DNA of 64,000 bases, taken from positions 40,779 through 104,778 of the forward strand of contig CAZJLO010000002.1 in NCBI GenBank assembly GCA_964547105.1. The letters are read 5' to 3'. This stretch comes from an uncultured Thermotogae bacterium (lineage in GTDB: Bacteria > Bipolaricaulota > Bipolaricaulia > UBA7950 > UBA9294). Positions 1-64,000 of this stretch are shown piece after piece. The position numbers and the translations under genes were made by a program. How positions within the stretch are numbered: the first letter of the stretch is position 1; every line of letters starts with the position of its first letter. The notes beneath the pieces are model-generated. The model saw only the letters and a list, made by a program, of their open reading frames with translations, was not told the origin of the DNA and made no database searches.

Positions 1-548
1 GCGCTCCGGATGCCTCCGGATGCCTTGACGAGAGCGGCGTTCTTGACGGCGGACTGCATGAGATGGATATCGTGAACCGTGGCGCCGCCGGTGGAGAACC
101 CAGTGGAGGTCTTGACAAAGTCGAGACCGGCTTGAACGGCAAGCTCACATGCCTTGATCTTCTCATCATCTGTGAGGAGACACGTTTCGAGAATGACCTT
201 GACGATGTGGCCTTCCGTTGCCGACCGTAGTGCCTCCATCTCGCGGAGAACATAGCTGCCGTCGCCAGCCTTGAGAGCGGCGATGTTCATGACGAAGTCG
301 ATTTCATCGGCTCCTTGATCGAGCGCCTCTCGCGTCTCGAAGACCTTATTTTCGATGGTGAAACCGCCTGTGTGGAACCCGATTGCAGCATCTACTTTGA
401 CCGGAGTGCCGGCAAGCAGCTTGGCACAGCGGGCGACGTGGATCGGATGAACGGCGACGGAAGCAAAGCAGAACTTGGCTGCTTCAAGACAGGTACGAGC
501 AAGATCTCCGTAGCGGGCGTCAATGCGGAGCTCTGTGTGATCGATCAT
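1..548 (-). CDS. deoC: deoxyribose-phosphate aldolase (DeoC), C-terminally truncated by window edge
   Basis: Minus-strand translation from ATG at 548 reads MIDHTELRIDARYGDLARTCLEAAKFCFASVAVHPIHVARCAKLLAGTPVKVDAAIGFHTGGFTIENKVF...GLDFVKTSTGF, typical class I DeoC (TIM barrel, KTSTGF lysine region); runs off position 1. Confidence 0.8.
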   Translation of the reverse strand, partial: MIDHTELRIDARYGDLARTCLEAAKFCFASVAVHPIHVARCAKLLAGTPVKVDAAIGFHTGGFTIENKVFETREALDQGADEIDFVMNIAALKAGDGSYVLREMEALRSATEGHIVKVILETCLLTDDEKIKACELAVQAGLDFVKTSTGFSTGGATVHDIHLMQSAVKNAALVKASGGIRS

Positions 549-672
549 CGCAGAGATGTGTGAGTGTATTGGCTGTGACAAGCAGGACTCCTTTCTTCTT
601 GTGAAATAGGGGATGACCCCGGTTCGGTCATCCCCGCAATCAAAGTCAGTCTGCTGCACTCATTCGGCCAGG

Positions 673-1734
673 TCACTTGTCCGGACCTGCGTCTGGTTTC
701 TTGAGAGGCTTCTTGTGTCTCCCGCGGAGGAAGATTGCCCGGATCTGTTCGCCGAGCCGCAGTCCGTTGCGGGAAGCGGCTACCTGGAGGTTGATCACGA
801 CGGCAACGAGGATTACGCCTCCGAGGACGGCGTCCTGGATGTAGGCGTTGGTTCCCATCAGAACCAGTCCGTTCTTGATCACAGCAAGGATGAACGAACC
901 GATAAACGCTCCGCCGATGCTGCCAATGCCTCCGGAAAGGGCAGTCCCGCCGATGACGGTAGACGCAATCGCATCCAGCTCATAGCCGGCACCCTGGGTT
1001 GGCGACACCATTCGGAGGAAGCAGAGGGATACGATCCCTGCGAATCCAGCGGCGAACGAGGTGAGGATGAAATTCGTAATCTTGATCCGGTCGGTGTTGA
1101 TCCCGGAGAGGCGTGCGGCACGAATGTTCCCGCCGGTCGCGTAGACCTTGTATCCGAACGTGGTCTTGCTCAGAAGAAGCCAGCTGAGCACAACCACGAC
1201 CAGCAGCCAGATGATCGGGATAGGGAGGACGTCCCCAAGAACTCCTCCGCCCATGATCTTGGCGATCAGGCCGCGATCTCCCAGAACGCGAGGGCGGCTT
1301 CCGGAAACGACCAAGACAATGCTGCGAACGATCATCATGGTGGCCATGGTGGCGATGAACGAAGGAATCTTCGCTTTGGTCACCACGAGGCCGTTGAACA
1401 ACCCGATGAGGCAGCAGCAAATCAGAGCGAGCACGAAGGACAGAACGGGGGCGATGCCGGCTTCCATCATGACAATGGCGGAGATCCCGCTTAAGGCGAA
1501 CGTCGATCCGATCGACAGATCGAACTCACCGGAGATGATCAGGAACGTGACGGCCATCGTCATAATCCCGAGTAGCGAACTCTGCCGCAGTACATTCATC
1601 AGGTTGTTGGCGGTGAAGAACGTGGATGTGGAGAGCCCAAAAAACAGCATGATGAGCACCAGGGCAAGGAGCACCCCGGACTCACGCATAGAGAAAAAGC
1701 GAGCGATCAGTTTCTTCATATCATCTATCCTCAT
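673..1734 (-). CDS. sugar (ribose-type) ABC transporter permease
   Basis: 408-aa ORF; real start probably MRIDDMKKLIARFF (ATG 1734) or MKK (1719) abutting ATPase stop at 1721; ~10 TM segments, RbsC/branched-chain-type permease motifs (GEFDLSIG, TAIVIGGT). Confidence 0.85.
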   Translation of the reverse strand: MRIDDMKKLIARFFSMRESGVLLALVLIMLFFGLSTSTFFTANNLMNVLRQSSLLGIMTMAVTFLIISGEFDLSIGSTFALSGISAIVMMEAGIAPVLSFVLALICCCLIGLFNGLVVTKAKIPSFIATMATMMIVRSIVLVVSGSRPRVLGDRGLIAKIMGGGVLGDVLPIPIIWLLVVVVLSWLLLSKTTFGYKVYATGGNIRAARLSGINTDRIKITNFILTSFAAGFAGIVSLCFLRMVSPTQGAGYELDAIASTVIGGTALSGGIGSIGGAFIGSFILAVIKNGLVLMGTNAYIQDAVLGGVILVAVVINLQVAASRNGLRLGEQIRAIFLRGRHKKPLKKPDAGPDK

Positions 1735-3397
1735 GATTGCCCGAAGAACGCAGTTTCCCCTGACCTGATGAGGAGGCGGGTCTGCTGCCGTTGGGACTTG
1801 CTGTGCATCCACTGCCGAGACCCTGATGAACATTGATCTCGTGAACGATATTGGCGACAGTGACATTGCTTCCGGACAGTTCGGCAACGATGCGCCCATT
1901 GGCCATGACCAGGATACGGTTGGCGACTTGGACGAGTTCTTCGGAGTCCAACGAAACGTAGATTGCAGAGACCCCGTCCCGTACGAGCTCGAGGATCATT
2001 CGGCGGATCTCCATTTTGGCGCCGACGTCGATCCCGCGGGTCGGCTCATCGAGAAGAAGGATGCGGGGCTTCGCCGCCAGCCACCGGCCCAAGAGCACCT
2101 TTTGCTGGTTCCCGCCCGATAGGCTGGCCGCCTGTGCGTGGATCGATGGCGTGCTGACCTGCATCGATCGGACGCACTCTTCAGCAACCCGCGACTCGGC
2201 GCGGCGGTCGATAAATCCGACGGTAGCGAGATTGTCGAGCACGACAGCAGACGCGTTGGAGCGAACGGGTTGCTCGTAGAAGAGCTCGTCTGCACGCGAT
2301 TCGGTCAAGTAAGCCATCTTCCGCTGGATGCCGTGACGAGGCGTGCGAGCATGGAAGGATTCGCCGTCGAGGATAAGCTGTCCGGTTGTTGGTCGATGGA
2401 CGCCGAATAGGCACTCAAGAAGCTCGGTTCGACCTGCGCCACGCAGGCCCGCTAATCCGAGGACCTCGCCGGGAGCAAGATCGAAGGATATGTCTTTGAG
2501 TCCGAGCCGGTCGTGGCAAAGCCCTTGAACTCGCAGCCGCGGGCACTTGCCGCCTGAATCTGTGGTGATTGCCTGCTTCGCGTTCTCAATGTCATCGGTC
2601 GTCACCCCGCAGCCGACGATTAGCTCAGTCAGGCGGGAGACGGATAGGTCGTGGTTCACATTGTCTTCGGTGGACACGAACCGGCCGTTGCGAAGAACCG
2701 TGATGCGGTCGCAAATGGTAATGACCTCGTTGAGCCGGTGGCTGACGAACACAAACGTCGTTCCTGCTGATCTGAGCTTTCGAAGAACGCCAAACAGTAG
2801 CGAAACCTCGTCTTCCGAAAGGGAAGAGGTGGCTTCATCGAGGATGACGAGTTTGGCATCTTCCACAAGGGCCTTGGCGATGAGTACAAGCTGGCGTTCG
2901 GCCGCGGAACAGCGAGAAACGGGACGCCTCGGATTTAGGTCGATCCCCAGTCGATGAAGCGTCTCCGCTGACCGGCGAACCATCGCGGCTCGGTCGAGGA
3001 GAGGGCCGCGGTGCGGGGGGGTGGGGTCAAGAAAGATGTTCTCTGCGACCGTCAGGTTCTGACAAATCGGCACTTCTTGGTGCACGATCTGGATCCCAAG
3101 TGACTCCGCATCACGAGGATCATGGCAGATGGCCGGCTGGCCATCGAAGATCATCTGCCCGGTATCAGGGGAATACACGCCGCCTGTGACCTTGATCAAC
3201 GTGCTCTTGCCGGCTCCATTTTCTCCGATCAGGCCGTGAATCTCGTGCGTATCGATGGAAAAAGACACATCGCGAAGTGCATGAACCCCCCCGAATGACT
3301 TGGTCATTCCGCGGTACTCCACAAGCCGGCGCTTTCGACACACGGCTTCTCCGCTGGTGGCGGCTGTCTGGTGCGCGATTTCCTGCATCGTCATCAT
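1721..3397 (-). CDS. sugar ABC transporter ATP-binding protein with two ABC domains (RbsA-like)
   Basis: 558 aa; two Walker A motifs (GENGAGKST ; GLRGAGRTEL), LSGGNQQK signature, start/stop packed against neighbours. Confidence 0.9.
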   Translation of the reverse strand: MMTMQEIAHQTAATSGEAVCRKRRLVEYRGMTKSFGGVHALRDVSFSIDTHEIHGLIGENGAGKSTLIKVTGGVYSPDTGQMIFDGQPAICHDPRDAESLGIQIVHQEVPICQNLTVAENIFLDPTPPHRGPLLDRAAMVRRSAETLHRLGIDLNPRRPVSRCSAAERQLVLIAKALVEDAKLVILDEATSSLSEDEVSLLFGVLRKLRSAGTTFVFVSHRLNEVITICDRITVLRNGRFVSTEDNVNHDLSVSRLTELIVGCGVTTDDIENAKQAITTDSGGKCPRLRVQGLCHDRLGLKDISFDLAPGEVLGLAGLRGAGRTELLECLFGVHRPTTGQLILDGESFHARTPRHGIQRKMAYLTESRADELFYEQPVRSNASAVVLDNLATVGFIDRRAESRVAEECVRSMQVSTPSIHAQAASLSGGNQQKVLLGRWLAAKPRILLLDEPTRGIDVGAKMEIRRMILELVRDGVSAIYVSLDSEELVQVANRILVMANGRIVAELSGSNVTVANIVHEINVHQGLGSGCTASPNGSRPASSSGQGKLRSSGNHEDR

Positions 3398-3400
3398 CGG

Positions 3401-3754
3401 CTACTTCGGGGCAATCTCGTAGCTTGTCGTTTGACGCCAGATCTTGCCATTCTTGCATACAAGAGTGTCGAACGCGTCCTTGATCGTTCCAGCATCGGAG
3501 TCAAGCGCCCAGCGAAGGAGCATCATATCCCCCTCGACGGTCATCCCGGCCTTCGGATTGTCGTAGGGGCGCATGTTCGGCATGTCCGCTCGCAGCTGCT
3601 GCAGAGCGCCCGCAATCTGGGCCGGGCCCTTGAAGACGCCGCCGAGGCCGATCAAGACAGCATCATCTGTGTAATCGAACTTCATTGCTTCGACGTCGCC
3701 CGAGAAGACGGCCTCGTTGTGATGATCAAGAATCTCCTGCAATGTCCGCTCCAT
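3401..3754 (-). CDS. NTF2/SnoaL-like small protein
   Basis: 117 aa ORF wedged with 3-nt gap between ABC ATPase and binding protein; SnoaL-like polyketide cyclase-fold style sequence; no signal peptide. Confidence 0.5.
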   Translation of the reverse strand: MERTLQEILDHHNEAVFSGDVEAMKFDYTDDAVLIGLGGVFKGPAQIAGALQQLRADMPNMRPYDNPKAGMTVEGDMMLLRWALDSDAGTIKDAFDTLVCKNGKIWRQTTSYEIAPK

Positions 3755-3833
3755 TTTCTTGTCCTTTCCTCATTGGTGACGTGTTCGTAAAGCAGGGGCG
3801 GGCCGACGAGGCGGCCCGCCCGAATTGCCTGGT

Positions 3834-4823
3834 CTAGCGGTAGCCAGCGGCGATCAGTTCAGTAAGGCCGAAGGCTTCGACGTCTGCTCCCGTCACAACA
3901 TGCCCGCCGGTATTCACGGAGGAGGGCTTAATCCCGAGCGTGTTCCAGAGGTAGAGCTGCATGAACGAAAGGAACCCCTCGGAGTATGGGTGCTGGTCGA
4001 TTGTGAACGCCATGGTGCCGTCGGCGAGAGCTCCGGCGACTTCTTCCGTGAGGTCGAATCCAGCACAGAAGACCTGACCCTCGAGGCCGTTGTTCGAGAT
4101 GAACTGCGCGGCGACCGGGCTTCCTGTGGTATCTACGGCGCAGAAAGCAGCTACATCAGGGTTGGCCAAGTAGTAGCTTTCGACGGCACCGTAGGCAGTG
4201 ACGCGATCGTGCGTGGTGTCGATCACGTCAATCTCGACGCCGACTGGCTCAAGTACGGTCCGGCCCGCCTCCATGCGGTCCTCAAGCGAGGTCTGGCCCG
4301 GGTTCTCCGTCAGGAAGCAGACCTTCTTGCCGGCCGGGTCAGATCCGAGGAGCTCGAGGATGTACTCGCCCCAAGCGATCCCGGCGGCGTAGTTGTCCTG
4401 ACCGATGTACGCGAGACCGTACTTGTCGGCGGCTTCTGTCCCGGTGGCCATGATGACGATCGGAATCCCTGCATCGATGTACTTCTCGATGACCGTATCG
4501 AGCGAGTTCGGAACTGCGACAAATACGGCAACCGCGTCTACGCCACTGGCGAGAAGCGTCTCAAGGACATCGAGCTCCGCCGCAATGTCGCCGTCAGAGG
4601 GTCCAAGATGCTGTGCTTGAGCACCGACCATTTCGGCTGCATCCTTGAATCCCTGGAAAACTGGAACCCAGAACTGAACTGATGTTGCAATGGTCACCAT
4701 CGCGAAATCAAGATCACCATCGGCCTGCTCGTACTGAGCAAGCGGGCTTTGCGCGCCGACCACAAGACCGCACATCAACAACGCTACTGCAAGAACTGCT
4801 GCCACACTATGAAATCTTCGCAT
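3834..4823 (-). CDS. sugar ABC transporter periplasmic substrate-binding protein (RbsB-like)
   Basis: 329 aa, N-terminal signal peptide (MRRFHSVAAVLAVALLMCGLVVGAQS), type I periplasmic binding fold sequence (AVDTTGSPVAAQFI..). Confidence 0.85.
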   Translation of the reverse strand: MRRFHSVAAVLAVALLMCGLVVGAQSPLAQYEQADGDLDFAMVTIATSVQFWVPVFQGFKDAAEMVGAQAQHLGPSDGDIAAELDVLETLLASGVDAVAVFVAVPNSLDTVIEKYIDAGIPIVIMATGTEAADKYGLAYIGQDNYAAGIAWGEYILELLGSDPAGKKVCFLTENPGQTSLEDRMEAGRTVLEPVGVEIDVIDTTHDRVTAYGAVESYYLANPDVAAFCAVDTTGSPVAAQFISNNGLEGQVFCAGFDLTEEVAGALADGTMAFTIDQHPYSEGFLSFMQLYLWNTLGIKPSSVNTGGHVVTGADVEAFGLTELIAAGYR

Positions 4824-5245
4824 TCAATGCCTCCTTCATCCGCCCTGCTGTTGAACGATTCTACCGCTTCCTGTGCAAGAGAGTCAGATACTGAGTACGG
4901 GGCTGCAACCACCTCCTGCCTTCGACCAGAGAGCCTCTTGTTCGAGGCAGGTGGACACGGCGAGACAACGAGCTGGGAACGGAGCGGGTATAGTTCCGGT
5001 TGAGATGTGGAGAGGACGAAACGACCCGCAAACCCACGATGCATCGTGTAAACCAACGTGGTGACGCCTTGTTCTCCTACCTCGCAGCTGATCAGTCGTA
5101 AGGATCATAGGTCGTAAGGATCTCTTTACATCATTATATGGTGATATCTCTCCGGAATCAACCATGAGGAGAAAGAGACAGGCACAGCGACTGAGCCATG
5201 CCTGTCCCTCGTGATCAGAGTACGGGGGGTCTATTTGCTTGCTGG

Positions 5246-6787
5246 TCAGGTTACCTGGGCAAGCCGAGTACACAGATCGCTAATCGCGGCCACGGCGTCC
5301 TTGAAGATTGGCTTCAACTGACGGTAACGGGCGGATGCTTCTGGGGTTGGGGTGCAGTGGTGCACGACTTGTGTGAGATCATCAACTACGGTGAAGTCTT
5401 TCCAGAGGCCGACGCCGACTCCACCGATCATCGCCGCTCCAAGTGCCGCTGCTTCCTGTCCGATGTTGCTCACGTTTACCGGAATCTCAAATACGTCGGT
5501 GAGGATCTGCCGCCAAAGCGGACTCTTGCCGCCACCGCCCACGAGGTTCATCTCGGACGGTATGACACCGCGCTTCCGGTAGTGGTCGAGGATCAGCCCA
5601 AGGTCGAGACTGACCCCTTCCATGGCTGAGCGGATGACATCGGCTCGACTGTGACCGGGGCCGATTCCGATGTAGGCGCCCTTCAGGTCAGGATTGTCTG
5701 CGTGGATGTTGCCGCCGCCGGAGAACGTGCTAAGAAACATCAGTTGGTTGGATCCAGTCGGCGATGTTGCCGCCTCAACCTCCATCAGGGTGAAGGGATC
5801 GGCTGATTGTTGCTTGGCAGCTTCGACCTCGCTTCTGCAGATGACGTCTTGAACCCATTGATATGTACTTCCGGCGGAGTAGACCCCCATCTGAGGCGTG
5901 TACATGCCAGGGACGACATGGCAGAAATTGGAGATTCGCACTTCGTCTCCGATGACCGGGGTTTCGCTTGCCACCGACATCCAGCCGGACGTGCCGATGT
6001 ACGAGTAGATACGGTCTTTGCTGACAACGCCTGCGCCTGCCGCCGTGCATGGCACGTCTTCGCCGCCGACGACGACGGGAATCCCTGCGGGAAGCCCCAT
6101 TTCCTTTGCGGGAGCGGGAAGCAGCTCGCCGGCGATGTGGGTGGACGGGAACACGTCAGGGAGTTTCTCGGCAGGGAAGTCCGCGGCTGCGAGGAGTTCC
6201 TCGGAGTAGGCCATCTTGTGGATGTCAAAGAATCCCGACAGCTGCGCATCGGAGGGATCCGTGACCTGGGCTCCCGTCATGCGGAGCGTGATGTAATCCT
6301 TCGTTCCAAGGAACTTGTGCGTCTTGTGGAACAGATCCGGCTCGTTGTCTCGATACCACATGAGTTTGAATCCTGTGTAGAAAGCTGGATCGAACGCGCA
6401 GCCGGTCTTTCGGTACCACTCGTCCAAGCCGGTCTTGTCGAGGACGCGTGCCGCTTGCTCCGAACTGCGCGAGTCAAACCATACCATTGTGGATTCGCGC
6501 AACAGGTTTCCGTTCTCGTCGACCGGGACGTTTCCCATGCCGTGTCCATCGAAGGAGATGACGGCAACTTCGTTGACGTCGATCCCCGTCTTGGAAATGA
6601 CATCCTTGGTTCCGGCGACGATTGCGTTCCACCAATCGTTTGGCTTCTGCTCAGCCCAGCGCGGCTGCGGATACTCCGTTCCGTAGGATTGGAACGACTT
6701 GCCGAGAAGGGTACCATCCCGATCGTAGAGAACGACCTTGCTTCCACCTGTTCCCATGTCGTGAGCGATGATGTAGCGCTTTGCCAT
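5246..6787 (-). CDS. FGGY-family carbohydrate kinase (xylulokinase/ribulokinase-like)
   Basis: 513 aa; N-terminal IIAHDMGTGGSKVVLYD actin-fold phosphate-1 motif, GGG..S..W motif near C-terminus. Confidence 0.85.
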   Translation of the reverse strand: MAKRYIIAHDMGTGGSKVVLYDRDGTLLGKSFQSYGTEYPQPRWAEQKPNDWWNAIVAGTKDVISKTGIDVNEVAVISFDGHGMGNVPVDENGNLLRESTMVWFDSRSSEQAARVLDKTGLDEWYRKTGCAFDPAFYTGFKLMWYRDNEPDLFHKTHKFLGTKDYITLRMTGAQVTDPSDAQLSGFFDIHKMAYSEELLAAADFPAEKLPDVFPSTHIAGELLPAPAKEMGLPAGIPVVVGGEDVPCTAAGAGVVSKDRIYSYIGTSGWMSVASETPVIGDEVRISNFCHVVPGMYTPQMGVYSAGSTYQWVQDVICRSEVEAAKQQSADPFTLMEVEAATSPTGSNQLMFLSTFSGGGNIHADNPDLKGAYIGIGPGHSRADVIRSAMEGVSLDLGLILDHYRKRGVIPSEMNLVGGGGKSPLWRQILTDVFEIPVNVSNIGQEAAALGAAMIGGVGVGLWKDFTVVDDLTQVVHHCTPTPEASARYRQLKPIFKDAVAAISDLCTRLAQVT

Positions 6788-7150
6788 GCATGCCTCCTTC
6801 TTGTTCTATCGCGATGCGTTGGTTCGGCAGGGTTGTTCGCCGGTCCCGCAGCCGGATCGCATCCAGTCTGACGAAAATACGATAACACTCTGTCATAACA
6901 ACATTACAACCTAGTCGCAAGCATTCTAGATCTCCGCCCCACAGGTGTCAAGGTCGAATACGAAGCGGACTCTTGCCTCTTGCTCTTCTACCCTGCCAGG
7001 GGCAAACAGCTCTCGACACTCCTTGGAAGCGCCCAGCGTAACGTGATGAGGCGAGCGAGGGAAGCTACAATACGCGGATCCGCCGCTGCTGATCGGAACA
7101 GGATCTCCGGCCGGAGACTCAAAGACTGACGAAGTGGAGCTTGAGATACC

Positions 7151-8812
7151 ATGATGAACGTCGACAAGCAAGGCTGGCCCCAGACGGTCTACGAGGCATT
7201 CACGCGTAGCGTGGAACGTTTCCCTGATCGGATCGCAGTTCGAAACACGCAGCCGCAACCAGGCGAGTGCGAAACGGTGAGTTACTCGGAGTTGGATCGG
7301 ATGGTGAACCGCGCTGCATCCGGACTTGCCGGCCTCGGTATCGGCAAGGGAGATCGCGTCGCCATCCACGCACGTCCCTCGATCGGCTACGCCGCCATCT
7401 TCCTTGCGAGTCTGATGCGCGGCGCGTGGGTCGTGCCGCTCGACCCACAGCTGAGGGAGAACGAGTTTCGAACCCTTGTCGAGAAAGCAGGACCGAAGGC
7501 AGTGTTCACCACTCAATCGGCCTCCGATGGAATTCGCGACGTTTCTTCGAGGGTTTTCGAACTCGATGCAGCCGGCGCGCGTGGGTTCGCGGCGTTGCTT
7601 GGCGAAGGTGATGCTTTCCCGGAGGTTGTGGCGCTTGCCCCCGAAGACACGGCCGTGTTGGCATTCACGTCGGGAACGACCGGGCAAGCCAAGGGGGTGG
7701 TCCTGTCGCATCGGAACTTGATTGCCGATGCGTTCCTTTCATCCACCGTCATGCCGATCACCGAGCAAGATGTATTCTTGAGTATCGCACCGTGGCACCA
7801 CCTTCTCGGCCTGACCAGCTCCCTGATCGTTCCGCTGATCCGCGGCGCACAGACGATGTATACCAACGACCATCGAAGGTTGGCGCCGCTTTTGAAGGCT
7901 CATGGGGTCAGCATTTTCATCGGAGTTCCCAAGCTGTACCATGCGTTGTACGTGCGAATGGTGGGGCAGGCGCGGCGGACGCTTGTCGGCCGAGTGCTGT
8001 TCCGCGTTGCCCCCAAGCTTGTCGGAAGGACGATTCGGAACAAGCTCACCGCCGGACATCTGCGGTTCTTCGTCAGCGGATCTGCGCCGCTTGATGGGGA
8101 AGTCAGCAGTGGCTTCCGGCGGCTGGGGATCGGGTTGCTGGAGGGATATGGTTTGACAGAGACATCTCCGATCGTCTGTTTTTGCGACCCGTTCACCAAG
8201 AAGACAGGGACGGTGGGAAAGCCTCTTCCAGGGGTCGAAGCGAAGCTGATCGGGGCCAACGCTGATGGGATCGGCGAACTCTGCCTGCGTGGACCGATCA
8301 TCATGCAAGGGTATCTCGACAATGAGCAAGCGACCTCGGCGATGATCGATCAAGACGGCTGGCTGCACACGGGAGATCTTGCCATGCTTGACGCAGACGG
8401 CGAGATCTACCTGAAAGGTCGCGCGAAGAATGTGATCGTCCTTGAGAACGGCAAGAACGTTTACCCTGAGGAGATCGAGTGGGAGATGTCTTCGGTGCGC
8501 TACGTTGAGGAGATCATGGTCCGCGGGCGGGTGGTGAGCGGCCGCGAGGTTGTGGAAGCGCTGGTGTATCCGAACAGCGATCAGTTGGCCGAAGATGGCA
8601 TCAGCGGGGCGGAGCGGATCCACGCCGCAGTCTGGGATGCGATGCGCGCCCGCCAGTCGCGGCTGTCGCCGCACAAGCGACTGCATGGGCGGGATCGGCT
8701 GGTGATTGTCGAGCAGCCGTTTCCCAAGACCAGCACGCTGGACATCAAGCGGCACGTGCCGTTCGATGCTCTGGATGATCAGAGGAGAAACGCGTCCGAC
8801 GGATCCGTTTGA
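7151..8812 (+). CDS. AMP-dependent synthetase / acyl-CoA ligase
   Basis: 553 aa; AMP-binding motif TSGTTGQAKGV, YGLTETSP, GELCLRGP..GY, LKGRAKNVIV..G.NVYP. Confidence 0.85.
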   Translation: MMNVDKQGWPQTVYEAFTRSVERFPDRIAVRNTQPQPGECETVSYSELDRMVNRAASGLAGLGIGKGDRVAIHARPSIGYAAIFLASLMRGAWVVPLDPQLRENEFRTLVEKAGPKAVFTTQSASDGIRDVSSRVFELDAAGARGFAALLGEGDAFPEVVALAPEDTAVLAFTSGTTGQAKGVVLSHRNLIADAFLSSTVMPITEQDVFLSIAPWHHLLGLTSSLIVPLIRGAQTMYTNDHRRLAPLLKAHGVSIFIGVPKLYHALYVRMVGQARRTLVGRVLFRVAPKLVGRTIRNKLTAGHLRFFVSGSAPLDGEVSSGFRRLGIGLLEGYGLTETSPIVCFCDPFTKKTGTVGKPLPGVEAKLIGANADGIGELCLRGPIIMQGYLDNEQATSAMIDQDGWLHTGDLAMLDADGEIYLKGRAKNVIVLENGKNVYPEEIEWEMSSVRYVEEIMVRGRVVSGREVVEALVYPNSDQLAEDGISGAERIHAAVWDAMRARQSRLSPHKRLHGRDRLVIVEQPFPKTSTLDIKRHVPFDALDDQRRNASDGSV

Positions 8813-10350
8813 TCGATGGGAAATGCAAGAGCATGGGAGATGAGAGGATGACGCACGACGACCTTTGGGCGGATTCTTCTAATCGAGGCAAAGAGGCGGC
8901 ACACCGAGAGCGTTCGGGTTCAGGTTCACCCTTAGAAGACGCCGAATCGGATCTGGACAGCGTGATCGTCGGCGGTCGGGTCCTGTGCCCGTTTGGCGAC
9001 GAACTCGAAGCGGCGGCGATCGGGATTCGCGACGGCCGAATCGCCGCGATCGGGAGCGACCGAGCGTTGCAGCGGCATGCGCGAGAGCGGATCGATGCAC
9101 GGGGTCTGTGGATTCTTCCCGGAGCGATCGATGGACATACCCACATGGAAGCGCCGGCCTTCGGCGCGCAATCCGCTGACACCTTCGAGTCCGGGACGGC
9201 CGCCGCCGCTGCCGGTGGCGTGACCTCGATCATCGATTTCACGCTGGGGATGGCGGGGGTTCCGCTTTGCCGACAGATCGATCTGAGGCAGCAGCAGGCG
9301 CAACGCGCCATGGTCGATGTCGGGATGCACGCCGAAATCGTGACGTCGGAGCAGGCGGAGATCGAGGAGATTCGTGGTGCCGTCGAAGCAGGCGTGAGCA
9401 GCTTCAAGCACTACATGGTCTATGGAGAGCGGGTCGACCATGGTACGCTTCTGAAGTCGTTTCGCGCCATTGCCGCTGTCGGAGCGACAGCGATGGTCCA
9501 TGCCGAGGATCAAGAGATCGTCGAGGCGGCGACAAGAGAGCTCCGAGGCCTTCCATCCGAAGGGATGATGTTACTTCCCCGCAGTCGGCCGGAGGCAAGC
9601 GAAGCCGTTGCCGTAGCGGTTCTCGTCTGCCTGGCGGAACTAACCCGGGCGCACGTCCATGTGGCACACGTGAGCACCGCAGCGGCGTTGCAGCTGATCG
9701 CGGCGGCGAAACGGCGCGGTGTGGCCATTTCCGCGGAGACCTGTCCCCACTACCTTCTTCTGAGCGAGGATGCGTACAAGACTGGAAGCGCACGTCAGTT
9801 CTCCGTTGTGCCACCACTACGTACGGCGGCTGACAGCGCCGCGTTGTGGGCCGCCCTTGCTTGCGGCGTAGTCGACACGGTGGCGACGGATCACTGCCCG
9901 TTTCCGCGAAGCGCGAAGGATGCGCCAGCTGATCCGCTTCTGGTTCCTTGCGGGTTCCCCGGGGTCGAAACGATGGTGCCTCTCCTCTTCTCCTTTGGTG
10001 TGAGGACGTCGCGCATCTCGTTGTCGAAGTTCGTCTCGTGCATCAGCGGCCGCCCGGCTCTGCTTCTTGGCCTGTCACCGGCCAAGGGATCGCTGCAGAT
10101 CGGCGCCGATGCCGATCTGATGCTGTTTGATCCCGATGCAGCGTGGACGATCAGAGCGGATGCCCTGCACATGAACATCGACTTCTCCCCGTTCGAAGGG
10201 CAGAGGATCACTGGGAAAGTGTGTTCGACCCTTGTGCGCGGTCGCCCCGTGTTCCGTGACGGAGAGATTCTCGCTGCACCGGAGTGGGGGCAGTTCCTTC
10301 GGCGCCGTTGCCCTGCGAGTTCCTGCGGCTGGCCATCTCGGGAAACCTAA
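8809..10350 (+). CDS. cyclic amidohydrolase (D-hydantoinase/dihydropyrimidinase family)
   Basis: 513 aa; LPGAIDGHTHM metal-binding motif, G.TS..DF, HVAHVST carboxylated-lysine region; true start may be an internal Met; stop overlaps convergent ribokinase stop by 3 nt. Confidence 0.85.
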   Translation: MIDGKCKSMGDERMTHDDLWADSSNRGKEAAHRERSGSGSPLEDAESDLDSVIVGGRVLCPFGDELEAAAIGIRDGRIAAIGSDRALQRHARERIDARGLWILPGAIDGHTHMEAPAFGAQSADTFESGTAAAAAGGVTSIIDFTLGMAGVPLCRQIDLRQQQAQRAMVDVGMHAEIVTSEQAEIEEIRGAVEAGVSSFKHYMVYGERVDHGTLLKSFRAIAAVGATAMVHAEDQEIVEAATRELRGLPSEGMMLLPRSRPEASEAVAVAVLVCLAELTRAHVHVAHVSTAAALQLIAAAKRRGVAISAETCPHYLLLSEDAYKTGSARQFSVVPPLRTAADSAALWAALACGVVDTVATDHCPFPRSAKDAPADPLLVPCGFPGVETMVPLLFSFGVRTSRISLSKFVSCISGRPALLLGLSPAKGSLQIGADADLMLFDPDAAWTIRADALHMNIDFSPFEGQRITGKVCSTLVRGRPVFRDGEILAAPEWGQFLRRRCPASSCGWPSRET

Positions 10351-11255
10351 CCCTGCGAACGGATGAAAGACTCGATGTCGTCGCGCGTAGGAAGCGCTGC
10401 TTGTGCGCCGGCGATGGTTGTCGTCAGGGCACCGACAATGTTCGCCCACTGGACCGCGTCACGCAGCGACTCCGAGGTGATCTTGCATGCCAACGCTGCG
10501 TTGAATGCGTCACCGGCGGCGGTTGTATCAACCGGATCGACTTGAGGAGGGGCGACACGCTCCAGTGTGGTCGAATCGACCGGCAGCACATACGCGCCTT
10601 CGGCGCCCGACTTGCATACGATACGTCGGACGCCCAGCCCCCGCATTCGTAGCATCGCCGGTCCCAGTTCCGCCATTCCCGTGATCGCCGCCAGCTCCCC
10701 CCGATTCGGCGTGAGCAGGTCGATTCGACCGAGTGGCAGAAGGGAGAGATCTTGTGCCGGGGCAGGATCAAGAATGACGAACGGACGATCGGGATCGAGC
10801 TTTGCCAGCAGGTAGGCGATCGACTCGATCGGCGTTTCTAGTTGGAGGAGGAGAACCTCCGCAGTGGCAACAACAGGAAGAACGCGATCGATGAATGAGC
10901 GATCGACGGAAGCGTTGGCCCCCGGTACATAAGCGATGGCATTTTCTCCGGAATCCTCCACCCAGATCGTTGCCGTCCCGGTCGGCTGTTCCGGGCTTCG
11001 CTCGACGCCGCACACGTCGACTCCAGCCTGCTTCAGACTATGGAGGATGTCGTCGCCAAACGGATCGATCCCGATCCGGCCGAAGAATGCGACGGCCCCG
11101 TCAGGAGCGAGCCGTGCCGCGGCCACTGCTTGGTTGGCGCCCTTTCCGCCTGGCGAGCGGTGCAGGCTTGTTCCCCGAATCGTCTCTCCCGGTCGAGGAA
11201 TGCGCGGAAGTCTCGTTGTTAAGTCCATATTGGCACTGCCCAGCACTGCGATCAC
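10347..11255 (-). CDS. rbsK: ribokinase / PfkB-family sugar kinase
   Basis: ORF-track ORF extends to 11369 but VIAVLGSANMDL with upstream GGAGAA SD suggests GTG start near 11255; GGKGANQA, TGAGD AF NAAL anion-hole/ATP motifs. Confidence 0.8.
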   Translation of the reverse strand: MIAVLGSANMDLTTRLPRIPRPGETIRGTSLHRSPGGKGANQAVAAARLAPDGAVAFFGRIGIDPFGDDILHSLKQAGVDVCGVERSPEQPTGTATIWVEDSGENAIAYVPGANASVDRSFIDRVLPVVATAEVLLLQLETPIESIAYLLAKLDPDRPFVILDPAPAQDLSLLPLGRIDLLTPNRGELAAITGMAELGPAMLRMRGLGVRRIVCKSGAEGAYVLPVDSTTLERVAPPQVDPVDTTAAGDAFNAALACKITSESLRDAVQWANIVGALTTTIAGAQAALPTRDDIESFIRSQG

Positions 11256-11286
11256 AGATGGTTCTCCTTCTGCTCGGTCCAAATTT

Positions 11287-12609
11287 CTAGTGCCGTGTGG
11301 GTCCCGGCGAACAGGCGTTCGGCGCGATGCGTTGTCCCCATGTCGATGTCCATTGGACAAGCGTCTCAAATGGAATGGTGTCGAAACCGATCACATAGGT
11401 TGGAAGCGTGTCGCCAAGCGGTGCGATCCATTGTTTCGGAAGCGCAGACGCACCAAGCGATGCGCCGACGAGAGCGCCGACCAGACCCGCTGTGCAGTCT
11501 GTGTCAAACCCGAGATGGAGCGTGCTCAAGAGAGACCGCTCGAAGTCCGCTTCGCCAAGGATCAGCCCGGCGACGGAACAGGCAAGACTGGGAATACAGT
11601 GAATCCAATGGTAGCGTCCAAACGTTCGTTCGATCCACTTGGCGACAGAGCGTTCATCCGGTGACCTCCGGCAACAATCGATGGTTGCCTCGACAGCCGC
11701 GATGAGGGGGCTGTCGGCCGGGATGTGGCTCAGTCCGGCAATCAGGGCATCCTCCACCGGCAATCCGGCTACGATGAGGGATGTGGTCGCAGCGACGTAG
11801 ACTTCGCCGTCCACGCCTTCGCGGTAGTGAGAAATGCAGGCGTCCCGGAAGGCGGATTCCGCTGCGAGCCGCGGCGAGGCGGGGGCGACCAATCCGTGGA
11901 TCTCGCCGCGCATCTGCGCCCCGACCCATGCTCCGCAGGGATTGCGGAACCACCGGCTCTCCGGAGGCATCACACCGGCCGAGATGTTGTCCAAGGCGGC
12001 TTGCTCCGCGGTGTATGCGAACGGCAGATGCGAAAGCCACTGGAGTGCCAGATCCCGACTTGTCCAGTGAATACCGAACTCATCAAGAACGTGGAGCAGC
12101 AAAGGAGCATAGGCTGTGTCATCATTGACGAGCTTTGGTGTGCCAACATACGACTGGATCCGTCCGTGCGTGTGAAGGATCTGCTCTCGTGACCACCCTT
12201 CCACCGGTTCGCCGAGCGCCGTGCCCGCGCACTTGCCCAACCACGAGCCAAGGATACGATCTTCGTAGACCCGGTGATCGATCGGGAGCGTCATGGGGGG
12301 GAGGGTGCCCGCCGGGAGCTCCTCTTGGTAGGCCTCCCATGTGGCCGGTTCTTGCCGGCGCACGTCCGCGAGGTGCTTGACGATCAGCTCGTTGATCTTG
12401 GCCATCACGACGAGGAGATCATCGTCTCGATCGGCCAGGTAGAGCCGCTCCGCCTCGTCAAGCAGCGGATGTGCCGCAGCCATATCGCATCCAAGGTTCT
12501 CCATCGCCCGAACGGATGCACGCGTAGGATAGATCGAGATCCCTGAGTCGCCAGCGGTCTCCCAGGCGTTACGGATCGAGTTCCGGCGAGACGATGATCT
12601 GTTCATGAC
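11287..12609 (-). CDS. ADP-ribosylglycohydrolase-family protein
   Basis: Likely start MNRSSS.. (ATG 12609, 11 nt after upstream stop); ARH/DraG-family sequence throughout (ILGSWLGKCAGTALGEPVEGW.., DDTAY, GFDTDCTAGLVGALVGA). Confidence 0.8.
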   Translation of the reverse strand, partial: VMNRSSSRRNSIRNAWETAGDSGISIYPTRASVRAMENLGCDMAAAHPLLDEAERLYLADRDDDLLVVMAKINELIVKHLADVRRQEPATWEAYQEELPAGTLPPMTLPIDHRVYEDRILGSWLGKCAGTALGEPVEGWSREQILHTHGRIQSYVGTPKLVNDDTAYAPLLLHVLDEFGIHWTSRDLALQWLSHLPFAYTAEQAALDNISAGVMPPESRWFRNPCGAWVGAQMRGEIHGLVAPASPRLAAESAFRDACISHYREGVDGEVYVAATTSLIVAGLPVEDALIAGLSHIPADSPLIAAVEATIDCCRRSPDERSVAKWIERTFGRYHWIHCIPSLACSVAGLILGEADFERSLLSTLHLGFDTDCTAGLVGALVGASLGASALPKQWIAPLGDTLPTYVIGFDTIPFETLVQWTSTWGQRIAPNACSPGPTRH

Positions 12610-12620
12610 GGTCTCCTTCG

Positions 12621-13769
12621 TCACAGGGCCGCCGCCAGCAGCTCGACGACATCGAGTACATCGACCGAGTGCGCGGTACCCGCCCGCTGCTTGGCATCGA
12701 GAAAGGCCGTCTGGCATGCCGGGCAGGCGCTGACGATCGTATCCGCTTCCGTTGCGAGCGCTTCGGCGAAGCGCTCGGCTTCGGTTGTGATCGACAGCTG
12801 TTCGTGGTCGGCACGTACGAACCCGCCGCTACCGCAGCAGAACGATTGCGGGCCGCTGCGCGGCATCTCTCGTCGCTTCACACCGGGGATGGCATCGATC
12901 AGCTGCCGCGGTGGACCAAGGATGCCCAGGGATCGTCCCAGCGTGCAGGGGTCGTGATAGGTGACAAGGCGGCTTTGCCTCTTTAGTCTCAATTCGCGGA
13001 ATGCGGGAAGCTGCGCGAGATACTCAGTGATGTGAACGGCGCGTACAGGGAGGGGGTGTCCTGTCAGCTTGACGTAGTCCTCGCGGAACGTCCGGAGACA
13101 TCCCGGGCAGGCGAAGACCAGCGTCTCGGCACCGGAACGCCGGATACGTTCCAGATTCTCCTCCAGAGCTTGGCGGGCTCGATCGGGCTGTCCCATCGCC
13201 AAGAAGGGATGGCCGCAGCAAGTCTCATCTTCAAGAACGGCAAAATCGACGCCACATGCCTCGAGCAGCTGATAGGTTCCGCGGGCAATTCCCCGCCGCA
13301 GCAGAGACGGGGTGCAACCGACGAAGAAGACGACATCGGCAGTGGTGCCGACACGTTGCGTGCCTGGTAGCCAGGCAAGTCGCTTCGCTTGCGGGCGCCC
13401 GTACGGATTTCCGTTGTCGGCTACGTCTCTTACCAACGATGCCCCTCCCGGAAGAAGGAGGTCGCGCTCGGCAAGATCGGCCTTCATCGCGGCGTAGATG
13501 TCGGTCAGGGAGAGGTACTTGAAGCACTGCGACTCGCACGCGCCACACTCGGTGCAGGCGAAGACACGCTCGGCGACGTCTTGGTTGTAGGAAACAACGC
13601 CGTCGAGCAGGGCGCGGGCGATGGCGATCTTGCCTCGGGCGCCGTAGGATTCCAGCCTATTGTCCGCGTAGGGCGGGCAGATCGATTGTCCGGCGCTTTC
13701 CATGTGGTCAAAGCAGAATCCGCATCGCAAGCAGCTGTAAATCTGGTCCTTGTAGGCTTCGAGGTTCAT
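12621..13769 (-). CDS. Fe-S oxidoreductase with CCG domains (GlcF/heterodisulfide-reductase-like)
   Basis: 382 aa; two 4Fe-4S Cys clusters (CLRCGFCFDHME ; CTECGACESQC) and two CCG motifs (CGSGG, CPGC); ATGA overlap with upstream gene. Confidence 0.75.
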   Translation of the reverse strand: MNLEAYKDQIYSCLRCGFCFDHMESAGQSICPPYADNRLESYGARGKIAIARALLDGVVSYNQDVAERVFACTECGACESQCFKYLSLTDIYAAMKADLAERDLLLPGGASLVRDVADNGNPYGRPQAKRLAWLPGTQRVGTTADVVFFVGCTPSLLRRGIARGTYQLLEACGVDFAVLEDETCCGHPFLAMGQPDRARQALEENLERIRRSGAETLVFACPGCLRTFREDYVKLTGHPLPVRAVHITEYLAQLPAFRELRLKRQSRLVTYHDPCTLGRSLGILGPPRQLIDAIPGVKRREMPRSGPQSFCCGSGGFVRADHEQLSITTEAERFAEALATEADTIVSACPACQTAFLDAKQRAGTAHSVDVLDVVELLAAAL

Positions 13770-15184
13770 CGGGTCTCCTCAGGGACGAGCAGTCCCGGAT
13801 TCAGGGTTCCGTGCGGATCGAGCGTTCGCTTCAGGGTTCGGAGGAGGTCATAGCTGGTTCCCAGCTTAGGCATGATGTGCGGTGCGACGCCGCCTCCAAG
13901 TCCGCCGGGGCTCATCCGGCCCTCGGTGAACATCCGTTCGGCGATCTCGCCTCGTAGCTTCATGCCATACTCCCAGGCGTCGTCCCGGCGCTCATCGTAG
14001 AGGGTATCGATCCACAGATACGCGCCGTTGCGGGAGAAGTACGCATCGACACCCTTGACGCGGATGCCGAATTGCTCGAAGGCTTGCTCTCGTTCATTCT
14101 TCATCTCACGGAACAGGGCGATCGCCTTCTTCAGCCCCTGGGAAGAGATGAAGCCGGCCACTTCTGGACAGAAGTACGGACGATGGCTGTAATAGGGGCC
14201 GGGAGCCGTGTTGCGCAACCAGGAGTACATGTGTTCCTGCCAGTAGTGCTTGGTCCCGTCGGCCGGACGTGCCCGGCCGGCATGCGAGAAGCAGATCGCT
14301 TCCGCCTCTCGAATCCGCTCTCTTGCAGCCGATGCTCGATCTCGGACGATCAGATGAAGGAACGCGTCTCCCTGCTCTCCGGTTGGCTTGGGCCCCCCGA
14401 ACAACCCGACGATAAACGTCGCAGCACCGCTTGCCTGGATGCCGGTCGCAGCATCGATGGCATCCTGATACTCATCGAAGGCAAAGAAACGGAATTCTTC
14501 CGCCTCGGGGATCCGGTGGATGCGATACGTTACGGATGTGATGATACCGAGGATGCCGTACGACCCAATGAACAACCCGGCAAGATCTGCTCCGTTTGCG
14601 TTTCTTTCGATCGGCTCGGACGCGGGATTGGACGCGGAACCCGTATGGATGACGGCACCCGACGGCAAGACGACCTCAAGAGAGAGAACATGATCTCCGG
14701 TCATGCCGTATTCGGTTGCGCCGTGCGGAGTGGCGTTAACGGCCACGGTCCCGCCGATCGTACACGAGAACAGCCCGCCGCCTCCGGGCACGCCGAGTTC
14801 CCAACCACTTCGGTGGAGCTGCCGATCGATGGCGTACCAAATCGCGCCGCACTGTGCGGTGACGTATCCGGCCTCAAGATCGATCTTCGTGATCCCGTTC
14901 ATGCGGGTTGTGTCGAGGACGACAACTCCTTCCTTGACGCCGCTTCCGAGGAACGTGGTTGCACGGCCACGGGTGTGGATCTGGAATCCGAGGTCATTCG
15001 CCAGCCGCACCAAGGAACCGATTTCTTCGGTGCTCCCGGGTTGGACGACCAGAGCGGGGATGCCTGCTCTGTCGGGCCCGCAATCGCGCGAGTAGCAAAC
15101 GCGATCCACGAGGCTGTCCGTCACATGCTCTGCTCCGACGATCTCTGCGAGCTTTCCGCCGAGATTCTCAAGCATATCGTTCAC
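13766..15184 (-). CDS. FAD-linked oxidase (GlcD/D-lactate dehydrogenase family)
   Basis: 472 aa; FAD-binding PCMH domain sequence (ALVVQPGSTEEIGSLVRLANDLGFQIHTRGRATTFLGSG), C-terminal FAD-oxidase domain. Confidence 0.8.
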   Translation of the reverse strand: MNDMLENLGGKLAEIVGAEHVTDSLVDRVCYSRDCGPDRAGIPALVVQPGSTEEIGSLVRLANDLGFQIHTRGRATTFLGSGVKEGVVVLDTTRMNGITKIDLEAGYVTAQCGAIWYAIDRQLHRSGWELGVPGGGGLFSCTIGGTVAVNATPHGATEYGMTGDHVLSLEVVLPSGAVIHTGSASNPASEPIERNANGADLAGLFIGSYGILGIITSVTYRIHRIPEAEEFRFFAFDEYQDAIDAATGIQASGAATFIVGLFGGPKPTGEQGDAFLHLIVRDRASAARERIREAEAICFSHAGRARPADGTKHYWQEHMYSWLRNTAPGPYYSHRPYFCPEVAGFISSQGLKKAIALFREMKNEREQAFEQFGIRVKGVDAYFSRNGAYLWIDTLYDERRDDAWEYGMKLRGEIAERMFTEGRMSPGGLGGGVAPHIMPKLGTSYDLLRTLKRTLDPHGTLNPGLLVPEETR

Positions 15185-16559
15185 CTACTTTCCTGATTTC
15201 TTGAAGAGCCAACGCTTCGTCAATGCAGGTGAGTTCTCGGTCTTGCATGACGAGCCGCCCGTTGATGATGGTTGTGATGACATCGTTCGCCTTGGCGCAG
15301 TACACCAGAGATGCGAACAGGTCGTCGATCCTGTTGGAGAACTGGAGTTGGTGAGCGCCCGTTGTGTCGAGAACGACCAGATCGGCGAGCTTTCCCGGAT
15401 CGATGACGCCGGCATCGATGCCGCATGCTTGGGCGCCGTTCTCCGTGGCGAAGCGGAAGATATCTCGAGCCGTGAGGACCGTCGGGTCTTGCTTGGCGAC
15501 CTTCTGAAGCAGAAGACCGCAGCGCATTTCCTCAAACGGATCGAGTAGATCATTGGATGCTGCACCGTCCGTTCCCAACGTGATCGGAACGCCGGCACGA
15601 TGGAGATCGACGATCGGTGCAATCCCGCTTCCGAGTTTCATGTTGCTTTTGGGGTTGTATGCCACGGCGACATCGCGTGCTGCAGCCAGCCGGATGTCTC
15701 CCTCGGTGAGGTGGACGCCGTGGACGGCAAGAAGCGGGCTCTCGAGAACGCCGAGGTTGTCCAGGCGTGCCAATGGAGTCATACCGACATCCTGCAGCGA
15801 TTGCTCGACCTCCCAAGCAGTCTCCGACACATGGGTTGTGATTCCGAGGTTGTGTACGTGGGCCTGCCTGCCAATCCACGTGAGCAGGTCGTCCGTGCAG
15901 GTAAACGGCGTCGAAGGCGCGAGCATCACGGTCGACAAGGGAGCAACCCTTGGCATTCGGTGCCATCGCTCGATCAGGGCCAACGTGTCGTCCTTTGTCT
16001 GCTCGCGCGAGACGCGAAGTTCTTCGGGAACCCACTTGTCCACCAAGCTCATCGCGGCAACGCCGCGGATCCCGATCTGGTGCCAGGCGTCGATCACGCC
16101 GTCGATATTCATATCCATGTCTACGAAGGAAGTGATGCCGCTGCGGATCATTTCGATGCAGCCAAGAAGCGACCAGAGCGAGGCGATCTCCGTTGCACCA
16201 TCGTTCCAGGCAGCGCGAAGGACGCGCTTGACAAATGGGAATGTCACATCATCGCACCATGCGACCAGCGACAGGTCGTCGCGACGTCCTTTGAGCATTG
16301 ACTGATAGAGGTGGGTGTGGCTGTTGACCAGCCCGGGGATGACCAGCCGGTTGCGACCGTCGATCACGACAAGGTCGTCATCGGGACCGTTGTCGGATCC
16401 GAACGGCCCTTCCCCGACCGAGGAAACCCGCGTGCCTTCAATCAACACATCGACGTCGTGCTCGATTCGGTCGGCATCGCGGATCAGCGTCGAGATGTTC
16501 CTGAGTAGGATTCTCGATTCCGGCTGTCTGCCGGCGGGCAATACGATCCGATCGGTCAT
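15168..16559 (-). CDS. COG0402-type amidohydrolase (cytosine/guanine/MTA-SAH deaminase-like)
   Basis: Start MTDRIVLP at 16559 (ATGA overlap with upstream stop); motifs PGLVNSHTHLYQS, HVSET, AYNPKSNMKLGSG, GTDGAASN. Confidence 0.85.
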   Translation of the reverse strand: MTDRIVLPAGRQPESRILLRNISTLIRDADRIEHDVDVLIEGTRVSSVGEGPFGSDNGPDDDLVVIDGRNRLVIPGLVNSHTHLYQSMLKGRRDDLSLVAWCDDVTFPFVKRVLRAAWNDGATEIASLWSLLGCIEMIRSGITSFVDMDMNIDGVIDAWHQIGIRGVAAMSLVDKWVPEELRVSREQTKDDTLALIERWHRMPRVAPLSTVMLAPSTPFTCTDDLLTWIGRQAHVHNLGITTHVSETAWEVEQSLQDVGMTPLARLDNLGVLESPLLAVHGVHLTEGDIRLAAARDVAVAYNPKSNMKLGSGIAPIVDLHRAGVPITLGTDGAASNDLLDPFEEMRCGLLLQKVAKQDPTVLTARDIFRFATENGAQACGIDAGVIDPGKLADLVVLDTTGAHQLQFSNRIDDLFASLVYCAKANDVITTIINGRLVMQDRELTCIDEALALQEIRKVGERYA

Positions 16560-17713
16560 CTCGTTTCTCCTTGTCCATGACGGAAACCATGTGATTCTCT
16601 GTCGTCGTCTCGAATCCAGGACAGAGCGTGTGTCGCGCAGGCGGAGACACAAAGGCCGCACTGCCGGCACAGTGAACCGACCTCGGAGTCAAACGACGAC
16701 CTGGCTCCGTAAGGGCAGATTTCCACGCAGCGGTTGCAGTGGGTACATACCTCGGGATTCCAGATGAAGGTGAACAGGCGATCGCCCCCGGCATCGGCGG
16801 CAGGCCGTGTGGCGTCGGGAACGATGGCCGCGCCGATGCAGTCGGCGTAGGCATCGAAGCCAAGCTCCTCAAGGCGCAGCGCGAGGCCTTCCGGAAGCGA
16901 TCGGAGCATCGCCAAGCCTCGGAGAAGAGGCGCGGTGCAGACACCGATTGCCGTGGCCCCCGCCATCAGCATCTCCACCGCATCTTCGGCACGCATGACT
17001 CCGCCCGTTCCGATGATCGGGACGGAGCGGGGGAGAACCGCGGACAGGCGGGCAACCAAATGAAGTGCAATCGGGAATAGCGAGCCGCCGGAGAGCCATG
17101 CTGAGACGGAGCCAAGTTGGGGCCGTCGTCTCTCCACATTGATGCGCAGCGCTGGTCCGATGGAATCGGAAGCGGTGATCGCAGCTGCGCCGCGCGCTGC
17201 GCAACGCTGCGCTGCGCCGATCGGATCGCGCCAATTGACGCTGATCTTGGCGATCACCGGGATCTTAACCAGAGTGACGGCCTGCATGACCATTGCTTCG
17301 ATCGCCGCCTCATCGTACGACACGATCTCCAGGGCGTCCGCTCCCGCTTTCTCCAGGCAGGGCGCCAACGCAGCGACATCCGGCGGTGCGAGCCCGACAC
17401 TGGCGATCACGATCGCCCCGGATTCCTTTGCAAGCGGAAGCTCGTGTTCGATCCACGCGGACGCAGACAGCGTCGACCAGCGTTCGGCGTTGAGAAGCGT
17501 GCCGGTTCGCTCCCAGAAGATAGTTGGCGTCGGATCGACGGCTGCGGCCCGGGAGATCGTCTTGGTGACCACGGCCGCTGCTCCGGCTTTGTGCGCGCGG
17601 GCGATCGATTCCCCGTTGTGGGAAAGGGGTCCCGAGGCGAGCAGGAACGGATGGGGCAATTGCAGGGAGCCGATTCGAGTCGTCAGTTTCACGAGAGATC
17701 TCCTTTCTTCCAC
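16556..17713 (-). CDS. dihydroorotate/dihydropyrimidine dehydrogenase-like flavoprotein with C-terminal 2x[4Fe-4S] ferredoxin domain (PreA-like)
   Basis: 385 aa; DHOD class-1 TIM-barrel sequence (LASGPL, IIGTGGV) followed by CTHCNRCVEICP and CRQCGLCVSAC ferredoxin motifs. Confidence 0.8.
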   Translation of the reverse strand: MEERRSLVKLTTRIGSLQLPHPFLLASGPLSHNGESIARAHKAGAAAVVTKTISRAAAVDPTPTIFWERTGTLLNAERWSTLSASAWIEHELPLAKESGAIVIASVGLAPPDVAALAPCLEKAGADALEIVSYDEAAIEAMVMQAVTLVKIPVIAKISVNWRDPIGAAQRCAARGAAAITASDSIGPALRINVERRRPQLGSVSAWLSGGSLFPIALHLVARLSAVLPRSVPIIGTGGVMRAEDAVEMLMAGATAIGVCTAPLLRGLAMLRSLPEGLALRLEELGFDAYADCIGAAIVPDATRPAADAGGDRLFTFIWNPEVCTHCNRCVEICPYGARSSFDSEVGSLCRQCGLCVSACATHALSWIRDDDRESHGFRHGQGETR

Positions 17714-19056
17714 AGCCGAAGAGCCTCGCGTGCGGCGCGGGAGCGGATGTATTCACTGTCCAACGTCCGGACCGTGCCACGCTCCATCAGGATGTTCCCG
17801 CCGACCATTGACAGCACGACATGCGTGCTGTTCCGATAGAGGAGCGTCTGGTCGAGCAGGTTGTCTTCGGTGAGCGGCGTATCCTCGCCTGGAACGACCC
17901 CGATCAGATCGGCCGGTGCGCCGACGGACAGCATGCCGAGTTCGGGCATACCGATTGCGGCGGCGCTCCACGAAGTCGCCATTCTCCATGCAGTCTCCGC
18001 AGGAATCGCGGTGGCATCGCGTTGTGCCGCCTTGTGAAGGAGGAACGCACCGCGCATCACTTCGAATGGATCATTGATGTAGCCGTCCGTGCCCAGCCCC
18101 GGGGTCAGCCCGCGTTCGATCATTCGCGGAACCGGGGCGATGCCTCCTCCGACTTCGCAGTTGCTGAGCGGCATATGTGCGGCCCGGACTCCCTGCTTGG
18201 CAAGAACATCCAACTCATCGCCGTCCACGGCGACAAGCTGCGATGCGAGAACGGATGGGTCCCAGAAAGCGAGCCGGTCGTACCAATGCACGGGGCGAAG
18301 CCCATTTCGTGCAACGCACCACGCCGGTTCATACTCGCTCTCCGAAAGATGCAGCTGGAGGTCGGCGTGAACACTTGCCGCCGATGCCTTTGCCCGGCGC
18401 ACGAATGCTTCGGAACACGTGAAGCTGGTATGGATGCATTGCATCCCGCGGATTCGGGAGTCGCCCCTCGTATCTCGGATGAACCGCTCGTTCTCGGTGA
18501 GGGGCGCATCGCCGCAGGTGGCTCCTGCCCGCTCGGACGCCTCGATCGATAGAATCGCCCGAAGGCCGGCTTGCTCCACGACGGATGCCTCGCTTGCGAG
18601 AATGCCCGCCGGTGCGAATGGCGCCTCTAGAATGTCGCAGAAGGTCGTGAATCCCGAGCGGATCATGGACAGGCAGGCCAGTTCGCAGGCGGCGACGATC
18701 ATCTGTTCATCAAGGAGGTTCTCGACTTTGGGCCACCAGAACGCCTCCAGGAACGAGTCGAATCCCGGTTCCGGCGGAGCGGCGGGGATTCCGTGGGCCA
18801 ACAGCCCGTATGCGTGCATGTGGGCGTTTACGAATCCAGGGCACAGGACAAGATCCCGACAATCGATGTGGTCGGCGTTGGGGAATGTCTCGGCGAGCGT
18901 CTCGTTGGGAGCGATCTCGGTGATTCGCCCGTCGCAAACGACGACACCCCACCCGCGATGAATCGAGAAAGCGGATGAGGAAGTCGGCGTACCGCCTGAT
19001 CCCGATCCCGGTCCCGATGCGATGACCCAGCCGCCGAAAAGAACAAGAGGATTCAC
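17689..19056 (-). CDS. COG0402-type amidohydrolase (SsnA/chlorohydrolase/deaminase-like), second copy
   Basis: 455 aa; CPGFVNAHMHAYG, HLSESEYE, HMPLSNCEVGGG, GLGTDG; ATGA overlap with upstream AOR stop. Confidence 0.85.
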   Translation of the reverse strand: MNPLVLFGGWVIASGPGSGSGGTPTSSSAFSIHRGWGVVVCDGRITEIAPNETLAETFPNADHIDCRDLVLCPGFVNAHMHAYGLLAHGIPAAPPEPGFDSFLEAFWWPKVENLLDEQMIVAACELACLSMIRSGFTTFCDILEAPFAPAGILASEASVVEQAGLRAILSIEASERAGATCGDAPLTENERFIRDTRGDSRIRGMQCIHTSFTCSEAFVRRAKASAASVHADLQLHLSESEYEPAWCVARNGLRPVHWYDRLAFWDPSVLASQLVAVDGDELDVLAKQGVRAAHMPLSNCEVGGGIAPVPRMIERGLTPGLGTDGYINDPFEVMRGAFLLHKAAQRDATAIPAETAWRMATSWSAAAIGMPELGMLSVGAPADLIGVVPGEDTPLTEDNLLDQTLLYRNSTHVVLSMVGGNILMERGTVRTLDSEYIRSRAAREALRLWKKGDLS

Positions 19057-21008
19057 GAGACCTCGCCTCCTGCAAGTGGCTTGCCTGCCGGGCGCCGGCG
19101 GTATCGCTTCAGCTCCGCCTCGACGTCAGCAAGTTTGAGTCTCCGCAGTGTCTCGGGTGTCGGCCAGCCATCCACCTGATCCCACCCGCGCAACGCGTAG
19201 TACTCGGCCAACATCTGCTCGGCATGTGCGATCTCGCCGCGGGCGCCTCGGGAAGGAGATGGTTCCTGCGTGAATCGCCGAGGCAGACGGTCATCGGCGC
19301 GGGAAATCCCGTGGCGGGCGTTGTAGGCACGCATTTGGTTGGTGATGCGCTCGCCTGCCTCGCGGAGTTCAGCTTCGTTAATGTCCCAGCCGGTTGACAA
19401 ACGGAGCCCTTCCGTAAGATCGGGCCAGTAGATCTCGGCCATCACAAATGTTCCGCCGGATTTGCAGACACCGAGGGAATCTACCACGGCCCCGAAGTCC
19501 TCGCCATCTTTCACGAGGAATGGCTTGTGTTTTGTTGCATGGGGATCCGCCATCTCAGGAAGATACGTTGGGCCGTAGCGGCGTGCGACCTCGTCAGGAA
19601 CGCCGGTTTCATCGATGGTTGGGAACGCCTTCAGATGGTCGGCGCCTCGGCTGGCGGTGATGTGGGCCAATCCCATCGACTGCTGTGCCCGACCGTCCTG
19701 TGCGGGGATCTCCATCCCCTTGACGTGCATGGCATATTCGGCGCAATCACCGCCGATGGAAGCGGCCGCTCGTGAAACCCCTTCAGCAAGGAGATCGCCG
19801 AACCCTTCGCGAGCCGCGATCATCCGAATGAGCTTGAGCATGCTCTCCGAGTTGCCCCAGCTAAGATCGAGCCCTTGGGAAACCGAATGCGGCAGCATGT
19901 CGCGCTGCTGTAGTTCCATTGCGAACGAAATGGCGCGCCCGGCGGAAATCGTGTCCATCCCCAGCCGATCGCAGAGATCATTGGCTTCGAGGATCGCTTC
20001 GATGTCGGCGCAACCGACGTTGGAACCGAAGGCGTTGAGCGTCTCGTATTCCAGGCTCGAGACCTCAAGGCCGCTCCTCGGTCCTCGTTCAATGCGGTAG
20101 ACCTTGTCGCAGCGGATCGGGCATGCGTGACAGCCCTCATCTCGCACCCAGTAGCGATTGCGGAGGACCTCGGCGCTGATGGCCGCCGCTTGGTCGAACT
20201 CCCCGTTCTGGAAATTCCGTGTCGGGAATCGCCCGATCTCGTTGGCAAGAAGAACCAAGCTTGCCGTTCCGTATCGGGAGACGGTGGGGAACAGCGGGTT
20301 GGCCCGGATCCGCGCATGCATCGCACGCGCGACTGTGGCGAAGCGCTTGGAGTTGGCCAGCGGGACAGGTCGAGTTCCGCGGATGCAGATTGCCTTGAGC
20401 TTCTTTGAGCCGAGAACGGCACCAAGTCCACACCGCCCGAAACTGCGATTCGGCGATGCCTGGATTGCCGCGAAGCGAATGAGATTCTCTCCAGCGGGTC
20501 CGATTGTGGCGACCTTCATCGCCGGGTCCTCGAACCGGCAACGGATCATTCGCTCTGTTTCCAGCGTGTCATGTCCCCAGAGGTCGTCGGCCGGCTCAAG
20601 CCTCGGGCCGCGACGGTCGATGCAGAGCAAGGTTGGAGATGGGGCAATGCCTCGGATGGCAATCATGTCGTAGCCGGCGCGTTTCAGCTCAGGTCCGAAG
20701 AAGCCGCCAGCATTGGAGTCGCCGTAGATCCCGGTCAGCGGCGACTTGGCGATCGCCTCGGTGCGTCCCGAACAGGGCCAACCCGTTCCCACGAGCGGAC
20801 CGGTGGCAATCACCAGCCAAGCGTCGGCGGACAAGGGGTCGATCTCGGCGCCGACGTGATCCCACAACCAGCGGACGCCGAACCCGTTGCCGCCCAACCA
20901 GGACCTAGCGAACGCTCCGTCCAAGACGCGTGTGCGAACGGTCCCGGCGGAAAGATCGACTTCAAGCCATGCCCCCATGTAGCCACCAGCGATTGCGTTC
21001 GATGTCAT
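19053..21008 (-). CDS. tungsten-type aldehyde:ferredoxin oxidoreductase (AOR) family protein 1
   Basis: Likely start MTSNAIAGGYMGAWLEVDLSAGTV (ATG 21008, ATGA overlap with upstream AOR stop); AOR N-domain (DPLS..LVIATGPLVGT..SGR..AKSPLTG..DSNAGGFFGPELK), DEGCHACPIRC 4Fe-4S ligands, EYE..NAFGSN, C-terminal LPRRF.. Confidence 0.9.
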   Translation of the reverse strand: MTSNAIAGGYMGAWLEVDLSAGTVRTRVLDGAFARSWLGGNGFGVRWLWDHVGAEIDPLSADAWLVIATGPLVGTGWPCSGRTEAIAKSPLTGIYGDSNAGGFFGPELKRAGYDMIAIRGIAPSPTLLCIDRRGPRLEPADDLWGHDTLETERMIRCRFEDPAMKVATIGPAGENLIRFAAIQASPNRSFGRCGLGAVLGSKKLKAICIRGTRPVPLANSKRFATVARAMHARIRANPLFPTVSRYGTASLVLLANEIGRFPTRNFQNGEFDQAAAISAEVLRNRYWVRDEGCHACPIRCDKVYRIERGPRSGLEVSSLEYETLNAFGSNVGCADIEAILEANDLCDRLGMDTISAGRAISFAMELQQRDMLPHSVSQGLDLSWGNSESMLKLIRMIAAREGFGDLLAEGVSRAAASIGGDCAEYAMHVKGMEIPAQDGRAQQSMGLAHITASRGADHLKAFPTIDETGVPDEVARRYGPTYLPEMADPHATKHKPFLVKDGEDFGAVVDSLGVCKSGGTFVMAEIYWPDLTEGLRLSTGWDINEAELREAGERITNQMRAYNARHGISRADDRLPRRFTQEPSPSRGARGEIAHAEQMLAEYYALRGWDQVDGWPTPETLRRLKLADVEAELKRYRRRPAGKPLAGGEVS

Positions 21009-22903
21009 CCGTCTTCCCCTTGTCCCGGCAGGTCCAGTCGCGCCAACGTTGTCTCGGTCGGCAGGCCGTCGCGCGTCCAACCGCGAAGGCCGTAGTAGGT
21101 TTGGAGCATGGCCGGCAGATCGTGGATTCTTGGTTGTGGCGCTGAAACGGACCGTTCCCGGAGAACTTGCTCGGATTGATGGAGTGGAAGCGAATCCTCA
21201 ACGAATCGCCTTGGGAGGGTGTCGTCCGCTGATCGGAGCCCATGCTGGACGTTGATCCAGCGCTCGAGATTGACAATCCGCTCCCCGACTGTGAGAAGAT
21301 CACTCGCCGACATCGGCAATCCCAGCGATGACAGCGCCAGCGCGATGTCCGTCGGGAGAATGGCGTACGTTTCGGTTGTTGTGAACTTGCAGACGCCGAG
21401 AGCGTCGGAAACAGCACAGTACTCCTCGGAGAACTTCAGAAGGCTCGGCTTGGAGGTTTCGTCCCACGGGTCGAGTACGGATGGAAGCAGGTCGGGAAGG
21501 ATTTTCTTGACGACCGTCTCATTGTTGGTGAGCTCGATGGTCGGGAGGCCGTACAGGTGATCAGCGCCTCGATTGGACGTCGCATGCCCGAGGCCGAACG
21601 CCTTGGCCACACGTGGCTCCTGGCAAGGGATCTCAAGGCCCTTCACATGCATTGCGAGATCGAGGGCATCGCCGCCGATCCGTTCCGCCGCACATCGCGT
21701 TCCTTGGCCGAGCAATGCTCCAAGACCGCGCTGCGATGCTATCTGCTCGATCAATTCAAGGATTGCGGCCGGATTGCCCCAGGTGAGGTCAACCGTTGGA
21801 TCATCGAGCAGCCCGCGTTCGTGGCACTCCATCGCGAATGAGATGGCGCCGCCGACGGAGATGGTGTCGAGCCCCAGCTGGTTGCAGCGAGCATTGGCAT
21901 GGACGATTGCCTCCGCGTCGGAGCAGAAACAGTTGGGGCCGAGCGCGTCGATCGACTCATATTCGGGGCCGGCGCTTCGGCACTGATGAGGTCCTGTCCC
22001 GACTTCTGAGATGCGGCCGCACCGAATCGAACAACCCTGGCAGCCTTTGGTTTGGGATCGGAAAGGCTCAAATGCGCCGGCATCAACCCGATCGACAAAC
22101 GGGACTTGCCCCAACCGGTGGTTCTTCGTCGGAAGATCGCCGACGACATTCTTGATCGCCACCAGGTAGGGCGTTCCCCATTGGGCAAGCGACGAAACAC
22201 CGGGGTTGTCGGCGACAGCACGGTGGGCTGCGCTCGCTAACGATACGAACCGGCGTGGCCAGCGCAGCGTATCCCCCGATACCGTTACAATCGCCTTGAG
22301 CCGTTTGTGACCGAGAACCGCGCCTCCGCCGCAACGCGCCGCGGCGCGTCCACCGTCGATCAGAATTCCGGCCATCGGGACACCACGTTCGCCGGCGGGA
22401 CCGATGCAGGCGACCGAAGCGGAGGCAGGTCTCACTTGATCAAGGAGGCGTGCCTCAGCGACATCCGAGTCCATCCCCCACACAAACGACGCGTCGCAAA
22501 GGACGGCGGTCCCATCTTCTACGCGCAGGTAGACCGGATCGTGGGCCCGCCCGGCGATGGCCAGTGCGGCGATGCCTTGGGACGCGAGCCGATGGGCGAG
22601 GGCTCCTCCGGCATTGGCGTAGCCGTAGATCTCCGTTAGCGGAGATCTGAAACCAAAGTGAACCCGCGAAGACGACGGCCACGGGCTGGCGGACAGAAGC
22701 CCCGGTGCGACAATAAACGGGGCTTCGGGGGAACACGGGGCAATCTCCCAGATGTGGGCGTCGGCAAGAAGCCGCGCCGCCAACCCTCGACCGCCAAGAT
22801 ACGAAGAGCGGTAGGACGATGGCAGGACGGAACGGGTGATGGAGCGCGTTTCGAGGTCGACACAGAGCATGAAGGAAGGAAGGGGAGCGCTAGGGTTAGG
22901 CAT
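21005..22903 (-). CDS. tungsten-type aldehyde:ferredoxin oxidoreductase (AOR) family protein 2
   Basis: 632 aa; same AOR architecture (CQGCSIRC, EYESIDALGPN, LPRRFVED); alternative start MLCVDLETRS at 22870; the two AORs are clearly divergent paralogs, not a recent duplicate. Confidence 0.85.
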   Translation of the reverse strand: MPNPSAPLPSFMLCVDLETRSITRSVLPSSYRSSYLGGRGLAARLLADAHIWEIAPCSPEAPFIVAPGLLSASPWPSSSRVHFGFRSPLTEIYGYANAGGALAHRLASQGIAALAIAGRAHDPVYLRVEDGTAVLCDASFVWGMDSDVAEARLLDQVRPASASVACIGPAGERGVPMAGILIDGGRAAARCGGGAVLGHKRLKAIVTVSGDTLRWPRRFVSLASAAHRAVADNPGVSSLAQWGTPYLVAIKNVVGDLPTKNHRLGQVPFVDRVDAGAFEPFRSQTKGCQGCSIRCGRISEVGTGPHQCRSAGPEYESIDALGPNCFCSDAEAIVHANARCNQLGLDTISVGGAISFAMECHERGLLDDPTVDLTWGNPAAILELIEQIASQRGLGALLGQGTRCAAERIGGDALDLAMHVKGLEIPCQEPRVAKAFGLGHATSNRGADHLYGLPTIELTNNETVVKKILPDLLPSVLDPWDETSKPSLLKFSEEYCAVSDALGVCKFTTTETYAILPTDIALALSSLGLPMSASDLLTVGERIVNLERWINVQHGLRSADDTLPRRFVEDSLPLHQSEQVLRERSVSAPQPRIHDLPAMLQTYYGLRGWTRDGLPTETTLARLDLPGQGEDG

Positions 22904-23918
22904 GGTCTTGTCCTCTTCGGGATCGAGCCGAATCGCTTGTCCAAGCTGTTATGAGGATCCGCGGATCAATGGCTCCGGCGTGGGCAACGGAGCCGGTTGT
23001 CTCATCATTCACAGTGATCTGGGCAATCTTGTTGAGGTGGGTCAGATCGGGGATCGCCTCGAAGACGCCACCGGCGGCTTCGAGCAACTCGGCGAAGAGG
23101 TGCCCGTAGTGTCGGCAAGAACGAAAAACCAACTGATCCGCGATCTTCGAGACGTGCAACCCGGGAGGCAGCCGAAGCGAGATCGTTGCGCATCCGGCGT
23201 AGTGGATGAAGTCGTCGGCGAGGAGTCGGGGCGCCACGGTCTGTCCCAGGCGGGCAATCGAGGGAGCGATCGGAACGGATCCGGTGATGTGCGACACGCA
23301 GGCGGCATCCATCCCGAGGCTCTCCTGTAGCGTAAACAGGACACTTTCGTTGCCGCGTCCTGCGATCTGCGCCGAGCCAGCGGGACTGCCAGGCGGGACG
23401 GCGATGAGCACGAGATCAGCGGCGGCGACCCTGGCCCGGGCGGCGATCGCCTTCACGACAGCGGGGGATGGTCTCGTTTCCGTCTCGATCACCGCTGTTC
23501 GCCAGCTGCGGGCGAGATCGCCACGATTCGCGGGTGAGGTAGCGAACGCGGCGCGAATCGGGCCGGACACGCGAACCGCATCGTCGACTTCGGAGAGGGG
23601 AAGCGAAAGCTGCAGCCCCAGTGCGGAGCGGACTGGAAGCCAGGAATCGACGATCATTCTCGGGAGAACCCAGCCGTCGAGGTCCGTCGTATCGAGCCGG
23701 GCCATCGCCATCCCGCCGTGGCAGATTTCGACGAGTCTTCGGCCGGCTTCCCAGGATCCCGGCGCATCAATGCCACAGTCGATGATCATCGGAGCGGAAG
23801 GAGCAGTTGAGATGTCGACCCCAAGCAATGGGGCATCGGCGCGCAGCGCATCCAGCAGAAGCTCAAGCCGTGGGGCAGCCTCAACAAGCATCTGCCTGCT
23901 CCAGGTGACGTCTCTCAA
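22896..23918 (-). CDS. mch: methenyltetrahydromethanopterin cyclohydrolase (Mch) family protein
   Basis: 340 aa; IIDCGIDAPGSWEAGRRLVEICHGGMA, GSVPIAPS, ITVNDETTGSVAHAGAIDPRIL closely parallel Mch signature blocks as I recall them. Confidence 0.75.
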   Translation of the reverse strand: MRDVTWSRQMLVEAAPRLELLLDALRADAPLLGVDISTAPSAPMIIDCGIDAPGSWEAGRRLVEICHGGMAMARLDTTDLDGWVLPRMIVDSWLPVRSALGLQLSLPLSEVDDAVRVSGPIRAAFATSPANRGDLARSWRTAVIETETRPSPAVVKAIAARARVAAADLVLIAVPPGSPAGSAQIAGRGNESVLFTLQESLGMDAACVSHITGSVPIAPSIARLGQTVAPRLLADDFIHYAGCATISLRLPPGLHVSKIADQLVFRSCRHYGHLFAELLEAAGGVFEAIPDLTHLNKIAQITVNDETTGSVAHAGAIDPRILITAWTSDSARSRRGQDHA

Positions 23919-23969
23919 TGTAGCGATCCTTTCTTCGAACCAGCCGTGGCGGAGTCTTCTCTCCGCCGC

Positions 23970-24884
23970 CTACGTGACGATAAGATCCTTCAGGGGGAGA
24001 CGGCGGTTTCCCCATTGCCCGCCAAATGACGGTGCTGTAATCGCGACGATGCCGGGGGTGGCACAGAACGCGTTGATGGCGACGCGAAGACCGTTGCGGA
24101 TTGCCTTGTCCGAAATGGCGACGAGCGGGAATTCGATGACGGCGGCGGCCGCATCAGGGATCTGCGTCTTGACATCGGGGCGATTGCGCAGGGAGGGGCA
24201 GAAGGGCTCGTTGATTGTGACTCCTTCTTCCTTGTAGACGAGCCCGCCAACCTTTGCCCCGCTGATTCCGCCGATGGGGTAGTTGAAAATGGCCACGCCG
24301 ACAACATCGGACAGAACACGGCGGGCCGCTTCTTGGGCCGCCGCAACACAGCAGGTTGCGTTCTCGCCGAAGACTTCCAGAACGCCGTCGGTACCGATGC
24401 AAACGCCCACCTCGCGCTCGATCAGCTGATCCCCGGTCATGATCGGCAGCCGGATGATGTCGCGTCTGCCGAGCTTCTCCGGTGTCTCATATCCGTCTCC
24501 CCACATGGCCACACGGGTCGCGACATCGATCGATCGGATCGACTGTCCGTTCGGTGTGGCGTCGAACAGCGAGCATGTCGGCAAATGCGGGAACAGGTAG
24601 AGCCGGTCGAGAAGAGCAGCGAGGAACGCATCCAACCCTAACGGAGTCGGCGCATTGAGCTGGATCCAAACGCCGGGACGCCCGTCGGGTGTGTGATCTG
24701 GAGAGACTGGACCCTCCACGCAGCCCTGGATTGGGGCGGCGGTGATGATGCTCCAACCGCATAGGTAGCTGGCTTCCGCCAAGGCGACCGATTCCGAAAT
24801 TGCAGTCACCAGCATTCGCGCAATATAGACATCCGTGCACTCACAGACTACGTCGGCGATTGTTGTTCCACGGTATTTCATCAA
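23970..24884 (-). CDS. ftr: formylmethanofuran:tetrahydromethanopterin formyltransferase (Ftr/FhcD) family protein
   Basis: 304 aa; ARMLVTA.., HTPDGRPGVWIQ, C-terminal GIVAITAPSFGGQWGNRRLPLKDLI parallel Ftr conserved blocks (TPDGRPG ; GVVAITAGNYGGKLG..FPL..LL). Confidence 0.8.
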   Translation of the reverse strand: MMKYRGTTIADVVCECTDVYIARMLVTAISESVALAEASYLCGWSIITAAPIQGCVEGPVSPDHTPDGRPGVWIQLNAPTPLGLDAFLAALLDRLYLFPHLPTCSLFDATPNGQSIRSIDVATRVAMWGDGYETPEKLGRRDIIRLPIMTGDQLIEREVGVCIGTDGVLEVFGENATCCVAAAQEAARRVLSDVVGVAIFNYPIGGISGAKVGGLVYKEEGVTINEPFCPSLRNRPDVKTQIPDAAAAVIEFPLVAISDKAIRNGLRVAINAFCATPGIVAITAPSFGGQWGNRRLPLKDLIVT

Positions 24885-24919
24885 CTACTCCTTACCTGGA
24901 CCGATACACCGGAGAAGAA

Positions 24920-25990
24920 TCAGAGAAGCTGGGATGCCTCCCCAGGCCGTGAACCCGGCGTGTGCAGCACGCGCAACGCATTGCAGCGCAGCTTCAAGGC
25001 GACGGATTCTCCAAATGCCAGCTGCCGCACACCATTTCCATCGAGGACGAGCACCGCGGAGGGATCCAGCCCGCCGACGGAAATGGTGTCATCGGGGCCG
25101 AAACAGACGTGGTACAAGTGAAGCGGTTCGACATCGGCCAGGATCTGGTCATCGACTTGTGTACGAATTGCAACGTCGCTGATTCCGGCGAGGACCGCGG
25201 GACGGCCGAGGTACGGTCCCCAAGACATCAGACCGCTCACTGCTTTCCCGGCGTAGACCGAGCACTCATCGAGATTGAGCGGCGAAGCGACGATCTGTGC
25301 CAAACGGTGAAGTTTCCCGTCAATCACCGTCCGGCCGTTCTTCTCGACGAACGTCGTCTCCCGGCAGACCGATCTTGGTTTGGTCGAGCGGTCCTCCCCC
25401 CGCAGGTGCGCTGCGGCATCCAGATCGACTCGCCTTCCGCTCCTTGTTCCGAAGTACAAGTTGCTGAACGCTACGTCGTTGAATGCGATCCCTAGACGGA
25501 CGCCGTCGCAGAACGCCTCGATTCCGTGGACGCTTGCCACGTCAAGTTCGGCTAGTCTTTCAGCTGTCAACGCGGTGCCGTGGACACGAATCAGCGGACC
25601 GACGTTCGATGAACCGACTCCGATTCCCAGCAGGGGAATCGGGCGTCCGCTGTCGATAATCACGGAGGCGATGTCAGCAAGGGTTCCATCGCCGCCGATG
25701 CCGATGAGGGCGTCGACACCCGCGGCGAGCAGCGACCGGGCGGCGGAGCCGGCGCTGGGAACGGACTCAAGCGTAGATCCCTTCACCAGCTCAACCTGCG
25801 CTGCATCCGTTGAGGCGGCTGCGCGGGCCGAGAATCCGCCGCGAAGCAACACGATCCGCCAACTCGACCTGGCGCGGGCAACGGCATCGACAGCACGGCA
25901 CACCGTTTCGCGTACGACATCTTCTCCCGCCCCCGCCTTCGGGTTGGCGACAACGCCGACTCGAGCGTGAGGAAGAACCCAAGGCGTCAT
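24920..25990 (-). CDS. ATP-NAD kinase / diacylglycerol-kinase-fold protein of unknown specificity
   Basis: 356 aa; GVVANPKAG and GIGGDGTLAD (GGDGT) catalytic motifs; lacks the full NAD-kinase NxGxLGFL/GSTAY pattern, so substrate unclear; ATGA overlap with upstream permease. Confidence 0.5.
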   Translation of the reverse strand: MTPWVLPHARVGVVANPKAGAGEDVVRETVCRAVDAVARARSSWRIVLLRGGFSARAAASTDAAQVELVKGSTLESVPSAGSAARSLLAAGVDALIGIGGDGTLADIASVIIDSGRPIPLLGIGVGSSNVGPLIRVHGTALTAERLAELDVASVHGIEAFCDGVRLGIAFNDVAFSNLYFGTRSGRRVDLDAAAHLRGEDRSTKPRSVCRETTFVEKNGRTVIDGKLHRLAQIVASPLNLDECSVYAGKAVSGLMSWGPYLGRPAVLAGISDVAIRTQVDDQILADVEPLHLYHVCFGPDDTISVGGLDPSAVLVLDGNGVRQLAFGESVALKLRCNALRVLHTPGSRPGEASQLL

Positions 25991-26814
25991 TTGACGGCGC
26001 CTCCCGTGAGTCCCGAAACCAAGTAGCGCTGGCCAAGCATGAACAAGATCAGCACTGGAAGGGACACCAACAAGGCAGCAGCGCTAAGCGGCCCCCATTG
26101 GACGACGCCGCCGGAGCCGATAAAGCGGGCAAGATACACCGGCAACGTGTAGTGGGCATTGTCGCGCATGATGACCAGCGCGAAGAAGAACTCGTTCCAG
26201 GAGAGAAGAAGCGAGAACGTTCCGACGGCAAGAAGCCCGGGAACCGATAGCGGGAGGACGATCTTCACGAGCGAGCGGATCCGTGTGCAGCCGTCGATCT
26301 GCGCCGCTTCCTCGAGAGCGTAGGGGATCTTGTCGAAGTACCCTTTCAGCAGCCAGACGCTGAACGGCATGCTGAACGTTGTGTGCATGATGATCAGGCC
26401 GAACAGCGTGTTGACAAGCCCGTATACGGAAAGCACGGTGAACAGGCCGAGCACCATGATAATGCCGGGGAACGCCTGGGTGGCCAAGAGCCAGATCGAG
26501 AATACCGTCCTACCCCTGAACTTGTAGCGGGACAGGGCGTAGCTTGCCGGCGCGGAGACACAGGCGGACAAGACAATCGTCGAGAAGGCAACGATCACGG
26601 TATTTCGAAGATTGACGAAGAACGTCGTATTGAACAGCACCTCGCGAAAGTTGTCGAGCGTTGGAGCAAGCGGAATGCCCATCGGAGATCCGAAGATTTC
26701 GACATCCGACTTCAGCGCGTTGAACACGAGAAGAAGAACCGGAAACGCAAGCGCCAACACAAACACGAATACGGCAACATTGAGGAGAATTTGCTTGACT
26801 GGATGCATCCTCAT
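25987..26814 (-). CDS. carbohydrate ABC transporter permease (CUT1, MalG/AraQ-type)
   Basis: 275 aa; 6 TM, EAA loop (ALEEAAQIDGCTRIRSLVKIVLP). Confidence 0.85.
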   Translation of the reverse strand: MRMHPVKQILLNVAVFVFVLALAFPVLLLVFNALKSDVEIFGSPMGIPLAPTLDNFREVLFNTTFFVNLRNTVIVAFSTIVLSACVSAPASYALSRYKFRGRTVFSIWLLATQAFPGIIMVLGLFTVLSVYGLVNTLFGLIIMHTTFSMPFSVWLLKGYFDKIPYALEEAAQIDGCTRIRSLVKIVLPLSVPGLLAVGTFSLLLSWNEFFFALVIMRDNAHYTLPVYLARFIGSGGVVQWGPLSAAALLVSLPVLILFMLGQRYLVSGLTGGAVK

Positions 26815-27704
26815 TCCAGCACCTCCCGGATGTAGAACACGACCACCAACAGGAGCACACAGAGGATGATCAGCCCGATCGCGGCGCCATAGCCGGCCTG
26901 GTAGTACATGAACGCGTTCTGGTAGGCGTACAGAGGCAGTGTAATCGAGGCGCTGCCGGGTCCGCCTTTCGTAAGAACGAAAACGATGTCGAACATGTTG
27001 AAAGTCCAGATCGATTCCAAGGTGAGAATGATCAAGATCACCTTCTTCATGCTTGGCATGATCACGCGGAATTGGGATTGGAAGTGGCCGGCGCCGTCGA
27101 TCGAGGCCGCTTCGAGAACCTGCTTGTCAAGCGCTTGCAGTCCGGCGAGCAGCATGATCGTCACAAAGGGAATTCCCATCCAGATATTGGCGATGATGCA
27201 CGTCCAGAGCGCAAGCTGGGGATCACTCAACCAGCTCGGCGGATTGGCGACTCCCACTCCGCGGAGCACGGTGTTGATGGGGCCGTTGGGCAGGAAAATG
27301 TAGCGCCAGATCAGTGAAACCACCGTTCCAGGGAGCGCCCAGGGGATCAGCGTGATTGTGCGGTAGAACCGGCGTCCCCGCAGGTACTGCGAGTTCAGCA
27401 TGGTGGCCAGGATATACGAGAAGAAGAACATCCCCCCGACGCTTGTCACCGTCCAAACAAGGCTGTTGGAGAAACCTCGAAAGAAGGTCCCATCCTGGAA
27501 CAGCAGGATGAAGTTCTCCCATCCGACGAAGACGTTTTCCTGAGCCAGCGCCCTGTACGCATAGAACACTTTGGATATTCCCTGAGCCAGGGGGTACAGG
27601 CTTACGCCGCAGAGCACGATGAGCGCCGGCATCAGAAACGGAAGCGCCTGTCGTTCCGCGCGGAATCTCTGTGTCGGCGGAATCGGTCTCGTCCTAGTGA
27701 CCAT
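26811..27704 (-). CDS. carbohydrate ABC transporter permease (CUT1, MalF/UgpA-type)
   Basis: 297 aa; EAA loop (VLEAASIDGAGHFQSQFRVIMP), 4-nt overlap with downstream permease. Confidence 0.85.
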   Translation of the reverse strand: MVTRTRPIPPTQRFRAERQALPFLMPALIVLCGVSLYPLAQGISKVFYAYRALAQENVFVGWENFILLFQDGTFFRGFSNSLVWTVTSVGGMFFFSYILATMLNSQYLRGRRFYRTITLIPWALPGTVVSLIWRYIFLPNGPINTVLRGVGVANPPSWLSDPQLALWTCIIANIWMGIPFVTIMLLAGLQALDKQVLEAASIDGAGHFQSQFRVIMPSMKKVILIILTLESIWTFNMFDIVFVLTKGGPGSASITLPLYAYQNAFMYYQAGYGAAIGLIILCVLLLVVVFYIREVLE

Positions 27705-28746
27705 CGTTTTCTCCGAACGTGATCGCGATCTTCAACCCATCTCCTGCAGACGCAAGCTCAAACGCTCGTTCGATCTCAGAGATGTGCACGGAGTGGGTAA
27801 TCATCTTTGAGATTTCTGACGCATGGTTGTGAACAAGGTCGACCGCGGCCGCGAAGTGCTCGGTGGAGAACCCGAAACTCCCCACGATCGATACTTCGCG
27901 ATAGTGGATGTCGAACGGATCGACGGAAAGCTTCACGTCGCGGGCGAGTCCTCCGAACCACAGGACGACTCCTCCTGGGGCGACCAGCGACTCGAGCTCC
28001 TCGACGGCACGTTTGACGCCAACCGCGGCAATTGCTCGATCCGCATGGGGCGTTCCCCATCGACGGCTCATTTCATCCTTCAGGACTGCAGTGGTTGCAT
28101 CAATGACATCCAATCCAAGCTGTCGTAGGCGTTCAATCCTTGACTCCGAGCTCTCGGTGATGAGCACACTTGCCCCGCGGAGGCTTGCCGCAAGCGCCGT
28201 TAGGACGCCCATCGGACCGCCACCGACGATCAACAGCTTGTCCCGATCGGAAACGCCGGCGCGGTTGAGGCCGTTGAGCACACAGGCAAGCGGCTCGGCC
28301 AGCGTGGCGACTTCGTCGGAAACCTGGTCATCAACTCGAAATGTTCCGTGATTGACGATTCTCTGCGGAACAACGACATACTCCTGCAGCGCGCCGGACG
28401 TCGCGGCTTTGGATCGACACAGTTCCCCAAGGCCGCGTGTGCAAAGCTCGCAGGTGCCGCACGGGACGTACGGCGCGACGGCGACACGATCTCCGAGAGA
28501 GAATCCGCTGACATGAGCGCCGATCTCTACGACTTCCCCGCACATCTCGTGGCCGAGGACGCAGGGCGGCGCGAAGTACGGATGCCCTCGGGAGAATGCC
28601 TTGAGATCCGTACCGCACAATCCGACTGCGCGGATCTTGATCAGAAGCTGATCGTCTTCGGGAACAGGTCTCTCTTTCCGTCGGATCTCAATCCGACCGA
28701 GTTCGACGAGCTCCGCCGCGAGCATTCGGTCCTTCTCTTCCATCAT
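27694..28746 (-). CDS. Zn-dependent alcohol/polyol dehydrogenase (MDR family)
   Basis: Start likely MMEEKDRM (28746); GHEMCGEV catalytic Zn motif, CGTCELC structural Zn, GGGPMG Rossmann. Confidence 0.85.
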   Translation of the reverse strand: MMEEKDRMLAAELVELGRIEIRRKERPVPEDDQLLIKIRAVGLCGTDLKAFSRGHPYFAPPCVLGHEMCGEVVEIGAHVSGFSLGDRVAVAPYVPCGTCELCTRGLGELCRSKAATSGALQEYVVVPQRIVNHGTFRVDDQVSDEVATLAEPLACVLNGLNRAGVSDRDKLLIVGGGPMGVLTALAASLRGASVLITESSESRIERLRQLGLDVIDATTAVLKDEMSRRWGTPHADRAIAAVGVKRAVEELESLVAPGGVVLWFGGLARDVKLSVDPFDIHYREVSIVGSFGFSTEHFAAAVDLVHNHASEISKMITHSVHISEIERAFELASAGDGLKIAITFGENDGH

Positions 28747-28853
28747 CGGTTCACCCACTCCGGTTCCACTTGTGCTGCAACAGGCTGTCTGAGATGAGAT
28801 GCAGCAGGAATGGGGGGCGGGCGAGCCGCCCCCCTTCCCATGGTTCGGTACCC

Positions 28854-29366
28854 TTAGTACTCGACGCGAATCTCTACGACGAACCACGACCAGACTTCAG
28901 GAGCGTAGAGGTCTTCCACGCCTTCGATCTGATACGGGAACACCAGCTTGATGGGGCCGCCCATGCTGCTGATGATCTCGTCGCCGTCCGACATGAATGC
29001 GATCAAGATTGGGTAGTAAAGCGCGTCTCTGGCTTCGATGACGACTTCGAGCCCGTCGGAGGCCACAGAAACGATCCGTGCCGCGTCGGCGGGAATCCCC
29101 ACGTAGTCGAGAAGGATGCCAAGCTCAACACCACCATAGATCTGAGCGCCGAGCCACGGATCTTCGACTTCATAGTCCGTGTACGGAAGCGCCTCAAGCA
29201 TCGCCATGTCGAATTCGAGCACACCGTTCTCATTCTCAAGTGCGATCGCTCCCGACATGGTCAATACGACGTCGCCCGTGGGAGCAGGACAGCTCTGAGC
29301 AAACGCCATGGTACCGAGAAGCCCTACAACCAGCAGACACAACCCAACGCGAGCTGTGCTTTTCAT
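28854..29366 (-). CDS. small secreted protein, possibly molybdopterin-oxidoreductase-fold (sulfite-oxidase-like) domain
   Basis: Start MKSTARVGLCLLVVGLLGTMAFAQ signal peptide; ~170 aa; pattern ..LPYTDYEVEDPWLG..GVELGILLDYVG..DGLEVVIEA..PILIAFMSDG..GGPIKLVFP resembles Oxidored_molyb domain; weak. Confidence 0.45.
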   Translation of the reverse strand: MKSTARVGLCLLVVGLLGTMAFAQSCPAPTGDVVLTMSGAIALENENGVLEFDMAMLEALPYTDYEVEDPWLGAQIYGGVELGILLDYVGIPADAARIVSVASDGLEVVIEARDALYYPILIAFMSDGDEIISSMGGPIKLVFPYQIEGVEDLYAPEVWSWFVVEIRVEY

Positions 29367-29494
29367 TGTCTCCTCCTTCATCCCGTCCGGGGTCATGATT
29401 CGATCCGAGTTTGAGTCCCAACATCAACATGGCTGCATTTTGCGGTGAAGACTTGACGTCTGTTTGCGCACCACCTCCTCGGTCCGATGGCTGC

Positions 29495-30766
29495 CTATTG
29501 CAGTCCGGTCCTTCTTAGAAATTGGTTGCCCTGGGTGGTCGCCGCTTCAAGAGCGGCTTCCAGGTCTTGGTTTCCAAGAATGACAAGCTCCATCTGAGGA
29601 ATGAACGATTGCCACTCCCAGGCGAAGAAGCCAAACATCTGCGGCTTCACATCTTCGGCGTACTCAAGCCATGAGTAGGCAAGCGCCCATTCGTTCTCTT
29701 CAACCTGAAAGCGGGGATCTTCAAGCGCTGTCTCGCGAACGGGGAACAACCAGTCGGCAAGGGCAAGCCGGATCTGATTCTCGGTCGATGTGAAGTACTC
29801 GACAAACGCCGCCGCGTCCTGTTTGTTGTCGGATCCAGAGTGAATCCCGATTGCCTGAGGGTCGGCCTCGGTGACGTTCCGCCGCGGTCCCTCCAGTTGG
29901 AGCATCCCCCAGTCAACTTCGCCCCGTGTGATCGTTGTGACCCAATTCCTCACCCAGCAACCGAAACTGAACATCGCGTAGGTGCCGTTCTTGAATCCTT
30001 GGAGAAGCGTCATGAAGTCGTAACTCAGAACATCTTGTGGCATCACATCATGTTCCGTCACCAGGTCGGTGTAGAAACCGATCGCCTCGCGGGCGTTGTC
30101 ATCGACCTCCACATGCCAGGTTCCATCATCGTGCTCGACAAGAACGTGCCCATCGTTCTGCTCGACGAGGACCCACCACAACCGCTGCTCAACCGGCGCA
30201 AGCAGACCCCAGGTCGTAACCGCTCCCTGTTCGTCGCGCTGCGTCAGCCGCTGGGCGTAGTCGAGCAGCTGATTCCATGTGATCAAGCCGTCTTCCGGAA
30301 CGATGATTCCAGCAGCTTCGAAGAGTGCCTTGTTATAGAAAATGACCAGAGTTTCCTGAAGAAACGGCACACCGTAGATGGTTTCGTCATCGCTGACGTT
30401 GGCCCAGTTCTTGTCCGGCGTATCGGTGAGCAGGTCGCTTGGGAGCCAGTCATTGAGAGGCTCGGCATAGCCCATCAAACCGTATTCGAAACACATCACC
30501 GAATCCTGATGGAAGATGTCGGGTGCGACCCCGGCTTGGAAGCTCGTCAGCATGAAATCGTCGAGATTCTCCCAGGCTTGCCACAGGATCTCGACCTGAA
30601 TATCGGGGTGCGTGTCATTCCATTCCCGTACGATCGCTTTGATCTCCTTAACGGTGTCGCCCTGCCACGCCGGCGTGACGAACTGCAGGTCTGCCGCCCA
30701 GATGGCCGCACTGGACAGCAAGAGCAACAGGGACACCCCTGCAACTGCGATCAATCTCCGTTTCAT
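29495..30766 (-). CDS. ABC transporter extracellular solute-binding protein (family 1, CUT1)
   Basis: Start MKRRLIAVAGVSLLLLLSSAAIWA signal; SBP_bac_1-like sequence. Confidence 0.8.
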   Translation of the reverse strand: MKRRLIAVAGVSLLLLLSSAAIWAADLQFVTPAWQGDTVKEIKAIVREWNDTHPDIQVEILWQAWENLDDFMLTSFQAGVAPDIFHQDSVMCFEYGLMGYAEPLNDWLPSDLLTDTPDKNWANVSDDETIYGVPFLQETLVIFYNKALFEAAGIIVPEDGLITWNQLLDYAQRLTQRDEQGAVTTWGLLAPVEQRLWWVLVEQNDGHVLVEHDDGTWHVEVDDNAREAIGFYTDLVTEHDVMPQDVLSYDFMTLLQGFKNGTYAMFSFGCWVRNWVTTITRGEVDWGMLQLEGPRRNVTEADPQAIGIHSGSDNKQDAAAFVEYFTSTENQIRLALADWLFPVRETALEDPRFQVEENEWALAYSWLEYAEDVKPQMFGFFAWEWQSFIPQMELVILGNQDLEAALEAATTQGNQFLRRTGLQ

Positions 30767-30788
30767 CGACAACCTCCCGGTTTCCTGT

Positions 30789-32519
30789 TTACGATTCATC
30801 ATCAGATTCCTCATCCAGCTCGACAAGGAACGACTCAGCGTACGCCTTGATCGGGTCCGTCGATGTCGGGCGGAACAAGCCCATCAGTGCAAGTCGATCG
30901 TTTCTCGCGACCGGAAACGGGACATTCGCGACAATGATTGTCTTGGTCCCGTCGTTCACGGAGGCGTTTGCCCCCATCACCGCACGGACCGTCAGCGAGG
31001 GAGCGGCAACGATACGCCCCTGGAAAACCTCGGGATGATCGATGATCTCCGCAAGCGAGATCTCAGGATTGCAGATGTAGTAGTCTTGCTCGGCGTCGCG
31101 CCGTGAACCGTCGGACATGCTGAATGAGACGTGCAGTGTGTGGTAGCCGTTGGCTAGGGTCGAAACATTCAACTCGGAGCTGGCTGCGGACCACATGCCG
31201 CACGAGTTTGCTCCGACCGGAACGAAAGGATTGTCATCCCAAGCAAGTTCTGCCGAAACCGCCTCGCCCCACACCCGAACTTCGAGGTTGTCAATCCATG
31301 AGAGGACCGCTGCCTGGGGGAAGGCGAACTCGGCTGTATCTTCGCCGATGGTCCGCCAGATGCTATCGATCAGCCCGCGGCGAATCTGATAGACCCGGTA
31401 ACCGAACGATCGTCCATCGGCGGCCGGTCCTTCCCACCACGACCCGCAGACCGCGCCGGATGTGAGTTCCAAGTACGGCTCCGTTTGCAGTTCGAAGTTC
31501 AGGTGCCAATGTCCGGTGATAAGAGCGGCGATGCCGGCGTTGGCGAGAATCGTCTTGACTTCACCCATGATCTCATTCTTGGCCCAGTTCGAACTCGGCT
31601 CGTGGCAGAACACGAGGATCGGCTGTTGCCTGCCGGCTGATTCGAGATCGGCCCTCAGCCAAGTAAGTTGTCGCTCGGAGACTGTGTACGAGAGACTTGT
31701 TCCGGTGAGCGTGTGAGGGTCGAGGACGATGCAGTGAACGCCCTCGCAATCAAACGCGTAGTACGTAGGTCCAAAGGACTGCTCAAAGATGGCTCGATCG
31801 ATTGCCGGATCACGAACGATCTCGTGGTTCCCGACGACGGCGCGGGCTGGAGCATCAAGCGAAGGAACAAGCTGTTCTGCGATGTAGCTTGTCCACGCCT
31901 CGACCAGACCAAGCTCCGGCGTCTTCGAGTCGGCGACTTGATCTCCCGTCAGAATGACGAAATCGGGCGCGACGGAGTTGATCTCAGCAGCCATTGCATC
32001 AAGGATCCCTTGTGGCTGAACTGCCATCGCACGATCGTAGAAAGCTTCACGAAACTCCTCTGGAGTGGCCGCAAAGTGGATGTCGGATGCTTGCACGAAC
32101 GTAAGAATGCCATCGCTATCGGGCACCACTTCCAGCCCGAAGTCAATCGTCATGAGGCCTTCTCTCCCGAGGACGGGAGCATACCAGTCACCGCTGGCTT
32201 GATAGCCGGTGGGAACGGTGATGAATGCGAACCGGGACGACTCGTCCAGCGAGAGTTCGAAGCCTCCTTGTCCGTCGGTTCGGACGATGATCGCTCCATC
32301 ACTAACGGCAATGTCGCCGACACCCGTTTCATCGGCGTCCCGAAGCCGGTTGCCGTTCGCGTCGATGAAGACCGTTCCGCGACACGAGTCTGGGTTCGCC
32401 GAGCCAGCCAGTCCTCCGACGAGCAGCACGAAAAGCACGGTGAGGACAAGGCAGCAGCGCTTCGCGCCGCGGGGACGGAAGCCGATCCCGCCGTGGGTCA
32501 AGGGCCAAGCCTTGGTCAT
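30789..32519 (-). CDS. secreted calcineurin-like metallophosphoesterase
   Basis: 576 aa; signal/TM N-terminus, metallophosphatase motifs (QASDIHF, GDQVAD, VVGNHE, GHWH), acidic C-terminal tail LDEESDDES. Confidence 0.75.
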   Translation of the reverse strand: MTKAWPLTHGGIGFRPRGAKRCCLVLTVLFVLLVGGLAGSANPDSCRGTVFIDANGNRLRDADETGVGDIAVSDGAIIVRTDGQGGFELSLDESSRFAFITVPTGYQASGDWYAPVLGREGLMTIDFGLEVVPDSDGILTFVQASDIHFAATPEEFREAFYDRAMAVQPQGILDAMAAEINSVAPDFVILTGDQVADSKTPELGLVEAWTSYIAEQLVPSLDAPARAVVGNHEIVRDPAIDRAIFEQSFGPTYYAFDCEGVHCIVLDPHTLTGTSLSYTVSERQLTWLRADLESAGRQQPILVFCHEPSSNWAKNEIMGEVKTILANAGIAALITGHWHLNFELQTEPYLELTSGAVCGSWWEGPAADGRSFGYRVYQIRRGLIDSIWRTIGEDTAEFAFPQAAVLSWIDNLEVRVWGEAVSAELAWDDNPFVPVGANSCGMWSAASSELNVSTLANGYHTLHVSFSMSDGSRRDAEQDYYICNPEISLAEIIDHPEVFQGRIVAAPSLTVRAVMGANASVNDGTKTIIVANVPFPVARNDRLALMGLFRPTSTDPIKAYAESFLVELDEESDDES

Positions 32520-32652
32520 GATGATCTCCTTCTCTGCTGGTTCCGTGACGCCGTCCGTGGATCATCGACGGGAATCCGGGCGGAAGGAGCACCCGAACCC
32601 GCGCCGAAATCCCGGTCCGCTTTTGCGTAGCACATCTGACTCGCGACTGAAA

Positions 32653-33480
32653 TCACTTCACTCCTCCTTGTGTGAGTCCGGCAACAAGATAGCGCTGTCC
32701 GAGCATGAATAGGAGCAGCGCCGGAAGCGTCGACAGCAGCGCCGCCGCGCTCAGGGGACCCCAGCGAACCACCCCGCTCATCCCGACGAACCTCGACAGG
32801 AAAACGGGCAGCGTGAACACGCTCTCACTCCGCGTGACGATGAGGGCGAAGAAAAACTCGTTCCACGACAACAGAAAGGAGAACGTGCCTACGGCGAGAA
32901 TTCCCGGCACGGCCAGCGGGAGAACAACCTGGGTCAGAGCCCGAAGGCGATTGCAGCCGTCAATGAGCGCTGCCTCTTCAAGTGCCGTTGGAATTCGATC
33001 GAAGTAGCCTTTGAGAAGCCAGATGCTGAACGGGATGCTGAAGCTTGTGTGCATGATCATCAAGCCAAACTGTGAGTTGAGCAGTCCGAAGATGCGAAAG
33101 ATCGTGAACATCCCAAGCACCATGATGATCCCCGGGAAAGCCTGCGTGGCAAGAAGCCATGTGGAAAACAGGCGTTTCCCCCGGAAACGGAATCTCGACA
33201 TGGCATATCCAGCCGGGGCGGTGACGACAATCGTGAGCAGCACTGTCACACCGGCAACCACAAAGCTGTTGCGGAAGTTCACGGCGAACGTGCTTTCATG
33301 GAAGATTTCCGCGAAGTTCGCCGAAGTGACGTTGTGAGGCAGCGCTACCGGGTTCCGGGTGATATCTGCTTCCGTGCGGATGGAGTTCAAGAACATCAGC
33401 AGCAGCGGGAATGTCAGCAGTACCACATAGAGCAGCGCAACGGCATGGAGCAGAATGCGTTTGGGTCGCGAGAGCCTCAT
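32653..33480 (-). CDS. carbohydrate ABC transporter permease (CUT1, MalG-type), second system
   Basis: 275 aa paralog of 25987-26814 (ALEEAALIDGCNRLRALTQVVLP). Confidence 0.85.
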   Translation of the reverse strand: MRLSRPKRILLHAVALLYVVLLTFPLLLMFLNSIRTEADITRNPVALPHNVTSANFAEIFHESTFAVNFRNSFVVAGVTVLLTIVVTAPAGYAMSRFRFRGKRLFSTWLLATQAFPGIIMVLGMFTIFRIFGLLNSQFGLMIMHTSFSIPFSIWLLKGYFDRIPTALEEAALIDGCNRLRALTQVVLPLAVPGILAVGTFSFLLSWNEFFFALIVTRSESVFTLPVFLSRFVGMSGVVRWGPLSAAALLSTLPALLLFMLGQRYLVAGLTQGGVK

Positions 33481-34364
33481 TCCAGCACCTCACGTATGTA
33501 CACCAAGATGAGAAGGATCAGGCAGACCATGATGACAAGGCCGATTGCGGCAGCATAGCCCATCTGGTAGTAGAAGAAGCCGTTCTGGTAGGCATACATC
33601 GGCAGGGTGAGCGATGCATTCCCCGGCCCGCCGCGCGTCAGAATGTACACGATGTCAAACATGTTGAAGGTCCAGATGCTCATCAGTGTCACGACGATCA
33701 GCACGACGCGCTTGATCACCGGCAATGTGATTCTGAAAGTCGTCTGCAGGAAACTCGCGCCATCGATTGCCGCGGCTTCATACAGCGACCCCTCGACGGA
33801 TTGCAGGCCGGCAAGAAGCATCACCGTCATGAACGGAATGTTCATCCAGACGTTGGCGATGATGCAGGCCCAGAGAGCGACGCTCGGATCGAGCAGCCAC
33901 GCCGGAGGATTGGACACGCCGAGAGCGCCCAACAGAACATTCAGCGGGCCTTCATTGGCGAGCATGTAGCGCCAAGTCAGCGCAACGACAACCGGAGGTG
34001 TCGCCCACGGGATCAGCATGAGGCTGCGGAACACCCGGCGCCCGACAAGTTCGCGCGAGTTCAAGACAAGTGCAAGGATGATTGCAAGAACGAATTGAGC
34101 CGACACGCACGTCACAACCCAAATCAGACTGTTGGCGAACGCTTTGACGAAGAGTTCATCGTGGAACATTCGGGCAAAATTCCCGAAGCCGGTGAAGGAG
34201 AAGCTCTGCGACATGAGCTGGTAGGAGTGCAAGGAGCGGATGATCCCGTTGATGAACGGATAGAGGTTGATCGCCGCCATGATCAGCAGGGTGGGGATGA
34301 GGAACGGGAGAGCCCGCCGCTCCTCACGGAACCGTTCTGCCGCGTGTGCTTCTGCGCCCAACAA
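33477..34364 (-). CDS. carbohydrate ABC transporter permease (CUT1, MalF-type), second system
   Basis: 295 aa paralog of 26811-27704 (LYEAAAIDGASFLQTTFRITLP). Confidence 0.85.
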   Translation of the reverse strand: MLGAEAHAAERFREERRALPFLIPTLLIMAAINLYPFINGIIRSLHSYQLMSQSFSFTGFGNFARMFHDELFVKAFANSLIWVVTCVSAQFVLAIILALVLNSRELVGRRVFRSLMLIPWATPPVVVALTWRYMLANEGPLNVLLGALGVSNPPAWLLDPSVALWACIIANVWMNIPFMTVMLLAGLQSVEGSLYEAAAIDGASFLQTTFRITLPVIKRVVLIVVTLMSIWTFNMFDIVYILTRGGPGNASLTLPMYAYQNGFFYYQMGYAAAIGLVIMVCLILLILVYIREVLE

Positions 34365-34438
34365 GTCTCCCTTCGCCGCTCCACTTCCAGTCAGGCCAGC
34401 CGTTCGTTTCTCGGCGCGGCCCGGCCGAAGCCCGAGCC

Positions 34439-35725
34439 CTACTGAAGCCCTATGCTTCGCAGGTAGGCATTGCCGCTCTCTTCAATCGATGTCATCGCTT
34501 CGTCGAAAGCCTTGTTGCCGAGCATGACGTTCTCCAATTCGGGGACGATCACCCGCATGTCGAATGCGATAATCGTCGGCATTCGCGGAAGAACGTCGAC
34601 CGCGAAGGGAAGCCAGCTCTTCGCCAGATCCCACTGGTAGGTCACCTCGCCGAATCGTGGGTCGCCTTGAGCGGACGTCCTTGCGGGGAAGATCCAATCG
34701 GGGTAGGCAATCTCGACGACATTCGCCGCGCTGGAGATGTAGTCGAGAAACTGTGCCGCCTCCGCCTTATGTTCGGACCCGGCCCAGATGCCGTGTGCCT
34801 GAGGCCCGCCGGACGTGATATTCTGCACCGGCCCCTCAAGGTGGAAGATACCCCAGTCCACATCCTCCCACTGCGCGAGAATGCGACGATTCCAGCAGCC
34901 ATAGATGATCATTGCGTAGCGATCTTTCGAGAACCCGCTCATCAAGTAGGTGTAGTCGCTGCTGATTGCGTCAGGGGGCATGACCTGCCACTCCGTCACC
35001 AGATCGCAGTAGAAGCGCAGCGCTTCCCTTGCCGCCGGGTCGACGCTGACCGACCACGAGCCATCATTGTTGCGGTGCACGATCTGGCCGCCATTCTGCG
35101 CCACGAGCATCCACGGGAACTTCTCCATCACCGAGGCAAGAAGTCCCCAGGTCAGCACAGCTCCATCAGAATCGCGCACAGTCAACTGCTGTGCGTAGTC
35201 GACGATCTGCTGCCAGGTGACCGAAGCATTCTCCGGCAACACGATGCCCGCATCGTTGAACATCCGACGGTTGTAGAATACGGCGTGGGTTTCCACCAGG
35301 AACGGCGAGCCATAGATTTCGCCATCGTAATCGCTGGCGCTATCCCACATCCACTGGGGGATATCGCTCAACAGCTCGTCATCGAGATATGGTGTCAGCG
35401 GCTCGGCAAACCCAAGGACACCATACTCGTAGCACATGACCGCATCCTGATGGAAGATGTCGGGAGCATCGCCGCCGAGGAAGCTTGTCAGCAAGAACTC
35501 ATTCGCGGATGCCCACGCTCCCCAGACAATCTCCACCTGGATGTCGGGATGGGAATCATTCCACTCGGCGACGACATCTCGCACTGCCCGCACGACCCCC
35601 GGCTGCCACGCCAAGCTGTAGTACTGCAGCCGAACCGGGCTGGCCATTGCCGCCGACGAGCACAAAACGCCGAGCAAGAACAACCCGACAACCAACTTGC
35701 CAAGACCAGTCCATCTTGCATTCAT
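34439..35725 (-). CDS. ABC transporter extracellular solute-binding protein (family 1), second system
   Basis: 428 aa; signal peptide MNARWTGLGKLVVGLFLLGVLCSSAAMA; paralog of 29495-30766. Confidence 0.8.
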   Translation of the reverse strand: MNARWTGLGKLVVGLFLLGVLCSSAAMASPVRLQYYSLAWQPGVVRAVRDVVAEWNDSHPDIQVEIVWGAWASANEFLLTSFLGGDAPDIFHQDAVMCYEYGVLGFAEPLTPYLDDELLSDIPQWMWDSASDYDGEIYGSPFLVETHAVFYNRRMFNDAGIVLPENASVTWQQIVDYAQQLTVRDSDGAVLTWGLLASVMEKFPWMLVAQNGGQIVHRNNDGSWSVSVDPAAREALRFYCDLVTEWQVMPPDAISSDYTYLMSGFSKDRYAMIIYGCWNRRILAQWEDVDWGIFHLEGPVQNITSGGPQAHGIWAGSEHKAEAAQFLDYISSAANVVEIAYPDWIFPARTSAQGDPRFGEVTYQWDLAKSWLPFAVDVLPRMPTIIAFDMRVIVPELENVMLGNKAFDEAMTSIEESGNAYLRSIGLQ

Positions 35726-35832
35726 CGTTCGGTCCTCCCTCGCGAGTCTTCCTGCAGAACGAACTCCGTCGACTCCCTCCGTTGGTCGGCGTCTGCCGCT
35801 GACGCGCTATGTTCTCCCTCGGCGATTCGCTG

Positions 35833-36594
35833 CTAGCCATCCGCCACTCGGTCGCGATCGCCATGGACGACGCCCACCAAATCTTCGACCACTGCACGAG
35901 GAGAAGCCGCCTCGAACACGTTTCGCCCGAAAGCGATTCCAGCTGCTCCGTGTTGGATAGCGTCGGCGGCGATGTTCACCGGATCGGATGCCTTGGCCCC
36001 TCCGGCGGCCAAGAACGGGACACCGCACCCGCCGATGATGGTTGCATCGGCGCCCGTTCCGGTTGTGTACGCCTTGACGACGTCCGCGCCCAGCTCGTAG
36101 GCGACGCGAGCGGCCACGGCAATCCACTCCGCATCCCCGAATCGCTCCGGCGCGGCGGGAAGCATCTCCGCGATCAGGGGAATCGCGTGCTGGGAGCAAT
36201 CCTCGGCCAGTTGAGCAAGAAGCGTCAGCGATGCTGCTTCGCCCGGTCCCCCGACGAACCCCATCGCGATGACGGCATCCGCTCCGAGGTAGGCAGCCTG
36301 TCGTACACTGCAAATCTTCCGGTGGTAGTCGAAGATGGTGTTCTTCTCAGTGCTTGCCCCGGTGACCCGGACAATCAGCGCACAGCGCCCTGCGTAGACC
36401 GCTGCGCAATCTCGTGCTGCTCCGGGGTTGAGAATGATGCCATCAGCGCCGCCATCGACAACTTCGCCAACGATCGCAGGCATGGACACGAGTCCCTGAA
36501 TCGGGCCTTTGAATTGTGCGTGGTCAAGGGCGACAACCATCGCCCGGCCATCCCCGCGAAACAATCTTCGCATGTGGATCAATTTTCCCGTCAT
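35833..36594 (-). CDS. class I (DhnA/FbaB/LsrF-type) aldolase
   Basis: Start MTGKLIHMRRLF; DeoC/LacD-family TIM-barrel aldolase sequence with Schiff-base lysine region (ADVVKAYTTG). Confidence 0.7.
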   Translation of the reverse strand: MTGKLIHMRRLFRGDGRAMVVALDHAQFKGPIQGLVSMPAIVGEVVDGGADGIILNPGAARDCAAVYAGRCALIVRVTGASTEKNTIFDYHRKICSVRQAAYLGADAVIAMGFVGGPGEAASLTLLAQLAEDCSQHAIPLIAEMLPAAPERFGDAEWIAVAARVAYELGADVVKAYTTGTGADATIIGGCGVPFLAAGGAKASDPVNIAADAIQHGAAGIAFGRNVFEAASPRAVVEDLVGVVHGDRDRVADG

Positions 36595-37598
36595 GTGGTG
36601 GTTCCTTTCATCGAGCGGCATGTCCCGCCACGGATCAGCATGGTCGGCACGATGACGTTCTCATCGGCCCCGTTGAGGAGGAGACGTGTTGCTTGTTGAC
36701 CGATCTGGTACACCGGCACTTCCACCGTGGTGAGCTCGGGGCGAAGAAATGTCGCATACGGCACGTGCGGCACATGATCAAAGCCGGCAACGGCGAGATC
36801 TCCGGGAATGGAAAGGCCGCGCTCCTCTGCGGCACGGAGAATCCCGAACGCCATCAGATCGTTCCCGGCCAGGATTGCCTGGACGTCATCGTGATCAAGA
36901 ATTTCGCTTCCGCACTCATAGCCCGATTCATACGTGAAATCGCCACGGTGTAGTGCGACCGGCTTGATTTCGCAGGAATCGAGGGCCTGGATGAAACCGG
37001 CGAGTCGATCATCTGAGGTGCTCACGCCTTCTGGCCCGGCGATGTATGCGATGCGGCGATACCCAAGTTCGAGCACGTAGTTGGCGAGTTCGCAACTTGC
37101 GTCACGGTTGTCGGCTTCCACGCACGCTAGGTGGGCGACGCGGCGATCGGGAACCAGAATACGGGTGCCTCGGTCGATCAGACGTTGAATCGCCGCCATG
37201 TTGGGTGTCGCCGTCGGTACGAGCAGCACACCGTCCACCCCTTCCGACAGGAGAATGTCAAGGTAGCGCAATTCCCGCTCCGGTTGCTGATCGCTGTCGC
37301 AGATCAATGTGCTGAACCCACGGTCGAATGCCTCCGCTTCGATGCCGCGTACCAGAAGAGCGAAGTAGAGGTTGGAGATATCGGGAACGAGAACGCCGAG
37401 CATCTGCGAGCGCTGCCGGCGAAGCTGCTGTGCCGCCTTGACGGGCGTATAGCAGAGAGCCTCCATTGCGTCGACCACGCGCTGCTTGGTTTCCGGACGC
37501 ATGTGGTCCGCCTCGCGTCCGTTGATCACCCGAGAAACGGTGCTTGGAGATACATTTGCCTTCTGGGCAACCTCTCGAATCGTGATTCGCTGTTTCAT
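36591..37598 (-). CDS. LacI-family transcriptional regulator
   Basis: 335 aa; N-terminal HTH (ITIREVAQKANVSPSTVSRVING), periplasmic-binding-fold effector domain; heads the long minus-strand array. Confidence 0.9.
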   Translation of the reverse strand: MKQRITIREVAQKANVSPSTVSRVINGREADHMRPETKQRVVDAMEALCYTPVKAAQQLRRQRSQMLGVLVPDISNLYFALLVRGIEAEAFDRGFSTLICDSDQQPERELRYLDILLSEGVDGVLLVPTATPNMAAIQRLIDRGTRILVPDRRVAHLACVEADNRDASCELANYVLELGYRRIAYIAGPEGVSTSDDRLAGFIQALDSCEIKPVALHRGDFTYESGYECGSEILDHDDVQAILAGNDLMAFGILRAAEERGLSIPGDLAVAGFDHVPHVPYATFLRPELTTVEVPVYQIGQQATRLLLNGADENVIVPTMLIRGGTCRSMKGTTT

Positions 37599-37625
37599 AG
37601 GAAATCGTTTTCCGAAATCGTTACC
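37599..37625. promoter_or_regulatory. candidate LacI-family operator (imperfect palindrome GGAAATCGTTTTCC plus adjacent half-site GAAATCGTT)
   Basis: Seen directly; CG-centred ANCGNT core typical of LacI/GalR operators; sits in the 5' UTR of the LacI gene and ~175 nt upstream of the divergent C-S lyase gene. Confidence 0.35.
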
Positions 37626-37797
37626 CTACCCTAGATGAGATTCGCAGTTTTGTCAAGAGGGAAAACGGCTCGGCATGATGATCGAGCATGGGGTCCTGTC
37701 TCGAACCGTCCGCCGAGCGGTCGCGGGCGATACCTGTATCCGGTTCGCCGCTTGTGTATGATCGACGCTGACGAAACCGGGTGGGGATGGGGGACAT

Positions 37798-38970
37798 ATG
37801 AGCAGGGCGAATTGGTTCGACCGGGCGATCGATCGGCGGAGCGGCGACAGCACGAAATGGCATGCCTATGGGAAGGATGTCCTCCCGATGTGGGTCGCGG
37901 ATATGGACTTCGCATCGCCTCCCGCCGTGATCGAAGCGCTTGAATCTCGCGTGCGGCATGGCGTATTTGGGTATCCCACGGACTGTGCCGAGCTTCGCGC
38001 CGCTGTTGTCGAATGGTTGTGGCGGAAGCACGGCTGGCGGATATCAGAACAGGACATTGTCTTCCTGCCAAACGTGGTGGCCGGGTTCAACCTTGCTGCG
38101 CGCGCTGTCTGTCACCCGGGAGATGGCATTATCTACCAGCCTCCCGTCTACTTCCCGATTCTCCGGGTTCCGGAGAACTCGAAAACAGCGGCGCAGCCAT
38201 CTCCGTTGATGCGCGACGGCGACGGTTCCTATCGCGTTGATTTGGAGGGTTTTCGTGCCGTGGCTGGTCCGGAGACAGGGATGTTCCTCTTGTGCAACCC
38301 GCACAACCCGGTCGGCCGGGTGCTCACGCCTGAGGAGCTTGCCGGACTGGCCGAGGTTTGCCTGGAGAGCGACATCGTGATCTGTTCAGACGAGATTCAC
38401 GGCGATCTTGTCTACGATGGCCATCGACATGTGCCGATGGCTTCCTTGTCGCCTGAGGTTGAGGCGCGGACGATTACCCTGATTGCCCCGAGCAAGACAT
38501 TCAACGTGGCCGGGATGGGATTAGCGATGGCGATCATCCCTGATCCGATCCTCCGCGAACGGTTCGAGGCGAGTCGAGGCGGGTTGGTGCCGTCACCTTC
38601 GATTCTCGGATACACGGCGGCCCTTGCGGCGTATGAGCACGGCCAGACATGGCACCGGGAGCTTGTCGCCTATCTTGAGGGCAACCGTGACTTCCTCACC
38701 GAATTTGTTGCGTCGGAGCTTGCCGGAATCTCAGTGCGTCCGGCGGAAGCGACGTTCCTTGCGTGGCTGGATTGTCGTTGTCTCAGCCTGATGCGGTCAC
38801 CTCATGACTTCTTCCTTGAGGAGGCGCGCGTGGCCGTCAATGACGGGGCGACGTTCGGCCCGGGGGGCGAGGGGTTCGTTCGGCTGAATTTCGGGTGCCC
38901 GCGCGCGCAACTCGAACAGGCGCTCGATCGGATGCGGTCTGCACTGAACGCACGATCCGCCAAGAGATAG
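37798..38970 (+). CDS. MalY/PatB-family PLP-dependent C-S lyase (cystathionine beta-lyase-like aminotransferase)
   Basis: 390 aa; class I/II aminotransferase fold, SKTFNVAGM PLP-lysine motif. Confidence 0.85.
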   Translation: MSRANWFDRAIDRRSGDSTKWHAYGKDVLPMWVADMDFASPPAVIEALESRVRHGVFGYPTDCAELRAAVVEWLWRKHGWRISEQDIVFLPNVVAGFNLAARAVCHPGDGIIYQPPVYFPILRVPENSKTAAQPSPLMRDGDGSYRVDLEGFRAVAGPETGMFLLCNPHNPVGRVLTPEELAGLAEVCLESDIVICSDEIHGDLVYDGHRHVPMASLSPEVEARTITLIAPSKTFNVAGMGLAMAIIPDPILRERFEASRGGLVPSPSILGYTAALAAYEHGQTWHRELVAYLEGNRDFLTEFVASELAGISVRPAEATFLAWLDCRCLSLMRSPHDFFLEEARVAVNDGATFGPGGEGFVRLNFGCPRAQLEQALDRMRSALNARSAKR

Positions 38971-39040
38971 CGGCCAACAAGGGATGGGCCGTCGACACTG
39001 CCGCGCTTCTCCGGGAAGCAAGAGCCAATCCGGTTCCGCT

Positions 39041-39361
39041 CTACTTCGGACAGCACTGGATGTTCTCGCTCATCAATTGCTCGATATCTCCGAGTGCATC
39101 GTGCGTCCAGCAATCGTCACCACCGGCGCTCTCGCGGAAGACGAGCGCCATGATGTAGGCCAGTTCCTTGAGCGTCGCCCCCGCCTCCAGTGCTCCTTTG
39201 AAGTGCTTGAGCAGACAGGGACGGGAGCGGCTTTTGATGGACAGCGCGAAGCAGATGAACTGATACGTCTTTTCGTCGATCGAGCGCTTGTCTTGATAGA
39301 GCGTATCGATTTCGTCGAACTTGTCGGCAAACTCGGGAAACCACTGGGCGAGCATTCGCAT
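39041..39361 (-). CDS. carboxymuconolactone decarboxylase (AhpD-like) family protein
   Basis: Start MRMLAQWFPEF with GGAGG SD; ~106 aa; CMD-family helical sequence. Confidence 0.6.
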   Translation of the reverse strand: MRMLAQWFPEFADKFDEIDTLYQDKRSIDEKTYQFICFALSIKSRSRPCLLKHFKGALEAGATLKELAYIMALVFRESAGGDDCWTHDALGDIEQLMSENIQCCPK

Positions 39362-39436
39362 AGGAACCTCCTGGGTTCGATCCCCTTGACGAGACCCAAG
39401 CGAGCAGGGCCGCACGATCGACCTAGTTCGCTTCGT

Positions 39437-40126
39437 TCAGACCAAGTAGACATACGTAAGTGAGAAGTAGAATCCGACTCCAAGGAACACGATGCCGGTG
39501 ATGCGGCGAGCCCAACGTTCGATCGATTGGAATCTTCCGAACAGGGTTGCTGCGGCGCGGACTCCCATGGCCAGTGCAATTGCCACCGCGATGACCGGCA
39601 GGGCTGTTCCGATCCCGTAGGCGAGCGGAACGGCGAACCGAGAGTGTTCGGTGACGGCAAGAGGAATCAAGCTACCGAAGAACAGGGTTGCCGAAACCGG
39701 ACAGAACGCTAGCGCGAGAAGCACGCCCAATAACCATGCGCCAAGCAGCCCGATCCGCTCGATTCGCTGCTGCCATCGCTCTCCAATCCCGGTGCGGCGG
39801 CCGGCGCGAAGCCGAATCAAGTCGAGCAGGATCAACCCCACGACGATCAGAATCGGGCCGAGAAGCTTGTTCAACGCTCGCTGCAGAACCAAGGAAAGGC
39901 CCGGGGCGGCGACAAGGCCCGCCACGAGCAACGCGCCGATCACGACATACGTTGTGGCACGGCCCAAGGCATACAGCGCACCGGAAGCGAGAACGACCCC
40001 GGGGCGATCCATGCGTCGGGCAACGAACGAGATCGCGGTGATATTCGCTGCCAGCGGACACGGGCTGATCGAAGTGAGAATGCCCAGCCAAACGGCGGAA
40101 GCCCACAGCAGAATGGTGTCAGTCAT
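39437..40126 (-). CDS. cytochrome c biogenesis CcdA / DsbD-like thiol-disulfide transmembrane electron transporter
   Basis: 229 aa, 6 TM; two conserved Cys in TM1/TM4 (SPCPLAAN ; FCPVSATLF). Confidence 0.7.
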   Translation of the reverse strand: MTDTILLWASAVWLGILTSISPCPLAANITAISFVARRMDRPGVVLASGALYALGRATTYVVIGALLVAGLVAAPGLSLVLQRALNKLLGPILIVVGLILLDLIRLRAGRRTGIGERWQQRIERIGLLGAWLLGVLLALAFCPVSATLFFGSLIPLAVTEHSRFAVPLAYGIGTALPVIAVAIALAMGVRAAATLFGRFQSIERWARRITGIVFLGVGFYFSLTYVYLV

Positions 40127-40793
40127 CGAGTTCTCCCAACATCAGCCGTGTTTGGGCGATGACGTAGGCGTCGAATGGGCCGCCTTGATCCTGGTGGATC
40201 AGCTCCCAGGTACGTGTCAGGACGCGGTACTCCCGCTCGAGATCGCCCTCGACGAGCACGAGAACCAATGACGGGGACGTCAGGTCGTAGTCGAAGATCA
40301 CGTGTTGGTTCTCGGCAAGCTCCATGTTGATGGCGGCCCAGCGCAACCTTCTGCTGGCGAGTTCATCGGGAAACGCTCGTTGCAGCGCCTCGTCCGCCCG
40401 TTGCTCGATTGCCAGGCACGTTACACAGCGGTGCGTGTTGTGGAAGTAGTAGGCGACCACGAATGGCTCGGGAACCGTGGCAACGATGGGCATAGGGTCG
40501 GCTGCCGACGATGTCGAGGGTTGATCGGTGCCTCCGCTGTCGCCATGCGGGAGAGCGGGCGCGTTGACGAGCGTGTTTTGGCCCTGTTGCTCGGATGGAT
40601 CGACCGGCGACGGAGCGGGTGCTACCATTGCAGTGTTCTCGGTCTCACCTTCCCCCGGGACGGATTCCACCGCCACGGGTGCGCGGCTCGTCGTCCATGA
40701 GCCGACTTCGCCGGCGATCCCCAATGCAAACGTGGTTGCGGCAAATGCCATGAGCGCGACCGTGAAAAGCCTTCGAATCCAAATCATGGCCAA
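40119..40793 (-). CDS. membrane-anchored thioredoxin-like CxxC protein
   Basis: 224 aa; N-terminal TM, low-complexity linker, FHNTHRCVTC (CxxC) thioredoxin-fold region; stop overlaps CcdA start. Confidence 0.55.
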   Translation of the reverse strand: MAMIWIRRLFTVALMAFAATTFALGIAGEVGSWTTSRAPVAVESVPGEGETENTAMVAPAPSPVDPSEQQGQNTLVNAPALPHGDSGGTDQPSTSSAADPMPIVATVPEPFVVAYYFHNTHRCVTCLAIEQRADEALQRAFPDELASRRLRWAAINMELAENQHVIFDYDLTSPSLVLVLVEGDLEREYRVLTRTWELIHQDQGGPFDAYVIAQTRLMLGELDD

Positions 40794-40816
40794 CCTCCGA
40801 TGGGTCCATCGGGCAC

Positions 40817-41053
40817 CTATGGTCGGATCAGCAGAGCCTTGATCTCCTCCGGCGTGAGTACCTTGCCCGCGGACTTCACGTCACCCTCCACAACCAGGGC
40901 GGGCGTGAGCATCACACCGTACCCGACGATATCCGCGATGTCTTCCACTTTGAAAACGTCTGCTTCGATGCCCTCTTCAGCAATGGCAGCATGCACATTG
41001 GCGAGAAGCTGCTGGCATTTCGGGCAGCCTGTACCGAGGATCTCGATTTTCAT
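40817..41053 (-). CDS. redox-active disulfide protein 2 (small thioredoxin-like)
   Basis: Only the last 78 aa of the 234-aa track ORF look real: MKIEILGTGCPKCQQL.. (CPKC), GGAG SD before ATG 41053. Confidence 0.65.
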   Translation of the reverse strand: MKIEILGTGCPKCQQLLANVHAAIAEEGIEADVFKVEDIADIVGYGVMLTPALVVEGDVKSAGKVLTPEEIKALLIRP

Positions 41054-41079
41054 GGTTGCTCCTTCTCGATTGAGTCGGC

Positions 41080-42393
41080 TTAGCCGACGATGACACCAAA
41101 CAGTTTCCCTGACAGTGTCGCCGCGATGCATACCAGCGCCACGTAGGCCAAGGTTTTCTTGGTTCCGAGCACCTTGCGGATCACCAACATATTCGGAAGC
41201 GACAGGGCCGGTCCGGCAAGCAACAAGGCGAGCGCCGGCCCGTCTCCCATCCCCGCCCCTTGAAGCCCCTGCAAGATAGGCAGTTCGGTCAGTGTGGCGA
41301 AGTACATCAACGCGCCGGACACGCTGGCGATCGCGTTGGCCGCCCAGGAGTTTCCGCCCACAAGTCCCGAGATCCACGATTCGGGGATCAGTGCAGCATG
41401 CCCCGGGCGTCCAAGGAGGAATCCGGCGAGCAGAACGCCGCCGAACAGGTACGGGAGGATGAGCTTGGCGTAGGTCCAGCTGGAAGCGCCCCACTCCTTG
41501 ATCTCCGGCCGGCGGAACCACCGGAGGAGCATGACGAGCAGGACGGCAAGGAAGCCGAGTGCAATGTAGAAGCGGGATTCATAGATCGTCGTGTAAGCCG
41601 AAGGGGTGTAGGAGAGTTCAGCCAGCTCATCGGTCGGGATGGTGACAACTTCGTCCATTCCGGTAGGGCGAACGGAAAGTTCGGTTGCGGTCTGGCCGAC
41701 GCGGATACCGGTGACCATAGTGCCTGCTGATGTCCGCACGGAGATCGATCCCGGCTTTCCCCAGTTGACGAACACGAGGAAACCGATCATCACGGCGACG
41801 AATGCGGCGGTTTTCCACAAGGGGCGAGCTTCGGGCGGCTCCTGTGGGGCAACGGCGGCAGCCTGTTGCTCTCGGGTCTGCTCCTCGTGGCGGAACAGGA
41901 AGTGCATCGCAAGTCCGATGAGAATCGCGAACAACACCGCCCCGATCGCCCGCGCAATCCCGAACTCCACTCCGAGGACGCGAGCCGTGAGGATGATCGC
42001 CAACACGTTGATCGCGGGCCCGGAGTACAGGAAGGCAACCGCCGGACCGAGGCCTGCGCCGCGCTTGTAGATACCGGCAAACAGCGGAAGCACAGTGCAC
42101 GAACACACAGCAAGAACCGCGCCGGACACAGAAGCAACGGTATAGGCAACCGCTTTTCGCGCTGAGGAACCCAAGTACTTGATGACACTGCCTTGCTTGA
42201 TGAAAACGGCGATCGCGCCGGCGATGAAGAACGCGGGGACAAGGCAGAGCAACACGTGTTCCCGTGCGTACTCCTGAAGCATGGCAAACGCTTCGCCGAT
42301 CGCGGCGGAGACGCGCGGGTTTCCGAACGGAACGAAGTAGGCGAAGAGGAAGGTTGCGGCAAGGATGACGAAGATGCGGAGCTGCTTGTTCAT
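41080..42393 (-). CDS. YraQ/DUF318-family permease
   Basis: 437 aa polytopic membrane protein with two CxC-containing halves (VCSCTVLP) typical of ArsR-associated permeases. Confidence 0.7.
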   Translation of the reverse strand: MNKQLRIFVILAATFLFAYFVPFGNPRVSAAIGEAFAMLQEYAREHVLLCLVPAFFIAGAIAVFIKQGSVIKYLGSSARKAVAYTVASVSGAVLAVCSCTVLPLFAGIYKRGAGLGPAVAFLYSGPAINVLAIILTARVLGVEFGIARAIGAVLFAILIGLAMHFLFRHEEQTREQQAAAVAPQEPPEARPLWKTAAFVAVMIGFLVFVNWGKPGSISVRTSAGTMVTGIRVGQTATELSVRPTGMDEVVTIPTDELAELSYTPSAYTTIYESRFYIALGFLAVLLVMLLRWFRRPEIKEWGASSWTYAKLILPYLFGGVLLAGFLLGRPGHAALIPESWISGLVGGNSWAANAIASVSGALMYFATLTELPILQGLQGAGMGDGPALALLLAGPALSLPNMLVIRKVLGTKKTLAYVALVCIAATLSGKLFGVIVG

Positions 42394-42674
42394 GAGCTGT
42401 CCTCCGGGAGAGGGAGCCGCTCAAGGCGCTGAAGGACTTCGAGGATGCTGGGATCCGATAGGTGCCACAGCACGCGGACGCCGTCCCGGCGCGAGGCAAT
42501 GAGCCCCGACCGTGAGAGCTGTGCGAGATGCCGTGAGACCACGGATGCATCCAGGTCGAGGACCGGTGCAAACTCACATCCACACCGCTCTCCTTCGGAC
42601 AGCAATGTCAGAATGTGGATCCGCGCCGGATGGGCGATGGCCTTCCCAATCGTTGCAACGCGGTCGCTGTTCAT
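42390..42674 (-). CDS. ArsR/SmtB-family transcriptional regulator
   Basis: Start MNSDRVATIGKAIAHPARIHILTLL..; HTH and ELCVCEF-like metal/redox sensing region (CGCEFAPVLDL). Confidence 0.8.
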   Translation of the reverse strand: MNSDRVATIGKAIAHPARIHILTLLSEGERCGCEFAPVLDLDASVVSRHLAQLSRSGLIASRRDGVRVLWHLSDPSILEVLQRLERLPLPEDSS

Positions 42675-42811
42675 GATGCTCCTTGCAAACATGCACAATA
42701 ATGCACGAATACTAGCACACGCTTCTCGTCATGTCAATCAAGGACGCCCTTCGGGATCCGTCGGCGGGCTCTGAAACATGGAAAACGGCTACGAAGGCGG
42801 TCGTATCGTGT

Positions 42812-43993
42812 TCAATCAACCCGTGGGTCAAGGTCACGGCTCTCAGGCGGCTCGCCGAGCAGGATGCCCTCTCTGGCGATCGCAAGTCCCTCATCGTTGC
42901 GCACGGAAAGGATCTGCGTCGCACTCCCGGGAGCGTGACGTGGCATGACGTCCTGTGATTGGGGAGCCAGGTTCGCAGCAGGATCAAGACGGAAACCCAG
43001 GTGGGAAAGACGCTTGCAGAGTTCTCCTCGGACATCGGGTGACGTCAGACCGACATCATCCGTGAACACGAGAGCATCGATCGGTCCCGCGGCGGCGAGC
43101 ATCGCCCCGACCGCGGATGTGAGGCGATGGAAGTACACCCCGAGTGCCAGCGATACGCGTGGTTGGCTGGAGCGGAACAGGGTCTTGCTCGAGTCGCGGC
43201 GAATATCGAGCAAGTCGCGGATATCGCTGGAAACACCGGAAAGCCCGAGCAGTCCGCTGGCATGATTCAAGATCTGACGAGCCTCTTCGACTCCGCCTCC
43301 GAGACGATCTGCAAGTCGAAGCGGAATCATCGGGTCTACGTCGCCGCATCGCGTGCTCATGACCAGACCCGCCGTCGGTGTGGCACCCATCGACGTATCG
43401 ACTGAACGGCCGTCGCGAATAGCGGCGACGCTTGATCCGCCGGTCCCCAAGTGACAGGCGACCAGCGAGACCTCATCAACGCAACGATCGAAGTACGCTG
43501 CCGTCTTCGCGGTGATGTCGTGATACGACAAGCCATGGAAGCCGACCTTGTGCATCGCTGGATCCAGAAACCACGGATAGGGGAGCCCGTATGTCTTTGC
43601 CTCGTTGGAGAGAGTGCAGTGAAACGCCGTATCAAAGGCAACATACTGGGGAATCCCCGGCAGATCGCGCAACGTGGCTTGGATGACGGAGAGGCTGTTG
43701 GGGTTGTGGATCGGGGCCAGTGGACAGCATGCGTTGAGCCGGACGAGCACAGTGTTGTCGACCCAGGCGGACCGATTGAAGGTGGATCCGCCGTGCACGA
43801 ACCGATGTCCGACACGGTCAACGGTGAAGCCGTGCGTACGAAGCAAGTCAACCAGCCTTTCCGTAGCGGCGGCGTACGTCGGGAGTTCGGCGGGCATCTG
43901 GCTTGCGCCTCCGGGAGCCCGATAGCTGATGGACGCATCTGCGAGTCCATGCACCGCGACTCGATGAGCCTTGGCGCTCAGAAGCTCGGACAC
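42812..43993 (-). CDS. acetate/propionate kinase family protein with atypical N-terminus (possible pseudogene)
   Basis: 393 aa; HRFVHGG, APIHNP, FDTAFH, VGFHGLSYH, ACHLGTGGSSVAAI motifs present but the N-terminal NCGSSS phosphate-1 segment is not recognisable. Confidence 0.65.
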   Translation of the reverse strand: MSELLSAKAHRVAVHGLADASISYRAPGGASQMPAELPTYAAATERLVDLLRTHGFTVDRVGHRFVHGGSTFNRSAWVDNTVLVRLNACCPLAPIHNPNSLSVIQATLRDLPGIPQYVAFDTAFHCTLSNEAKTYGLPYPWFLDPAMHKVGFHGLSYHDITAKTAAYFDRCVDEVSLVACHLGTGGSSVAAIRDGRSVDTSMGATPTAGLVMSTRCGDVDPMIPLRLADRLGGGVEEARQILNHASGLLGLSGVSSDIRDLLDIRRDSSKTLFRSSQPRVSLALGVYFHRLTSAVGAMLAAAGPIDALVFTDDVGLTSPDVRGELCKRLSHLGFRLDPAANLAPQSQDVMPRHAPGSATQILSVRNDEGLAIAREGILLGEPPESRDLDPRVD

Positions 43994-44215
43994 GTGGTGA
44001 GAAAGATCGACCAGATGGGGTCGTTGAGGGTTGCGATGTTCATAGCGGGTCGGCTGTCATTCTACCAGCAGACGCCCTTTGTAGCTGTCCGTGCCTTCGT
44101 CGGCCGGATCGGCCGTGCCTTGGTGATTGCGTTACGCCTACGAGGCGGCGATACTCAGGCAACGCTCTGCTTCTGGCGGAGGAGACTTGGCCACGGAGAT
44201 CTTCGGAGGAATCGA

Positions 44216-44767
44216 ATGAGTCAGCACGCCGCGACAATGAGCGAATGGGATCGAAGTGCCCAGATCCTACGTAGATCGCTGGAGGCCGGAGGAGCATTCT
44301 TGCTGACCCAGACTCCGGATGGACGGACGAATCCGATGACGATCGGCTGGGCCCAGTTGGGGATTATCTGGAATCGTCCGATCTGCACGGTGTTCGTTCG
44401 CAAGAGCCGCTATAGCTATGGATGCATCACCAACGCACGGGAGTTTGTCGTAAGTGTTCCGTTCTCCGGAGAACTCAGAGGCGAGCTTGCCGTCTGCGGT
44501 TCCACTTCCGGAAGGGAAATCGACAAGATCCGGGAAACCGGTCTTCCGCTTGTACCGGGCCGCGTCATTGGCACGCCGGTGATCAAGGACTGCGACCTGC
44601 AGATTGAGTGCCGGACGGTTGCGAGCACGCAGATGCTCACCGCCGACCTGATTGCGGACGACGTCCGAGAGTCATTCTATTCGGAGGGCGACGAACATCT
44701 TGTTGTCTTTGGCGAGATCGTCGCCATGTATCGGACGGATTCGAAACCGATGCGGAAGGAAGCGTAG
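44216..44767 (+). CDS. flavin reductase-like (FMN-binding split-barrel) domain protein
   Basis: Real part is the last 183 aa of the 438-aa track ORF, starting MSQHAATMSEW after GGAGGA SD; flavin-reductase-fold sequence. Confidence 0.7.
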   Translation: MSQHAATMSEWDRSAQILRRSLEAGGAFLLTQTPDGRTNPMTIGWAQLGIIWNRPICTVFVRKSRYSYGCITNAREFVVSVPFSGELRGELAVCGSTSGREIDKIRETGLPLVPGRVIGTPVIKDCDLQIECRTVASTQMLTADLIADDVRESFYSEGDEHLVVFGEIVAMYRTDSKPMRKEA

Positions 44768-44783
44768 CGTGGTGCAAGATGGT

Positions 44784-45296
44784 ATGTCTGCGGCGCCTAT
44801 TCGGGCCGCGCATCGGTTATTGGCGGGCGGTTCCCGACCGGATCCTCGCGGTGAATGGCTTCTCTGCGTCCTTCACGTAGAGCGGATGCGATTGATTGCG
44901 ATGCGGGGAAGCCAGCTCGTCTACCGCAGCGATCGGCGAGGGATCCGTCCTCTTTTGGAGATGCTTGACACAGGTTCGGAAGGGAGTCTTCGCGGGGCTT
45001 CGTTCGCTGATGCTGTGGTCGGGAAAGCCTCGGCGCTGCTGCTGGCGTTCGCCGGAGCAGCGTTTGTAGCAACGGATCTTCTCTCTGATGCTGCCGCTGT
45101 GCTGCTCACGGAGCAAGGCGTGCCGTTCTATGCGCGGAAACGCGTGTCGCGGATTGCGGGACGCGTTCCGGGGCAGCCTTGCCCATTTGAGCAGTCCGTG
45201 GCATCGATTGATGAGCCGAAAGACGCACTCAAGGTTCTTGCCGCTCTGCACGAGCGGCTCCGGGACCAGGGTTCACAGCACGGACCACAGGCGTAG
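44784..45296 (+). CDS. DUF1893 (TM1506-like) family protein
   Basis: Start MSAAPIRAAH..; DAVVGKASALLLAFAGAAFV region typical of DUF1893. Confidence 0.5.
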   Translation: MSAAPIRAAHRLLAGGSRPDPRGEWLLCVLHVERMRLIAMRGSQLVYRSDRRGIRPLLEMLDTGSEGSLRGASFADAVVGKASALLLAFAGAAFVATDLLSDAAAVLLTEQGVPFYARKRVSRIAGRVPGQPCPFEQSVASIDEPKDALKVLAALHERLRDQGSQHGPQA

Positions 45297-45319
45297 GCCA
45301 GCCGGAAGCATCCGGGGAC

Positions 45320-46285
45320 TCAGAACGTGAACCGCGCCGAGACGACGTGGGATCCAGAAATGCCGATGACGCCCTGCTGGAAAGGTTGGACGTAAGCATA
45401 GTCGACGACGATCCCCCTGATCGGGCCGACGCCGACCCCTCCAGAGAAACGAATGCGCCTCTTATCTTCTTCGGAAGTCGGTTCGACACGAATGCCTGCA
45501 CGAAGTGAGAGGCTGGGGATGACCAGGATCTCCACTCCGGCTCCGATCGAGGTTGGCTGCTGCACGCTGAGGGTTAGTTCGGATGCTGTCTTGAGAGTCC
45601 CGTCGAACCAGGCCGCGGATGCGGCCAGGCGATGGGTCGCCGGAACGATCGAGAGGGGTTCCTGACCGGTTCCCTTCCAGTGGATGAACGTATTGGAGAT
45701 ATCGCGGCTGTGGAAGGCCAACGTCCAGACGCCTGTCGAGAACTGACCACCGAGATCCCATCCGAATCCGCGTGCCTCACCTTCGAGCATCTCCTCGTGG
45801 TAGAGCTTGATCGTCGTTCCCAAACGGAGCGATCCGCTCTGCGACGATGAACCAGCGCCGACTCCCACAAGCAGGATCGAGCTTGTATAGTCGAACAGCC
45901 CGTTGCCCTCCGTGCTCGGGATGTCTTCGACCGATGCATTCAGCCAACCGATCCCGGCGCCGAGACGCCCTGAACCGAATACACTTGCGGTTCCAATGAA
46001 TTGCTGCGAATAGCCGAGGTTCGGACCGAGCGGCTGGCTGTACATTGCCGCAAGCTCCAGCGGAACCGAGCACAACAAAGCGGGATTCCAGAACACGGCT
46101 GTTGCATCGTTTACGATAGCCGTTGCCGTGCCGCCAAGGGCAAGCGCACGCGCCCCGACACCCTCACGGAACTGCGCCGCTGCGCTCCATCCAGGTTCGA
46201 TCTGCGCCTCGGCCGCGATGACGAACACAAGACAGACTAGGGCAAACAAGATTGCCGCCTTGGATAGGATCGAACGCTTCCGCAT
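45320..46285 (-). CDS. outer-membrane beta-barrel protein, PorV/FadL-like
   Basis: 321 aa; signal peptide, AVFWNPA motif, alternating amphipathic strands, C-terminal Phe; AGGAGG SD. Confidence 0.5.
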   Translation of the reverse strand: MRKRSILSKAAILFALVCLVFVIAAEAQIEPGWSAAAQFREGVGARALALGGTATAIVNDATAVFWNPALLCSVPLELAAMYSQPLGPNLGYSQQFIGTASVFGSGRLGAGIGWLNASVEDIPSTEGNGLFDYTSSILLVGVGAGSSSQSGSLRLGTTIKLYHEEMLEGEARGFGWDLGGQFSTGVWTLAFHSRDISNTFIHWKGTGQEPLSIVPATHRLAASAAWFDGTLKTASELTLSVQQPTSIGAGVEILVIPSLSLRAGIRVEPTSEEDKRRIRFSGGVGVGPIRGIVVDYAYVQPFQQGVIGISGSHVVSARFTF

Positions 46286-46329
46286 GATCAGCCTCCTATA
46301 AGTACGCCACGTAGTTCATCCTACAAGAA

Positions 46330-46358
46330 GGAGGCGGATCTCGGAAAGACCCGCCTCC
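46330..46358 (-). terminator. stem-loop (GGAGGCGG..13 nt..CCGCCTCC), candidate intrinsic terminator/attenuator
   Basis: Perfect 8-bp GC-rich inverted repeat 11 nt after the T9SS-cargo stop, followed on the minus strand by a U-containing stretch. Confidence 0.45.
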
Positions 46359-46368
46359 GATCGTCGTC

Positions 46369-48183
46369 CTAACGAAGGATGGCGATCTTGTCGACAGCGA
46401 CAGAGATCCAGCTACCCTCCACTTCCGCAAGTACCTGATAGACGTAGACGCCGTTCGCCAAGAAGCGTCCGTGCAGATCCTCCGTATGCCAAGCGATTTC
46501 AGCACCTGCGGAGATCTGCTCCCAGATCAACGCGCCGGACAGATCGAATACTTTCACCCACAGTTGATCGACCTCGACCGCCATCGGCCCGACAGCCTCG
46601 AAGTACGCCGTATGAACGTCGCGAATCGGGCTTGGGGCGACGGAAACACTGAGCCCCGCGGCGATCTCCATCGGCAAGGCATCGATGCTGGTCGTTCCAT
46701 GCGGCGGTACGGTGCGTATCGAGTCACATGCGGTGAACTCCTCGCCGCTTGTCTTCGTTCCCTTGAGATAGCCGACTTCGTCTCCGTGTACGAAGTCACA
46801 CTCCTGCGCGATGAAGTGAGCGACCAAGTCGACGAAGCCGTCGCCGTTGACGTCCTCGTACCCGACCTGCGGCACTGGGTTCTTCTTGCCGCGGTAGGCG
46901 ATGGAGTCCTCATCGCCCGTGTGCCCGAACGTCAACGATGTGACATCAACCTCCGTCGTGGCGTCAAACGCCTCGTTGGAGAGGATCGCCACCGGGATCT
47001 TCCCGTTTTGATCGGGGTTGATCGAATTCGGGAAACTGCCTGGCTTGATATCGATCAGAACGGGAGGAGGAGGCGTCGTCTTCTCCAGTGTCAGCAGCGC
47101 CCATAACGTGCTGAGGATGCCGGTCGAACTCCCGTCCCAGTTAGACCGCGGCCAAGAACCGTCGGCGTTCTGGGCATCGCAGATGAGGGTGGTCATCTCA
47201 TCGAACCAGTCGATCGGCGATCCGCCGATCTCGAGTTCCCCAATCTGGTACGCTTCAAACCCCTTCATCAAGCAGTAGGCTGCCAACAGACAGGGCGTCG
47301 AGCCTCCCGATCCCTTCCAGCCAGGGTCAACGTTGAGGTCGTTCCAGTGCAGCTCGATGTAGTCGAGGGCGTCTTGCACGCGTGTGTCATCAACATCGTC
47401 GCCGACGAAGGCAAACTCGAACAGCAGGTTGCCTGTCTTCAGCAGGTTGACCCAGTCATCGGGATCTGTATATCCGGATCCGCCGCTGGCATCGCTCTGG
47501 ATGAAATCAAGCCACCCGCTTAACGCGGCCTTGACACTGTCAACGTTGCACCCCTGTGCCTCGGCATAGCGCAACGCAAGCACCACGAAGCCGGTGTTGG
47601 AGTTGTCGCTAGGTTCGTTGGTGAACCAGTACCGCCACGCGCCGTCTGGATTCTGCGCCATCTTGAAGTACTCGACAATCTCTGACGTGATGTACTCTAG
47701 TGTTTGCGCTCCTGTCCAAGGGTTGGCTCCAGGATGCACATACGTGGGGTTTTTCGCAGCGGTGACGGCCATCAACGCTAGCGCTGTATTGTAGGTCTCG
47801 TGGCCAGCGGTGTTGAAGCAGATTCCGGTTCCACAGGATTCCGCTGCTTCAAGGATGTAATCGAGTCCGGCCATAAAATGGGCATGATAAATGTAGCCGG
47901 CATCGAATGGGCCAGTGATTTCACCTTCCTCGGCGAGTTCGTAGGCGTAGTCTGCGAGCTTGACCACAGCAAAACCTGTGCCGGCGATCGGTTCGTAGTC
48001 ACTCCAATGTCCGTCTGCGTACTGCTGTGTCACCATCCACGCAACGCCGGCCTCAATTGCCGCTTGGATCTCTTCGTCGCTTGCTCCCATCGCCGGCAGC
48101 ATGAGCATCCCGGCCAGGAGAAGCACAAACAGTCCTCCGATGAACTTGCGGATCATGATCAGCCTCCTTGGTATCTTTCCCAT
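46369..48183 (-). CDS. secreted protein with alpha-toroid (prenyltransferase/terpene-cyclase-like) repeats and C-terminal T9SS/FlgD-Ig-like sorting domain
   Basis: 604 aa; signal peptide (likely start MIRKF.. 48156); repeated ..DG.W.. motifs (QYADGHWSD, NPDGAWRYW, NADGSWPRS); C-terminal ..LANGVYVYQVLAEVEGSWISVAVDKIAILR resembles type IX secretion CTD. Confidence 0.55.
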   Translation of the reverse strand: MGKIPRRLIMIRKFIGGLFVLLLAGMLMLPAMGASDEEIQAAIEAGVAWMVTQQYADGHWSDYEPIAGTGFAVVKLADYAYELAEEGEITGPFDAGYIYHAHFMAGLDYILEAAESCGTGICFNTAGHETYNTALALMAVTAAKNPTYVHPGANPWTGAQTLEYITSEIVEYFKMAQNPDGAWRYWFTNEPSDNSNTGFVVLALRYAEAQGCNVDSVKAALSGWLDFIQSDASGGSGYTDPDDWVNLLKTGNLLFEFAFVGDDVDDTRVQDALDYIELHWNDLNVDPGWKGSGGSTPCLLAAYCLMKGFEAYQIGELEIGGSPIDWFDEMTTLICDAQNADGSWPRSNWDGSSTGILSTLWALLTLEKTTPPPPVLIDIKPGSFPNSINPDQNGKIPVAILSNEAFDATTEVDVTSLTFGHTGDEDSIAYRGKKNPVPQVGYEDVNGDGFVDLVAHFIAQECDFVHGDEVGYLKGTKTSGEEFTACDSIRTVPPHGTTSIDALPMEIAAGLSVSVAPSPIRDVHTAYFEAVGPMAVEVDQLWVKVFDLSGALIWEQISAGAEIAWHTEDLHGRFLANGVYVYQVLAEVEGSWISVAVDKIAILR

Positions 48184-48469
48184 GAAGATCCGCTTGGTTT
48201 TCGGTGTGGGATGATCTCAGTGAACCACCTCCTTCGAGGAACAGCGGCGAAGCATAGAGGTGGCAGCAGATGAATGCAGCGCCCGCGATGAGGAATCAGG
48301 GGGCGTGTTGCGTGAACGTCAGTCTGCCTTGTCTGTCCTCAGCGAACAGCATACCACATCACGTGCTCGCAAGAGAAAAAGAGTCATCCCTGTGGAGTAA
48401 CGCAAACACACTCAGCGGAGATCCAAGAAACGACCACGAGAGAATGACGCCTGACGTGCGTCCCGCGTG

Positions 48470-49297
48470 CTACGGATCGACCGGGTCTTCGGCAAGCAGG
48501 GTACCGCGGAAGACGGTGACGGCTTGGCCTCGAAGGCGAACACGGTCTTCCGCAAGCTCGACTTCCAGTGAGCCGCCACGCGGCGAAGCCTGGAACGCTC
48601 TCATCGCCTTCTTCTCGAGAAGACGAGCCCAGTACGGGGTCAGCGCACAGTGAGCGGATCCGGTGACCGGATCCTCGTCGATTCCCACACCGGGAGCAAA
48701 GAAGCGGGACACGAAGTCGAACGGCTCCGAACCTTGTGCCGTGACCATCACACCACGTACGCCGAGGGCAAGAAGAGCAGGGAAATCCGGGCTGAGGGCG
48801 CGGAGGGCTTCCTCCGATTCGATCGCCACCAGGTAATCGAATCGCGATTTGCCCACATAGACGGCTTTGACACCCAGCGCTTGCAGGAGGCCTATGGGGG
48901 GATCGATCTCTTCGGGGAAGGTGGCGGGGAAATCGAGCTCGATCCACGGCCGGTTCGCTTGCATCTGCCTTCGAGCTATAAGCGTCCCACTCAGGGTTTG
49001 GTAGAGAGCGGGTTTGTCGAGCTTCAAAATGCCTTCCTCCCACAAGATGTGCGAGGTGGCAAGCGTGGCATGTCCGCACAGGGCGACTTCGGCTTTGGGG
49101 GTGAACCAGCGCAGGGAGAAGCCATCTTGCTTCGGCAGGACAAACGCCGTTTCCGACAGGTTCATTTCCGCCGCGACCTGTTGCATCCATTGCGCCGAGC
49201 GCTCCTGGGCCTGGTCGTTGAGCAGACATACGGCGGCTGGGTTACCTGCAAACGGGCGATCGGTGAACGCATCGACCTGAAACAACTGTATCGACAT
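48470..49297 (-). CDS. PhzF-family isomerase
   Basis: Start MSIQLFQVDAFT.. with GGGAGG SD; PhzF fold sequence (FQVDAFT, TGSAHCAL). Confidence 0.8.
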   Translation of the reverse strand: MSIQLFQVDAFTDRPFAGNPAAVCLLNDQAQERSAQWMQQVAAEMNLSETAFVLPKQDGFSLRWFTPKAEVALCGHATLATSHILWEEGILKLDKPALYQTLSGTLIARRQMQANRPWIELDFPATFPEEIDPPIGLLQALGVKAVYVGKSRFDYLVAIESEEALRALSPDFPALLALGVRGVMVTAQGSEPFDFVSRFFAPGVGIDEDPVTGSAHCALTPYWARLLEKKAMRAFQASPRGGSLEVELAEDRVRLRGQAVTVFRGTLLAEDPVDP

Positions 49298-49352
49298 GAA
49301 ACCTCCCTCTCTTGTGTCGCGACGATTCCCCTCTGGAACCAACGGAGTTTAG

Positions 49353-50655
49353 CTGGTCCGGGAAGCTCCCGCGCGAGAAGCGTCCGGCCTGGAGATCGGG
49401 TTGGTATTCGCTGCGTACTCCGTTTCGCGTGCGATCCTCGGGCCGTTTGTCGGTCGCCTGTCCGATCAGGTTGGAAGGAAGCCGTTGATCGTGATTGGGT
49501 TGGCCGGATATGCGCTGGTCTGCGTGCTCTACGCCAGTGCCGGGAACCTTTGGGAACTGGGGATCTACCGGTTCATGCAGGGGATCGCTGCGGTGCTGGT
49601 AACGCCGATTGCGCAGGCTTACGTGGGGGACTTGACGCCCAAGGGCCGGGAAGGTCGCTACGCGAACGTGTTCTATGCATCGCAGTTTGTCGGCCTTGCG
49701 ATCGGACCGATGCTCGGAGGCGGGATCGGAGCGGCATGGTCGTACACCGCTACGTTTTTCGTGATGGGCGGGCAAACGATGGTCGCGCTGGTCCTCGTGA
49801 TCGTCACGGTTCCCGCTGATTGCATGCTTCAAACAGCGATTCGAACGGCGCGAGAGCGGATCCGGCGCGGCGCGATCTCGGAGATGAGGAGAGCATTTGG
49901 GGTTCTGCTTCGGAACGATGCCGTGAAATCGATCTGTGCTTACGTTGGGACTCGCGGATTCTGGCGATCCTCGTTCACGACGTTTTATCCGTTGTTTGCC
50001 GCGGCAACGCTCGGGGCAAGCGAAGCGGATGTCGGGATCGTTCTTTCCGCATACATGTTCGCCGAAGCATTCGCTCAAGTGCCCGCCGGTCTTCTCGCCG
50101 ATCGCTTTCCCCGCGTCCGCCAGATCGTCGTTGACAGCGTGCTTGCGCCGCTCGGGTTGCTGGTGATCCCGTTCTTCAATTCAACAGGGACCGATTGTGG
50201 GAGCCGCCGCGTTCATGGGTGTGTCTTTCGCGCTGGGGCGTGCCTCGCTCGTTGCGATTCGAACCGAGCTTGGCAGAACGCATGGCATGGCGACGCCGGC
50301 CGGTTTCCATGGCCGTGCGTTTGCCGGCGGCCAGATGCTGGGCCCGGTCATTAGCGGGGTTGTCGTGGAAGAGAGGTCGGTCTTTCCGTTTGCGTTTCTG
50401 ATCGGCGTGATCGGTTCGATTGCGGTGATCGGATGGACGAATCGCTGGCTGCGACGGGATCCGGCAGCAGCGGCGATGGCCAGATTCCGCCCCAGGCAGC
50501 AGCCCAAGCGAATACGGTTCCAGCTCTGCTGGCCTTGGCTCCAAGAAGCCCCATCCAGCCCACGGCTGACAAGCCAGCAGACGGACCGCCTCCATCTAGT
50601 CCGCGCCGAGGTCCGGTTCGCGTGGCGGGCCGGGAAGCGCCTTGATGGAGAATGA
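49353..50655 (+). pseudogene. MFS transporter remnant (N-terminally truncated, frameshifted)
   Basis: In-frame TAG at 49350-49352 leaves no room for TM1-2. The sequence begins inside an MFS motif (..VFAAYSVSRAILGPFVGRLSDQVGRKP). The frame switches near 50190, where a second ORF (50197-50655) carries the C-terminal TM helices. Confidence 0.6.
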
Positions 50656-51102
50656 CCCGATCGTCGGGTTGACCAGGCGGCCGTAGTCCTCATAGGCGAT
50701 GCGAACGACTTCGGAGTGACTTCCGGCGCTGAACGCGATTTCGAGATCCTCGGCCAATGCGGCCGAGACATAAACCGGCATATTCCACAAGTTGCCGAAC
50801 GGAGGCATTGCCCCAAGATCGCAGTTGGGGAAGAGTTCGCGGAACTCCGCCTCACTCGACAGCGCGACCTCGGACGCGCCGGCTGCCTCACGAAGCCGCT
50901 CAAGATCAACTCGATGCGAAGCGGGGACAACCGCCATTGCCATCTCGCCGTCAAGCTTCACCATCACCGTTTTTGCCAGCTCTTTGCCGGGAATGTGAGC
51001 AAACGCCGCCACTTCCTGCGCGCTGTACCCCGGGGAGTGTTGGATGACTACATATCGAGTTTCGTGTTCGTCGAGAAATGTCTTCAGCTTCTGGACCGGC
51101 AT
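50596..51102 (-). CDS. YbaK/ProX-like aminoacyl-tRNA deacylase domain protein
   Basis: 168 aa; PF04073-like pattern (LAKTVMVKLDGEMAMAVVPASHRVDL..). Confidence 0.6.
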   Translation of the reverse strand: MPVQKLKTFLDEHETRYVVIQHSPGYSAQEVAAFAHIPGKELAKTVMVKLDGEMAMAVVPASHRVDLERLREAAGASEVALSSEAEFRELFPNCDLGAMPPFGNLWNMPVYVSAALAEDLEIAFSAGSHSEVVRIAYEDYGRLVNPTIGSFSIKALPGPPREPDLGAD

Positions 51103-51272
51103 GTCAACCTCCTTTGCAGCTTCGCTCGTTCGGAACTCCCTCGGATCCGAGGCGATCCTTCGGCCAGTTCCGATTCAGTATAAAGGGGGGACGGCTCTGC
51201 AGAGAAGGGGGCGCCGGGGACAGACCGCCAACAACTTGTGCGCAGTGCTCATGATCTGCTAGCCTCCCCTCT

Positions 51273-52016
51273 GTGAGAGGAGGTTCCATGCGAACTCGTG
51301 TGGTTGGGATAGTGATGGTGGCGGCAATAGTCCTCGTGTTCGTGTCGGGTTGTGCCGTATTGGACTGGCTCGACAAGGTTCTCAATCCGCCGCTGAATGA
51401 TGCGGCGCCCACGGCGATCCTCCAGATGGAAGTTGCCGACGTGGCGTACCAGCTTGGCTACAATCCGAATCTTCGTGCGCCGCTCGATGTGCAATTCGAT
51501 GCATCGGACTCGCTGGACTCCAGCGGACAACCGGTGTCGGGCTCCCTGAGCGAGCCCACCGACTTCCTTTGGGATTTCGGGGATGGATCTCCGATGGTCG
51601 GGCCTGAGGCCGATCTGGTGCGCCAGCTTCACCGATTCGTTGACCCAGGCATGTATACCGTGACAGTTACGGCGACTTCGTCTGTAAATGGGCAGACGGA
51701 TTCGGACAGTGTGACGGTGACGGTCGGCGAGCCATGGCTGGATATCATTCGAGAGGACACAGATCCGCAGGTTTCGGGGCAAGTCTTGGTAACCGTTCAC
51801 TTCAGCAACGAGAGCGAGCGTCCTCTCTATGCCGCTGGTGTCTGGCTCTACGATGACGATGGATCGATCGACGGCGCGGTGAAGGATTACGTGGCTCTGG
51901 GGCTGCCGCCATTGGCGCCGATGCAGGATGACAGCATTCAGCTGCTCATCGATCCCCCGAACGGCTTTGTGTGGGCGCGTTCGATGTGGTGCGATCCAAT
52001 TCCGCCCGCTCCGTAG
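51273..52016 (+). CDS. lipoprotein with PKD domain
   Basis: Signal peptide plus lipobox (VFVSGC), WDFGDG PKD signature. Confidence 0.6.
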   Translation: MRGGSMRTRVVGIVMVAAIVLVFVSGCAVLDWLDKVLNPPLNDAAPTAILQMEVADVAYQLGYNPNLRAPLDVQFDASDSLDSSGQPVSGSLSEPTDFLWDFGDGSPMVGPEADLVRQLHRFVDPGMYTVTVTATSSVNGQTDSDSVTVTVGEPWLDIIREDTDPQVSGQVLVTVHFSNESERPLYAAGVWLYDDDGSIDGAVKDYVALGLPPLAPMQDDSIQLLIDPPNGFVWARSMWCDPIPPAP

Positions 52017-52485
52017 TCGGCGGGGCTGCATTCTCTGAGGTGTGGGACGGGAACGGGCTGAGGGGATTAGGAAGCAACGAGTTCGGTCGAGGTTTGAGCT
52101 GACTATCCCCGTCGACTGCCGGTTGTAGATAGAATGATCGCTGCCGTTGTCTGCGATTTCGTTTGCGGGCCATCGGTGACATCCCGCGATCTGTATCGAG
52201 TGGCCTGCTCGGATGATGGAAGCGATACCCGGTCTGCGGCACGGGTCCCGAGCGCGTCGCTGCCGGCGATTGGCTGTTTTGCACGCGATCGGCATCTTGT
52301 AGGCTTCTGGTTCCATGGGATGATCGGCGCGGGCTGCGTTCGTCGGTGCGCGCGAGCAGGATTCGCCCCGACGATCGACGGATCAGTTCAAGGAGATAGA
52401 ACCTGGACGCGCTTCTTGCTTGCGACGATCGATGACGGTACAAGAAGGCAGCAATCCAAATCGTCTAAATGGAGAGGGAGACGCG

Positions 52486-53073
52486 ATGAAGCTGACGACG
52501 GTCTTTGCCGGGGCGCGAAAGCACGGCAACACAGCGACGCTTCTTGGCTGGGCGGAAGACTGCGCCAGAAGCGAAGGGCACATGGTGACACGTGTCAATC
52601 TTGACGGGATGAAGCTGCACGGCTGCCGGGGATGCTACGCATGTGCGCGGCACGAAGACAGGCCGGGGTGCGTACAGCAGGACGATGCATATGCCGTGTA
52701 CCAGGCGATGATTACGGCGGAAGCGCTGTTGTTCGCTACGCCCCTCTACATGTGGAGCTACGTCGGACCGATGAAAATTCTGATGGATCGTTGCCTTGCC
52801 CTTGCCACCGGCTACGCAACCACCGCGCCTCACCGATCGTTGGTTGAAGGGATCCGATCCGCCTTGTTGGTGAGCTGCGGTGGTGGCATCGAACGCAACA
52901 CCGACGCAATCCAACTGAGCTTTCCTCGATGGGAAGGCTACCTGAAGCTTTCGTCACAAGGGATCTGGGTTTTCCCGAACTGCACGACGCCGGACAACCT
53001 TGGTCCGGAGGCAAAGGCCAAAGCACTCCAACTCGCGAATCGATTGCTCGGCCAGGAACGATCCTCGGGATAG
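52486..53073 (+). CDS. flavodoxin-like / NAD(P)H-dependent FMN reductase family protein
   Basis: Start MKLTTVFAGARKHGNTATLL (196 aa); flavodoxin-fold N-terminal motif, Cys-rich loop (CRGCYAC). Confidence 0.6.
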   Translation: MKLTTVFAGARKHGNTATLLGWAEDCARSEGHMVTRVNLDGMKLHGCRGCYACARHEDRPGCVQQDDAYAVYQAMITAEALLFATPLYMWSYVGPMKILMDRCLALATGYATTAPHRSLVEGIRSALLVSCGGGIERNTDAIQLSFPRWEGYLKLSSQGIWVFPNCTTPDNLGPEAKAKALQLANRLLGQERSSG

Positions 53074-53317
53074 ATTGCGTTTTCAGCAGCGGATCGATCC
53101 CGGGTTTCTTTGTCTACGGCCAGGGCGACGGTTGGCTTCGCGTAGCACGAGCAGCCTCGGGCTGCAAGAAGCAAGAACACCGTTTTCTGCTTGATCCTTC
53201 TCGGCAATCCGGATCGCATTCGCGTGCCAATTGGACGAGTGCGCTGTATCTTGACAAGGCGATAGTGTATTAGTACACTAGCACACCATGATCACGCCGA
53301 ACAACTGGAGACTCGAG

Positions 53318-53674
53318 ATGAGCGCCGGCCCGATCTTTGTGCAGATTGGCGCCAATGTCCGGCAGCTGCTTGCGCGAGCCGATCTACTGCCGGGTGACAA
53401 GCTGCCTTCGGCGCGCGATCTCGCCGCAAAGCTGGGAGTGAACCCCAATACGGTCGTGCATGCCTACCGAGAGCTAGAGAGGAGCAAAGTGATCGAGACG
53501 AAGAGGGGCCTGGGAACATTCGTTCGCGAAGATGCTCCGATCGCCGAAATGCGCAGGGAGCTTCTTCGGGCGGCGGCAGTCGGTTTCGCCGACGAGATCC
53601 AGCGGCTGGGCGTGCCTGCGTGGGAAGCGCTCGCCGCCCTGGAGGAGGTTTGGGATGCTGGCAAGGCTGAGTGA
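53318..53674 (+). CDS. GntR-family (YtrA-like, short) transcriptional regulator
   Basis: Start MSAGPIFVQIG..; winged HTH (LPSARDLAAKLGVNPNTVVHAYRELE). Confidence 0.75.
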   Translation: MSAGPIFVQIGANVRQLLARADLLPGDKLPSARDLAAKLGVNPNTVVHAYRELERSKVIETKRGLGTFVREDAPIAEMRRELLRAAAVGFADEIQRLGVPAWEALAALEEVWDAGKAE

Positions 53675-54335
53675 CGTGACAAAGAGATACCTGCGCGGTG
53701 AGGGGCTGCGGAGTGTGACACTGGATTTCCCGGCGGGGGAAGTGGTCGGTGTGCTAGGTCTCAACGGGAGCGGAAAGTCGACAATGCTGAAAATCCTTGC
53801 CGGGTTGCTGGTTCCCTCGGAAGGAACAGCAACGGTATTCGGCGGAGCCCCAAGACGCAATCGTGCTCGCGTGGTCTACTTGGGGGAAACGGATGCGCTC
53901 TGGGCATGGATGACTCCCGCGGACGCGGAGCGGTTCATGGTGGGACTCTATGGCGACTTTGACGTGGTTCGGTTCAACGAACTCCTTGACGGACTCGAGG
54001 TTCCGCGGCGCAAGACCAAGGCAATGTCCAAGGGAGAGCGAGGCCGGCTACGGCTGGCGATGGCGCTGGCAAGAAACGCGCGCCTGTATCTGCTGGACGA
54101 ACCGCTGGCAGGGATCGACCTTCTGTCTCGTGAGAAAATCCTTACCTCGATTGTGAAGGAGTGGCACACAGACGAGACGATCCTCCTCTCTACCCACGAA
54201 GTTGCCGAAGCGGAGGCGCTGTTCGACCGAGTCGTACTCCTTCGCGAAGGACGGCTGGCACTGGATGCAGGTGCCGAACAGCTTCGTAGTGGCGGGCGCA
54301 GTGTAGTGGACGTGTTCCGGGAGGTGTTGTCGTGA
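53655..54335 (+). CDS. ABC transporter ATP-binding protein
   Basis: Start MLARLSD overlapping GntR by 20 nt; Walker A GLNGSGKST, signature MSKGERGRL, Walker B LYLLDEP. Confidence 0.85.
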   Translation: MLARLSDVTKRYLRGEGLRSVTLDFPAGEVVGVLGLNGSGKSTMLKILAGLLVPSEGTATVFGGAPRRNRARVVYLGETDALWAWMTPADAERFMVGLYGDFDVVRFNELLDGLEVPRRKTKAMSKGERGRLRLAMALARNARLYLLDEPLAGIDLLSREKILTSIVKEWHTDETILLSTHEVAEAEALFDRVVLLREGRLALDAGAEQLRSGGRSVVDVFREVLS

Positions 54336-55117
54336 CGTTCTGGAGGCAGTTCAACACGCTGATGTGGGTGGAGGCGCGCCGATCTTGGGTGTGGGCGGTT
54401 GCTCTCGTGGGATCGCTCCTCTTCTGGGCATGGGGGATGAACCAGGTGGATCTGGTCGATCCCGCTGAGCAGCTCGGCGTGCGAGCGATCATCTTGGTGG
54501 TGGCGTGTGGAATCGGCGCGATCGTCCTCTGCTTGATGGTCGGTCGCATCCGCGCGGAGACGCGGCACGGGCAGTACCAGGTGCTGTTGCTGACTCCTCC
54601 CAGTGGATACGTCCATGTTGCCGTCCGCTTCCTGTTCGCGGGGGTCACCGCCATCATCTACTACGTCATTGTCGGCGGATTGGCATGGTGGGCGATCGCG
54701 CAAGCCCATCTCCAGTTGGATGCGGGGAGTGTCGCGCAACTGGTGATCGCCTGTCCGCTCTATGGCGTTGCCGTGGGGATGATCCCTGTTTTGGCGTGGA
54801 CGCTTCTCCTGATGGTGTTCATCAGCTCGTACCGCATTGCGGGACCGGGATGGATTCCCGGCACGGTGATGATCTTGGCGACGCCGTTTCTTGGCCGCTG
54901 GATTGTGGAGGGCATTTGGCGAGTTTCCTACCGTCTCCCCGGCTGGCGGCTGTTCGAGGGGCTGCGTGCGGCAATCGACACGGCGGCATGGGAAGCCGAA
55001 GTGGAGGGATTTCAAGGGGTGTTTGCGTTGCCGCAAGAGCCGTTGTGGATCATGCTTGCCCTCTCGGCACTGATGTTGGCCGTTGCCGGGCGGATCTGGC
55101 AGGAGGTGGAGGGATGA
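54332..55117 (+). CDS. ABC-2-type membrane protein (hypothetical permease)
   Basis: GTG start overlapping ATPase stop; 6 predicted TM helices. Confidence 0.5.
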   Translation: MTFWRQFNTLMWVEARRSWVWAVALVGSLLFWAWGMNQVDLVDPAEQLGVRAIILVVACGIGAIVLCLMVGRIRAETRHGQYQVLLLTPPSGYVHVAVRFLFAGVTAIIYYVIVGGLAWWAIAQAHLQLDAGSVAQLVIACPLYGVAVGMIPVLAWTLLLMVFISSYRIAGPGWIPGTVMILATPFLGRWIVEGIWRVSYRLPGWRLFEGLRAAIDTAAWEAEVEGFQGVFALPQEPLWIMLALSALMLAVAGRIWQEVEG

Positions 55118-55275
55118 CACAGGCTTTCCTGATTGTCGTTCGGATCGCGCTCGTAGCGCTCGTTGGATGGTGGGCGTACAGGCTTTGGTTTGGCACATCG
55201 AGCTGGACGACTCGTGCTGCAGCGGTGGTTTTTTGCGGCGCGCTCGCGTGGCAGATTGTTGGAGGAGCGCTGTGA
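55114..55275 (+). CDS. small two-TM membrane protein (hypothetical)
   Basis: 53 aa MTQAFLIVVRIALVALVGWWAYRLWFG..; ATGA overlap with preceding stop; weak. Confidence 0.25.
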   Translation: MTQAFLIVVRIALVALVGWWAYRLWFGTSSWTTRAAAVVFCGALAWQIVGGAL

Positions 55276-55297
55276 TGGGAATCGGAGCTTGGGAGGG

Positions 55298-56206
55298 ATG
55301 ATGCGAAAGGGTTGGCCAGTGCGTGTAGGGTTCATCTTCGTTGTGGCAATGGCAGGATCGTTGTTGATCCTTACCGGCTGTGACGAATACGGTGGTTCAT
55401 CGTTCCAAGTGGAGCGAAGCGAGGAGATTCCAGTCGAGGCCGTGTCGCCGATGCTGCTCGATGTGGATTCGAGCAATGGGCATGTCACCGTCATCGGTGA
55501 TGACACGGCAACAGGCGTCACAGTGGTCGCCACGCTTCGTGCCAACGGAGACAGCGAGAAGGAAGCCGAGGAGCGCCTTGGACGCATTGTCTATCGCGTT
55601 GAGCAGCAGAATGATCGGGTCCTCATTCTGTTTGATGCCAGTGCCCAGGACGATGACGTGCGGCGCCACGCATCGGTTGACTTCGACATCACCGTACCGA
55701 CGGTCTGTGATGTGCTTGCCGACACGAGTAACGGGGCCATCACGCTGGAAACGATCATCGGAACGGCGAATCTGACAACAAGCAACGGCTCGATTGACGT
55801 GTATGACGTCTCCGGCGATCTGCGGCTGGATACGTCCAATGGACGGATCGACGTGTCGCGTGTAGAAGGAGACATCGATGCTGACACGTCGAACGGCGAG
55901 GTGTGGATCCATCGAACGATCGGACGAGTCATCGCGGAAAGCAGCAATGGCTCGATCCGATTCGAGGGGACCCTCATCGGAGCGGACAACAGCCTAACGA
56001 CCGGGAATGGCAGCGTGACACTTGCGATTGCCGAAGATGCATCAATCGCGATTGAGGCGAGGACGAGCATCGGCTCGATCTCCTCCAGGTTGCTGCTTGA
56101 CGGGGATACGGAAGGGCGAGAGTGGACGGCGACCCTGAACGCACCGACCGATGTTGCCGTCAGTCTGAGAACGACCAATGGCTCGATCCGCATCGAGGGT
56201 ATGTGA
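55298..56206 (+). CDS. lipoprotein with DUF4097 (putative adhesin beta-repeat) domain
   Basis: Start MMRKGW.. signal + LTGC lipobox; repeated ..SNGSI../..TSNGRIDV.. beta-helix-like repeats. Confidence 0.55.
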   Translation: MMRKGWPVRVGFIFVVAMAGSLLILTGCDEYGGSSFQVERSEEIPVEAVSPMLLDVDSSNGHVTVIGDDTATGVTVVATLRANGDSEKEAEERLGRIVYRVEQQNDRVLILFDASAQDDDVRRHASVDFDITVPTVCDVLADTSNGAITLETIIGTANLTTSNGSIDVYDVSGDLRLDTSNGRIDVSRVEGDIDADTSNGEVWIHRTIGRVIAESSNGSIRFEGTLIGADNSLTTGNGSVTLAIAEDASIAIEARTSIGSISSRLLLDGDTEGREWTATLNAPTDVAVSLRTTNGSIRIEGM

Positions 56207-56680
56207 TTCTTGGTTGAGGATACACGGCAAGCGACGGTTGGGGCGTCCTTCGAGGGATCCTGGCTCAGAAATCCTTAGGTGACGCCACTTGGATCACGGC
56301 GTGTTCGTTTGGCCGAGAGCCGTCTGCGTGATTGACTGAGCCGGCACGTCCGTCGGATGGATTGGGGGCGCCTTGGTGGGGTTCTCCCTTCTTCCCCAGT
56401 GTGAAACCTCGGGTGCCAGGGGGCGGGTCCCGGATATAGGGTCCGAACCGGAATTCCGGATCTGACGAGGTTGCTCAAGGCACTGTTCCGGCATGGATCT
56501 TCTTGTCCGGATCGGACGCGAACCTGTTGTGCGAAGCGGGTTTCTCCAGTCGTACTCGGTTGCGTTAGGTGGAATCAAGATGCAGCATCTAGACGGTGAC
56601 TGCGAAACCTCGTATGGTGAGAGTGTGCGAACGCGACTGACGGGCGGGGAAGTCGACCAAATCCGTTCAGAGGAGCCGAC

Positions 56681-57289
56681 ATGACCGAAGCCGAGCGCGA
56701 CGACGAACGTAGGGTGGAGTGGTTTGAACTCCCGGGCCCTGAGAACACCGACGCTGTCATCCGATGCGTATCGCGACGCCTTTCCGAGGGCGATCTGCAT
56801 CACGTCGTAGTCGCTTCCGGAACGGGCGAGACTGCGGCTCAACTAATGGCGTACATCGATGAGTTCGATGCTCAGATCATCTGCGTCACCCATCATGCGG
56901 GCTTCTCAGGTGACGACGAAGTCGAATTGGAACGAGCCTACGTGTCCCAGCTGCGCAAGGGCGGCGCATCGATTCTTACAGCGACGCACGCACTCAGCGG
57001 CGTCGGTCGATCGATCAGCAAGACGTTCGGCGGAGTGACCCCGGTGGAGCTGATCGCTGCCGTTCTCCGTCTGTTCGGCCAGGGTACCAAGGTGTGCGTC
57101 GAGATTGCCGTCATGGCAGCAGATAGCGGGCTCGTTCCCACCGATCAAGACATTCTCTGTATTGGAGGAACAGGACGCGGAGCCGATACCGCGCTTGTCC
57201 TGCGTCCTTCCCACATGGATCGCTTCTTTGATCTCCGGATTCGCGAAGAACTCTGCCGGCCCGTTCGGGATCGACAAGAATCAGCGTAG
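56681..57289 (+). CDS. hypothetical protein, possibly pyruvate-kinase C-terminal-like alpha/beta domain
   Basis: 202 aa; VVVASGTGETA..CVEIAVMAADSGLV..ILCIGGTG pattern; weak family recall. Confidence 0.4.
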   Translation: MTEAERDDERRVEWFELPGPENTDAVIRCVSRRLSEGDLHHVVVASGTGETAAQLMAYIDEFDAQIICVTHHAGFSGDDEVELERAYVSQLRKGGASILTATHALSGVGRSISKTFGGVTPVELIAAVLRLFGQGTKVCVEIAVMAADSGLVPTDQDILCIGGTGRGADTALVLRPSHMDRFFDLRIREELCRPVRDRQESA

Positions 57290-57292
57290 ATG

Positions 57293-57306
57293 AAGAGGTT
57301 CCTCTT
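57293..57306. terminator. short hairpin between convergent genes (AAGAGG tt CCTCTT + TCTT)
   Basis: Seen 4 nt after stop of 56681-57289; only 6-bp stem, weak. Confidence 0.25.
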
Positions 57307-57353
57307 TCTTGGCTGCGTGTTGGAGTGGGATCGGGATTGGGATTTGTGTTGCA

Positions 57354-59615
57354 TCATGCGTGACGTGCGGCGAGACCGAGCCGTCGGACAAGCGTCACAT
57401 AGCGGACATCTTGGCGATCTCGGAACGGATCGAGAAGGGGTTCGATCGCTGCTTCCATGAGCCACGGGCATCGACGGTCGACGGCCTGTTCGAGATGCCG
57501 GAATCCCATCTCGGAATCCCCTGCGGCAAGCGCAATCAGCCCCAGCACCGCTGGCAGATCGCTGGAGTTCCCCGCGAGCTGCTCCGCGGTCTTGCGGTGA
57601 GACTCCCCGTCAGTCGTTCTCCCGGCGATGAAACATGCAGCGGAGCGCCGTCCGGCGATCCACAGGGCGAGACGTGCATCTGTCGGCGTTGCTCGCTTTG
57701 ACGCAAGGTCAAACGCTGCAAACGCCTTGTCGAAATCCCCTAAGCACGTGTGTGCAACAGCTTTGTGAAACCCAACCCATCCCCACGCACCCGGACGCAG
57801 ATCTGACAGTTCTTGCAGGTCGATGAGCTCATGAAATCGACGTCGCAGTCGCAGCAAGCGGGCGAATCGTGCAGGCATTTCCTGCCATGGAAGACGCTCA
57901 ATCCATGGGTCGGCAGTCTCTCCTTGACCCAGGAGTGTCAACGTCAGCGCGATGGCGCCAATCGCCTTCAAGTCCTTTGGATCATCTTTCGCGGCCTGCC
58001 GGGCCTGCGCCAGTGCCTCATCCCACTCAAAGCATGACAGGTTCAATTCGGCAAGGTGAGAACGGACTCCACTGAATGTCGGATCGATTTCCAAAGCCCG
58101 CGTAAACTGAGCCTTCGCCTCCTCAATTCGGCCTACCTTGCGAAGCAGATCGCCACGAGAAGCGACGATGACTGGGGAGCGCGGACTAGCCTCCACTGCG
58201 AGCTGGCTTTCGGCGAGGGCATCTCCCTTGCGTCCCATCTCGGAGAGCAGCAAGCTGTACCACTGGTGAGCGCTCGCGTAGCTTGGATTCAAGAGGATCG
58301 CATCCCGGTAACTTCTTTCTGCGGCGACAAGATCTCCCTCAAGGTATTGCATCACAAGTCCGAGCGCGGCATGTGCTTCGGCGAGCTGCGGATTCAGTGA
58401 TAGGGCCTTCTCGGCGGCGCTCCGAGCCTTCCTGTATGCCTCTTGCGGCTTCATGTATCCGCGGTCGGCAAGGATCGCGTAGGTGTCGGAAAGTCCCGCA
58501 TACGCGGGTGCGAATGTCGGATCGATGTGAGCGGCCTTCCGAAACATTTCGAGTGCTCGGACAAGACCGGCCCTGCTACGCTTATTCCAGTAGTGTCTTC
58601 CTTTCAGATAGGCGGTGCATGCCGGTTCGGCGCAAGTCGAGTCTATCTCGCTCTGGGGAACCAACTGCAGCCGCAACGTGTGTGCAACGCATTCGGCAAT
58701 CTCCGACTGGACGGCGAACACATCTTCCACATTTCGATCGAACCGGTCGGACCACAGATGCGCCTCCGTGGAGACGTCCACCAATTGAACGTGGATTCGA
58801 AAACGCTCCGCGGCACGGCGCACGCTTCCTTCGAGTACGGTTCCGACTCCCAACTCACGTCCGATCTGGGCGATCGTCCGGCGTTGAGTCTTGTAGGTCA
58901 TCACCGAGGTCTGAGAGATGACGTGCATCCCTGGGACTTTCGAGAGCGCGTAGGTCAGTTCCTCGGTCATTCCGTCGGTGAAGTAGGTGTCCTCGGGATC
59001 GGCGCCGATGCATGTCAGCGGCAGCACGGCGACGCGGGATCGATTGGGGGCGATTCGCGGAGAGCGGCCGAGCATCGACAAGGATGCCGCGCGATCCTCC
59101 CAGGGGAGAACGATCTGGTGGACCTCGAGCGACTGCCTCACGTTCTTCAGATCATGGTATCCAAGACTGACCAGAGGCGCCTCGATCTTGTTCCAGACCT
59201 GATCGCGGATTGCCGATGTCAGAACGATTCCGCTTGACGGAGCGAGCGCCTCAATCCTGGAGGTAATGTTGACGCCATCTCCGAAGATGTCTCCTTCTCG
59301 GTGCACAACATCTCCCACATGAAGTCCGATCCGGACTTCGATACGACGAGGATCAGGAGCCGCCGAGTTTCGCTCATGGAGTGCCGATTGAATGTCGATT
59401 GCGCAGCGAGCCGCATCGAGTGCACTTCGGAATTCCACCAAGAATCCATCGCCGGTGTTCTTGACAAGCTGGCCGTTGTAGCGGACGAGGATTGATTTGA
59501 GCAGATGATTGTGTTCTTCCAGTAGCTCCAGCGCTAGGGCTTCATCGGCCTGAACTTGTGCGGTATAGCCGACGATGTCCGTCAGCATCAAGGCGCTGAG
59601 GCTGCGCTCATCCAT
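57354..59615 (-). CDS. adenylate/guanylate cyclase (class III) with TolB-like and TPR repeat regions
   Basis: 753 aa; N-terminal CHD (LMLTDIVGYT, GDGFLVEF, RIGLHVGDV), central region, multiple TPR-like repeats. Confidence 0.8.
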   Translation of the reverse strand: MDERSLSALMLTDIVGYTAQVQADEALALELLEEHNHLLKSILVRYNGQLVKNTGDGFLVEFRSALDAARCAIDIQSALHERNSAAPDPRRIEVRIGLHVGDVVHREGDIFGDGVNITSRIEALAPSSGIVLTSAIRDQVWNKIEAPLVSLGYHDLKNVRQSLEVHQIVLPWEDRAASLSMLGRSPRIAPNRSRVAVLPLTCIGADPEDTYFTDGMTEELTYALSKVPGMHVISQTSVMTYKTQRRTIAQIGRELGVGTVLEGSVRRAAERFRIHVQLVDVSTEAHLWSDRFDRNVEDVFAVQSEIAECVAHTLRLQLVPQSEIDSTCAEPACTAYLKGRHYWNKRSRAGLVRALEMFRKAAHIDPTFAPAYAGLSDTYAILADRGYMKPQEAYRKARSAAEKALSLNPQLAEAHAALGLVMQYLEGDLVAAERSYRDAILLNPSYASAHQWYSLLLSEMGRKGDALAESQLAVEASPRSPVIVASRGDLLRKVGRIEEAKAQFTRALEIDPTFSGVRSHLAELNLSCFEWDEALAQARQAAKDDPKDLKAIGAIALTLTLLGQGETADPWIERLPWQEMPARFARLLRLRRRFHELIDLQELSDLRPGAWGWVGFHKAVAHTCLGDFDKAFAAFDLASKRATPTDARLALWIAGRRSAACFIAGRTTDGESHRKTAEQLAGNSSDLPAVLGLIALAAGDSEMGFRHLEQAVDRRCPWLMEAAIEPLLDPFRDRQDVRYVTLVRRLGLAARHA

Positions 59616-59829
59616 GGTTATCCCTCCTGTTCGCCGGGGCTGATCAGAGCAGATGCGCCTTGGCTATTGTAGATGGTCGGCGTAGCGCAACCAAACACCG
59701 AGGACCTTGTGCACGTGCGTTCAGCAGTGGACGCTGCCCGGACTCCCAGTCGCGACCGAGGGACTCAACGGAGTATGGCGTCGATCCGCACGCGCCACCA
59801 GAGCCGCTTCCCAGCGACGGGGCAGATCT

Positions 59830-60176
59830 CGATGATGGCTGGACTGTCATTCCGTCGGCAAGTTCTCGATCGAGGAAGAGCCTGATCGCGGTTCGGATCA
59901 CGACAATACCCGCTTGCACGGCTACTTCATGAGGTGCTGGATGGCGGATGCCCAGACGATGTTCGAGGCAACCGGGAACTCCAAGCCGAGAAGCAAGTGC
60001 GATCCGAGCTGATGACGCAGAGCTTCGCGAACTGAGCACACACCGGCAGTGCACGTACGGTGGATCTCGGATCGAAGGATCCTCCATCCCATGATGGCGC
60101 ACCCCCATACGATGACCAGCACGCCAAATGCTCCGATCACCCGAGATACATGAGCAAGGATGAACATCACGCGCAT
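59830..60176 (-). pseudogene. DUF1622 membrane protein gene, apparently frameshifted
   Basis: N-terminal part in 59922-60176 frame (..LLLGLEFPVASNIV..); expected C-terminal helix (..AGIVVIRTAIRLFLDREL) appears in a different frame (ORF 59644-60198). Confidence 0.45.
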
Positions 60177-60287
60177 CTCCCACGTGCGATCCTATCAACC
60201 AGAGGCACGCCGGTGAATTGCGCCGCCCGATGCGACTCGGTGGACGATTCGTAGAGCGGGCTTGGTGCAGCGGGGTTCCGGATGTGG

Positions 60288-61289
60288 CTACTCGACCTCA
60301 TCGGATGCGGAAGGCGGTGGGGGGGCAATGGGTTCCGCGAAGTAGTCGTTTCGCCAGACTTCGATCTCTCCATCCTCGAAGATGAGTGACAATCCGAGCA
60401 TCTCGTCTCCGCGCGCATAGAGACGGCCTTCACTGAGCGGGCCATGGAGGTGGTAGAGGTCGACTTCAAGAGCGACGCCACCTGACGAAATCATCACGGT
60501 GTCGACACGTTCGACGGACATCCGCGGCAACACGTCCCCTTCGCCGCCCTGCGCCGTTCCTGGCGGCCCTCCAAACATCAGCATGTCGAATTCGGCTTCG
60601 GGTTCGCCCCGTGCGGTAAGGATCGCAGGGAGCAGCGCGTAGCTGGAGAAAGTTCCGATAACGATTGCTTGGTCCGGCGAGATCGTGCGCGTAATCAGGT
60701 CACTGCCGGTCGTCCATTCGACGGTGTCTTCGAAGAACGTCGCCTCGACCAGCATGTCCTGTCCGAGCGGTGCTTGAGTCGTCAGACGATAGAATCGAGG
60801 ACGGCCGTCTCGACCGACGACGAGTTCCTGCTGGAAAGAGATGCGGAGCGTGACGAGTACGACTCTGAAGAAGAACTCCCCCGTCGTGCTCAACCGAATG
60901 GAATCCTCTTCGTTGCGTATCTCGAACTGCTCCTGGCCGAATGGCTTGGCATCGCTCGCCATTCTCAAGAGTCCGGAAAGCTCTGTCCAAGCGACTTGAT
61001 CAGGCTGCGCCGGCGGCAACTTGGCGGTGCTTACCGATGGAAAGACGAACACGGGGTAGGGCAGGGTAAGTGGCTCAACTGGAGAGCGGCTGATGGGCGG
61101 CGGAGCGGCATTGACCGGATCGAACCAGCTCTCGGGGAGTGGTCGTTGTACATCGGACGTAAGGGCATCCAACGAAGGGGAATCGGGCATCGTCAGGACG
61201 AATACAATGATCAAAGCGGCGATTGCTGCAACGACAACCCCCAAAATGGAGCCGCCGATGATGAGAATGCGCTTCCTCGTTTTTCTCAT
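60288..61289 (-). CDS. hypothetical membrane-anchored protein
   Basis: Start MRKTRKRILIIGGSILGVVVAAIAALIIV (single N-terminal TM), Pro-rich segments; no recognisable domain. Confidence 0.5.
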   Translation of the reverse strand: MRKTRKRILIIGGSILGVVVAAIAALIIVFVLTMPDSPSLDALTSDVQRPLPESWFDPVNAAPPPISRSPVEPLTLPYPVFVFPSVSTAKLPPAQPDQVAWTELSGLLRMASDAKPFGQEQFEIRNEEDSIRLSTTGEFFFRVVLVTLRISFQQELVVGRDGRPRFYRLTTQAPLGQDMLVEATFFEDTVEWTTGSDLITRTISPDQAIVIGTFSSYALLPAILTARGEPEAEFDMLMFGGPPGTAQGGEGDVLPRMSVERVDTVMISSGGVALEVDLYHLHGPLSEGRLYARGDEMLGLSLIFEDGEIEVWRNDYFAEPIAPPPPSASDEVE

Positions 61290-61372
61290 GCCATCTCCCT
61301 GTCCACGCTCGTCAGTGTAGCGGCATCTGCCCACGACACGGAGAGAAGAAGTGAAGCGTTGGTGAGGTTCCG

Positions 61373-62020
61373 GTGTCGAATGCCGTATCCTCTCGGAATG
61401 ACGCTGCTCGCGGAGGACGACGGTTGAACGAAGATCGCCCGGGCGGATCGCCGAAACGGTCTGCATGTCAGGCGTGCAAGATTCATGTGGTCGGTACGTC
61501 GGGATCCGGCAAGACCACATTTGCCGCCTCCCTTGCCGGGCGTCTCGGCATCCCTTACGTGGAGATGGATGCCTTGTTCTGGGGGCCGGGGTGGTCGAAG
61601 ACCCCTGATGACGTGTTTCGACAGAAGGTCGAATCGGCAACGCAGGGAGCTGCTTGGGTGATCGATGGGAACTACAGCCGAGTTCGCGATCTGGTTTGGC
61701 GGCGTGCGGATGTGGTGATTTGGCTTGACTACCGGTTGGCGGTCACGGTGTTTCGCGTGGTTCGCCGGACGGTGCGCCGTAGCCTGACGCACGAGGAACT
61801 CTGGCATGGCAACCGCGAGCGTTTCCGGACGTCGTTTCTCTCCAGGGAATCGATCGTTTTGTGGACACTTCGAACCTACTGGCGGCGGAAACGCGATTAC
61901 ACCGAGTTGGCGCAACGGAGCGAGGACTTCCAGCTTCATGTGGTTCGTCTTCGTTCCACGTGCCAGGCGCGTCAGTTGCTGAGGAATCCCCACGGCCTTC
62001 TAGGGTTGGGAGCAGCATGA
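61373..62020 (+). CDS. P-loop NTPase (adenylate/shikimate-kinase-like, topology-modulation-protein-type)
   Basis: Walker A VVGTSGSGKTT; start uncertain (may be internal GTG/ATT-proximal codon near 61480). Confidence 0.6.
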   Translation: MSNAVSSRNDAARGGRRLNEDRPGGSPKRSACQACKIHVVGTSGSGKTTFAASLAGRLGIPYVEMDALFWGPGWSKTPDDVFRQKVESATQGAAWVIDGNYSRVRDLVWRRADVVIWLDYRLAVTVFRVVRRTVRRSLTHEELWHGNRERFRTSFLSRESIVLWTLRTYWRRKRDYTELAQRSEDFQLHVVRLRSTCQARQLLRNPHGLLGLGAA

Positions 62021-62916
62021 ATCGCCCCTTCGAAGAGCGGATCGGTGCATGGTTTGTGCTTCTTGCTGCGACCTGCTGGTCGATCCTCGGAATTGTTGGA
62101 AGAATGGCGTTTTCATCGGGCATCGGTCCGCAGACCCTGGTTTTCGCTCGAGTCGTCGTTGCCGTTGTGTTGCTGGGCTCTGGCGTCGCTGCCGTGAAGC
62201 CGGATCTACTTCGCGTACGGGTACGCGATTTGAGAATCCTCGTTCCGATCGGAGCGGTCGTCGCCCTCAACTACAGCACCTACTACCAATCGGTCCTGCA
62301 TCTCGGCGTCGCTGTTTCGATCGCCGTGTTCTACATCTTTCCGGCATTGACGGCGGTCGCCGCTTGGTTGGTGCTTGGGGAACGCGTTGGAGCGAGAACG
62401 ATTGCTGCGCTGGCGATTGCCGTGGCTGGCTGTGCTCTGGTATCCGGATTGCTGGAGACCGGGGTTTCACTCTCGGCTTTGGGGATTTTGTTCGCGCTTC
62501 TATCCGCGGCCAGCTACGCTGGCTACGCAGTGCTGATCCGCCGAGCCGTTCGAGAGCGATCGCCAATTTGGCTGTTGTTCTACTCGCTGGTGTTTGCCGT
62601 CCCAGGCCTGGCCATCGCGACCATTCTCGCCGGCGAGCCGCTCTTCCCTTCCTTGGGAAGAGGGTGGGTGTATGTTGCCGTTCTCGCCATCGTGCCGACG
62701 CTTGCCGGATATGCGCTGTATACGCACGGCTTGCGACGGCTTCCGGCGGCGCGTGCGGCAATCCTTGCCACGATGGAGCCGGTTCTCGCAACGGTGTGGG
62801 CGGTTATGTTGTTGTCAGAACGCCTCACCGGGTGGCAATCCGTGGGATTCGGGTTGGTGCTGATCTCGGCGTGGTTTGCCTGCCGGGGGCGGCAGAGCGG
62901 TGGAAGCAACCTCTAG
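62017..62916 (+). CDS. DMT-superfamily (EamA) transporter
   Basis: Start MNRPFEE with ATGA overlap; 10 TM, two EamA halves. Confidence 0.8.
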   Translation: MNRPFEERIGAWFVLLAATCWSILGIVGRMAFSSGIGPQTLVFARVVVAVVLLGSGVAAVKPDLLRVRVRDLRILVPIGAVVALNYSTYYQSVLHLGVAVSIAVFYIFPALTAVAAWLVLGERVGARTIAALAIAVAGCALVSGLLETGVSLSALGILFALLSAASYAGYAVLIRRAVRERSPIWLLFYSLVFAVPGLAIATILAGEPLFPSLGRGWVYVAVLAIVPTLAGYALYTHGLRRLPAARAAILATMEPVLATVWAVMLLSERLTGWQSVGFGLVLISAWFACRGRQSGGSNL

Positions 62917-63201
62917 CATGCTTGAGGCAATGAATACCAAACGGCGGTTGCGTCGGGGAAAGGCGCGCAGATCCTAGCGAGATCCGTTGAGGAATTGCGC
63001 AACGATGGTCGCCCGAGTGGAGTGATCGTCGTGTCTGGCGTACTCCGCGAATGCTCCATCGGCTGGAGAGAGATCAAGCAGGCGTTCAGGACCAGGCCTG
63101 AGGAACGCGGCCGTCGGGTGTGAAGCCTTCGCGGCGGGCGCCGCAGAAACACCAGTTCGTGGAGCAGTTCCCCAAGCAGATACCGGCTCAAGAGGGCCAG
63201 T

Positions 63202-63873
63202 TCAGCGGCACACGCCAACTGCGGTGCGAACGAGATTCGGAAGATCCACAATACGGGCGAGGTGGTGGTCTGCGGAGGACATTTCATCGACCGTCCCGTA
63301 GCCGTAGGTTGCAGCGACGATCGTACAGCCGGTGTTGCGACCGGCCTCAAGATCGTGATATCGATCGCCGATCATCCAGGCATGCCGGTGATGGAAGGTC
63401 CGGCGTTGATCGTTGATCATGTCTGCCTTGGTCCGGGCGTTGTCCTCAAGAGTCTGGATCGAGGCAAACAGGGCAAGCAGGTTGAATCGCCCGAGAACGC
63501 TCTCGGCATAAAGCCGATCGCCGTTGGTGCAGATAGCAAGGCGACATCCCCGCTCTGCCAGCGTTCGAAGTGTCTCGGCTGTCCCGGGGAACAGCGCACC
63601 GTTTTCTTGGATGGATTGCTGCTCACGCTGGGCGATCACTTGGGCCAACTCGGCTCGATCCTGCGAGAGTCCTTGAGCAACGAGCCAATCAAGGAAGGTA
63701 TCGAATGGCTCCCCGATCCGCGACAGAATCAGCTTGTCGTCGGGATCTTGACGGCCATAGGCACTGTAAACGGCGCGCATTGTCGGCAGGAACGAACTCG
63801 CCGTTCGGTACAACGTTCCATCCAGATCGAACATCAATAGCATCGGCAATGGGACCGGCATGGCATCACTCAC
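63202..63873 (-). CDS. HAD-family hydrolase (subfamily IA)
   Basis: LMFDLDGTL motif I, ICTNG motif II, GDRYHD motif IV region. Confidence 0.8.
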   Translation of the reverse strand: MSDAMPVPLPMLLMFDLDGTLYRTASSFLPTMRAVYSAYGRQDPDDKLILSRIGEPFDTFLDWLVAQGLSQDRAELAQVIAQREQQSIQENGALFPGTAETLRTLAERGCRLAICTNGDRLYAESVLGRFNLLALFASIQTLEDNARTKADMINDQRRTFHHRHAWMIGDRYHDLEAGRNTGCTIVAATYGYGTVDEMSSADHHLARIVDLPNLVRTAVGVCR

Positions 63874-64000
63874 TCCAGGGCGTGGATTCGGGGACGACGG
63901 GAAGCGTGTCTACCCTTGATGTTGGGCGAGGCAGGCGCTCCAATCACAACTGTATCCGCACGGCCCTTATGTGTCCTTGATCATAGCGGCGTTGGCCACG

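Follow-up and report, generated by a model that had tools for sequence, protein, structure and literature searches.

Within the window, the whole 64,000-nucleotide stretch of DNA analysed here, the ORF listing and Pfam reveal 23 genes, all on the minus strand, running from 37598 down to 10347 in an uninterrupted array. The features of this array and its flank are:

37600..37655, minus: promoter-like site and palindromic LacI-type operator (read from sequence)
36591..37598, minus: LacI-family repressor, operon gene 1 (Pfam LacI, Peripla_BP_1/3)
35833..36594, minus: DhnA/DeoC-LacD family class I aldolase (Pfam DeoC, E 1e-29)
32653..35725, minus: optional CUT1 importer set 1 (Pfam), comprising
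34439-35725, minus: SBP1
33477-34364, minus: PermA1
32653-33480, minus: PermB1
30789..32519, minus: signal-anchored metallophosphoesterase (Pfam MetallophosN, Metallophos, MetallophosC)
29495..30766, minus: CUT1 solute-binding protein SBP2 (Pfam SBP_bac_1)
28854..29366, minus: small secreted protein, partial sulfite-oxidase-type Oxidored_molyb domain (Pfam E 1.7e-5)
27694..28746, minus: Zn-dependent alcohol/polyol dehydrogenase (Pfam ADH_N, ADH_zinc_N)
25987..27704, minus: CUT1 permeases PermA2 (26811-27704) and PermB2 (25987-26814) (Pfam BPD_transp_1)
24920..25990, minus: DAGK/NAD-kinase-fold kinase (weak matches to Pfam DAGK_cat and NAD_kinase)
23970..24881, minus: Ftr-like protein (Pfam FTR, FTR_C)
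22896..23891, minus: Mch-like protein, clade MCH-A (Pfam MCH)
16556..22903, minus: movable four-gene cassette (Pfam), comprising
21005-22903, minus: AOR1
19053-21008, minus: AOR2
17689-19056, minus: COG0402 amidohydrolase AmiS
16556-17692, minus: PreA-like flavin/2x[4Fe-4S] reductase (Pfam DHO_dh, Fe-S motifs)
15168..16559, minus: COG0402 amidohydrolase AmiC (Pfam Amidohydro_1, 224 bits)
12621..15175, minus: GlcD/GlcF-like dehydrogenase pair (Pfam), comprising
13766-15175, minus: FAD_binding_4 flavoprotein
12621-13769, minus: CCG/2x[4Fe-4S]-type partner
11287..12606, minus: ADP-ribosylglycohydrolase (ARH)-family protein (Pfam ADP_ribosyl_GH, E 1e-47, residues 120-391)
10347..11255, minus: PfkB kinase near ribokinase, final operon gene (Pfam PfkB)
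8809..10350, plus: convergent hydantoinase/dihydropyrimidinase-like AmiH (NCBIfam D-hydantoinase, 375.8 vs cut-off 393.25)
7151-8812, convergent to the operon: AMP-ligase (confirmed)

The array spans about 27 kb at a coding density of 97.5%, with stop/start overlaps (-4/-8/-11) at 12 of the 22 gene junctions and with internal terminator-like sites rarer than in shuffled sequence. Since inter-gene gaps measure at most 133 nt, there is no space for genes beyond these 23. The initial annotation, which had described a unidirectional array of 25 genes, was right about strand, overlaps, coordinates and, by Pfam, gene families, and is corrected in the count. From the spacing only, we infer that the 23 genes form one transcript. 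The promoter-like site reads TTGACA, 17 nt, TAGGGT; the operator GGAAAACGATTTCC at 37600-37613 abuts the LacI start codon on its upstream side. The operator pattern GGAAAWCGWTTTCC occurs once in the window, and the exact 14-nt operator is kept shortly upstream of LacI in 8 related loci (L011, L020, L021, L023, L024, L025, L027, L033), which bears out the earlier view of a LacI-headed operon. No riboswitch or other ligand-specific element was found at the operon, which counts against the reading favoured below. The repressor lies nearest to the NCBIfam models RbsR (219) and CytR (217); next come the generic LacI-family PRK09526 (190), CcpA (183), PurR (173) and UriR (162). It scores under the cut-off for every model matched.

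For comparison we used contigs of metagenome-assembled genomes (MAGs) of the uncultured phylum Bipolaricaulota and sister clusters in Atribacterota and Bacillota. Gene order recurs on about 20 Bipolaricaulota MAG contigs at 42-77% protein identity; this is far beyond chance juxtaposition, and a single conserved LacI-headed operon is supported. The block Ftr-Mch-AOR-AOR-amidohydrolase-PreA, the conservation of which had been suggested as a check, is kept in at least 8 species-level genomes. MCH-A and AmiC, both cross-phylum orthogroups, form the invariant core, to which the non-canonical Ftr clade is added in Bipolaricaulota. In Bipolaricaulota, in Atribacterota (L009) and in Bacillota (L049-L053, L055), MCH-A and AmiC are neighbours or have no more than a transporter between them, and no cluster type with MCH-A was seen that lacks AmiC.

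Ftr and Mch had been taken for ordinary C1 handling, which does not hold: both fall into separate clades and score about half the family cut-offs. The Ftr-like protein (NCBIfam 160 vs 297) represents a non-canonical clade of formylmethanofuran:H4MPT formyltransferase set apart in the tree; it retains the catalytic Glu (Glu246 equivalent) and 37 of 81 canonical columns, while 17 have switched to a different conserved residue. MCH-A (123.5 vs 228.8) forms a separate clade common to the Bipolaricaulota, Atribacterota and Bacillota clusters, with invariant equivalents of Arg183 and Glu186. AmiC, nearest in the PDB to MTA/SAH deaminase 4F0R (E 8e-58), has the metal and HxxE residues (HxH / HxxE / D), and HxHxxQ is invariant. 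This core trio keeps its catalytic residues and scores far under family cut-offs; the operon re-uses divergent copies of the "methanogenesis" enzymes Ftr and Mch, apparently in a new role. Three otherwise syntenic operons, those of L031, L044 and L045, lack the MCH gene; in its place, next to the Ftr-like gene, they carry a cyclic amidohydrolase of the hydantoinase type, homologous to AmiH, a replacement that fits a predicted ring-opening role of MCH-A. The gene of the DAGK/NAD-kinase-fold kinase (GGDGT motif at residue 99) lies directly upstream of the Ftr-like gene in every case.

The AOR module is an accessory cassette whose position varies among relatives and which can be lacking. All four genes follow MCH in the window and in L011, L021, L022, L025, L027, L030 and L033. 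The AOR genes follow PfkB in L012, L020, L026 and L046, where the examined sequence breaks off inside AOR2 or shortly behind it, and the cassette was not found in the examined stretch of L007. The AOR/PreA cassette might belong to a side branch, given that the operon of some relatives lacks it. The replacement of molybdenum hydroxylases by AORs, put forward in the initial annotation, is a conjecture; AOR2 has the look of a standard aldehyde oxidoreductase (E 1e-127 to 1AOR). The PreA-like gene is flanked by AmiS and AmiC, and the AmiS-PreA pair also occurs in Clostridiaceae L053; in L053 and the window alike, the PF01180 reductase and the COG0402 amidohydrolase are translationally coupled. In the 2,8-dioxopurine pathway the UacX/SsnA/HyuA steps are now characterised, and UacX/YgfK-SsnA coupling has been shown experimentally; the matching gene coupling was counted in favour of ring cleavage. 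Together with the hydantoinase, the window's reductase and amidohydrolase mirror the UacX/SsnA/HyuA trio. AmiS was rejected as an SsnA orthologue (26% identity, 101 bits), and AmiH is 37% identical to E. coli HyuA. AmiH, with homologues adjoining the operon in L007 and L046, is loosely associated with it. Both members of the previously noted convergent hydantoinase and acyl-CoA ligase pair are real genes. Further left, where a ribose ABC/DeoC operon had been proposed, a CUT2-type sugar ABC system and an FGGY kinase are present, and DeoC was not found.

The two CUT1 sets are paralogous (49% identity for SBP, 55% for PermA, 60% for PermB). Set 1 is missing from L011 and L020-L027; its permease pair with an upstream SBP occurs in L007 and L012, the SBP matching SBP1 at 74% in L012 and SBP2 best, at 45%, in L007. 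SBP2 is universal in the Bipolaricaulota operon and has distant PDB relatives only, all sugar binders; PermA2 and PermB2 share 66-77% identity with their orthologues. Similarly conserved, and with them one of the best-kept proteins of the operon, is the FAD_binding_4 protein (72-76%), whose PDB neighbours, D-lactate, glycolate and D-2-hydroxyglutarate dehydrogenases, match over the FAD domain only; its Fe-S partner is nearest to TfrB, LdhH, GlpC and GlcF in NCBIfam. The metallophosphoesterase has a hydrophobic N-terminal segment in its translation and weak NCBIfam matches to cyclic-nucleotide phosphodiesterases. Of the 169 positions of the Oxidored_molyb profile, the small secreted protein matches 62-147; orthologues exist in almost all related operons, and one of 36% identity in the distant cluster L048. 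Nearest NCBIfam models are ADH synthase for the aldolase (187 vs 241), the gene of which overlaps LacI by 4 nt, threonine 3-DH and scyllo-inosose 3-DH for the Zn-ADH (far under cut-off), and ribokinase TIGR02152 for PfkB (265 vs 299.65). The ARH-family protein carries an N-terminal extension of about 120 aa.

Sugar/ribose plus N-heterocycle catabolism is supported as the sole reading that employs all genes. On balance, we lean towards a LacI-repressed operon that scavenges, imports and fully degrades a phosphorylated, fused N-heterocycle that bears a ribosyl or ribityl group, its substrate class presumably nucleotide-like or pteridine/flavin-cofactor-like. A pteridine/flavin-type cofactor and a purine nucleoside both fit the gene set. 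In the sister clusters, the transporters are nearer to the riboflavin binder RfuA than to the nucleoside binder PnrA. Against both stand the CUT1 transporters and the LacI regulator, which are typical of sugars. Unrelated molecules (purine nucleosides, methanopterin, flavins/F420, alpha-ribazole) can be fitted to the gene set with nearly equal success, so that such mapping constrains the substrate weakly. Of the nucleoside/purine/pyrimidine catabolism proposed by the initial annotation, the N-heterocycle and ribose theme stands; a nucleoside, purine or pyrimidine as the substrate is not established.

Every enzyme scores under the trusted cut-offs of the characterised equivalogs, so degradation of the favoured phosphorylated N-heterocycle is proposed by analogy, in substrates and step order alike. 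The anchored metallophosphoesterase would strip or cleave phosphate esters extracellularly, and one or two CUT1 importers would bring in the product, possibly assisted by the small secreted protein. AmiC would deaminate an amino-oxo-pyrimidine-type ring. MCH-A, following the reaction of Mch, with which it shares the catalytic Arg/Glu, would open a cyclic amidine ring of the imidazoline/imidazolinium type by hydrolysis, giving an N-formyl amine. The Ftr-like enzyme, following the reaction of Ftr, with which it shares the catalytic Glu, would pass the formyl group on to a pterin C1 carrier or else take it off the substrate, so that the amidine carbon would join the formate/Wood-Ljungdahl pool rather than undergo hydroxylation. 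Canonical Mch, Ftr/FhcD, FhcA and FhcC and an MptN-like ligase beside MCH-A/AmiC in L051 were counted for this C1 logic. The pyrimidine-type ring that is left would lose its aromaticity by reduction and be opened by the PreA-like Fe-S flavoprotein together with AmiS and AmiH, parallel to UacX/YgfK, SsnA and HyuA. The ARH-family hydrolase would release ribose from a ribosyl-N/O linkage for phosphorylation by the ribokinase-like PfkB. Zn-ADH, the NADK/DAGK-like kinase and the DhnA aldolase might convert a polyol/sugar chain to DHAP and an aldehyde; the two tungsten-type AORs, with ferredoxin, would oxidise aldehydes to acids, and the GlcD/GlcF-like enzyme a 2-hydroxyacid. We found no publication describing this operon in the literature, and the pathway looks not yet described. 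For the ribose part we counted ARH and PfkB in the distant cluster L013, ARH in L048, the proximity of LacI to RbsR/CytR, with PurR and UriR also high among its matches, and the resemblance of the window's ARH and PfkB to the E. coli fbaB / yegT-yegU-yegV locus, itself of uncharacterised function.

The minus-strand array running from 37598 to 10347 is a real, conserved and regulated operon. The ORF table, translations with inspection of start sites and Pfam scans reveal an unbroken chain of 23 genes; the initial annotation had counted 25, two too many, and its remaining description of the array is accurate, including the convergent pair of genes for an acyl-CoA ligase and a hydantoinase. Overlaps of 4-11 nt are found at 12 of the 22 gene junctions, the largest gap is 133 nt, coding density reaches 97.5%, and terminator-like hairpins within the array are rarer than in shuffled sequence. 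The features discussed are the following.

7151 to 10350, convergent with the operon: acyl-CoA ligase and hydantoinase pair
8809 to 10350, plus strand: AmiH, the hydantoinase-like protein of this pair
10347 to 12606 and 35833 to 36594, minus strand: the two operon ends, which hold the trio of aldolase, ADP-ribosylglycohydrolase family protein (ARH) and PfkB kinase
15168 to 16559, minus strand: AmiC, a COG0402 amidohydrolase
17689 to 19056, minus strand: AmiS, a second COG0402 amidohydrolase
23970 to 24881, minus strand: Ftr-like protein
28854 to 29366, minus strand: 170-aa secreted Oxidored_molyb-like protein
37798 to 38970, plus strand: PatB-family C-S lyase

From 37598 downwards, the operon encodes a LacI-type repressor, a DhnA/DeoC-type aldolase, the binding protein and permeases of a first CUT1 importer (SBP1, PermA1, PermB1), a metallophosphoesterase (signal-anchored and with MetallophosN/C extensions, according to Pfam and the translation), the second binding protein SBP2, the Oxidored_molyb-like protein, a Zn-ADH, the permeases PermA2 and PermB2, and a DAGK/NAD-kinase-fold protein carrying a GGDGT motif. 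The second half comprises the Ftr-like and Mch-like proteins, AOR1, AOR2, AmiS, a PreA-like DHO_dh reductase with 2x[4Fe-4S], AmiC, an FAD_binding_4 flavoprotein, a CCG/Fe-S protein, ARH and the PfkB kinase. Both importer sets are complete, each with an SBP_bac_1 protein and two BPD_transp_1 permeases; the operon has no importer ATPase gene, as is often the case with such importers.

Just before the LacI start codon, TTGACA, 17 nt and TAGGGT are followed by the palindrome GGAAAACGATTTCC, centred on CG, which is the predicted operator of the repressor (HTH and periplasmic-binding fold by Pfam). A degenerate 14-mer, GGAAAWCGWTTTCC, is present in exactly one copy, a short way ahead of the LacI gene, in each of eight related loci. 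Since it is kept despite an identity of only 54-64% among the LacI proteins of these eight loci, there is strong comparative evidence for autoregulation through this candidate operator. The best NCBIfam matches of the repressor are RbsR and CytR, PurR and UriR following among the higher-scoring models and none reaching its cut-off; this points weakly to a pentose or nucleoside as effector. The gene of the PatB-family C-S lyase (456, NCBIfam cut-off 340) diverges from the LacI promoter region.

Neighbourhoods were collected from Ftr-like homologues, a scan of GTDB species representatives and a metagenome scan with a distant Ftr-like alignment, and were mapped onto the window proteins by tblastn and blastp. 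The same genes in the same order are found on about 20 contigs with 42-77% protein identity, mostly labelled Bipolaricaulota, Bipolaricaulis or Acetothermia, other labels being attached to some MAGs. The nearest named relatives, judged by the Ftr-like protein, are Candidatus Bipolaricaulota MAGs (87% identity), and an identical Ftr-like protein is present on metagenome scaffolds of one sample series. The initial annotation had asked whether the Ftr-Mch-AOR-AOR-amidohydrolase-PreA block is conserved; it recurs in all loci of arrangement A, and chance juxtaposition is ruled out.

Gene arrangements in the window and in related contigs (L numbers)
Arrangement A, ...DAGK-FTR-MCH-AOR1-AOR2-AmiS-PreA-AmiC-FAD4-CCG-ARH-PfkB: window, L011, L021, L022, L025, L027, L030, L033
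Arrangement B, ...FTR-MCH-AmiC-FAD4-CCG-ARH-PfkB-AOR1-AOR2...: L012, L020, L026, L046
Arrangement C, AOR module absent from the sequence examined: L007/L008/L016

The three arrangements identify AOR1-AOR2-AmiS-PreA as a movable cassette, and importer set 1 is likewise optional among related operons. AmiC forms a cross-phylum orthogroup, and in every cluster type it adjoins MCH-A, the non-canonical Mch clade to which the Mch-like protein of the operon belongs, or is separated from it by a transporter only. Distant and differently organised clusters (L013/L041-43, L048, L032) again join Ftr-like proteins, Mch paralogues and AmiC with ARH and PfkB, and also carry a DeoC aldolase, a purple-acid-type phosphoesterase, an Oxidored_molyb-like protein, an ADH, DUF2193 and Peptidase_M19, which argues that the sugar-type and the heterocycle-type genes belong together. 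DUF2193, a family of unknown function annotated as 'conserved in archaea', directly follows the Ftr-like gene and precedes a PfkB kinase gene in L013 (5003-6472) and L032 (2695-4164); in L048 (7953-9452) it directly precedes the Ftr-like gene. Peptidase_M19 is recurrent in L013/L043, L040 and L048.

We read the operon, with slightly better than even confidence, as serving the uptake and complete catabolism of an N-heterocycle bearing ribose or a ribityl chain, which is the best-supported reading at the level of a substrate class. Its unusual core includes the Ftr-like and Mch-like proteins. The Ftr-like protein matches the two-lobe FTR fold (PF01913 and PF02741) and the Mch-like protein the Pfam MCH domain, both over their full length. 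Scores are nevertheless below the equivalog cut-offs, with 160.3 vs 297 and 158.9 vs 292.6 for the Ftr-like protein (NCBIfam NF002554 and TIGR03119) and 123.5 vs 228.8 for the Mch-like protein (TIGR03120), as compared to 383 and 240.3 for canonical Ftr and the second Mch of L051, a metagenome contig. The families are small: Ftr-like proteins form 96 clusters in 5.8 billion proteins, with identities of at least 45% inside the clade and a sharp fall to about 33% for genuine Ftr, and the entire Mch superfamily numbers just 344 representatives among 1.84 billion proteins. Distance trees place the window's Ftr-like and Mch-like proteins each in a clade of its own, apart from the canonical enzymes; MCH-A contains the Bipolaricaulota proteins and one paralogue each from Atribacterota (L009) and Bacillota clusters (L049-L053).

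The Glu aligned with A. fulgidus Glu246, which we take from M. kandleri structure papers to be catalytic, is invariant in the Ftr-like proteins. Likewise, R179 and E182 of the window's Mch-like protein correspond to Arg183 and Glu186 (M. kandleri / A. fulgidus numbering), presumably the catalytic residues described in structural papers, and are invariant in 20 MCH-A members. The surroundings differ. Ftr-like proteins keep 37 of 81 canonical near-invariant columns, 17 being switched to another conserved residue; MCH-A keeps 15 of 23, has lost the canonical Trp97 and shows Asp in place of Asn227. Catalytic residues kept in changed pockets are the signature of paralogues which would retain their chemistry and act on another substrate. 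Compared with Ftr and Mch of the H4MPT/methanofuran pathway and the Fhc complex of methylotrophs (PDB 1FTR, 1M5H, 1QLM, 4GVQ, 6S6Y), the folds are the same, the catalytic Glu and Arg/Glu are kept, and adjacent operon genes correspond to two enzymes that are consecutive in methanogenesis; the differences are the separate clades and the setting in a transporter/amidohydrolase operon, in which Pfam finds no Fwd/Fhc, Mtd, Mer or Fae gene.

A hint at the reaction of MCH-A comes from the lineage L031/L044/L045, whose operon is otherwise syntenic. Here the Mch gene is missing, and a hydantoinase/dihydropyrimidinase-like amidohydrolase gene lies between those of the NADK-like kinase and the Ftr-like protein (L031 8598-9980; L044 8589-10004; L045 1-957). 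This replacement argues that MCH-A opens a ring by hydrolysis.

Among the closest known systems is the 2,8-dioxopurine (reductive uric-acid) pathway that operates in E. coli, Clostridioides difficile and Clostridium sporogenes, reconstituted in two 2025 preprints (10.1101/2025.05.19.654654, 10.1101/2025.04.24.650524). According to these, XdhD produces 2,8-dioxopurine, which is dearomatised by YgfK or by the clostridial PF01180 FMN/Fe-S protein UacX, a step that depends on coupled hydrolysis by the COG0402 protein SsnA; the hydantoin is then opened by HyuA, and YgeW/UacY, YgeY and YgeX complete the pathway. The PreA-like protein has the architecture of UacX, with PF01180 and two CxxCxxCxxxC motifs, and its gene overlaps both neighbouring amidohydrolase genes by 4 nt. 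Both systems have a PF01180-type FMN/Fe-S reductase translationally coupled to a COG0402 amidohydrolase, a hydantoinase-type amidohydrolase nearby (in the window the HyuA candidate AmiH), and an anaerobic logic in which the ring is reduced before hydrolysis. Unlike the 2,8-dioxopurine cluster, the operon lacks a Mo/Se hydroxylase, carbamoyltransferase/carbamate kinase, M20 peptidase and diaminopropionate lyase; it adds the Mch-like and Ftr-like proteins, two W-type AORs, the ARH hydrolase and a sugar/polyol branch, and the hydantoinase is outside the operon on the opposite strand. Neither an XdhD/DOPDH Mo(Se) hydroxylase nor YgeW/UacY, YgeY or YgeX was found among the 23 operon genes or the scanned flanking ORFs.

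No operon enzyme reaches the trusted cut-off of its nearest characterised family. The PreA-like protein scores 140 with the PyrD model (cut-off 269), the convergent AmiH 375.8 with the hydantoinase model (cut-off 393.25; 37% identity to E. coli HyuA) and AmiS 216 with one SsnA model (cut-off 444) and 201 with another (TIGR03314 / IPR017700, cut-off 455.5). We rejected AmiS as an SsnA orthologue, for it has 26% identity and 101 bits to E. coli SsnA and is no closer to it than is AmiC. Of the partial resemblance to the ygeW-ssnA-ygfK-hyuA cluster claimed by the initial annotation, the reductase/amidohydrolase architecture stands, with AmiH outside the operon as hydantoinase candidate, while SsnA orthology, the hydroxylase and YgeW/YgeY/YgeX fall away. 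The likeness of PreA and AmiS to this pathway is one of mechanism, not of membership. The AmiS and PreA-like pair also adjoins MCH-A in the Clostridiaceae MAG L053. If the ring carbon between two nitrogens is left unhydroxylated, reduction would yield an imidazoline and not a hydantoin. Imidazoline is the functional group that Mch hydrolyses in methenyl-H4MPT, and the product would be N-formyl, as handled by Ftr, and not N-carbamoyl; this would make a chemically attractive bridge to Mch and Ftr chemistry.

AmiC scores 347 with a chlorohydrolase/deaminase model (cut-off 609). In its orthogroup (window, L009, L049, L051, L053) the motif HTH(L/M)(Y/W)Q is invariant, i.e. HxHxxQ, which is also present in E. 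coli guanine deaminase and the 3HPA protein and which we assume to mark deaminases of the guanine/8-oxoguanine (2-amino-4-oxo) type. MTA/adenosine deaminases have HxHSAM. Despite its motif, the best overall PDB match of AmiC is an MTA/SAH deaminase; an adenosine/MTA deaminase is unsupported, as the Glu of WPxE is absent and HxHxxQ replaces HxHSAM.

Both AORs contain AFOR_N and AFOR_C (194-434 bits by Pfam), the CxxCxxxC motif and the fourth Cys in LGVCK. AOR2 matches the Pyrococcus-type tungsten AOR 1AOR with an E value of 1e-127, and the [4Fe-4S] cysteine motif is shared by both operon AORs; unlike 1AOR, these are tandem paralogues (39% identity) within a putative heterocycle-degradation cassette. 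BamB-type ring reductases were rejected, AOR2 having 430.7 bits to 1AOR vs 200.5 to BamB. For the PfkB kinase, ribokinase is by far the best model and its score is close to the cut-off (265.4, TIGR02152 cut-off 299.65). The FAD_binding_4 flavoprotein scores 124.9 with GlcD (cut-off 567.9); FAD-oxidase_C is matched by its last 20 residues only, and PDB matches are confined to the FAD domain. The 170-aa secreted protein has a partial sulfite-oxidase-type molybdopterin-binding domain in which the stretch expected to hold the metal ligand shows no Cys; it is kept in nearly all operon versions, and in the distant L048 a homologue lies beside an ABC transporter.

A hint at the fate of the ring carbon comes from L051 (JGI 3300042277, Ga0451660_000217), a contig with a cluster type like that of MAGs labelled Bacillota. 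Beside its MCH-A/AmiC cluster lies an H4MPT/methanofuran module (14553-20812) with Ftr/FhcD (383), FwdA/FhcA (401) and the second Mch (240) above NCBIfam cut-offs, together with FhcC-like, FhcB-remnant, MptN-like ligase and hydantoinase-like genes. H4MPT-linked genes are known in several bacterial phyla, including Firmicutes; the catabolic context is not previously known. Judging by the position of this module beside MCH-A and AmiC, the formyl group set free in these pathways may enter a pterin-bound C1 route. A similar logic closes purine fermentation in clostridia, where a transferase passes the amidine carbon of the heterocycle to a pterin carrier and a cyclo-(deaminase/hydrolase) follows, so that the carbon is saved as C1 unit and ATP (formiminoglycine + THF -> formimino-THF -> methenyl-THF -> formyl-THF -> formate + ATP). 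The clostridial enzymes are FTCD-type and FolD/FchA and use THF, unlike the candidates in the operon, which are Ftr and Mch paralogues.

Tentatively, Ftr-like and MCH-A proteins might define an unrecognised anaerobic degradation of fused N-heterocycles that is free of Mo hydroxylases. After deamination and/or reduction, the Mch paralogue would hydrolyse the cyclic amidine of the substrate itself and the Ftr paralogue would pass the resulting formyl group to a pterin carrier, so that ring carbons would be saved in the form of C1 units for acetogenesis or ATP. In its most striking version, with methanopterin or a related archaeal cofactor as substrate, fermenters in methanogenic sediments would recycle methanogen cofactors with enzymes borrowed from methanogenesis. 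The searchable literature yielded nothing on this cluster or on catabolism by Ftr/Mch paralogues.

Within the class of ribose- or ribityl-bearing N-heterocycles, an ordinary purine (or pyrimidine) nucleoside or nucleotide from extracellular nucleic acids is a possible substrate, at well below an even chance. The phosphoesterase would supply nucleosides, AmiC would deaminate guanine- or adenine-type rings, and PreA, AmiS and AmiH would run a version of the reductive, 2,8-dioxopurine-like pathway that is poor in hydroxylases. With C8 and/or C2 left unoxidised, the reduced ring would be an imidazoline, which requires a Mch-like cyclohydrolase and a Ftr-like deformylase in place of hydantoinase and decarbamoylases; the AORs would hydroxylate the ring or oxidise downstream aldehydes. 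The UacX/SsnA/HyuA-like trio, the Mch/hydantoinase swap, the place of AmiC within the nucleoside/guanine/8-oxoguanine deaminase part of COG0402, the relatives of the repressor, the ribokinase-like gene with ARH, the external phosphoesterase and the Bmp-family binding proteins of sister clusters all agree with such a substrate, and nucleic acids are the most abundant one of this kind in sediments. However, Pfam finds no purine nucleoside phosphorylase/hydrolase, xanthine dehydrogenase, YgeW/UacY, YgeY or YgeX in the operon, orthology of AmiS to SsnA was rejected, nucleoside transport is not known for CUT1 importers, and Zn-ADH, NADK-like kinase, aldolase and GlcD/F-like enzyme are left with no obvious role.

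The sister clusters also speak against nucleosides. Their Bmp-family proteins, in Atribacterota and Bacillota, are far nearer the riboflavin binder RfuA (T. pallidum, 4IIL; 101-147 bits) than the nucleoside binder PnrA (38-49 bits), and riboflavin-type (RibU-type) ECF S components are present in two clusters, L049 and L055. These RfuA-like and ECF loci are L009 14740-15765, L050 8194-9300, L049 4181-4909 and L055 19422-20534. Aligned to RfuA, the L009 protein keeps the stacking Tyr157 and Trp189, with Tyr27 replaced by Phe and Asn82 by Thr. Rfam at gathering thresholds gave no riboswitch or other ligand-naming RNA in the window and seven sister loci.

It is equally conceivable, and just as far from assured, that the substrate is a pteridine- or flavin-type cofactor from dead cells, with a ribityl/ribosyl chain and a phosphodiester, such as methanopterin/sarcinapterin, FAD/FMN or F420. 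For methanopterin, the metallophosphoesterase would cleave the phosphodiester, the GlcD/F-like dehydrogenase would take 2-hydroxyglutarate, ARH and ribokinase the alpha-ribofuranosyl moiety, and ADH, kinase and aldolase the ribityl chain, leaving an aldehyde for the AORs; AmiC would act on the 2-aminopterin, PreA, AmiS and AmiH on the pterin rings, and the Mch-like and Ftr-like paralogues on the N5/N10 C1 unit or the pyrazine C=N bonds. These paralogues might have been recruited because their ancestors already bound methanopterin. Ftr and Mch are known solely as H4MPT/MFR enzymes of pterin-binding ancestry, and the canonical columns retained in MCH-A fit this origin. The RfuA-like and RibU-type proteins, the canonical Mch/Fhc/MptN-like genes adjacent in L051, the secreted protein's remnant pterin-cofactor-binding domain, kept even in the distant L048, and the guanine/8-oxoguanine-type motif of AmiC point the same way. 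Moreover, polyol dehydrogenase, kinase, aldolase, AORs and hydroxyacid dehydrogenase would all be needed, suiting a ribityl chain and dicarbonyl/aldehyde fragments, and the riboflavin catabolic cluster of Microbacterium includes a ribokinase.

Against a cofactor stands that the case consists purely of chemical mapping, which can be done with several molecules. As the gene set maps nearly fully onto methanopterin and largely onto FAD, F420 and alpha-ribazole, mapping serves for hypothesis generation only; methanopterin, FAD/riboflavin, F420, alpha-ribazole/cobamide and NAD each fit partly, and none was chosen. Cofactors are scarce as compared to nucleic acids and thus an unlikely target of a 27-kb phylum-conserved operon, nothing about the CUT1 binding proteins points to a pterin or flavin as ligand, flavins have no formyl-level carbon for Mch/Ftr chemistry, and the literature search is again silent on such catabolism. 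GlcD-type enzymes are D-specific, but methanopterin contains (S)-2-hydroxyglutarate. The remaining probability beside purine-type and pteridine/flavin-type substrates falls to something else in the same class or to a mosaic.

Such a mosaic, an ordinary sugar/polyol operon (LacI, CUT1, aldolase, ADH, kinases) fused by chance with unrelated redox/amidohydrolase genes, or Ftr/Mch in a normal H4MPT-dependent C1 (formaldehyde/formate) pathway, would agree with LacI, CUT1, aldolase and kinase as a common carbohydrate layout, with the variable presence of AOR cassette and importer set 1 and with H4MPT genes in several bacterial phyla, but is improbable, as sugar-type and heterocycle-type genes share one order with stop/start overlaps on about 20 contigs at about 50% identity, ARH, aldolase, ADH and the Oxidored_molyb-like protein recur with Ftr-like, MCH and AmiC in the independently organised L013 and L048, Ftr-like and MCH-A are under equivalog cut-offs in their own clades, and the operon has no Fwd/Fhc, Mtd, Mer or Fae gene. 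A polysaccharide utilisation locus was dismissed, Pfam finding no glycoside hydrolase in the operon.

The locus fbaB, yegT-yegU-yegV-(yegW/GgaR) of E. coli K-12 likewise brings together a repressor and a transporter with a DhnA-type class I aldolase, an ARH protein and a PfkB kinase. In that locus, unlike in the operon, the transporter is of the nucleoside-type MFS kind and the regulator a GntR protein, and amidohydrolases, Ftr/Mch and AORs are missing. Its function is still unknown (PMC10819704).

We rate the operon as probably being of the anaerobic N-heterocycle catabolic kind, with unusually novel enzymology. What sustains Bipolaricaulota and Atribacterota, uncultured fermenters and acetogens that abound in the subsurface and in anoxic sediments, is a long-standing question, and a phylum-wide, tightly regulated 23-gene operon likely marks one of their main substrates. 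If the proposed degradation holds true, it would be the first catabolic role for paralogues of Ftr and Mch, which otherwise belong to methanogenesis and methylotrophy; the newly found reductive purine pathway would gain a hydroxylase-free, formyl-conserving variant, and functions would become available for orphan families, namely the ARH and PfkB pair (cf. E. coli yegUV), the NADK-like kinase, the truncated Oxidored_molyb protein and DUF2193. The hypothesis lends itself to direct in vitro tests that need no culture, by way of the operator, both binding proteins and the small soluble enzymes.

The left flank of the operon was described initially as a ribose ABC/DeoC operon; a sugar ABC system is indeed present, and a DeoC gene was not found there.

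673 to 6787: CUT2-type sugar ABC system (binding protein nearest rhizopine-type, ATPase, permease) with an FGGY kinase nearest xylulokinase
48000 to 56300 and 60288 to 61640: run of 250-450-aa ORFs without any Pfam match
57354 to 59615: 753-aa adenylate/guanylate-cyclase and TPR protein

Follow-up and report, generated by a model that had tools for sequence, protein, structure and literature searches.

A UacX-type reductase and its partner amidohydrolase in an uncultured Thermotogae bacterium: a candidate module for anaerobic purine ring opening

Our analysis indicated that an amidohydrolase (AmhA) and an adjacent UacX-type reductase of an uncultured Thermotogae bacterium probably constitute a ferredoxin-type version of the step by which anaerobic purine degraders reductively dearomatise and cleave the ring, judging from sequence and from analogy with characterized enzymes. 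Homology, architecture, active-site differences, co-conservation, and gene neighborhoods were read from the window (the whole stretch of 64,000 nt analyzed, GCA_964547105.1 CAZJLO010000002.1:40779-104778) and from 84 related loci of at least six phyla (assigned from MAG record titles: Bipolaricaulota, Thermotogota, Spirochaetota, Halanaerobiales, other Bacillota, Chloroflexota, and Atribacteria), and from these we infer the substrate, the electron donor, the step order, and all catalytic activities. The three-gene module recognized in the initial annotation was confirmed on the minus strand at its proposed limits, with AmhA (17689-19056; 455 aa; Pfam Amidohydro_1, 117.8 bits) followed by the reductase (16556-17692; 378 aa; GTG start; Pfam DHO_dh, 87.9 bits, and Fer4) and by AmhB, an MtaD/DadD-like deaminase-type amidohydrolase (15168-16559; 463 aa; ATG start; Amidohydro_1, 224.1 bits), none of which reached a curated profile cut-off. 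Both junctions are 4-nt overlaps, with an AAGGAG-type ribosome-binding site ahead of each; the ATGA coupling claimed for the module was seen between the reductase and AmhB (16559-16556), whereas the AmhA/reductase overlap reads GTGA (17692-17689). AmhA and the reductase were adjacent on the same strand in 63 of the 84 related loci, and in 51 of the 64 with at least 1.5 kb on both flanks, so the arrangement is not due to chance. Co-conservation with the reductase thus identified the AmhA-type gene as its cross-phylum partner; the complete AmhA-reductase-AmhB sandwich was found in approximately 12-15 loci of a single clade.

Both members of the pair belong to the same two families as the C. difficile-type UacX and its amidohydrolase (Li et al. 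2025, PMC12507026), with the same domain architecture and amidohydrolase-then-reductase order. The reductase, which combines an FMN (DHO_dh) domain with a C-terminal 2x[4Fe-4S] ferredoxin domain carrying the CxxCxxCxxxC motif twice, shared 36% identity over its full length (E 1e-66) with P0146, a Clostridioides UacX-cluster protein whose sister cluster, P0149, comprises 222 C. difficile sequences. The surroundings of P0146 (Xdh - amidohydrolase - DHO_dh/Fer4 - M20 - hydantoinase) fit what has been published on C. difficile UacX, a PF01180 protein with an FMN site and no FAD domain that replaces YgfK (PMC12507026), which supports the family identity of our reductase. In the sections of that paper drawn on here, UacX was purified and its assays appear in the Methods, no UacX result is reported, and its role derives from gene-cluster comparison. 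AmhA shared 39% identity across its whole length (E 1e-118) with the amidohydrolase encoded immediately ahead of UacX in Clostridioides and only 24-26% with E. coli SsnA, and it failed the SsnA models TIGR03314 and NF005540 (201 and 216 bits against cut-offs of 455 and 444); by sequence comparison, it is an SsnA-like protein of the UacX-upstream amidohydrolase family and not an SsnA member. Its active site retains HxH (H79, H81), H236/E239, and D324, all invariant across the family, along with the conserved motif HMPLSNCEVGGG, whereas the beta-6 histidine present in SsnA and the deaminases is replaced by Gln273. The family-wide invariants N68, E70, S125, Y126, K149, D176, S177, and eight cysteines were kept in the reductase, which has the VSYD motif, the DS at 176-177, and the eight cysteines in common with C. 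difficile-type UacX. Consistent differences between window-type and Xdh-type loci were limited to seven positions in the reductase and four in AmhA, nearly all of them conservative, and the near-unchanged active-site and invariant residues suggest that both types act on the same ring system.

In the reductive uric-acid (2,8-dioxopurine) pathway described in 2025 (Li et al., PMC12507026), the conversion of yanthine to ureidomethyl-hydantoin by YgfK and SsnA is presented as occurring only when the two are coupled, with HyuA opening the product. Our pair follows the same logic as E. coli YgfK (DOPOR) and SsnA and probably the same chemistry, namely flavin-dependent 2,8-dioxopurine reduction, a hydrolytic pull, and then HyuA, although SsnA shares only 24% identity with AmhA. 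Low-potential electrons, probably from ferredoxin, would pass through the two C-terminal [4Fe-4S] clusters to FMN, which would reduce a 2-oxopurine of the 2,8-dioxopurine (yanthine) type. AmhA, a predicted mononuclear-metal amidohydrolase, would pull the uphill product forward by hydrolyzing the ring amidine, opening the pyrimidine ring to give a ureidomethyl-hydantoin-type product. This product could then be opened by a D-hydantoinase/dihydropyrimidinase-like amidohydrolase (8809-10350; TIGR02033, 375.8 bits against a cut-off of 393), which, as noted earlier, is encoded separately on the plus strand, convergent with the operon end. The neighborhoods of the family are in line with this scheme, as homologues of E. 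coli XdhA/B/C/D, YgeW, YgeY, HyuA, YqeA, and YgeX surrounded the pair in many loci (e.g., L047 from Sporomusa, L071 from C. ultunense, L036, L015, L024, and L011), with carbamate kinase also among the purine-pathway neighbors. They suggest a 2,8-dioxopurine-type 2-oxopurine as the substrate, which the initial annotation had left unnamed, and the reduce-then-hydrolyse ring-opening module that it envisaged holds for AmhA and the reductase, in view of the YgfK/UacX and SsnA logic (PMC12507026) and the cross-phylum co-conservation, but not for AmhB.

The core lies in a conserved operon of approximately 22 kb and 18 genes on the minus strand that has not been described before, with NTGA overlaps at 7 of its 17 junctions. 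Directly upstream of AmhA are AOR1 (19053..21008), of the aldehyde:ferredoxin oxidoreductase family, and AOR2 (21005..22903), a second, more divergent AOR-family protein (both Pfam AFOR_N/AFOR_C), joined by an ATGA overlap. AOR1 scored 430 bits against P. furiosus AOR (1aor), with the equivalents of Glu313 and His448 and the cluster cysteines conserved, and AOR2 scored 316-324 bits against 1aor/9mqx, with its catalytic and cluster residues conserved. The AOR1-AmhA order recurred in 22 of 61 pairs, and AOR and Xdh were nearly mutually exclusive beside the module across the related loci; the two AOR-family enzymes fill the slot of the xanthine-dehydrogenase-family enzymes in clostridial clusters. 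Next come an Mch-like cyclohydrolase (22896..23918; Pfam MCH, 148.6 bits; TIGR03120, 123 against a cut-off of 228.8), in which Arg183 and Glu186 of M. kandleri Mch align to Arg and Glu, and an Ftr-like formyltransferase-fold protein (23970..24884; Pfam FTR and FTR_C; NCBIfam, 160 against a cut-off of 297) of a tight subfamily (45-100% identity inside) from which canonical Ftr stands apart (≤33%). They are followed by a DAGK/NAD-kinase-like protein (24920..25990; weak Pfam DAGK_cat/NAD_kinase matches, conserved synteny), two ABC permeases (25987..27704; BPD_transp_1; 4-nt overlaps), a Zn-dependent alcohol/polyol dehydrogenase (27694..28887; Pfam ADH_N/ADH_zinc_N) that is threonine/inosose dehydrogenase-like but under the cut-offs, and a small Oxidored_molyb-like ORF (28854..29396; PF00174, 24.7 bits) with counterparts between the solute-binding protein and the dehydrogenase in L090 (40 bits) and L091. 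A family-1 extracellular solute-binding protein (29495..30826; Pfam SBP_bac_1/SBP_bac_8) and a metallophosphoesterase (30789..32519; Pfam Metallophos and MetallophosN; position kept in L090 and L091), whose hydrophobic N-terminal segment may be an export signal, complete the upstream part. Downstream of AmhB are a GlcD-like FAD-linked oxidase (13766..15184; Pfam FAD_binding_4; glcD model, 124.8 bits against a cut-off of 568; 62-88% identity among syntenic loci), its GlcF-/TfrB-like Fe-S/CCG-domain partner (12621..13769; Pfam CCG and Fer4_8; ATGA overlap with the oxidase), an ADP-ribosylglycohydrolase-family protein (11287..12624; start codon at 12606 or 12624; Pfam ADP_ribosyl_GH, 163 bits; no NCBIfam family matched), and a ribokinase-like PfkB kinase (10347..11369; TIGR02152, 264.8 against a cut-off of 299.65).

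The window, from a different host phylum, shares a hydantoinase and an MtaD/DadD-like deaminase with the C. difficile-type cluster but is without its Xdh-family Mo enzyme, M20 peptidase (YgeY), and homologues of E. coli YgeW, YgeX, and carbamate kinase, and has instead the two AORs, the Ftr-like and Mch-like proteins, the GlcD/GlcF-like pair, the ADP-ribosylglycohydrolase, the ribokinase, and the ABC importer. A search of the whole 64 kb for homologues of the E. coli proteins found no Xdh, YgeW, YgeY, YgeX, or carbamate kinase; formation of the 2,8-dioxopurine and removal of the ureido groups are thus unaccounted for, which counts against the purine reading, as do the failed SsnA models, the 24-26% identity to characterized SsnA, and the beta-6 Gln of AmhA. 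The Ftr-like, Mch-like, DAGK-like, and GlcD/GlcF-like proteins and the two AORs have no role in the published pathway, and the pair may in reality act on another, related heterocycle. We regard as possible, though on balance unlikely, that the same module acts on a purine whose C8 is unoxidised, or takes a pterin/lumazine that comes from methanopterin or another ribosylated cofactor, with the hydantoinase, AmhB, and the Ftr-like and Mch-like proteins handling a formimino/formyl C1 unit and not a second ureido group. Such a substrate would suit the missing Xdh and Yge genes, the retained catalytic Arg/Glu of the Mch-like protein, and the Ftr-like and Mch-like genes, a dedicated subfamily traveling with the module; 13 Ftr-like matches probably share contigs with UacX homologues, as their longest contigs agree exactly in length. 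In L090 and L091, a hydantoinase gene immediately precedes the Ftr-like one, an Ftr-like gene reappears in the rearranged L044 cluster (AmhB-like - ADH - Ftr-like - AKR - hydantoinase - AmhA - reductase - AOR), and the phosphoesterase, ADP-ribosylglycohydrolase, and ribokinase would fit a phospho-ribosylated compound. However, the roles assigned to the Ftr-like and Mch-like proteins are conjectural, the active-site and invariant residues of AmhA and the reductase are essentially the same in Xdh-type and window-type loci, and the AOR2-AOR1-AmhA-reductase block also occurs beside carbamate kinase, three OTCase-like genes, an M20 peptidase, and XdhA (L010, L011, L012, and L028), all of which count against this alternative.

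Both amidohydrolases were correctly placed by the initial annotation in the deaminase/chlorohydrolase clade, not with the hydantoinases, their best COG0402-type matches being MtaD/DadD, SsnA, and 8-oxoguanine and guanine deaminases. The best NCBIfam matches of AmhB (PRK06038, 347 bits; PRK08393, 340; 5'-deoxyadenosine deaminase, 315) all fell short of their cut-offs (522-617), and AmhB therefore does not qualify as an equivalog of a named deaminase; its best PDB match was the MTA/SAH deaminase 4f0r (199.6 bits). AmhB retains HxH, HxxE, the beta-6 His, and the Asp, and so shares metal ligands and top HMM and PDB matches with MtaD/DadD-type and 8-oxoguanine/guanine deaminases, from which it differs in being operon-embedded and not housekeeping. 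The earlier proposal that a reduced heterocycle is hydrolyzed twice, with both amidohydrolases acting in turn so that each reduction is followed by two ring/amidine hydrolyses, appears improbable. The ATGA coupling of AmhB to the reductase, its coupling to the following gene, and its invariable position in the window-type clade would suit this proposal, as would SsnA, a reported example of ring opening by a COG0402-like enzyme (PMC12507026); only AmhA is an obligate partner, however, whereas AmhB scores best against nucleoside-deaminase families, keeps the beta-6 His lost in AmhA, and immediately follows the reductase only in that clade. Of 61 AmhA-reductase pairs, only 11 had AmhB as the right-hand neighbor, which is the gene downstream of the reductase when AmhA leads; the place of AmhB is held by the hydantoinase in the sister loci L001, L002, L003, L007, and L093 (in the last four on the same strand, right after the reductase), while the hydantoinase is convergent in type-IV loci, and its convergent position is kept in L004, L006, L009, L013, and L043. 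AmhB-like genes sit apart from the reductase in Xdh-type clusters, and the Clostridioides cluster also has an MtaD/DadD-like gene (374-377 bits). AmhB is probably a feeder deaminase and not a second ring hydrolase, most likely generating the oxo form from an aminopurine, or from the nucleoside of one, ahead of ring reduction.

The PreA/DPD-like architecture attributed to the reductase was borne out by its AlphaFold model (pLDDT 87), whose closest structural match was pig DPD (TMq, 0.78-0.81), and the TIM-barrel FMN domain with a C-terminal 2x[4Fe-4S] domain is common to the DPD family (pig DPD, E. coli PreA/PreT, and clostridial PydAc). Identity as PreA itself was rejected, with a PreA model score of 115 (cut-off, 335) and only 26% of residues shared with E. 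coli PreA. Relative to PreA/DPD, a 15-residue deletion takes out the NxSCP catalytic loop, which holds the catalytic Cys and a substrate-binding Asn, and the substrate NT (Asn-Thr) motif is DS (Asp-Ser). These differences speak against a ferredoxin-dependent reductive pyrimidine pathway, a very doubtful alternative in which the reductase would be a PydAc/PreA-type dihydropyrimidine dehydrogenase and the plus-strand hydantoinase a dihydropyrimidinase, even though the fold matches the C-terminal half of DPD, PydAc reduces uracil with ferredoxin (PMC7332683), an electron input to which that of our reductase may be likened, and the hydantoinase falls just under the dihydropyrimidinase cut-off. PydAc has two ferredoxin domains (PMC7332683) and our reductase has one and no PreT partner, its partner hydrolase is of the deaminase clade, unlike that of DPD and dihydropyrimidinase, and its neighbors in the family are purine genes and not beta-ureidopropionase. 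That the genes share no function, being housekeeping MTA/SAH or guanine deaminases around a biosynthetic PyrD, is effectively refuted by the co-conservation data: homologues carry "dihydroorotate dehydrogenase" source annotations and MTA/SAH deaminases are among the top PDB matches of the amidohydrolases, but the cross-phylum adjacency with 4-nt overlaps, the scores under every curated cut-off, the missing PyrD catalytic loop, and the embedding in a catabolic operon with transporters all stand against it.

Collectively, the operon looks like an uptake and catabolism system for a ribosylated purine-like compound, for which the possibly exported phosphoesterase, the ABC importer, the ADP-ribosylglycohydrolase-family protein as a putative ribosidase, and the ribokinase would be the appropriate parts. 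The novelty of the AmhA-reductase module in this organism lies in its setting, with tungsten-type AORs where xanthine dehydrogenases are usual.

The gene trio examined here consists of AmhA, an SsnA-like amidohydrolase (17689-19056, minus strand, 455 aa, Pfam Amidohydro_1), a flavoprotein reductase (16556-17692, minus strand, 378 aa, Pfam DHO_dh and Fer4 with two CxxCxxCxxxC motifs), and AmhB, an MtaD/DadD-like amidohydrolase (15168-16559, minus strand, 463 aa, Pfam Amidohydro_1). The genes are joined by 4-nt overlaps, GTGA between AmhA and the reductase and ATGA between the reductase and AmhB, preceded by AAGGAG-like ribosome-binding sites. The initial annotation had described a reductase sandwiched between two COG0402 amidohydrolases through ATGA coupling; the order, coordinates, and overlaps hold, with the AmhA/reductase junction corrected to GTGA. 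Its placement of both hydrolases in the deaminase/chlorohydrolase clade agrees with their top scores in COG0402-type families (MtaD/DadD, SsnA, 8-oxoguanine, and guanine deaminases), and the hydantoinase/dihydropyrimidinase-like gene is indeed encoded separately, on the plus strand (8809-10350). None of the three trio proteins reaches any curated NCBIfam cut-off.

As described in the accessible text of two 2025 reports (PMC12507026; bioRxiv 10.1101/2025.04.24.650524), the reductive uric-acid pathway begins with XdhD/DOPDH, which turns urate into 2,8-dioxopurine; YgfK then reduces this intermediate and SsnA opens the ring to give ureidomethyl-hydantoin, with activity detected solely when the two enzymes were coupled. 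HyuA opens the hydantoin, and YgeY, YgeW (or UacY), and YgeX complete the route to pyruvate. The route was not resolved until 2025, and then for just the NAD(P)H-dependent enzymes of E. coli and C. sporogenes. We scored 775 reductase homologues of equal length and architecture and searched 84 loci carrying such homologues (80 from a scan of one genome per species and four fetched through contig look-ups), taking every protein of the window and the E. coli uricolytic set as tblastn queries. Of the 84 loci, 63 have an AmhA-type gene as the same-strand neighbour of the reductase; among the 64 that extend 1.5 kb or more on both sides, 51 do. By their metagenome-assembled genome (MAG) labels, the 84 loci cover Bipolaricaulota, Thermotogota, Spirochaetota, Halanaerobiales, other Bacillota, Chloroflexota, and Atribacteria. 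Outside the window clade, the neighbours of the pair of AmhA-type gene and reductase are homologues of XdhA/B/C or XdhD, YgeW, YgeY, HyuA, YqeA, and YgeX, as in Sporomusa (L047), C. ultunense (L071), Paradesulfitobacterium (L036), and many MAGs. The reduce-then-hydrolyse module first proposed from the window is therefore supported by cross-phylum adjacency of the pair and by neighbours that belong to the 2025 pathway. By its sequence relationships, this core is the module known since 2025, and for its form with UacX and an SsnA-like hydrolase no published activity was found in the accessible literature. Consistent differences between window-type loci, which carry aldehyde:ferredoxin oxidoreductase (AOR)-family genes, and Xdh-type loci, which carry xanthine-dehydrogenase-family genes, are confined to seven positions in the reductase and four in AmhA. 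Because these differences are few and nearly all conservative, we read them as indicating that the same ring system would be handled in both settings. Genes for corrinoid proteins, URO-D-type or MtmB-like methyltransferases, and RACo-type activases recur beside the module in Spirochaetia, Thermotogae, and another MAG (L083, 5261-9386 and 19198-20361; L044, 13104-15210; L093, 14112-17989), and may point to demethylation of methylated purines.

The reductase is a homologue of UacX. It matches the Clostridioides protein P0146 over its full length (36% identity, 350 aligned residues, E 1e-66), and with the C. ultunense homologue as the query, both P0146 and P0149 were retrieved, the latter representing 222 C. 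difficile sequences; the cluster names are C. difficile dihydroorotate dehydrogenase and 4Fe-4S binding protein. The corresponding Clostridioides locus reads Xdh ... Fer2 - FAD5 - XdhMo - amidohydrolase (437 aa) - DHO_dh/Fer4 (361 aa) ... M20 - hydantoinase - YqeC. Equating P0146 with C. difficile UacX (UniProt Q181U4), and hence the reductase with UacX, rests on the gene-cluster context of P0146 and P0149. The accessible text of PMC12507026 states that C. difficile UacX, which stands in for YgfK, has PF01180 and an FMN site, has no FAD domain, and is presumed to depend on ferredoxin; its supplement contains neither a UacX sequence nor UacX activity data. Our reductase shares with C. difficile UacX the FMN and Fe-S domains and, like it, lacks the FAD/NAD(P)H domain: DHO_dh spans residues 10-278 and Fer4 residues 317-363 of the 385-aa long ORF (minus 7 for the 378-aa protein), and the eight cysteines are invariant in the alignment. 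No Pyr_redox_2-type gene that could serve as a PreT-type FAD/NAD partner was found in the operon with Pfam, and no YgfK-like or Pyr_redox homologue was found in the window. An SsnA-type partner, as expected for UacX, is present in AmhA.

The highest-scoring models for the reductase are class-1 dihydroorotate dehydrogenase (DHOD) and PreA, with scores far below their cut-offs (PreA model NF006183, 115 bits against 335; class 1B DHOD model PRK07259, 139.8 against 269). Relative to E. coli PreA, a 15-residue gap removes the NFSCPQ catalytic-cysteine loop and AINT becomes A(S/I/C)DS; the NISCPN loop of class 1B DHOD is likewise missing. The gap recurs against pig dihydropyrimidine dehydrogenase (DPD; 1gt8) and L. 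lactis DHODB (1ep1) and affects the whole UacX family, in which an invariant VSY(D) remains at the site of the lost loop. In pig DPD this loop carries C671, the catalytic cysteine according to established literature, a role reflected in the C671S/A entries of the PDB. The substrate-binding Asn-Thr motif is replaced by Asp-Ser (D176/S177), and N68/E70, K44, K149, and the eight cluster cysteines are retained. The AlphaFold model (pLDDT 87, pTM 0.85) matches pig DPD best (TMq 0.78-0.81), followed by DHODB (0.69). Because of the loop deletion, the Asp-Ser motif, the retained residues, and the structural match, the reductase is predicted to have a DPD-like fold in which the site for substrate and proton donor has been remodelled. 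Assignment as PreA, PydAc, or PyrD is ruled out by the cut-offs and the lost catalytic loop.

AmhA is 39% identical to the 437-aa amidohydrolase next to Clostridioides UacX (E 1e-118), which in turn shares 26% identity with E. coli SsnA. The SsnA models gave AmhA 201.1 bits (TIGR03314; cut-off 455.5) and 216.3 bits (NF005540; cut-off 444), against 737.9 and 709.6 bits for E. coli SsnA as a control. The Clostridioides protein reached 271/248 bits against cut-offs of 444/455, in Clostridioides, C. ultunense, and Sporomusa the amidohydrolases beside UacX scored 237-277 bits, and counterparts in a spirochaete and another Bipolaricaulota also fell short; no closer SsnA homologue was found in the Clostridioides locus. 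Given the higher identity of the Clostridioides amidohydrolase to AmhA than to SsnA and the failed SsnA models, the UacX partner is, as judged from these comparisons, a distinct SsnA-like family with AmhA as a member. AmhA as a true SsnA is ruled out by the model cut-offs and by 24-26% identity. The family retains HxH, His/Glu (HLSES; H236/E239), and Asp (D324), and a HMPLSNCEVGGG motif is conserved. At position 273, at least 95% of family members have Gln where E. coli SsnA, AmhB, and GuaD have the beta-6 His.

In AmhB, the aligned His, His, His/Glu, His, and Asp complete the deaminase signature, including the metal ligands, HxxE, and the beta-6 His. Its top models are archaeal and bacterial MtaD/DadD-like (347, 340, and 315 bits), its scores remain below the MtaD/DadD cut-offs (PRK06038, 347 against 609; PRK07228, 315 against 522; PRK15493, 211 against 779), and its top PDB match is an MTA/SAH deaminase. 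Of 61 pairs, only 11, all of the window-type clade, have AmhB as the right-hand neighbour (3' of the reductase when AmhA is the first gene), and in related loci (L002, L003, L007, L093) the hydantoinase lies directly 3' of the reductase in its place. These positions speak against the earlier suggestion that two hydrolases act in succession on the reduced ring. MtaD/DadD-like genes also occur in Xdh-type clusters, non-adjacent to the pair (the Clostridioides copy scores 374-377 bits). Because MtaD/DadD features stand together with an ADP-ribosylglycohydrolase-family gene and a ribokinase, the simplest reading is that AmhB would be a feeder enzyme: an aminopurine or nucleoside would be deaminated, the base released, and the ribose phosphorylated with the help of those two proteins. 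A HutF-like formimino deiminase was rejected on scores (HutF models at most 166 bits against 347 for the MtaD-like model) and is kept as a distant option.

The trio lies in the middle of a run of about 18 co-directional minus-strand genes with frequent 4- or 8-nt overlaps, transcribed from 32519 to 10347. The run is headed by a metallophosphoesterase (30789-32519; MetallophosN and Metallophos, with a hydrophobic N-terminal segment), a position kept in L090 and L091, followed by a family-1 solute-binding protein, a small Oxidored_molyb-like ORF (28854-29396; weak PF00174 match), a Zn-dependent alcohol dehydrogenase, two ABC permeases, a DAGK/NAD-kinase-like protein, an Ftr-like and then an Mch-like protein (22896-24884), and two AOR-family proteins, AOR2 and AOR1, with AmhA directly downstream. 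After the trio come a GlcD-like FAD oxidase, a CCG/Fe-S protein, the ADP-ribosylglycohydrolase-family protein, and the ribokinase that ends the run at 10347, where the hydantoinase is convergent with the operon. The metallophosphoesterase with its hydrophobic N-terminal segment suggests that extracellular dephosphorylation makes the imported substrate. Counterparts of the small Oxidored_molyb-like ORF (167-180 aa) lie between solute-binding protein and Zn-dependent alcohol dehydrogenase in L090 (4202-4705) and L091 (4237-4740). The gene of an AMP-dependent ligase (7151-8812, plus strand) shares 4 nt at its stop with the start of the hydantoinase gene; it was not found beside the hydantoinase in syntenic window-type loci, and its weak homologues in the spirochaete loci L021 and L029 lie close to the module. 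When the uricolytic proteins of E. coli served as tblastn queries, no homologues of Xdh, YgeW, YgeY, YgeX, YqeA, or YgfK were found in the 64 kb; of the uricolytic set XdhD, HyuA, YgeY, YgeX, and UacY/YgeW (the last searched for as YgeW), the window shows a hydantoinase alone. The operon context is an undescribed variant, with AORs instead of Xdh, the Ftr-like and Mch-like proteins, a GlcD/GlcF-like pair, the ADP-ribosylglycohydrolase and ribokinase, and an importer.

Both AOR proteins have clear AFOR_N/AFOR_C matches (433/234 and 372/194 bits). Aligned to 1aor, both conserve the equivalents of Glu313, His448, CxxCxxxC, and Cys494, the catalytic and cluster residues of P. furiosus AOR, and they are probably tungsten-dependent. 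An AOR gene lies directly beside the pair in 32 of 61 pairs. Among 36 loci with at least 7 kb on either side, the 11 with two AOR copies all had no Xdh Mo-subunit, the 18 with no AOR all had at least one, and the seven with a single AOR had 0-2, counts that are not independent events because the sampled loci are phylogenetically related. No locus of the 36 lacked both enzymes, and the pattern covers several phyla. The AOR2-AOR1-AmhA-reductase block occurs in two contexts: in the window-type operon, and in four loci (L010, L011, L012, L028) where it follows a hydantoinase gene and precedes those for a GntR regulator, carbamate kinase, three OTCase-like proteins, an M20 peptidase, and XdhA. No relevant literature tying AOR-family enzymes or tungsten to purine degradation was found.

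The AORs may be dedicated ferredoxin reducers that supply the reductase. A minimal Anaerolineae cluster (L092, 4066-11071) reads AOR - 132-aa polyferredoxin - AOR - ThiS/MoaD-like - AmhA-type - UacX-type reductase, and because no other catabolic genes lie close by, it hints at an AOR-ferredoxin-reductase electron chain. Alternatively, the AORs may act on the purine ring in place of the Mo/Se hydroxylases. They may also oxidise an aldehyde of the pathway; a sugar-derived aldehyde would fit the DeoC gene present in L044, L090, and L091, but this role is weakened because the AOR block also occurs without sugar genes (L010-L012, L028, L092). BamB-like or aberrant AORs are disfavoured by the canonical Glu/His and cluster ligands and by P. 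furiosus AOR as the top match.

The Ftr-like and Mch-like proteins have folds of methanogen and methylotroph C1 metabolism, here in a Bipolaricaulota-like bacterium. The Ftr-like protein scores 158.9 bits against a cut-off of 292.6 (TIGR03119) and 160.3 against 297 (NF002554). It is 100% identical to the Ftr-like protein P0254 from ENA MUDA16-1 metagenomes and 87% identical to a Candidatus Bipolaricaulota protein. It belongs to a close-knit subfamily (about 80 clusters, 45-100% identity) that stands well apart from canonical Ftr (at most 33%); 13 subfamily matches agree exactly with UacX homologues in the length of their longest contig and are probably on the same contigs. The Mch-like protein scores 123.4 against a cut-off of 228.8 (TIGR03120) and conserves Arg183/Glu186, the catalytic pair of M. 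kandleri Mch (1qlm). Operons of distant Ftr-like members read LacI - DeoC - Metallophos - SBP - Mo-domain - ADH - permeases - DAGK-like - hydantoinase - Ftr-like - (Mch-like) - AOR - AOR - AmhA, and a rearranged Thermotogae cluster (L044) reads AmhB-like - ADH - Ftr-like - AKR - hydantoinase - AmhA - reductase - AOR. No relevant literature tying Ftr or Mch to Bipolaricaulota was found. Classical clostridial purine fermentation loses the imidazole carbon as a formimino/formyl unit. In a speculative but coherent scheme, with no Xdh to oxidise C8, this carbon may leave in the same form and be processed by the hydantoinase, the Ftr-like protein, and the Mch-like protein. More remotely, the operon may break down a ribosylated pterin cofactor, for example methanopterin.

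Elsewhere in the window, a second CUT1-type ABC set (32653-37598, minus strand; one permease Pfam-confirmed) shows 48-63% tblastn identity to the operon's solute-binding protein and permeases and has a LacI-family regulator directly upstream. The minus-strand genes at 1721-6787 include those for the ATPase of a sugar ABC transporter, a binding protein with Peripla_BP_4, and an FGGY kinase resembling xylulokinase; in L044, an FGGY kinase and a DeoC aldolase lie upstream of the module. At 39437-42393 (minus strand), a permease of the ArsP type, a membrane protein of the DsbD_2 type, and a nitroreductase-subunit-like protein of the ArsF family probably serve resistance to organoarsenicals. The region 45320-48183 (minus strand) encodes a PorV/PorQ-like protein and a 604-aa protein whose C-terminus weakly matches a T9SS-type domain, which is unexpected in a Bipolaricaulota-like genome. 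Several consecutive 250-450-aa ORFs (48650-55198 and 60288-61640) have no Pfam or NCBIfam match, and this region has the strongest positive GC skew of the window (52-56 kb). A 753-aa protein (57354-59615, minus strand) combines an N-terminal adenylate/guanylate cyclase domain with TPR repeats.

Our tentative proposal, which we hold to be rather unlikely as a whole, is that in Bipolaricaulota-like and other strict anaerobes AORs replace the Se/Mo Xdh-family enzymes, as ring hydroxylases/dehydroxylases or as dedicated ferredoxin reducers for the UacX-type reductase, and that in the window-type operon the unoxidised C8 leaves as a formyl/formimino unit, handled by a hydantoinase together with a dedicated transferase (Ftr-like) and a cyclohydrolase (Mch-like). 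If true, this would give new roles to AOR-family enzymes and to two methanogen-type C1 folds in non-methanogenic bacteria. The UacX-type reductase and its distinct SsnA-like hydrolase form a conserved unit far beyond gut Firmicutes, reaching sediment and subsurface phyla (Bipolaricaulota, Thermotogota, Atribacteria, Chloroflexota), and in roughly half of the loci sampled, the two genes are physically linked to those of AOR-family enzymes, not xanthine dehydrogenases. Genes of this kind labeled "dihydroorotate dehydrogenase", "4Fe-4S binding protein", or "amidohydrolase" are open to re-annotation, and the Ftr-like and Mch-like genes provide a testable setting for C1 folds outside C1 metabolism. 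If the AORs join purine chemistry or supply its electrons, the AOR family would gain a reaction class and nucleic-acid recycling in anoxic sediments would be tied to tungsten availability.

Follow-up and report, generated by a model that had tools for sequence, protein, structure and literature searches.

The AOR1-AOR2 locus and its operon

The stretch of 64,000 nucleotides analysed here (the window) carries two adjacent minus-strand genes of the AOR/WOR family, AOR1 and AOR2, and the pair was confirmed as real at the positions given in a first-pass annotation. Both lie within an operon of ~27 kb and ~23 genes (Table 1). The full AOR-family architecture proposed for them was found in each protein: both Pfam domains (AFOR_N, E 4e-57, and AFOR_C, E 6e-111, in AOR1; 2e-69 and 1e-129 in AOR2), a CxxCxxxC motif with a fourth Cys, and the EYE, GxN and LPRRF motifs. 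The two proteins are 39% identical to each other across 630 aa. The best solved-structure matches of AOR1 are AORs (316-324 bits), AOR2 matches 1aor with 431 bits, and a structure model of AOR1 (pTM 0.90) superimposes on 9mqx and 1aor with a TM-score of 0.87. Homologues number in the hundreds and identical gene order is repeated across independent contigs, which places the arrangement far beyond chance.

ATGA overlaps had been claimed at both ends of AOR2. The junction of the AOR1 stop with the AOR2 start is indeed ATGA, but that of AOR2 with the amidohydrolase gene amhA is GTGA, AmhA having a GTG start; upstream, the end of the Mch-like gene and the start of AOR1 share 8 nt. An alternative ATG for AOR2 at 20978, 10 codons downstream, is where one public gene call (P0154, 641 aa) begins. 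The overlapping start is better supported, since it gives an N-terminus in which residues 9-11 of AOR2 pair with residues 3-5 of PfAOR in the alignment, and 4-nt overlaps occur in the gene calls of relatives.

Table 1. Genes of the operon and its convergent neighbours (window positions)
Gene or product	Position	Strand	Basis or remark
Acyl/malonyl-CoA-synthetase-like AMP ligase	7151-8812	+	Pfam, NCBIfam; convergent with operon
Dihydropyrimidinase/hydantoinase (Hyd)	8809-10350	+	Pfam, NCBIfam; convergent with operon
Ribokinase-like PfkB	10347-11369	-	Pfam; NCBIfam ribokinase 265 bits, cut-off 300
ADP-ribosylglycohydrolase-family protein	11287-12717	-	Pfam
GlcF-like dehydrogenase subunit	12621-13769	-	Fer4_8/CCG; partner of GlcD-like gene
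GlcD-like dehydrogenase subunit	13766-15184	-	FAD_binding_4; pair spans 12621-15184
AmhB, second COG0402 amidohydrolase	15168-16670	-	Pfam, NCBIfam; nucleoside/base deaminase type
DHOD	16556-17713	-	Pfam DHO_dh (FMN) + Fer4; C-terminal 2x[4Fe-4S] ferredoxin domain
AmhA, COG0402-type metal amidohydrolase	17689-19056	-	Pfam Amidohydro_1; distantly SsnA-like
AOR2	19053-21008	-	651 aa; AOR/WOR-family catalytic subunit, clade A2
AOR1	21005-22903	-	632 aa, ATG start; AOR/WOR-family catalytic subunit, clade A1
Mch-like, divergent	22896-23918	-	Pfam MCH, 149 bits; just upstream of AOR1
Ftr-like, divergent	23970-24884	-	Pfam FTR + FTR_C; upstream of Mch-like gene
NADK/DAGK-like kinase	24920-25990	-	Pfam
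Two ABC permeases	25987-27704	-	Pfam
Zn-ADH	27694-28887	-	Pfam
Small Oxidored_molyb-domain protein	28854-29396	-	Pfam
SBP_bac_1	29495-30826	-	Pfam
Calcineurin-like phosphoesterase	30789-32519	-	Pfam
Two further permeases	32653-33480, 33477-34364	-	Upstream
Second SBP_bac_1	34439-35725	-	Upstream
DeoC/LacD-family aldolase	35833-36621	-	Upstream
LacI-family regulator	36591-37598	-	Upstream

AmhA is not an SsnA orthologue, judging by its 26% identity to E. coli SsnA and its scores of 201-216 bits against the NCBIfam SsnA models, which are under the cut-off; it scores as high against deaminase models, and its solved-structure matches are deaminase-type amidohydrolases. DHOD, which adjoins AmhA in all gene maps, has the architecture of a PreA/PydA/UacX-like ring reductase, scores 115 bits against NCBIfam PreA over residues 10-361, and matches DHODH 1B and DPD among solved structures. 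The true start of AmhB is probably near 16562; its relatives are 442-464 aa long, and the GlcD/GlcF-like pair travels with it. The genes for the ADP-ribosylglycohydrolase-family protein and PfkB likely close the operon with riboside cleavage and ribose salvage. Hyd is 37% identical to E. coli HyuA, and in other lineages a Hyd homologue stands between AOR1 and AOR2. The gene order from 24920 to 32519 matches that of L001, L004, L005, L011 and other loci. A search for purine and Moco riboswitches found none, a point against the purine-like role proposed below.

Clade membership and active-site residues

By sequence, AOR1 and AOR2 are catalytic subunits and represent two sister clades, both uncharacterised, within the tungsten/pyranopterin AOR (WOR) family. 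Clade A1 (42 sequences) is monophyletic with 100/100 neighbour-joining bootstraps and clade A2 (36 sequences) with 86/100, and the two are sisters, apart from PfAOR, AaAorB, 9mqx, 9g7j and FOR; at 50% clustering, A1 shrinks to a handful among ~1,900 family representatives. The first-pass annotation had asked for such a placement, and neither protein clusters with characterised broad-specificity AORs.

In both proteins the pterin/Mg-binding residues, all four Cys ligands and the core catalytic triad Thr243, Glu313 and His448 (PfAOR numbering) are intact; a metal cofactor of the bis-pyranopterin type and a single [4Fe-4S] cluster are expected in each. The surroundings of the metal site differ. 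The derived residues common to A1 and A2 are L406A, Y427Q, Y439H, C447D and Q482E, and Tyr452 is substituted in both, giving the signatures Gln427, His439, Asp447, Tyr450, Leu452 and Glu482 in AOR1 and Gln427, His439, Asp447, Lys450, Phe452 and Glu482 in AOR2. Characterised AORs that oxidise aldehydes conserve Tyr427, and in WOR4 and ASOR its replacement goes with an activity that is lost or altered (PMC12096430). Position 427 is, however, variable across uncharacterised family members (of 146 representatives, 53 have His, 39 Tyr and 15 Gln), and Y427Q is therefore a clade marker and not proof of a new reaction.

The gene module in relatives

The conserved unit consists of AOR1, AOR2, the amidohydrolase and the PydA/UacX-like reductase, often with a hydantoinase, and it occurs with or without Ftr/Mch in Bipolaricaulota, Chloroflexota and other MAGs. 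Partners were counted in well-flanked, de-duplicated A1 loci, 9 of them Bipolaricaulota-type and 14 other; A1-type sequence patterns had served as seeds for these loci, so that the constancy of A1 is partly built in. A2 accompanied A1 in 9/9 and 11/14 of these, respectively, the PydA/YgfK-like reductase in 9/9 and 11/14, and a hydantoinase in 0/9 and 8/14. AmhA was found in 9/9 and 13/14, that is, in 22 of the 23 loci, a strong co-conservation with heterocycle-type amidohydrolases.

In L103 and L104 the module stands alone, in the order A1-Fd-A2-ThiS-AmhA-DHOD. Neither a tungstate transporter nor moaD, both proposed as genes to look for, was found in the window, but a ThiS/MoaD-like gene (ThiS-like WorX) adjoins AOR2 in Chloroflexota relatives, whose modules also include a WorS-like polyferredoxin. 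In six loci an Xdh-like gene comes directly after A1, and A2 was not seen; Pfam confirmed all three CoxM/S/L-type subunits of an Xdh-type enzyme in L039, L040 and L044. In all, 13/14 of the non-Bipolaricaulota loci had A2 or Xdh. Related A1 loci also bear YgfK-like, HyuA-like, YgeW-like (carbamoyltransferase) and YgeY-like (M20 peptidase) genes, and L043 and L044 carry PnrA-type nucleoside transporters.

A candidate role in purine-like ring catabolism

Genomic context and sequence suggest that AOR1 and AOR2 may be tungsten-dependent ring hydroxylases or dehydroxylases of a purine-like riboside pathway, a tentative reading to which we assign a probability of about 0.4. Family membership, cofactor ligands, clade separation, second-shell changes and the gene module with its parallels are observed, while the identity of the metal and of the substrate and the chemistry of ring hydroxylation are inferred. 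In many uncultured anaerobes the pair neighbours ring-reducing and ring-opening enzymes for nucleobase-like compounds, which suggests a function other than ordinary aldehyde oxidation. In the proposed role, the two proteins would supply the redox steps of a conserved catabolic module whose substrate is a nucleobase-type N-heterocycle, most likely purine-like, and would not be general aldehyde detoxifiers. A novel substrate had been predicted, and a non-standard one is plausible given the separation from characterised AORs, the altered second-shell residues and the amidohydrolase co-conservation. The substrate probably enters this organism as a riboside: the operon includes the ribokinase-like PfkB, the ADP-ribosylglycohydrolase-family protein, the phosphoesterase, the DeoC-family aldolase, deaminase-type amidohydrolases and the LacI-family regulator.

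In the proposed route, the compound would be imported by the ABC system, stripped of phosphate and ribose by the phosphoesterase, ADP-ribosylglycohydrolase-family and ribokinase enzymes, and deaminated by AmhB. The AOR paralogues would hydroxylate and/or dehydroxylate ring carbons, a role akin to that of the Mo/Se XDH-family enzymes (XDH and 2,8-dioxopurine dehydrogenase) in the reductive uric-acid pathway, and their [4Fe-4S] clusters would trade electrons with ferredoxin, or else with the PydA/UacX-like reductase through its ferredoxin domain. That reductase would dearomatise the ring, which would be hydrolysed open by AmhA and then by the hydantoinase. In the published reductive uric-acid (2,8-dioxopurine) pathway the enzymes are a Mo hydroxylase, a YgfK/UacX reductase in tight coupling with SsnA, and then HyuA, YgeW and YgeY (bioRxiv 10.1101/2025.05.19.654654, 10.1101/2025.04.24.650524). 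The pathway requires two hydroxylases, the oxidative XDH and the reductive DOPDH, which matches the pair of AOR paralogues. By analogy, the module and its related loci follow the enzyme logic of this pathway. The downstream route would have to differ, since no homologue of YgeW, YgeX, YgeY, YqeA, YgfK or XdhD was found in the window. Retention of the catalytic triad tells against ring hydroxylation, as does the equal scoring of AmhA, with its low identity to SsnA, on deaminase models. To our knowledge, all characterised AOR-family enzymes oxidise aldehydes, except for BamB and the first ASOR step. The Xdh family includes aldehyde oxidases too, so the occurrence of either A2 or Xdh next to A1 cannot separate hydroxylase from aldehyde chemistry.

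The main rival, doubtful but to be taken seriously, is that AOR1 and AOR2 are pathway-specific aldehyde:ferredoxin oxidoreductases, as in the first-pass proposal of an aldehyde/acid pair acting on a ring-opened intermediate. The substrate might be a product of ring reduction and opening (of the malonate- or methylmalonate-semialdehyde type, or the 2-formylglutarate type), or sugar-derived acetaldehyde, glyceraldehyde-3-phosphate or glycolaldehyde arising through the DeoC-family aldolase, and the low-potential electrons would pass to the ferredoxin-dependent ring reductase. The characterised clades of the family oxidise aldehydes (PMC13328260, PMC12096430), and the retained Thr243, Glu313 and His448 are consistent with that chemistry. 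The aldolase, the malonyl-CoA-synthetase-like ligase co-transcribed with the hydantoinase, and the Fe-ADH genes adjoining the AORs in L043 and L109 hint at aldehyde intermediates, and the GlcD/GlcF-like pair could process a 2-hydroxy acid further. Yet nothing in the minimal module of L103/L104 would generate an aldehyde, neither an aldolase nor an aminotransferase nor any other enzyme; it is AmhA and the reductase that keep close company with the AORs, rather than DeoC or GlcD/F; around the metal site, Tyr427 and Tyr452 are gone from both clades and Asp, His, Glu and Gln have been gained; and no aldehyde is formed in the published reductive purine route.

That one or both AORs reduce the heterocycle itself, by a BamB-like low-potential dearomatisation complementing or replacing the flavin reductase, seems improbable. 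BamB proves that aromatic-ring reduction is possible within the family, and the WorS-like polyferredoxin of the Chloroflexota loci is a ferredoxin-type partner, but both proteins lack a Cys matching the metal ligand Cys322 of BamB or Cys336 of YdhV, BamB is matched with 130-200 bits (TM 0.79) against 316-431 bits for AORs, and the module already has a dedicated PydA/YgfK-like dearomatising reductase. Ordinary broad-specificity detoxifying AORs, placed in the operon by happenstance, would agree with the public label 'aldehyde ferredoxin oxidoreductase family protein' and with broad-spectrum AORs being the closest solved structures; conservation of the gene context across phyla makes this very unlikely, and the placement in clades apart, the active-site signature particular to these and the scores of 120 and 230 against an NCBIfam AOR equivalog cut-off of 868 also speak against it. 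Hardly any weight is left for the earlier idea that a tungsten enzyme oxidises a formyl carrier through the Ftr-like and Mch-like proteins in place of formylmethanofuran dehydrogenase (Fwd). The link to these genes holds in all Bipolaricaulota-type loci, where the arrangement is conserved, and distant members of the Ftr or Mch families turn up again next to the module in L030, L031, L038, L042, L047 and L110. Yet the module sits away from Ftr-Mch in L015 and L016, lacks them in L101-L106 (Chloroflexota) and many other loci, and in L007-L010 Ftr-Mch is followed directly by AmhB; single Ftr-like or Mch-like genes also occur. The constant partners are instead the amidohydrolase and the PydA-like reductase, and the window yielded no Fwd/Fhc subunit.

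Compared with AOR sensu stricto (PfAOR 1AOR; 9mqx, 9g7j, AaAorB 8c0z; WOR clade 87), AOR1 and AOR2 share the two Pfam domains, fold, Cys ligands, pterin/Mg-binding residues and catalytic triad. The window has no small subunit, which fits AOR 'Class I', and the WorS-like and WorX-like genes of the Chloroflexota relatives are a further likeness. They differ in identity (only 30-34% over structural alignments of the AOR1 model), in forming separate sister clades, in Tyr427Gln, Tyr439His, Cys447Asp, Gln482Glu and Tyr452Leu/Phe (with Lys450Tyr in AOR1), and in being paired inside a heterocycle-catabolic module rather than standing alone. With BamB (class II benzoyl-CoA reductase), whose substrate is a non-aldehyde, and YdhV they have the family in common, but similarity is much lower and BamC-I and YdhWXYU-type genes are missing from the partner set. 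The upstream neighbours resemble the Ftr and Mch of the C1 module of methanogens and methylotrophs over their full length (Ftr-like, 137 bits to 1m5h; Mch-like, 94 bits to 1qlm), but both fall under the NCBIfam equivalog cut-offs (159 against 293 and 123 against 229) and the window has no other H4MPT-pathway genes; their setting, amid genes for a sugar kinase, dehydrogenases and amidohydrolases, suggests that they were recruited to another function than the cycling of C1 carriers.

The Se/Mo XDH-family hydroxylases (XDH; 2,8-dioxopurine dehydrogenase XdhD/XdhAC) hold an equivalent module position, beside a YgfK/UacX-type reductase, an SsnA-type amidohydrolase and a hydantoinase. They likewise act as an oxidative and a reductive enzyme, the clostridial ones have ferredoxin-type, not NAD(P)H, electron partners, and Xdh-type genes adjoin AOR1 where A2 was not seen. 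Protein and cofactor are unrelated (Mo-MCD/Se xanthine oxidase against W-bis-pyranopterin AOR); the proposed equivalence is by context only. The reductive uric-acid cluster (E. coli ygeW-xdhD; the C. difficile UacX variant) likewise has a DHO_dh-type Fe-S flavoreductase adjoining a COG0402 amidohydrolase, and a HyuA-like hydantoinase, with the YgeW-like and YgeY-like genes added in related loci; the window differs from it in the nature of AmhA and in the missing XdhD and Yge/Yqe genes named above, and adds the riboside-handling genes, the Ftr-like and Mch-like genes and the GlcD/F-like pair.

Gene structure and operon context of the AOR pair

The window carries two adjacent genes of the AOR/WOR family, AOR1 and AOR2, whose products are 39% identical and match the Pfam domains AFOR_N and AFOR_C over their full length (194 and 372 bits for AOR1, 234 and 434 bits for AOR2). 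With both domains complete and the cofactor residues intact, the first-pass annotation was correct in describing two complete AOR-family genes in tandem. The AOR1 stop and the AOR2 start share ATGA, as had been noted. The same overlap had been claimed for the junction between AOR2 and AmhA, the first of two COG0402 amidohydrolases (AmhA and AmhB); the sequence there is GTGA, and the GTG start of AmhA overlaps the AOR2 stop. On the upstream side, the Mch-like gene and the AOR1 start overlap by 8 nt. The public gene call for AOR2 (P0154, 641 aa) starts ten codons later, at an internal ATG (20978), and therefore misses the 4-nt overlap with AOR1. The overlapping start (21008) is better supported, because the extra residues align with the N-terminus of Pyrococcus furiosus AOR (PfAOR, 1aor, whose residue numbering is used throughout) and relatives have been called with 4-nt overlaps.

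The pair is contained in a single-strand run of approximately 23 genes, from 37598 down to 10347. A promoter and terminator scan of 9.5-29.4 kb returned no more sites than shuffled sequence and was uninformative on operon boundaries, and no riboswitch (purine, xanthine, Moco or other) was detected when the window and 13 related loci were scanned with Rfam.

Features of the window, with the genes of the run in order of transcription
Feature	Coordinates	Strand	Remarks
LacI-family regulator, DeoC/LacD-family aldolase, SBP, two permeases		minus	start of run
Calcineurin-like phosphoesterase, SBP		minus	
Small Oxidored_molyb-domain protein	28854-29396	minus	~180 aa; weak sulfite-oxidase-type domain
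Zn-ADH, two permeases		minus	
NADK/DAGK-like kinase	24920-25990	minus	356 aa; weak NAD-kinase/DAGK matches
Ftr-like, Mch-like	22896-24884	minus	amid sugar kinases, Zn-ADH and aldo-keto reductases by the AOR module (window and other loci)
AOR1	21005-22903	minus	632 aa, ATG start
AOR2	19053-21080 (ORF)	minus	651 aa, read from ATG at 21008
AmhA		minus	
DHOD		minus	DHO_dh + C-terminal two-cluster ferredoxin domain, PreA/PydA-like
AmhB, GlcD-like FAD protein, GlcF-like CCG protein		minus	
ADP-ribosylglycohydrolase-family protein, ribokinase-like PfkB	10347-12717	minus	end of run
Malonyl/acyl-CoA-synthetase-like ligase, dihydropyrimidinase/hydantoinase (Hyd)	7151-10350 (Hyd 8809-10350)	plus	convergent pair; 4-nt overlap
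ArsP-type permease, flavin reductase-like proteins, GntR regulator, adenylate-cyclase/TPR protein, EamA transporter	40000-64000		recognisable genes

Several neighbours recur in the related loci that were compared (designated by L numbers). Every Bipolaricaulota-type locus encodes the Oxidored_molyb-domain protein, which may be a second pterin-related component, between SBP and Zn-ADH, and two copies of it precede AOR1 in L022 (~1800-2900). The kinase-like gene is always found ahead of the Ftr-like gene in Bipolaricaulota loci and one gene call (L004) joins it to a permease; its product has no relative among solved structures. The pairing of the two genes at the end of the run is reminiscent of the uncharacterised E. 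coli pair yegU-yegV, beside a nucleoside transporter. About half of the long ORFs chosen between 40000 and 64000 lack a Pfam match, and some may be wrong-strand artefacts of high GC.

Family membership and active-site signature

AOR1 and AOR2 are members of the AOR/WOR (tungsten/pyranopterin) family. Each contains the four [4Fe-4S] ligands (Cys288, 291, 295 and 494), as do the dominant signatures of their respective sequence groups, clades A1 and A2. Both proteins also keep all of the pterin/Mg-binding residues (Arg76, Asn93, Arg182, Asp343 and Asp489) and the two DxxGL[CD]x motifs, and position 338 of AOR1 is Asn, like that of the bacterial AORs 9mqx, 8c0z and 9g7j. The AlphaFold model of AOR1 (pLDDT 83, pTM 0.90) predicts the AOR three-domain fold, with a Foldseek TM of 0.87 against 9mqx, 9g7j and 1aor. 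The solved structures closest to the pair are those of the broad-spectrum AORs (1aor, 9mqx, 8c0z and 9g7j), followed at progressively lower similarity by FOR, WOR83, WOR5 and BamB. Tungsten as the metal is inferred, as are the electron path, substrate and reaction type discussed below.

The family itself is already known, and the pair is a novel variant within it. Against the orthologue model for AOR sensu stricto (NCBIfam PRK09849, cut-off 868 bits), AOR1 and AOR2 score 120 and 230 bits. GAPOR membership was rejected on scores of 27 and 30 bits, respectively, against a cut-off of 1300 (NF040818). Membership of the BamB/YdhV group was rejected on the absence from both proteins of the extra Cys metal ligand (BamB Cys322, YdhV Cys336); the YdhV segment that bears Cys336 is an insertion, which is missing in PfAOR also.

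Among the annotated ORFs of the 64-kb window, none was recognised as a tungstate transporter, MoaD or cofactor gene; many of those at 40-64 kb lack a Pfam match and are perhaps in the wrong frame. In other loci, a small ThiS/MoaD-like gene directly follows AOR2 (L103-L106 and L110, in the last of which it comes after both AORs), and one homologue (P0272, 730 aa) is a ThiS-AOR fusion. Such genes fit the description of ‘WorX’, the cofactor-maturation partner of Class I WORs.

AOR-like ORFs from 100 related loci were aligned with E. coli YdhV and five solved-structure sequences, and were grouped by residues 427, 447 and 450, which are Tyr/Cys/Arg in typical bacterial AORs. Clade A1, which includes AOR1, comprises 42 sequences with Gln427/Asp447/Tyr450, and clade A2, which includes AOR2, comprises 36 with Gln427/Asp447 and Lys or Arg at 450. 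In a neighbour-joining tree (YdhV-rooted, 100 bootstraps) with few references and no GAPOR, WOR4, WOR5 or BamB sequences, all 100 bootstraps recovered A1 as a monophyletic group and 86 did so for A2. The sister of A1 consists of A2 together with two further sequences, and the whole group stands apart from the branch that holds PfAOR, AaAorB, 9mqx, 9g7j and FOR, so that on this limited reference set neither clade groups with the characterised AORs. At 50% clustering, A1 accounts for a handful of the ~1,900 strong family representatives.

Five substitutions are conserved in both clades and distinguish them from AOR sensu stricto (L406A, Y427Q, Y439H, C447D and Q482E), and Tyr452 gives way to Leu in A1 and to Phe in A2. 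According to a recent review, Thr243, Glu313, Tyr427 and His448 form the conserved second shell of aldehyde-oxidising AORs, and changes of the Tyr are tied to a loss of activity in WOR4 and to a new one in ASOR (PMC12096430). Three of the four (Thr243, Glu313 and His448) are kept in AOR1 and AOR2; position 427, which helps to define the groups, is Gln in 42/42 A1 and 36/36 A2 sequences. Judged by these residues, the pair falls outside the second-shell definition of AOR sensu stricto (PMC12096430, PMC13328260). Among the 146 family representatives nearest AOR1, 53 have His at position 427, 39 have Tyr and 15 have Gln; Gln427 is therefore a clade marker and no proof of new chemistry.

Conservation of the module and its Ftr/Mch neighbours

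Loci were obtained by looking up homologues of AOR1 and AOR2, by scanning a genome collection for the Mch-like clade and by scanning metagenomes for the A1 clade; A1-type patterns served as seeds. All were mapped by tblastn with the window proteins and the E. coli ygeW-xdhD proteins. Among relatives that bear a name, Candidatus Bipolaricaulota MAGs come closest, with the caveat that organism names of MAG bins can be wrong.

The entire operon is kept in Bipolaricaulota-type loci, where AOR1, AOR2, AmhA and the DHO_dh/ferredoxin-domain reductase (DHOD) form a four-gene unit, mostly between Mch and AmhB; the AOR pair of L015 and L016 follows PfkB, and in L007-L010 AmhB directly follows Ftr-Mch. 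Chloroflexota MAGs have the order AOR1-[Hyd]-polyferredoxin-AOR2-[ThiS-like]-AmhA-DHOD, without Ftr or Mch, and in L103/L104 this module stands alone. In 23 well-flanked, de-duplicated loci, the partners of A1 are AmhA (22 loci), A2 (20), a PydA/YgfK-like reductase (20) and a hydantoinase (8). The link to heterocycle amidohydrolases that had been proposed from the window is borne out by the first of these counts; the proposal of a novel substrate was also supported, within an interpretation that as a whole was upheld in part.

In six loci an Xdh-like gene directly follows A1, and A2 was not seen there. The Xdh-type hydroxylases of L039, L040 and L044 are complete (FAD, 2Fe-2S and MoCo domains confirmed with Pfam). 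In L040 (8507-15637) and L039 (975-6333) the A1-clade AOR is followed by a complete CoxM/CoxS/CoxL-type Mo hydroxylase and the other module genes are absent nearby; a phage-type integrase lies just upstream in L040. PnrA-type nucleoside ABC transporters occur in L043/L044, and UbiD decarboxylases in L105 and L109.

The Ftr-like and Mch-like proteins score below the cut-offs of their orthologue models (159 against 292.6 and 123 against 228.8 bits). Throughout the Mch-like clade, the R-x-x-E segment that aligns with ‘SARVVE’ of 1qlm does not vary. Close homologues of the two are confined to nine Bipolaricaulota-type loci. Elsewhere, distant Ftr homologues occur with an aldo-keto reductase (L031, L038 and L110), L030 (4135-7133) and L042 (7848-9879) combine a strong MCH match with a luciferase-like protein, and L047 has a weaker Mch-like match beside an ORF of similar size. 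Luciferase-like (Mer-family) proteins accompany Ftr/Mch homologues in some loci. The L030 and L042 matches are canonical-like (271-291 bits), whereas the window copy is divergent (149 bits). With close homologues in one type of locus and distant ones recurring elsewhere, the linkage is therefore real, yet neither universal nor positionally fixed. A reversed IMP-cyclohydrolase/transformylase-like role for the two proteins was considered.

Candidate role and comparison with the reductive uric-acid pathway

The genes, domains, ligands, clades, signature residues and synteny of the pair are observed here, and several roles were weighed against them. The favoured reading, with a probability of about 0.4, is that the AOR1 and AOR2 paralogues act as oxidative hydroxylases and/or reductive dehydroxylases of ring carbons in purine-like bases. 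The pair would then fill the place held by xanthine dehydrogenase (XDH) and 2,8-dioxopurine dehydrogenase (DOPDH) in a published pathway, with the AOR [4Fe-4S] clusters handing electrons on to ferredoxin, or to the ring reductase through its ferredoxin domain, and the reduced ring would be opened by AmhA and the hydantoinase. The substrate might be imported as a nucleoside or nucleotide-like compound; nucleoside-type entry is suggested because the window has a phosphoesterase, an ADP-ribosylglycohydrolase-family protein, a ribokinase-like kinase, a DeoC-family aldolase and a LacI-type regulator. Ring-hydroxylation chemistry would be plausible for the pair by analogy. The xanthine oxidase family performs both aldehyde-to-acid oxidation and amidine C-H hydroxylation, and the AOR family also runs acid-to-aldehyde reduction in reverse, at low potential. 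Methanopterin or pterin, flavin or F420, NAD and nicotinate-type compounds were considered as other candidate substrates.

Pathway-specific aldehyde oxidation is the main rival reading, held only slightly more tentatively; it is favoured by the retention of the core catalytic residues and by neighbours that make or use aldehydes (the DeoC aldolase, the malonyl-CoA-synthetase-like ligase, and an Fe-ADH in L043 and L109). BamB-like ring reduction is improbable, because the Cys ligand is missing and the module already has a dedicated reductase. The synteny spans phyla, which makes generic detoxification by the two AORs very improbable. Least probable is the suggestion, made in the first-pass annotation, that a tungsten enzyme oxidises a formyl carrier in place of Fwd: modules without Ftr/Mch exist, and no Fwd/Fhc-type partner was found among the annotated ORFs of the 64-kb window.

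In its fullest form, the (de)hydroxylase reading would make AOR1 and AOR2 the first AOR-family enzymes to (de)hydroxylate heteroaromatic carbons. They would be a tungsten-dependent, selenium-independent counterpart of XDH and DOPDH, and a redox-coupled pair through which Bipolaricaulota, Chloroflexota and other uncultured anaerobes channel purine-like bases to reductive ring cleavage, with recruited Ftr/Mch-type proteins handling the formyl or amidine carbon of the substrate in Bipolaricaulota. That all of this holds jointly is less likely than not. If N-heterocycles do prove to be substrates of AOR1 and AOR2, tungsten enzymes would have a wider range of reactions, and there would be a first functional lead on Ftr/Mch homologues in bacteria for which no use of methanopterin is known. 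Bipolaricaulota and Chloroflexota are abundant subsurface phyla that presumably live on necromass, and the same reading, if true, would provide them with a Mo- and Se-independent entry to anaerobic nucleobase degradation. Even if the two are aldehyde oxidoreductases, the conserved module represents an undescribed catabolic pathway. The tungsten oxidoreductase family is divided into 92 clades, and a physiological role has been defined for only 5 (PMC13328260); two further clades are here given a concrete, testable context.

The published system is the reductive uric-acid (2,8-dioxopurine) pathway described in two 2025 preprints, in which urate is dehydroxylated by a xanthine-dehydrogenase-family enzyme and then dearomatised by YgfK, or by the PF01180-type UacX in C. 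difficile, only when the SsnA amidohydrolase is coupled (10.1101/2025.05.19.654654, 10.1101/2025.04.24.650524). Later steps are carried out by HyuA, YgeW/UacY, YgeY and YgeX, and hypoxanthine and xanthine enter via a second Mo hydroxylase, XDH (10.1101/2025.05.19.654654, 10.1101/2025.04.24.650524). Neither preprint mentions tungsten or AOR enzymes (10.1101/2025.05.19.654654, 10.1101/2025.04.24.650524), a 2026 classification of tungsten oxidoreductases makes no mention of purines or amidohydrolases, and literature searches turned up no work that places AOR/WOR enzymes in a purine, hydantoinase or amidohydrolase context.

True SsnA orthology of AmhA was rejected (TIGR03314/IPR017700, 201 bits against a cut-off of 455.5; 26% identity to E. 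coli SsnA), and deaminase models score as well as SsnA. By tblastn, the window has no XdhD, YgfK, YgeW, YgeX, YgeY or YqeA homologue, and neither YgeX nor YqeA was seen in the tblastn maps of any related A1 locus; YgfK-like, XdhD-, YgeW- and YgeY-like genes do occur in related A1 loci. Hyd, encoded on the plus strand and thus opposite to the run, has 37% identity to E. coli HyuA and scores 376 bits with the dihydropyrimidinase model (cut-off 393); in other lineages its homologue is placed inside the module, between AOR1 and AOR2. The A1/A2 module, like the pathway, sets a PF01180 Fe-S reductase next to a COG0402 amidohydrolase and adds a hydantoinase, DHOD being found beside AmhA in the window and most related loci; the match to UacX and YgfK is one of architecture. 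The correspondence between the module and the reductive uric-acid pathway is one of logic, not orthology.
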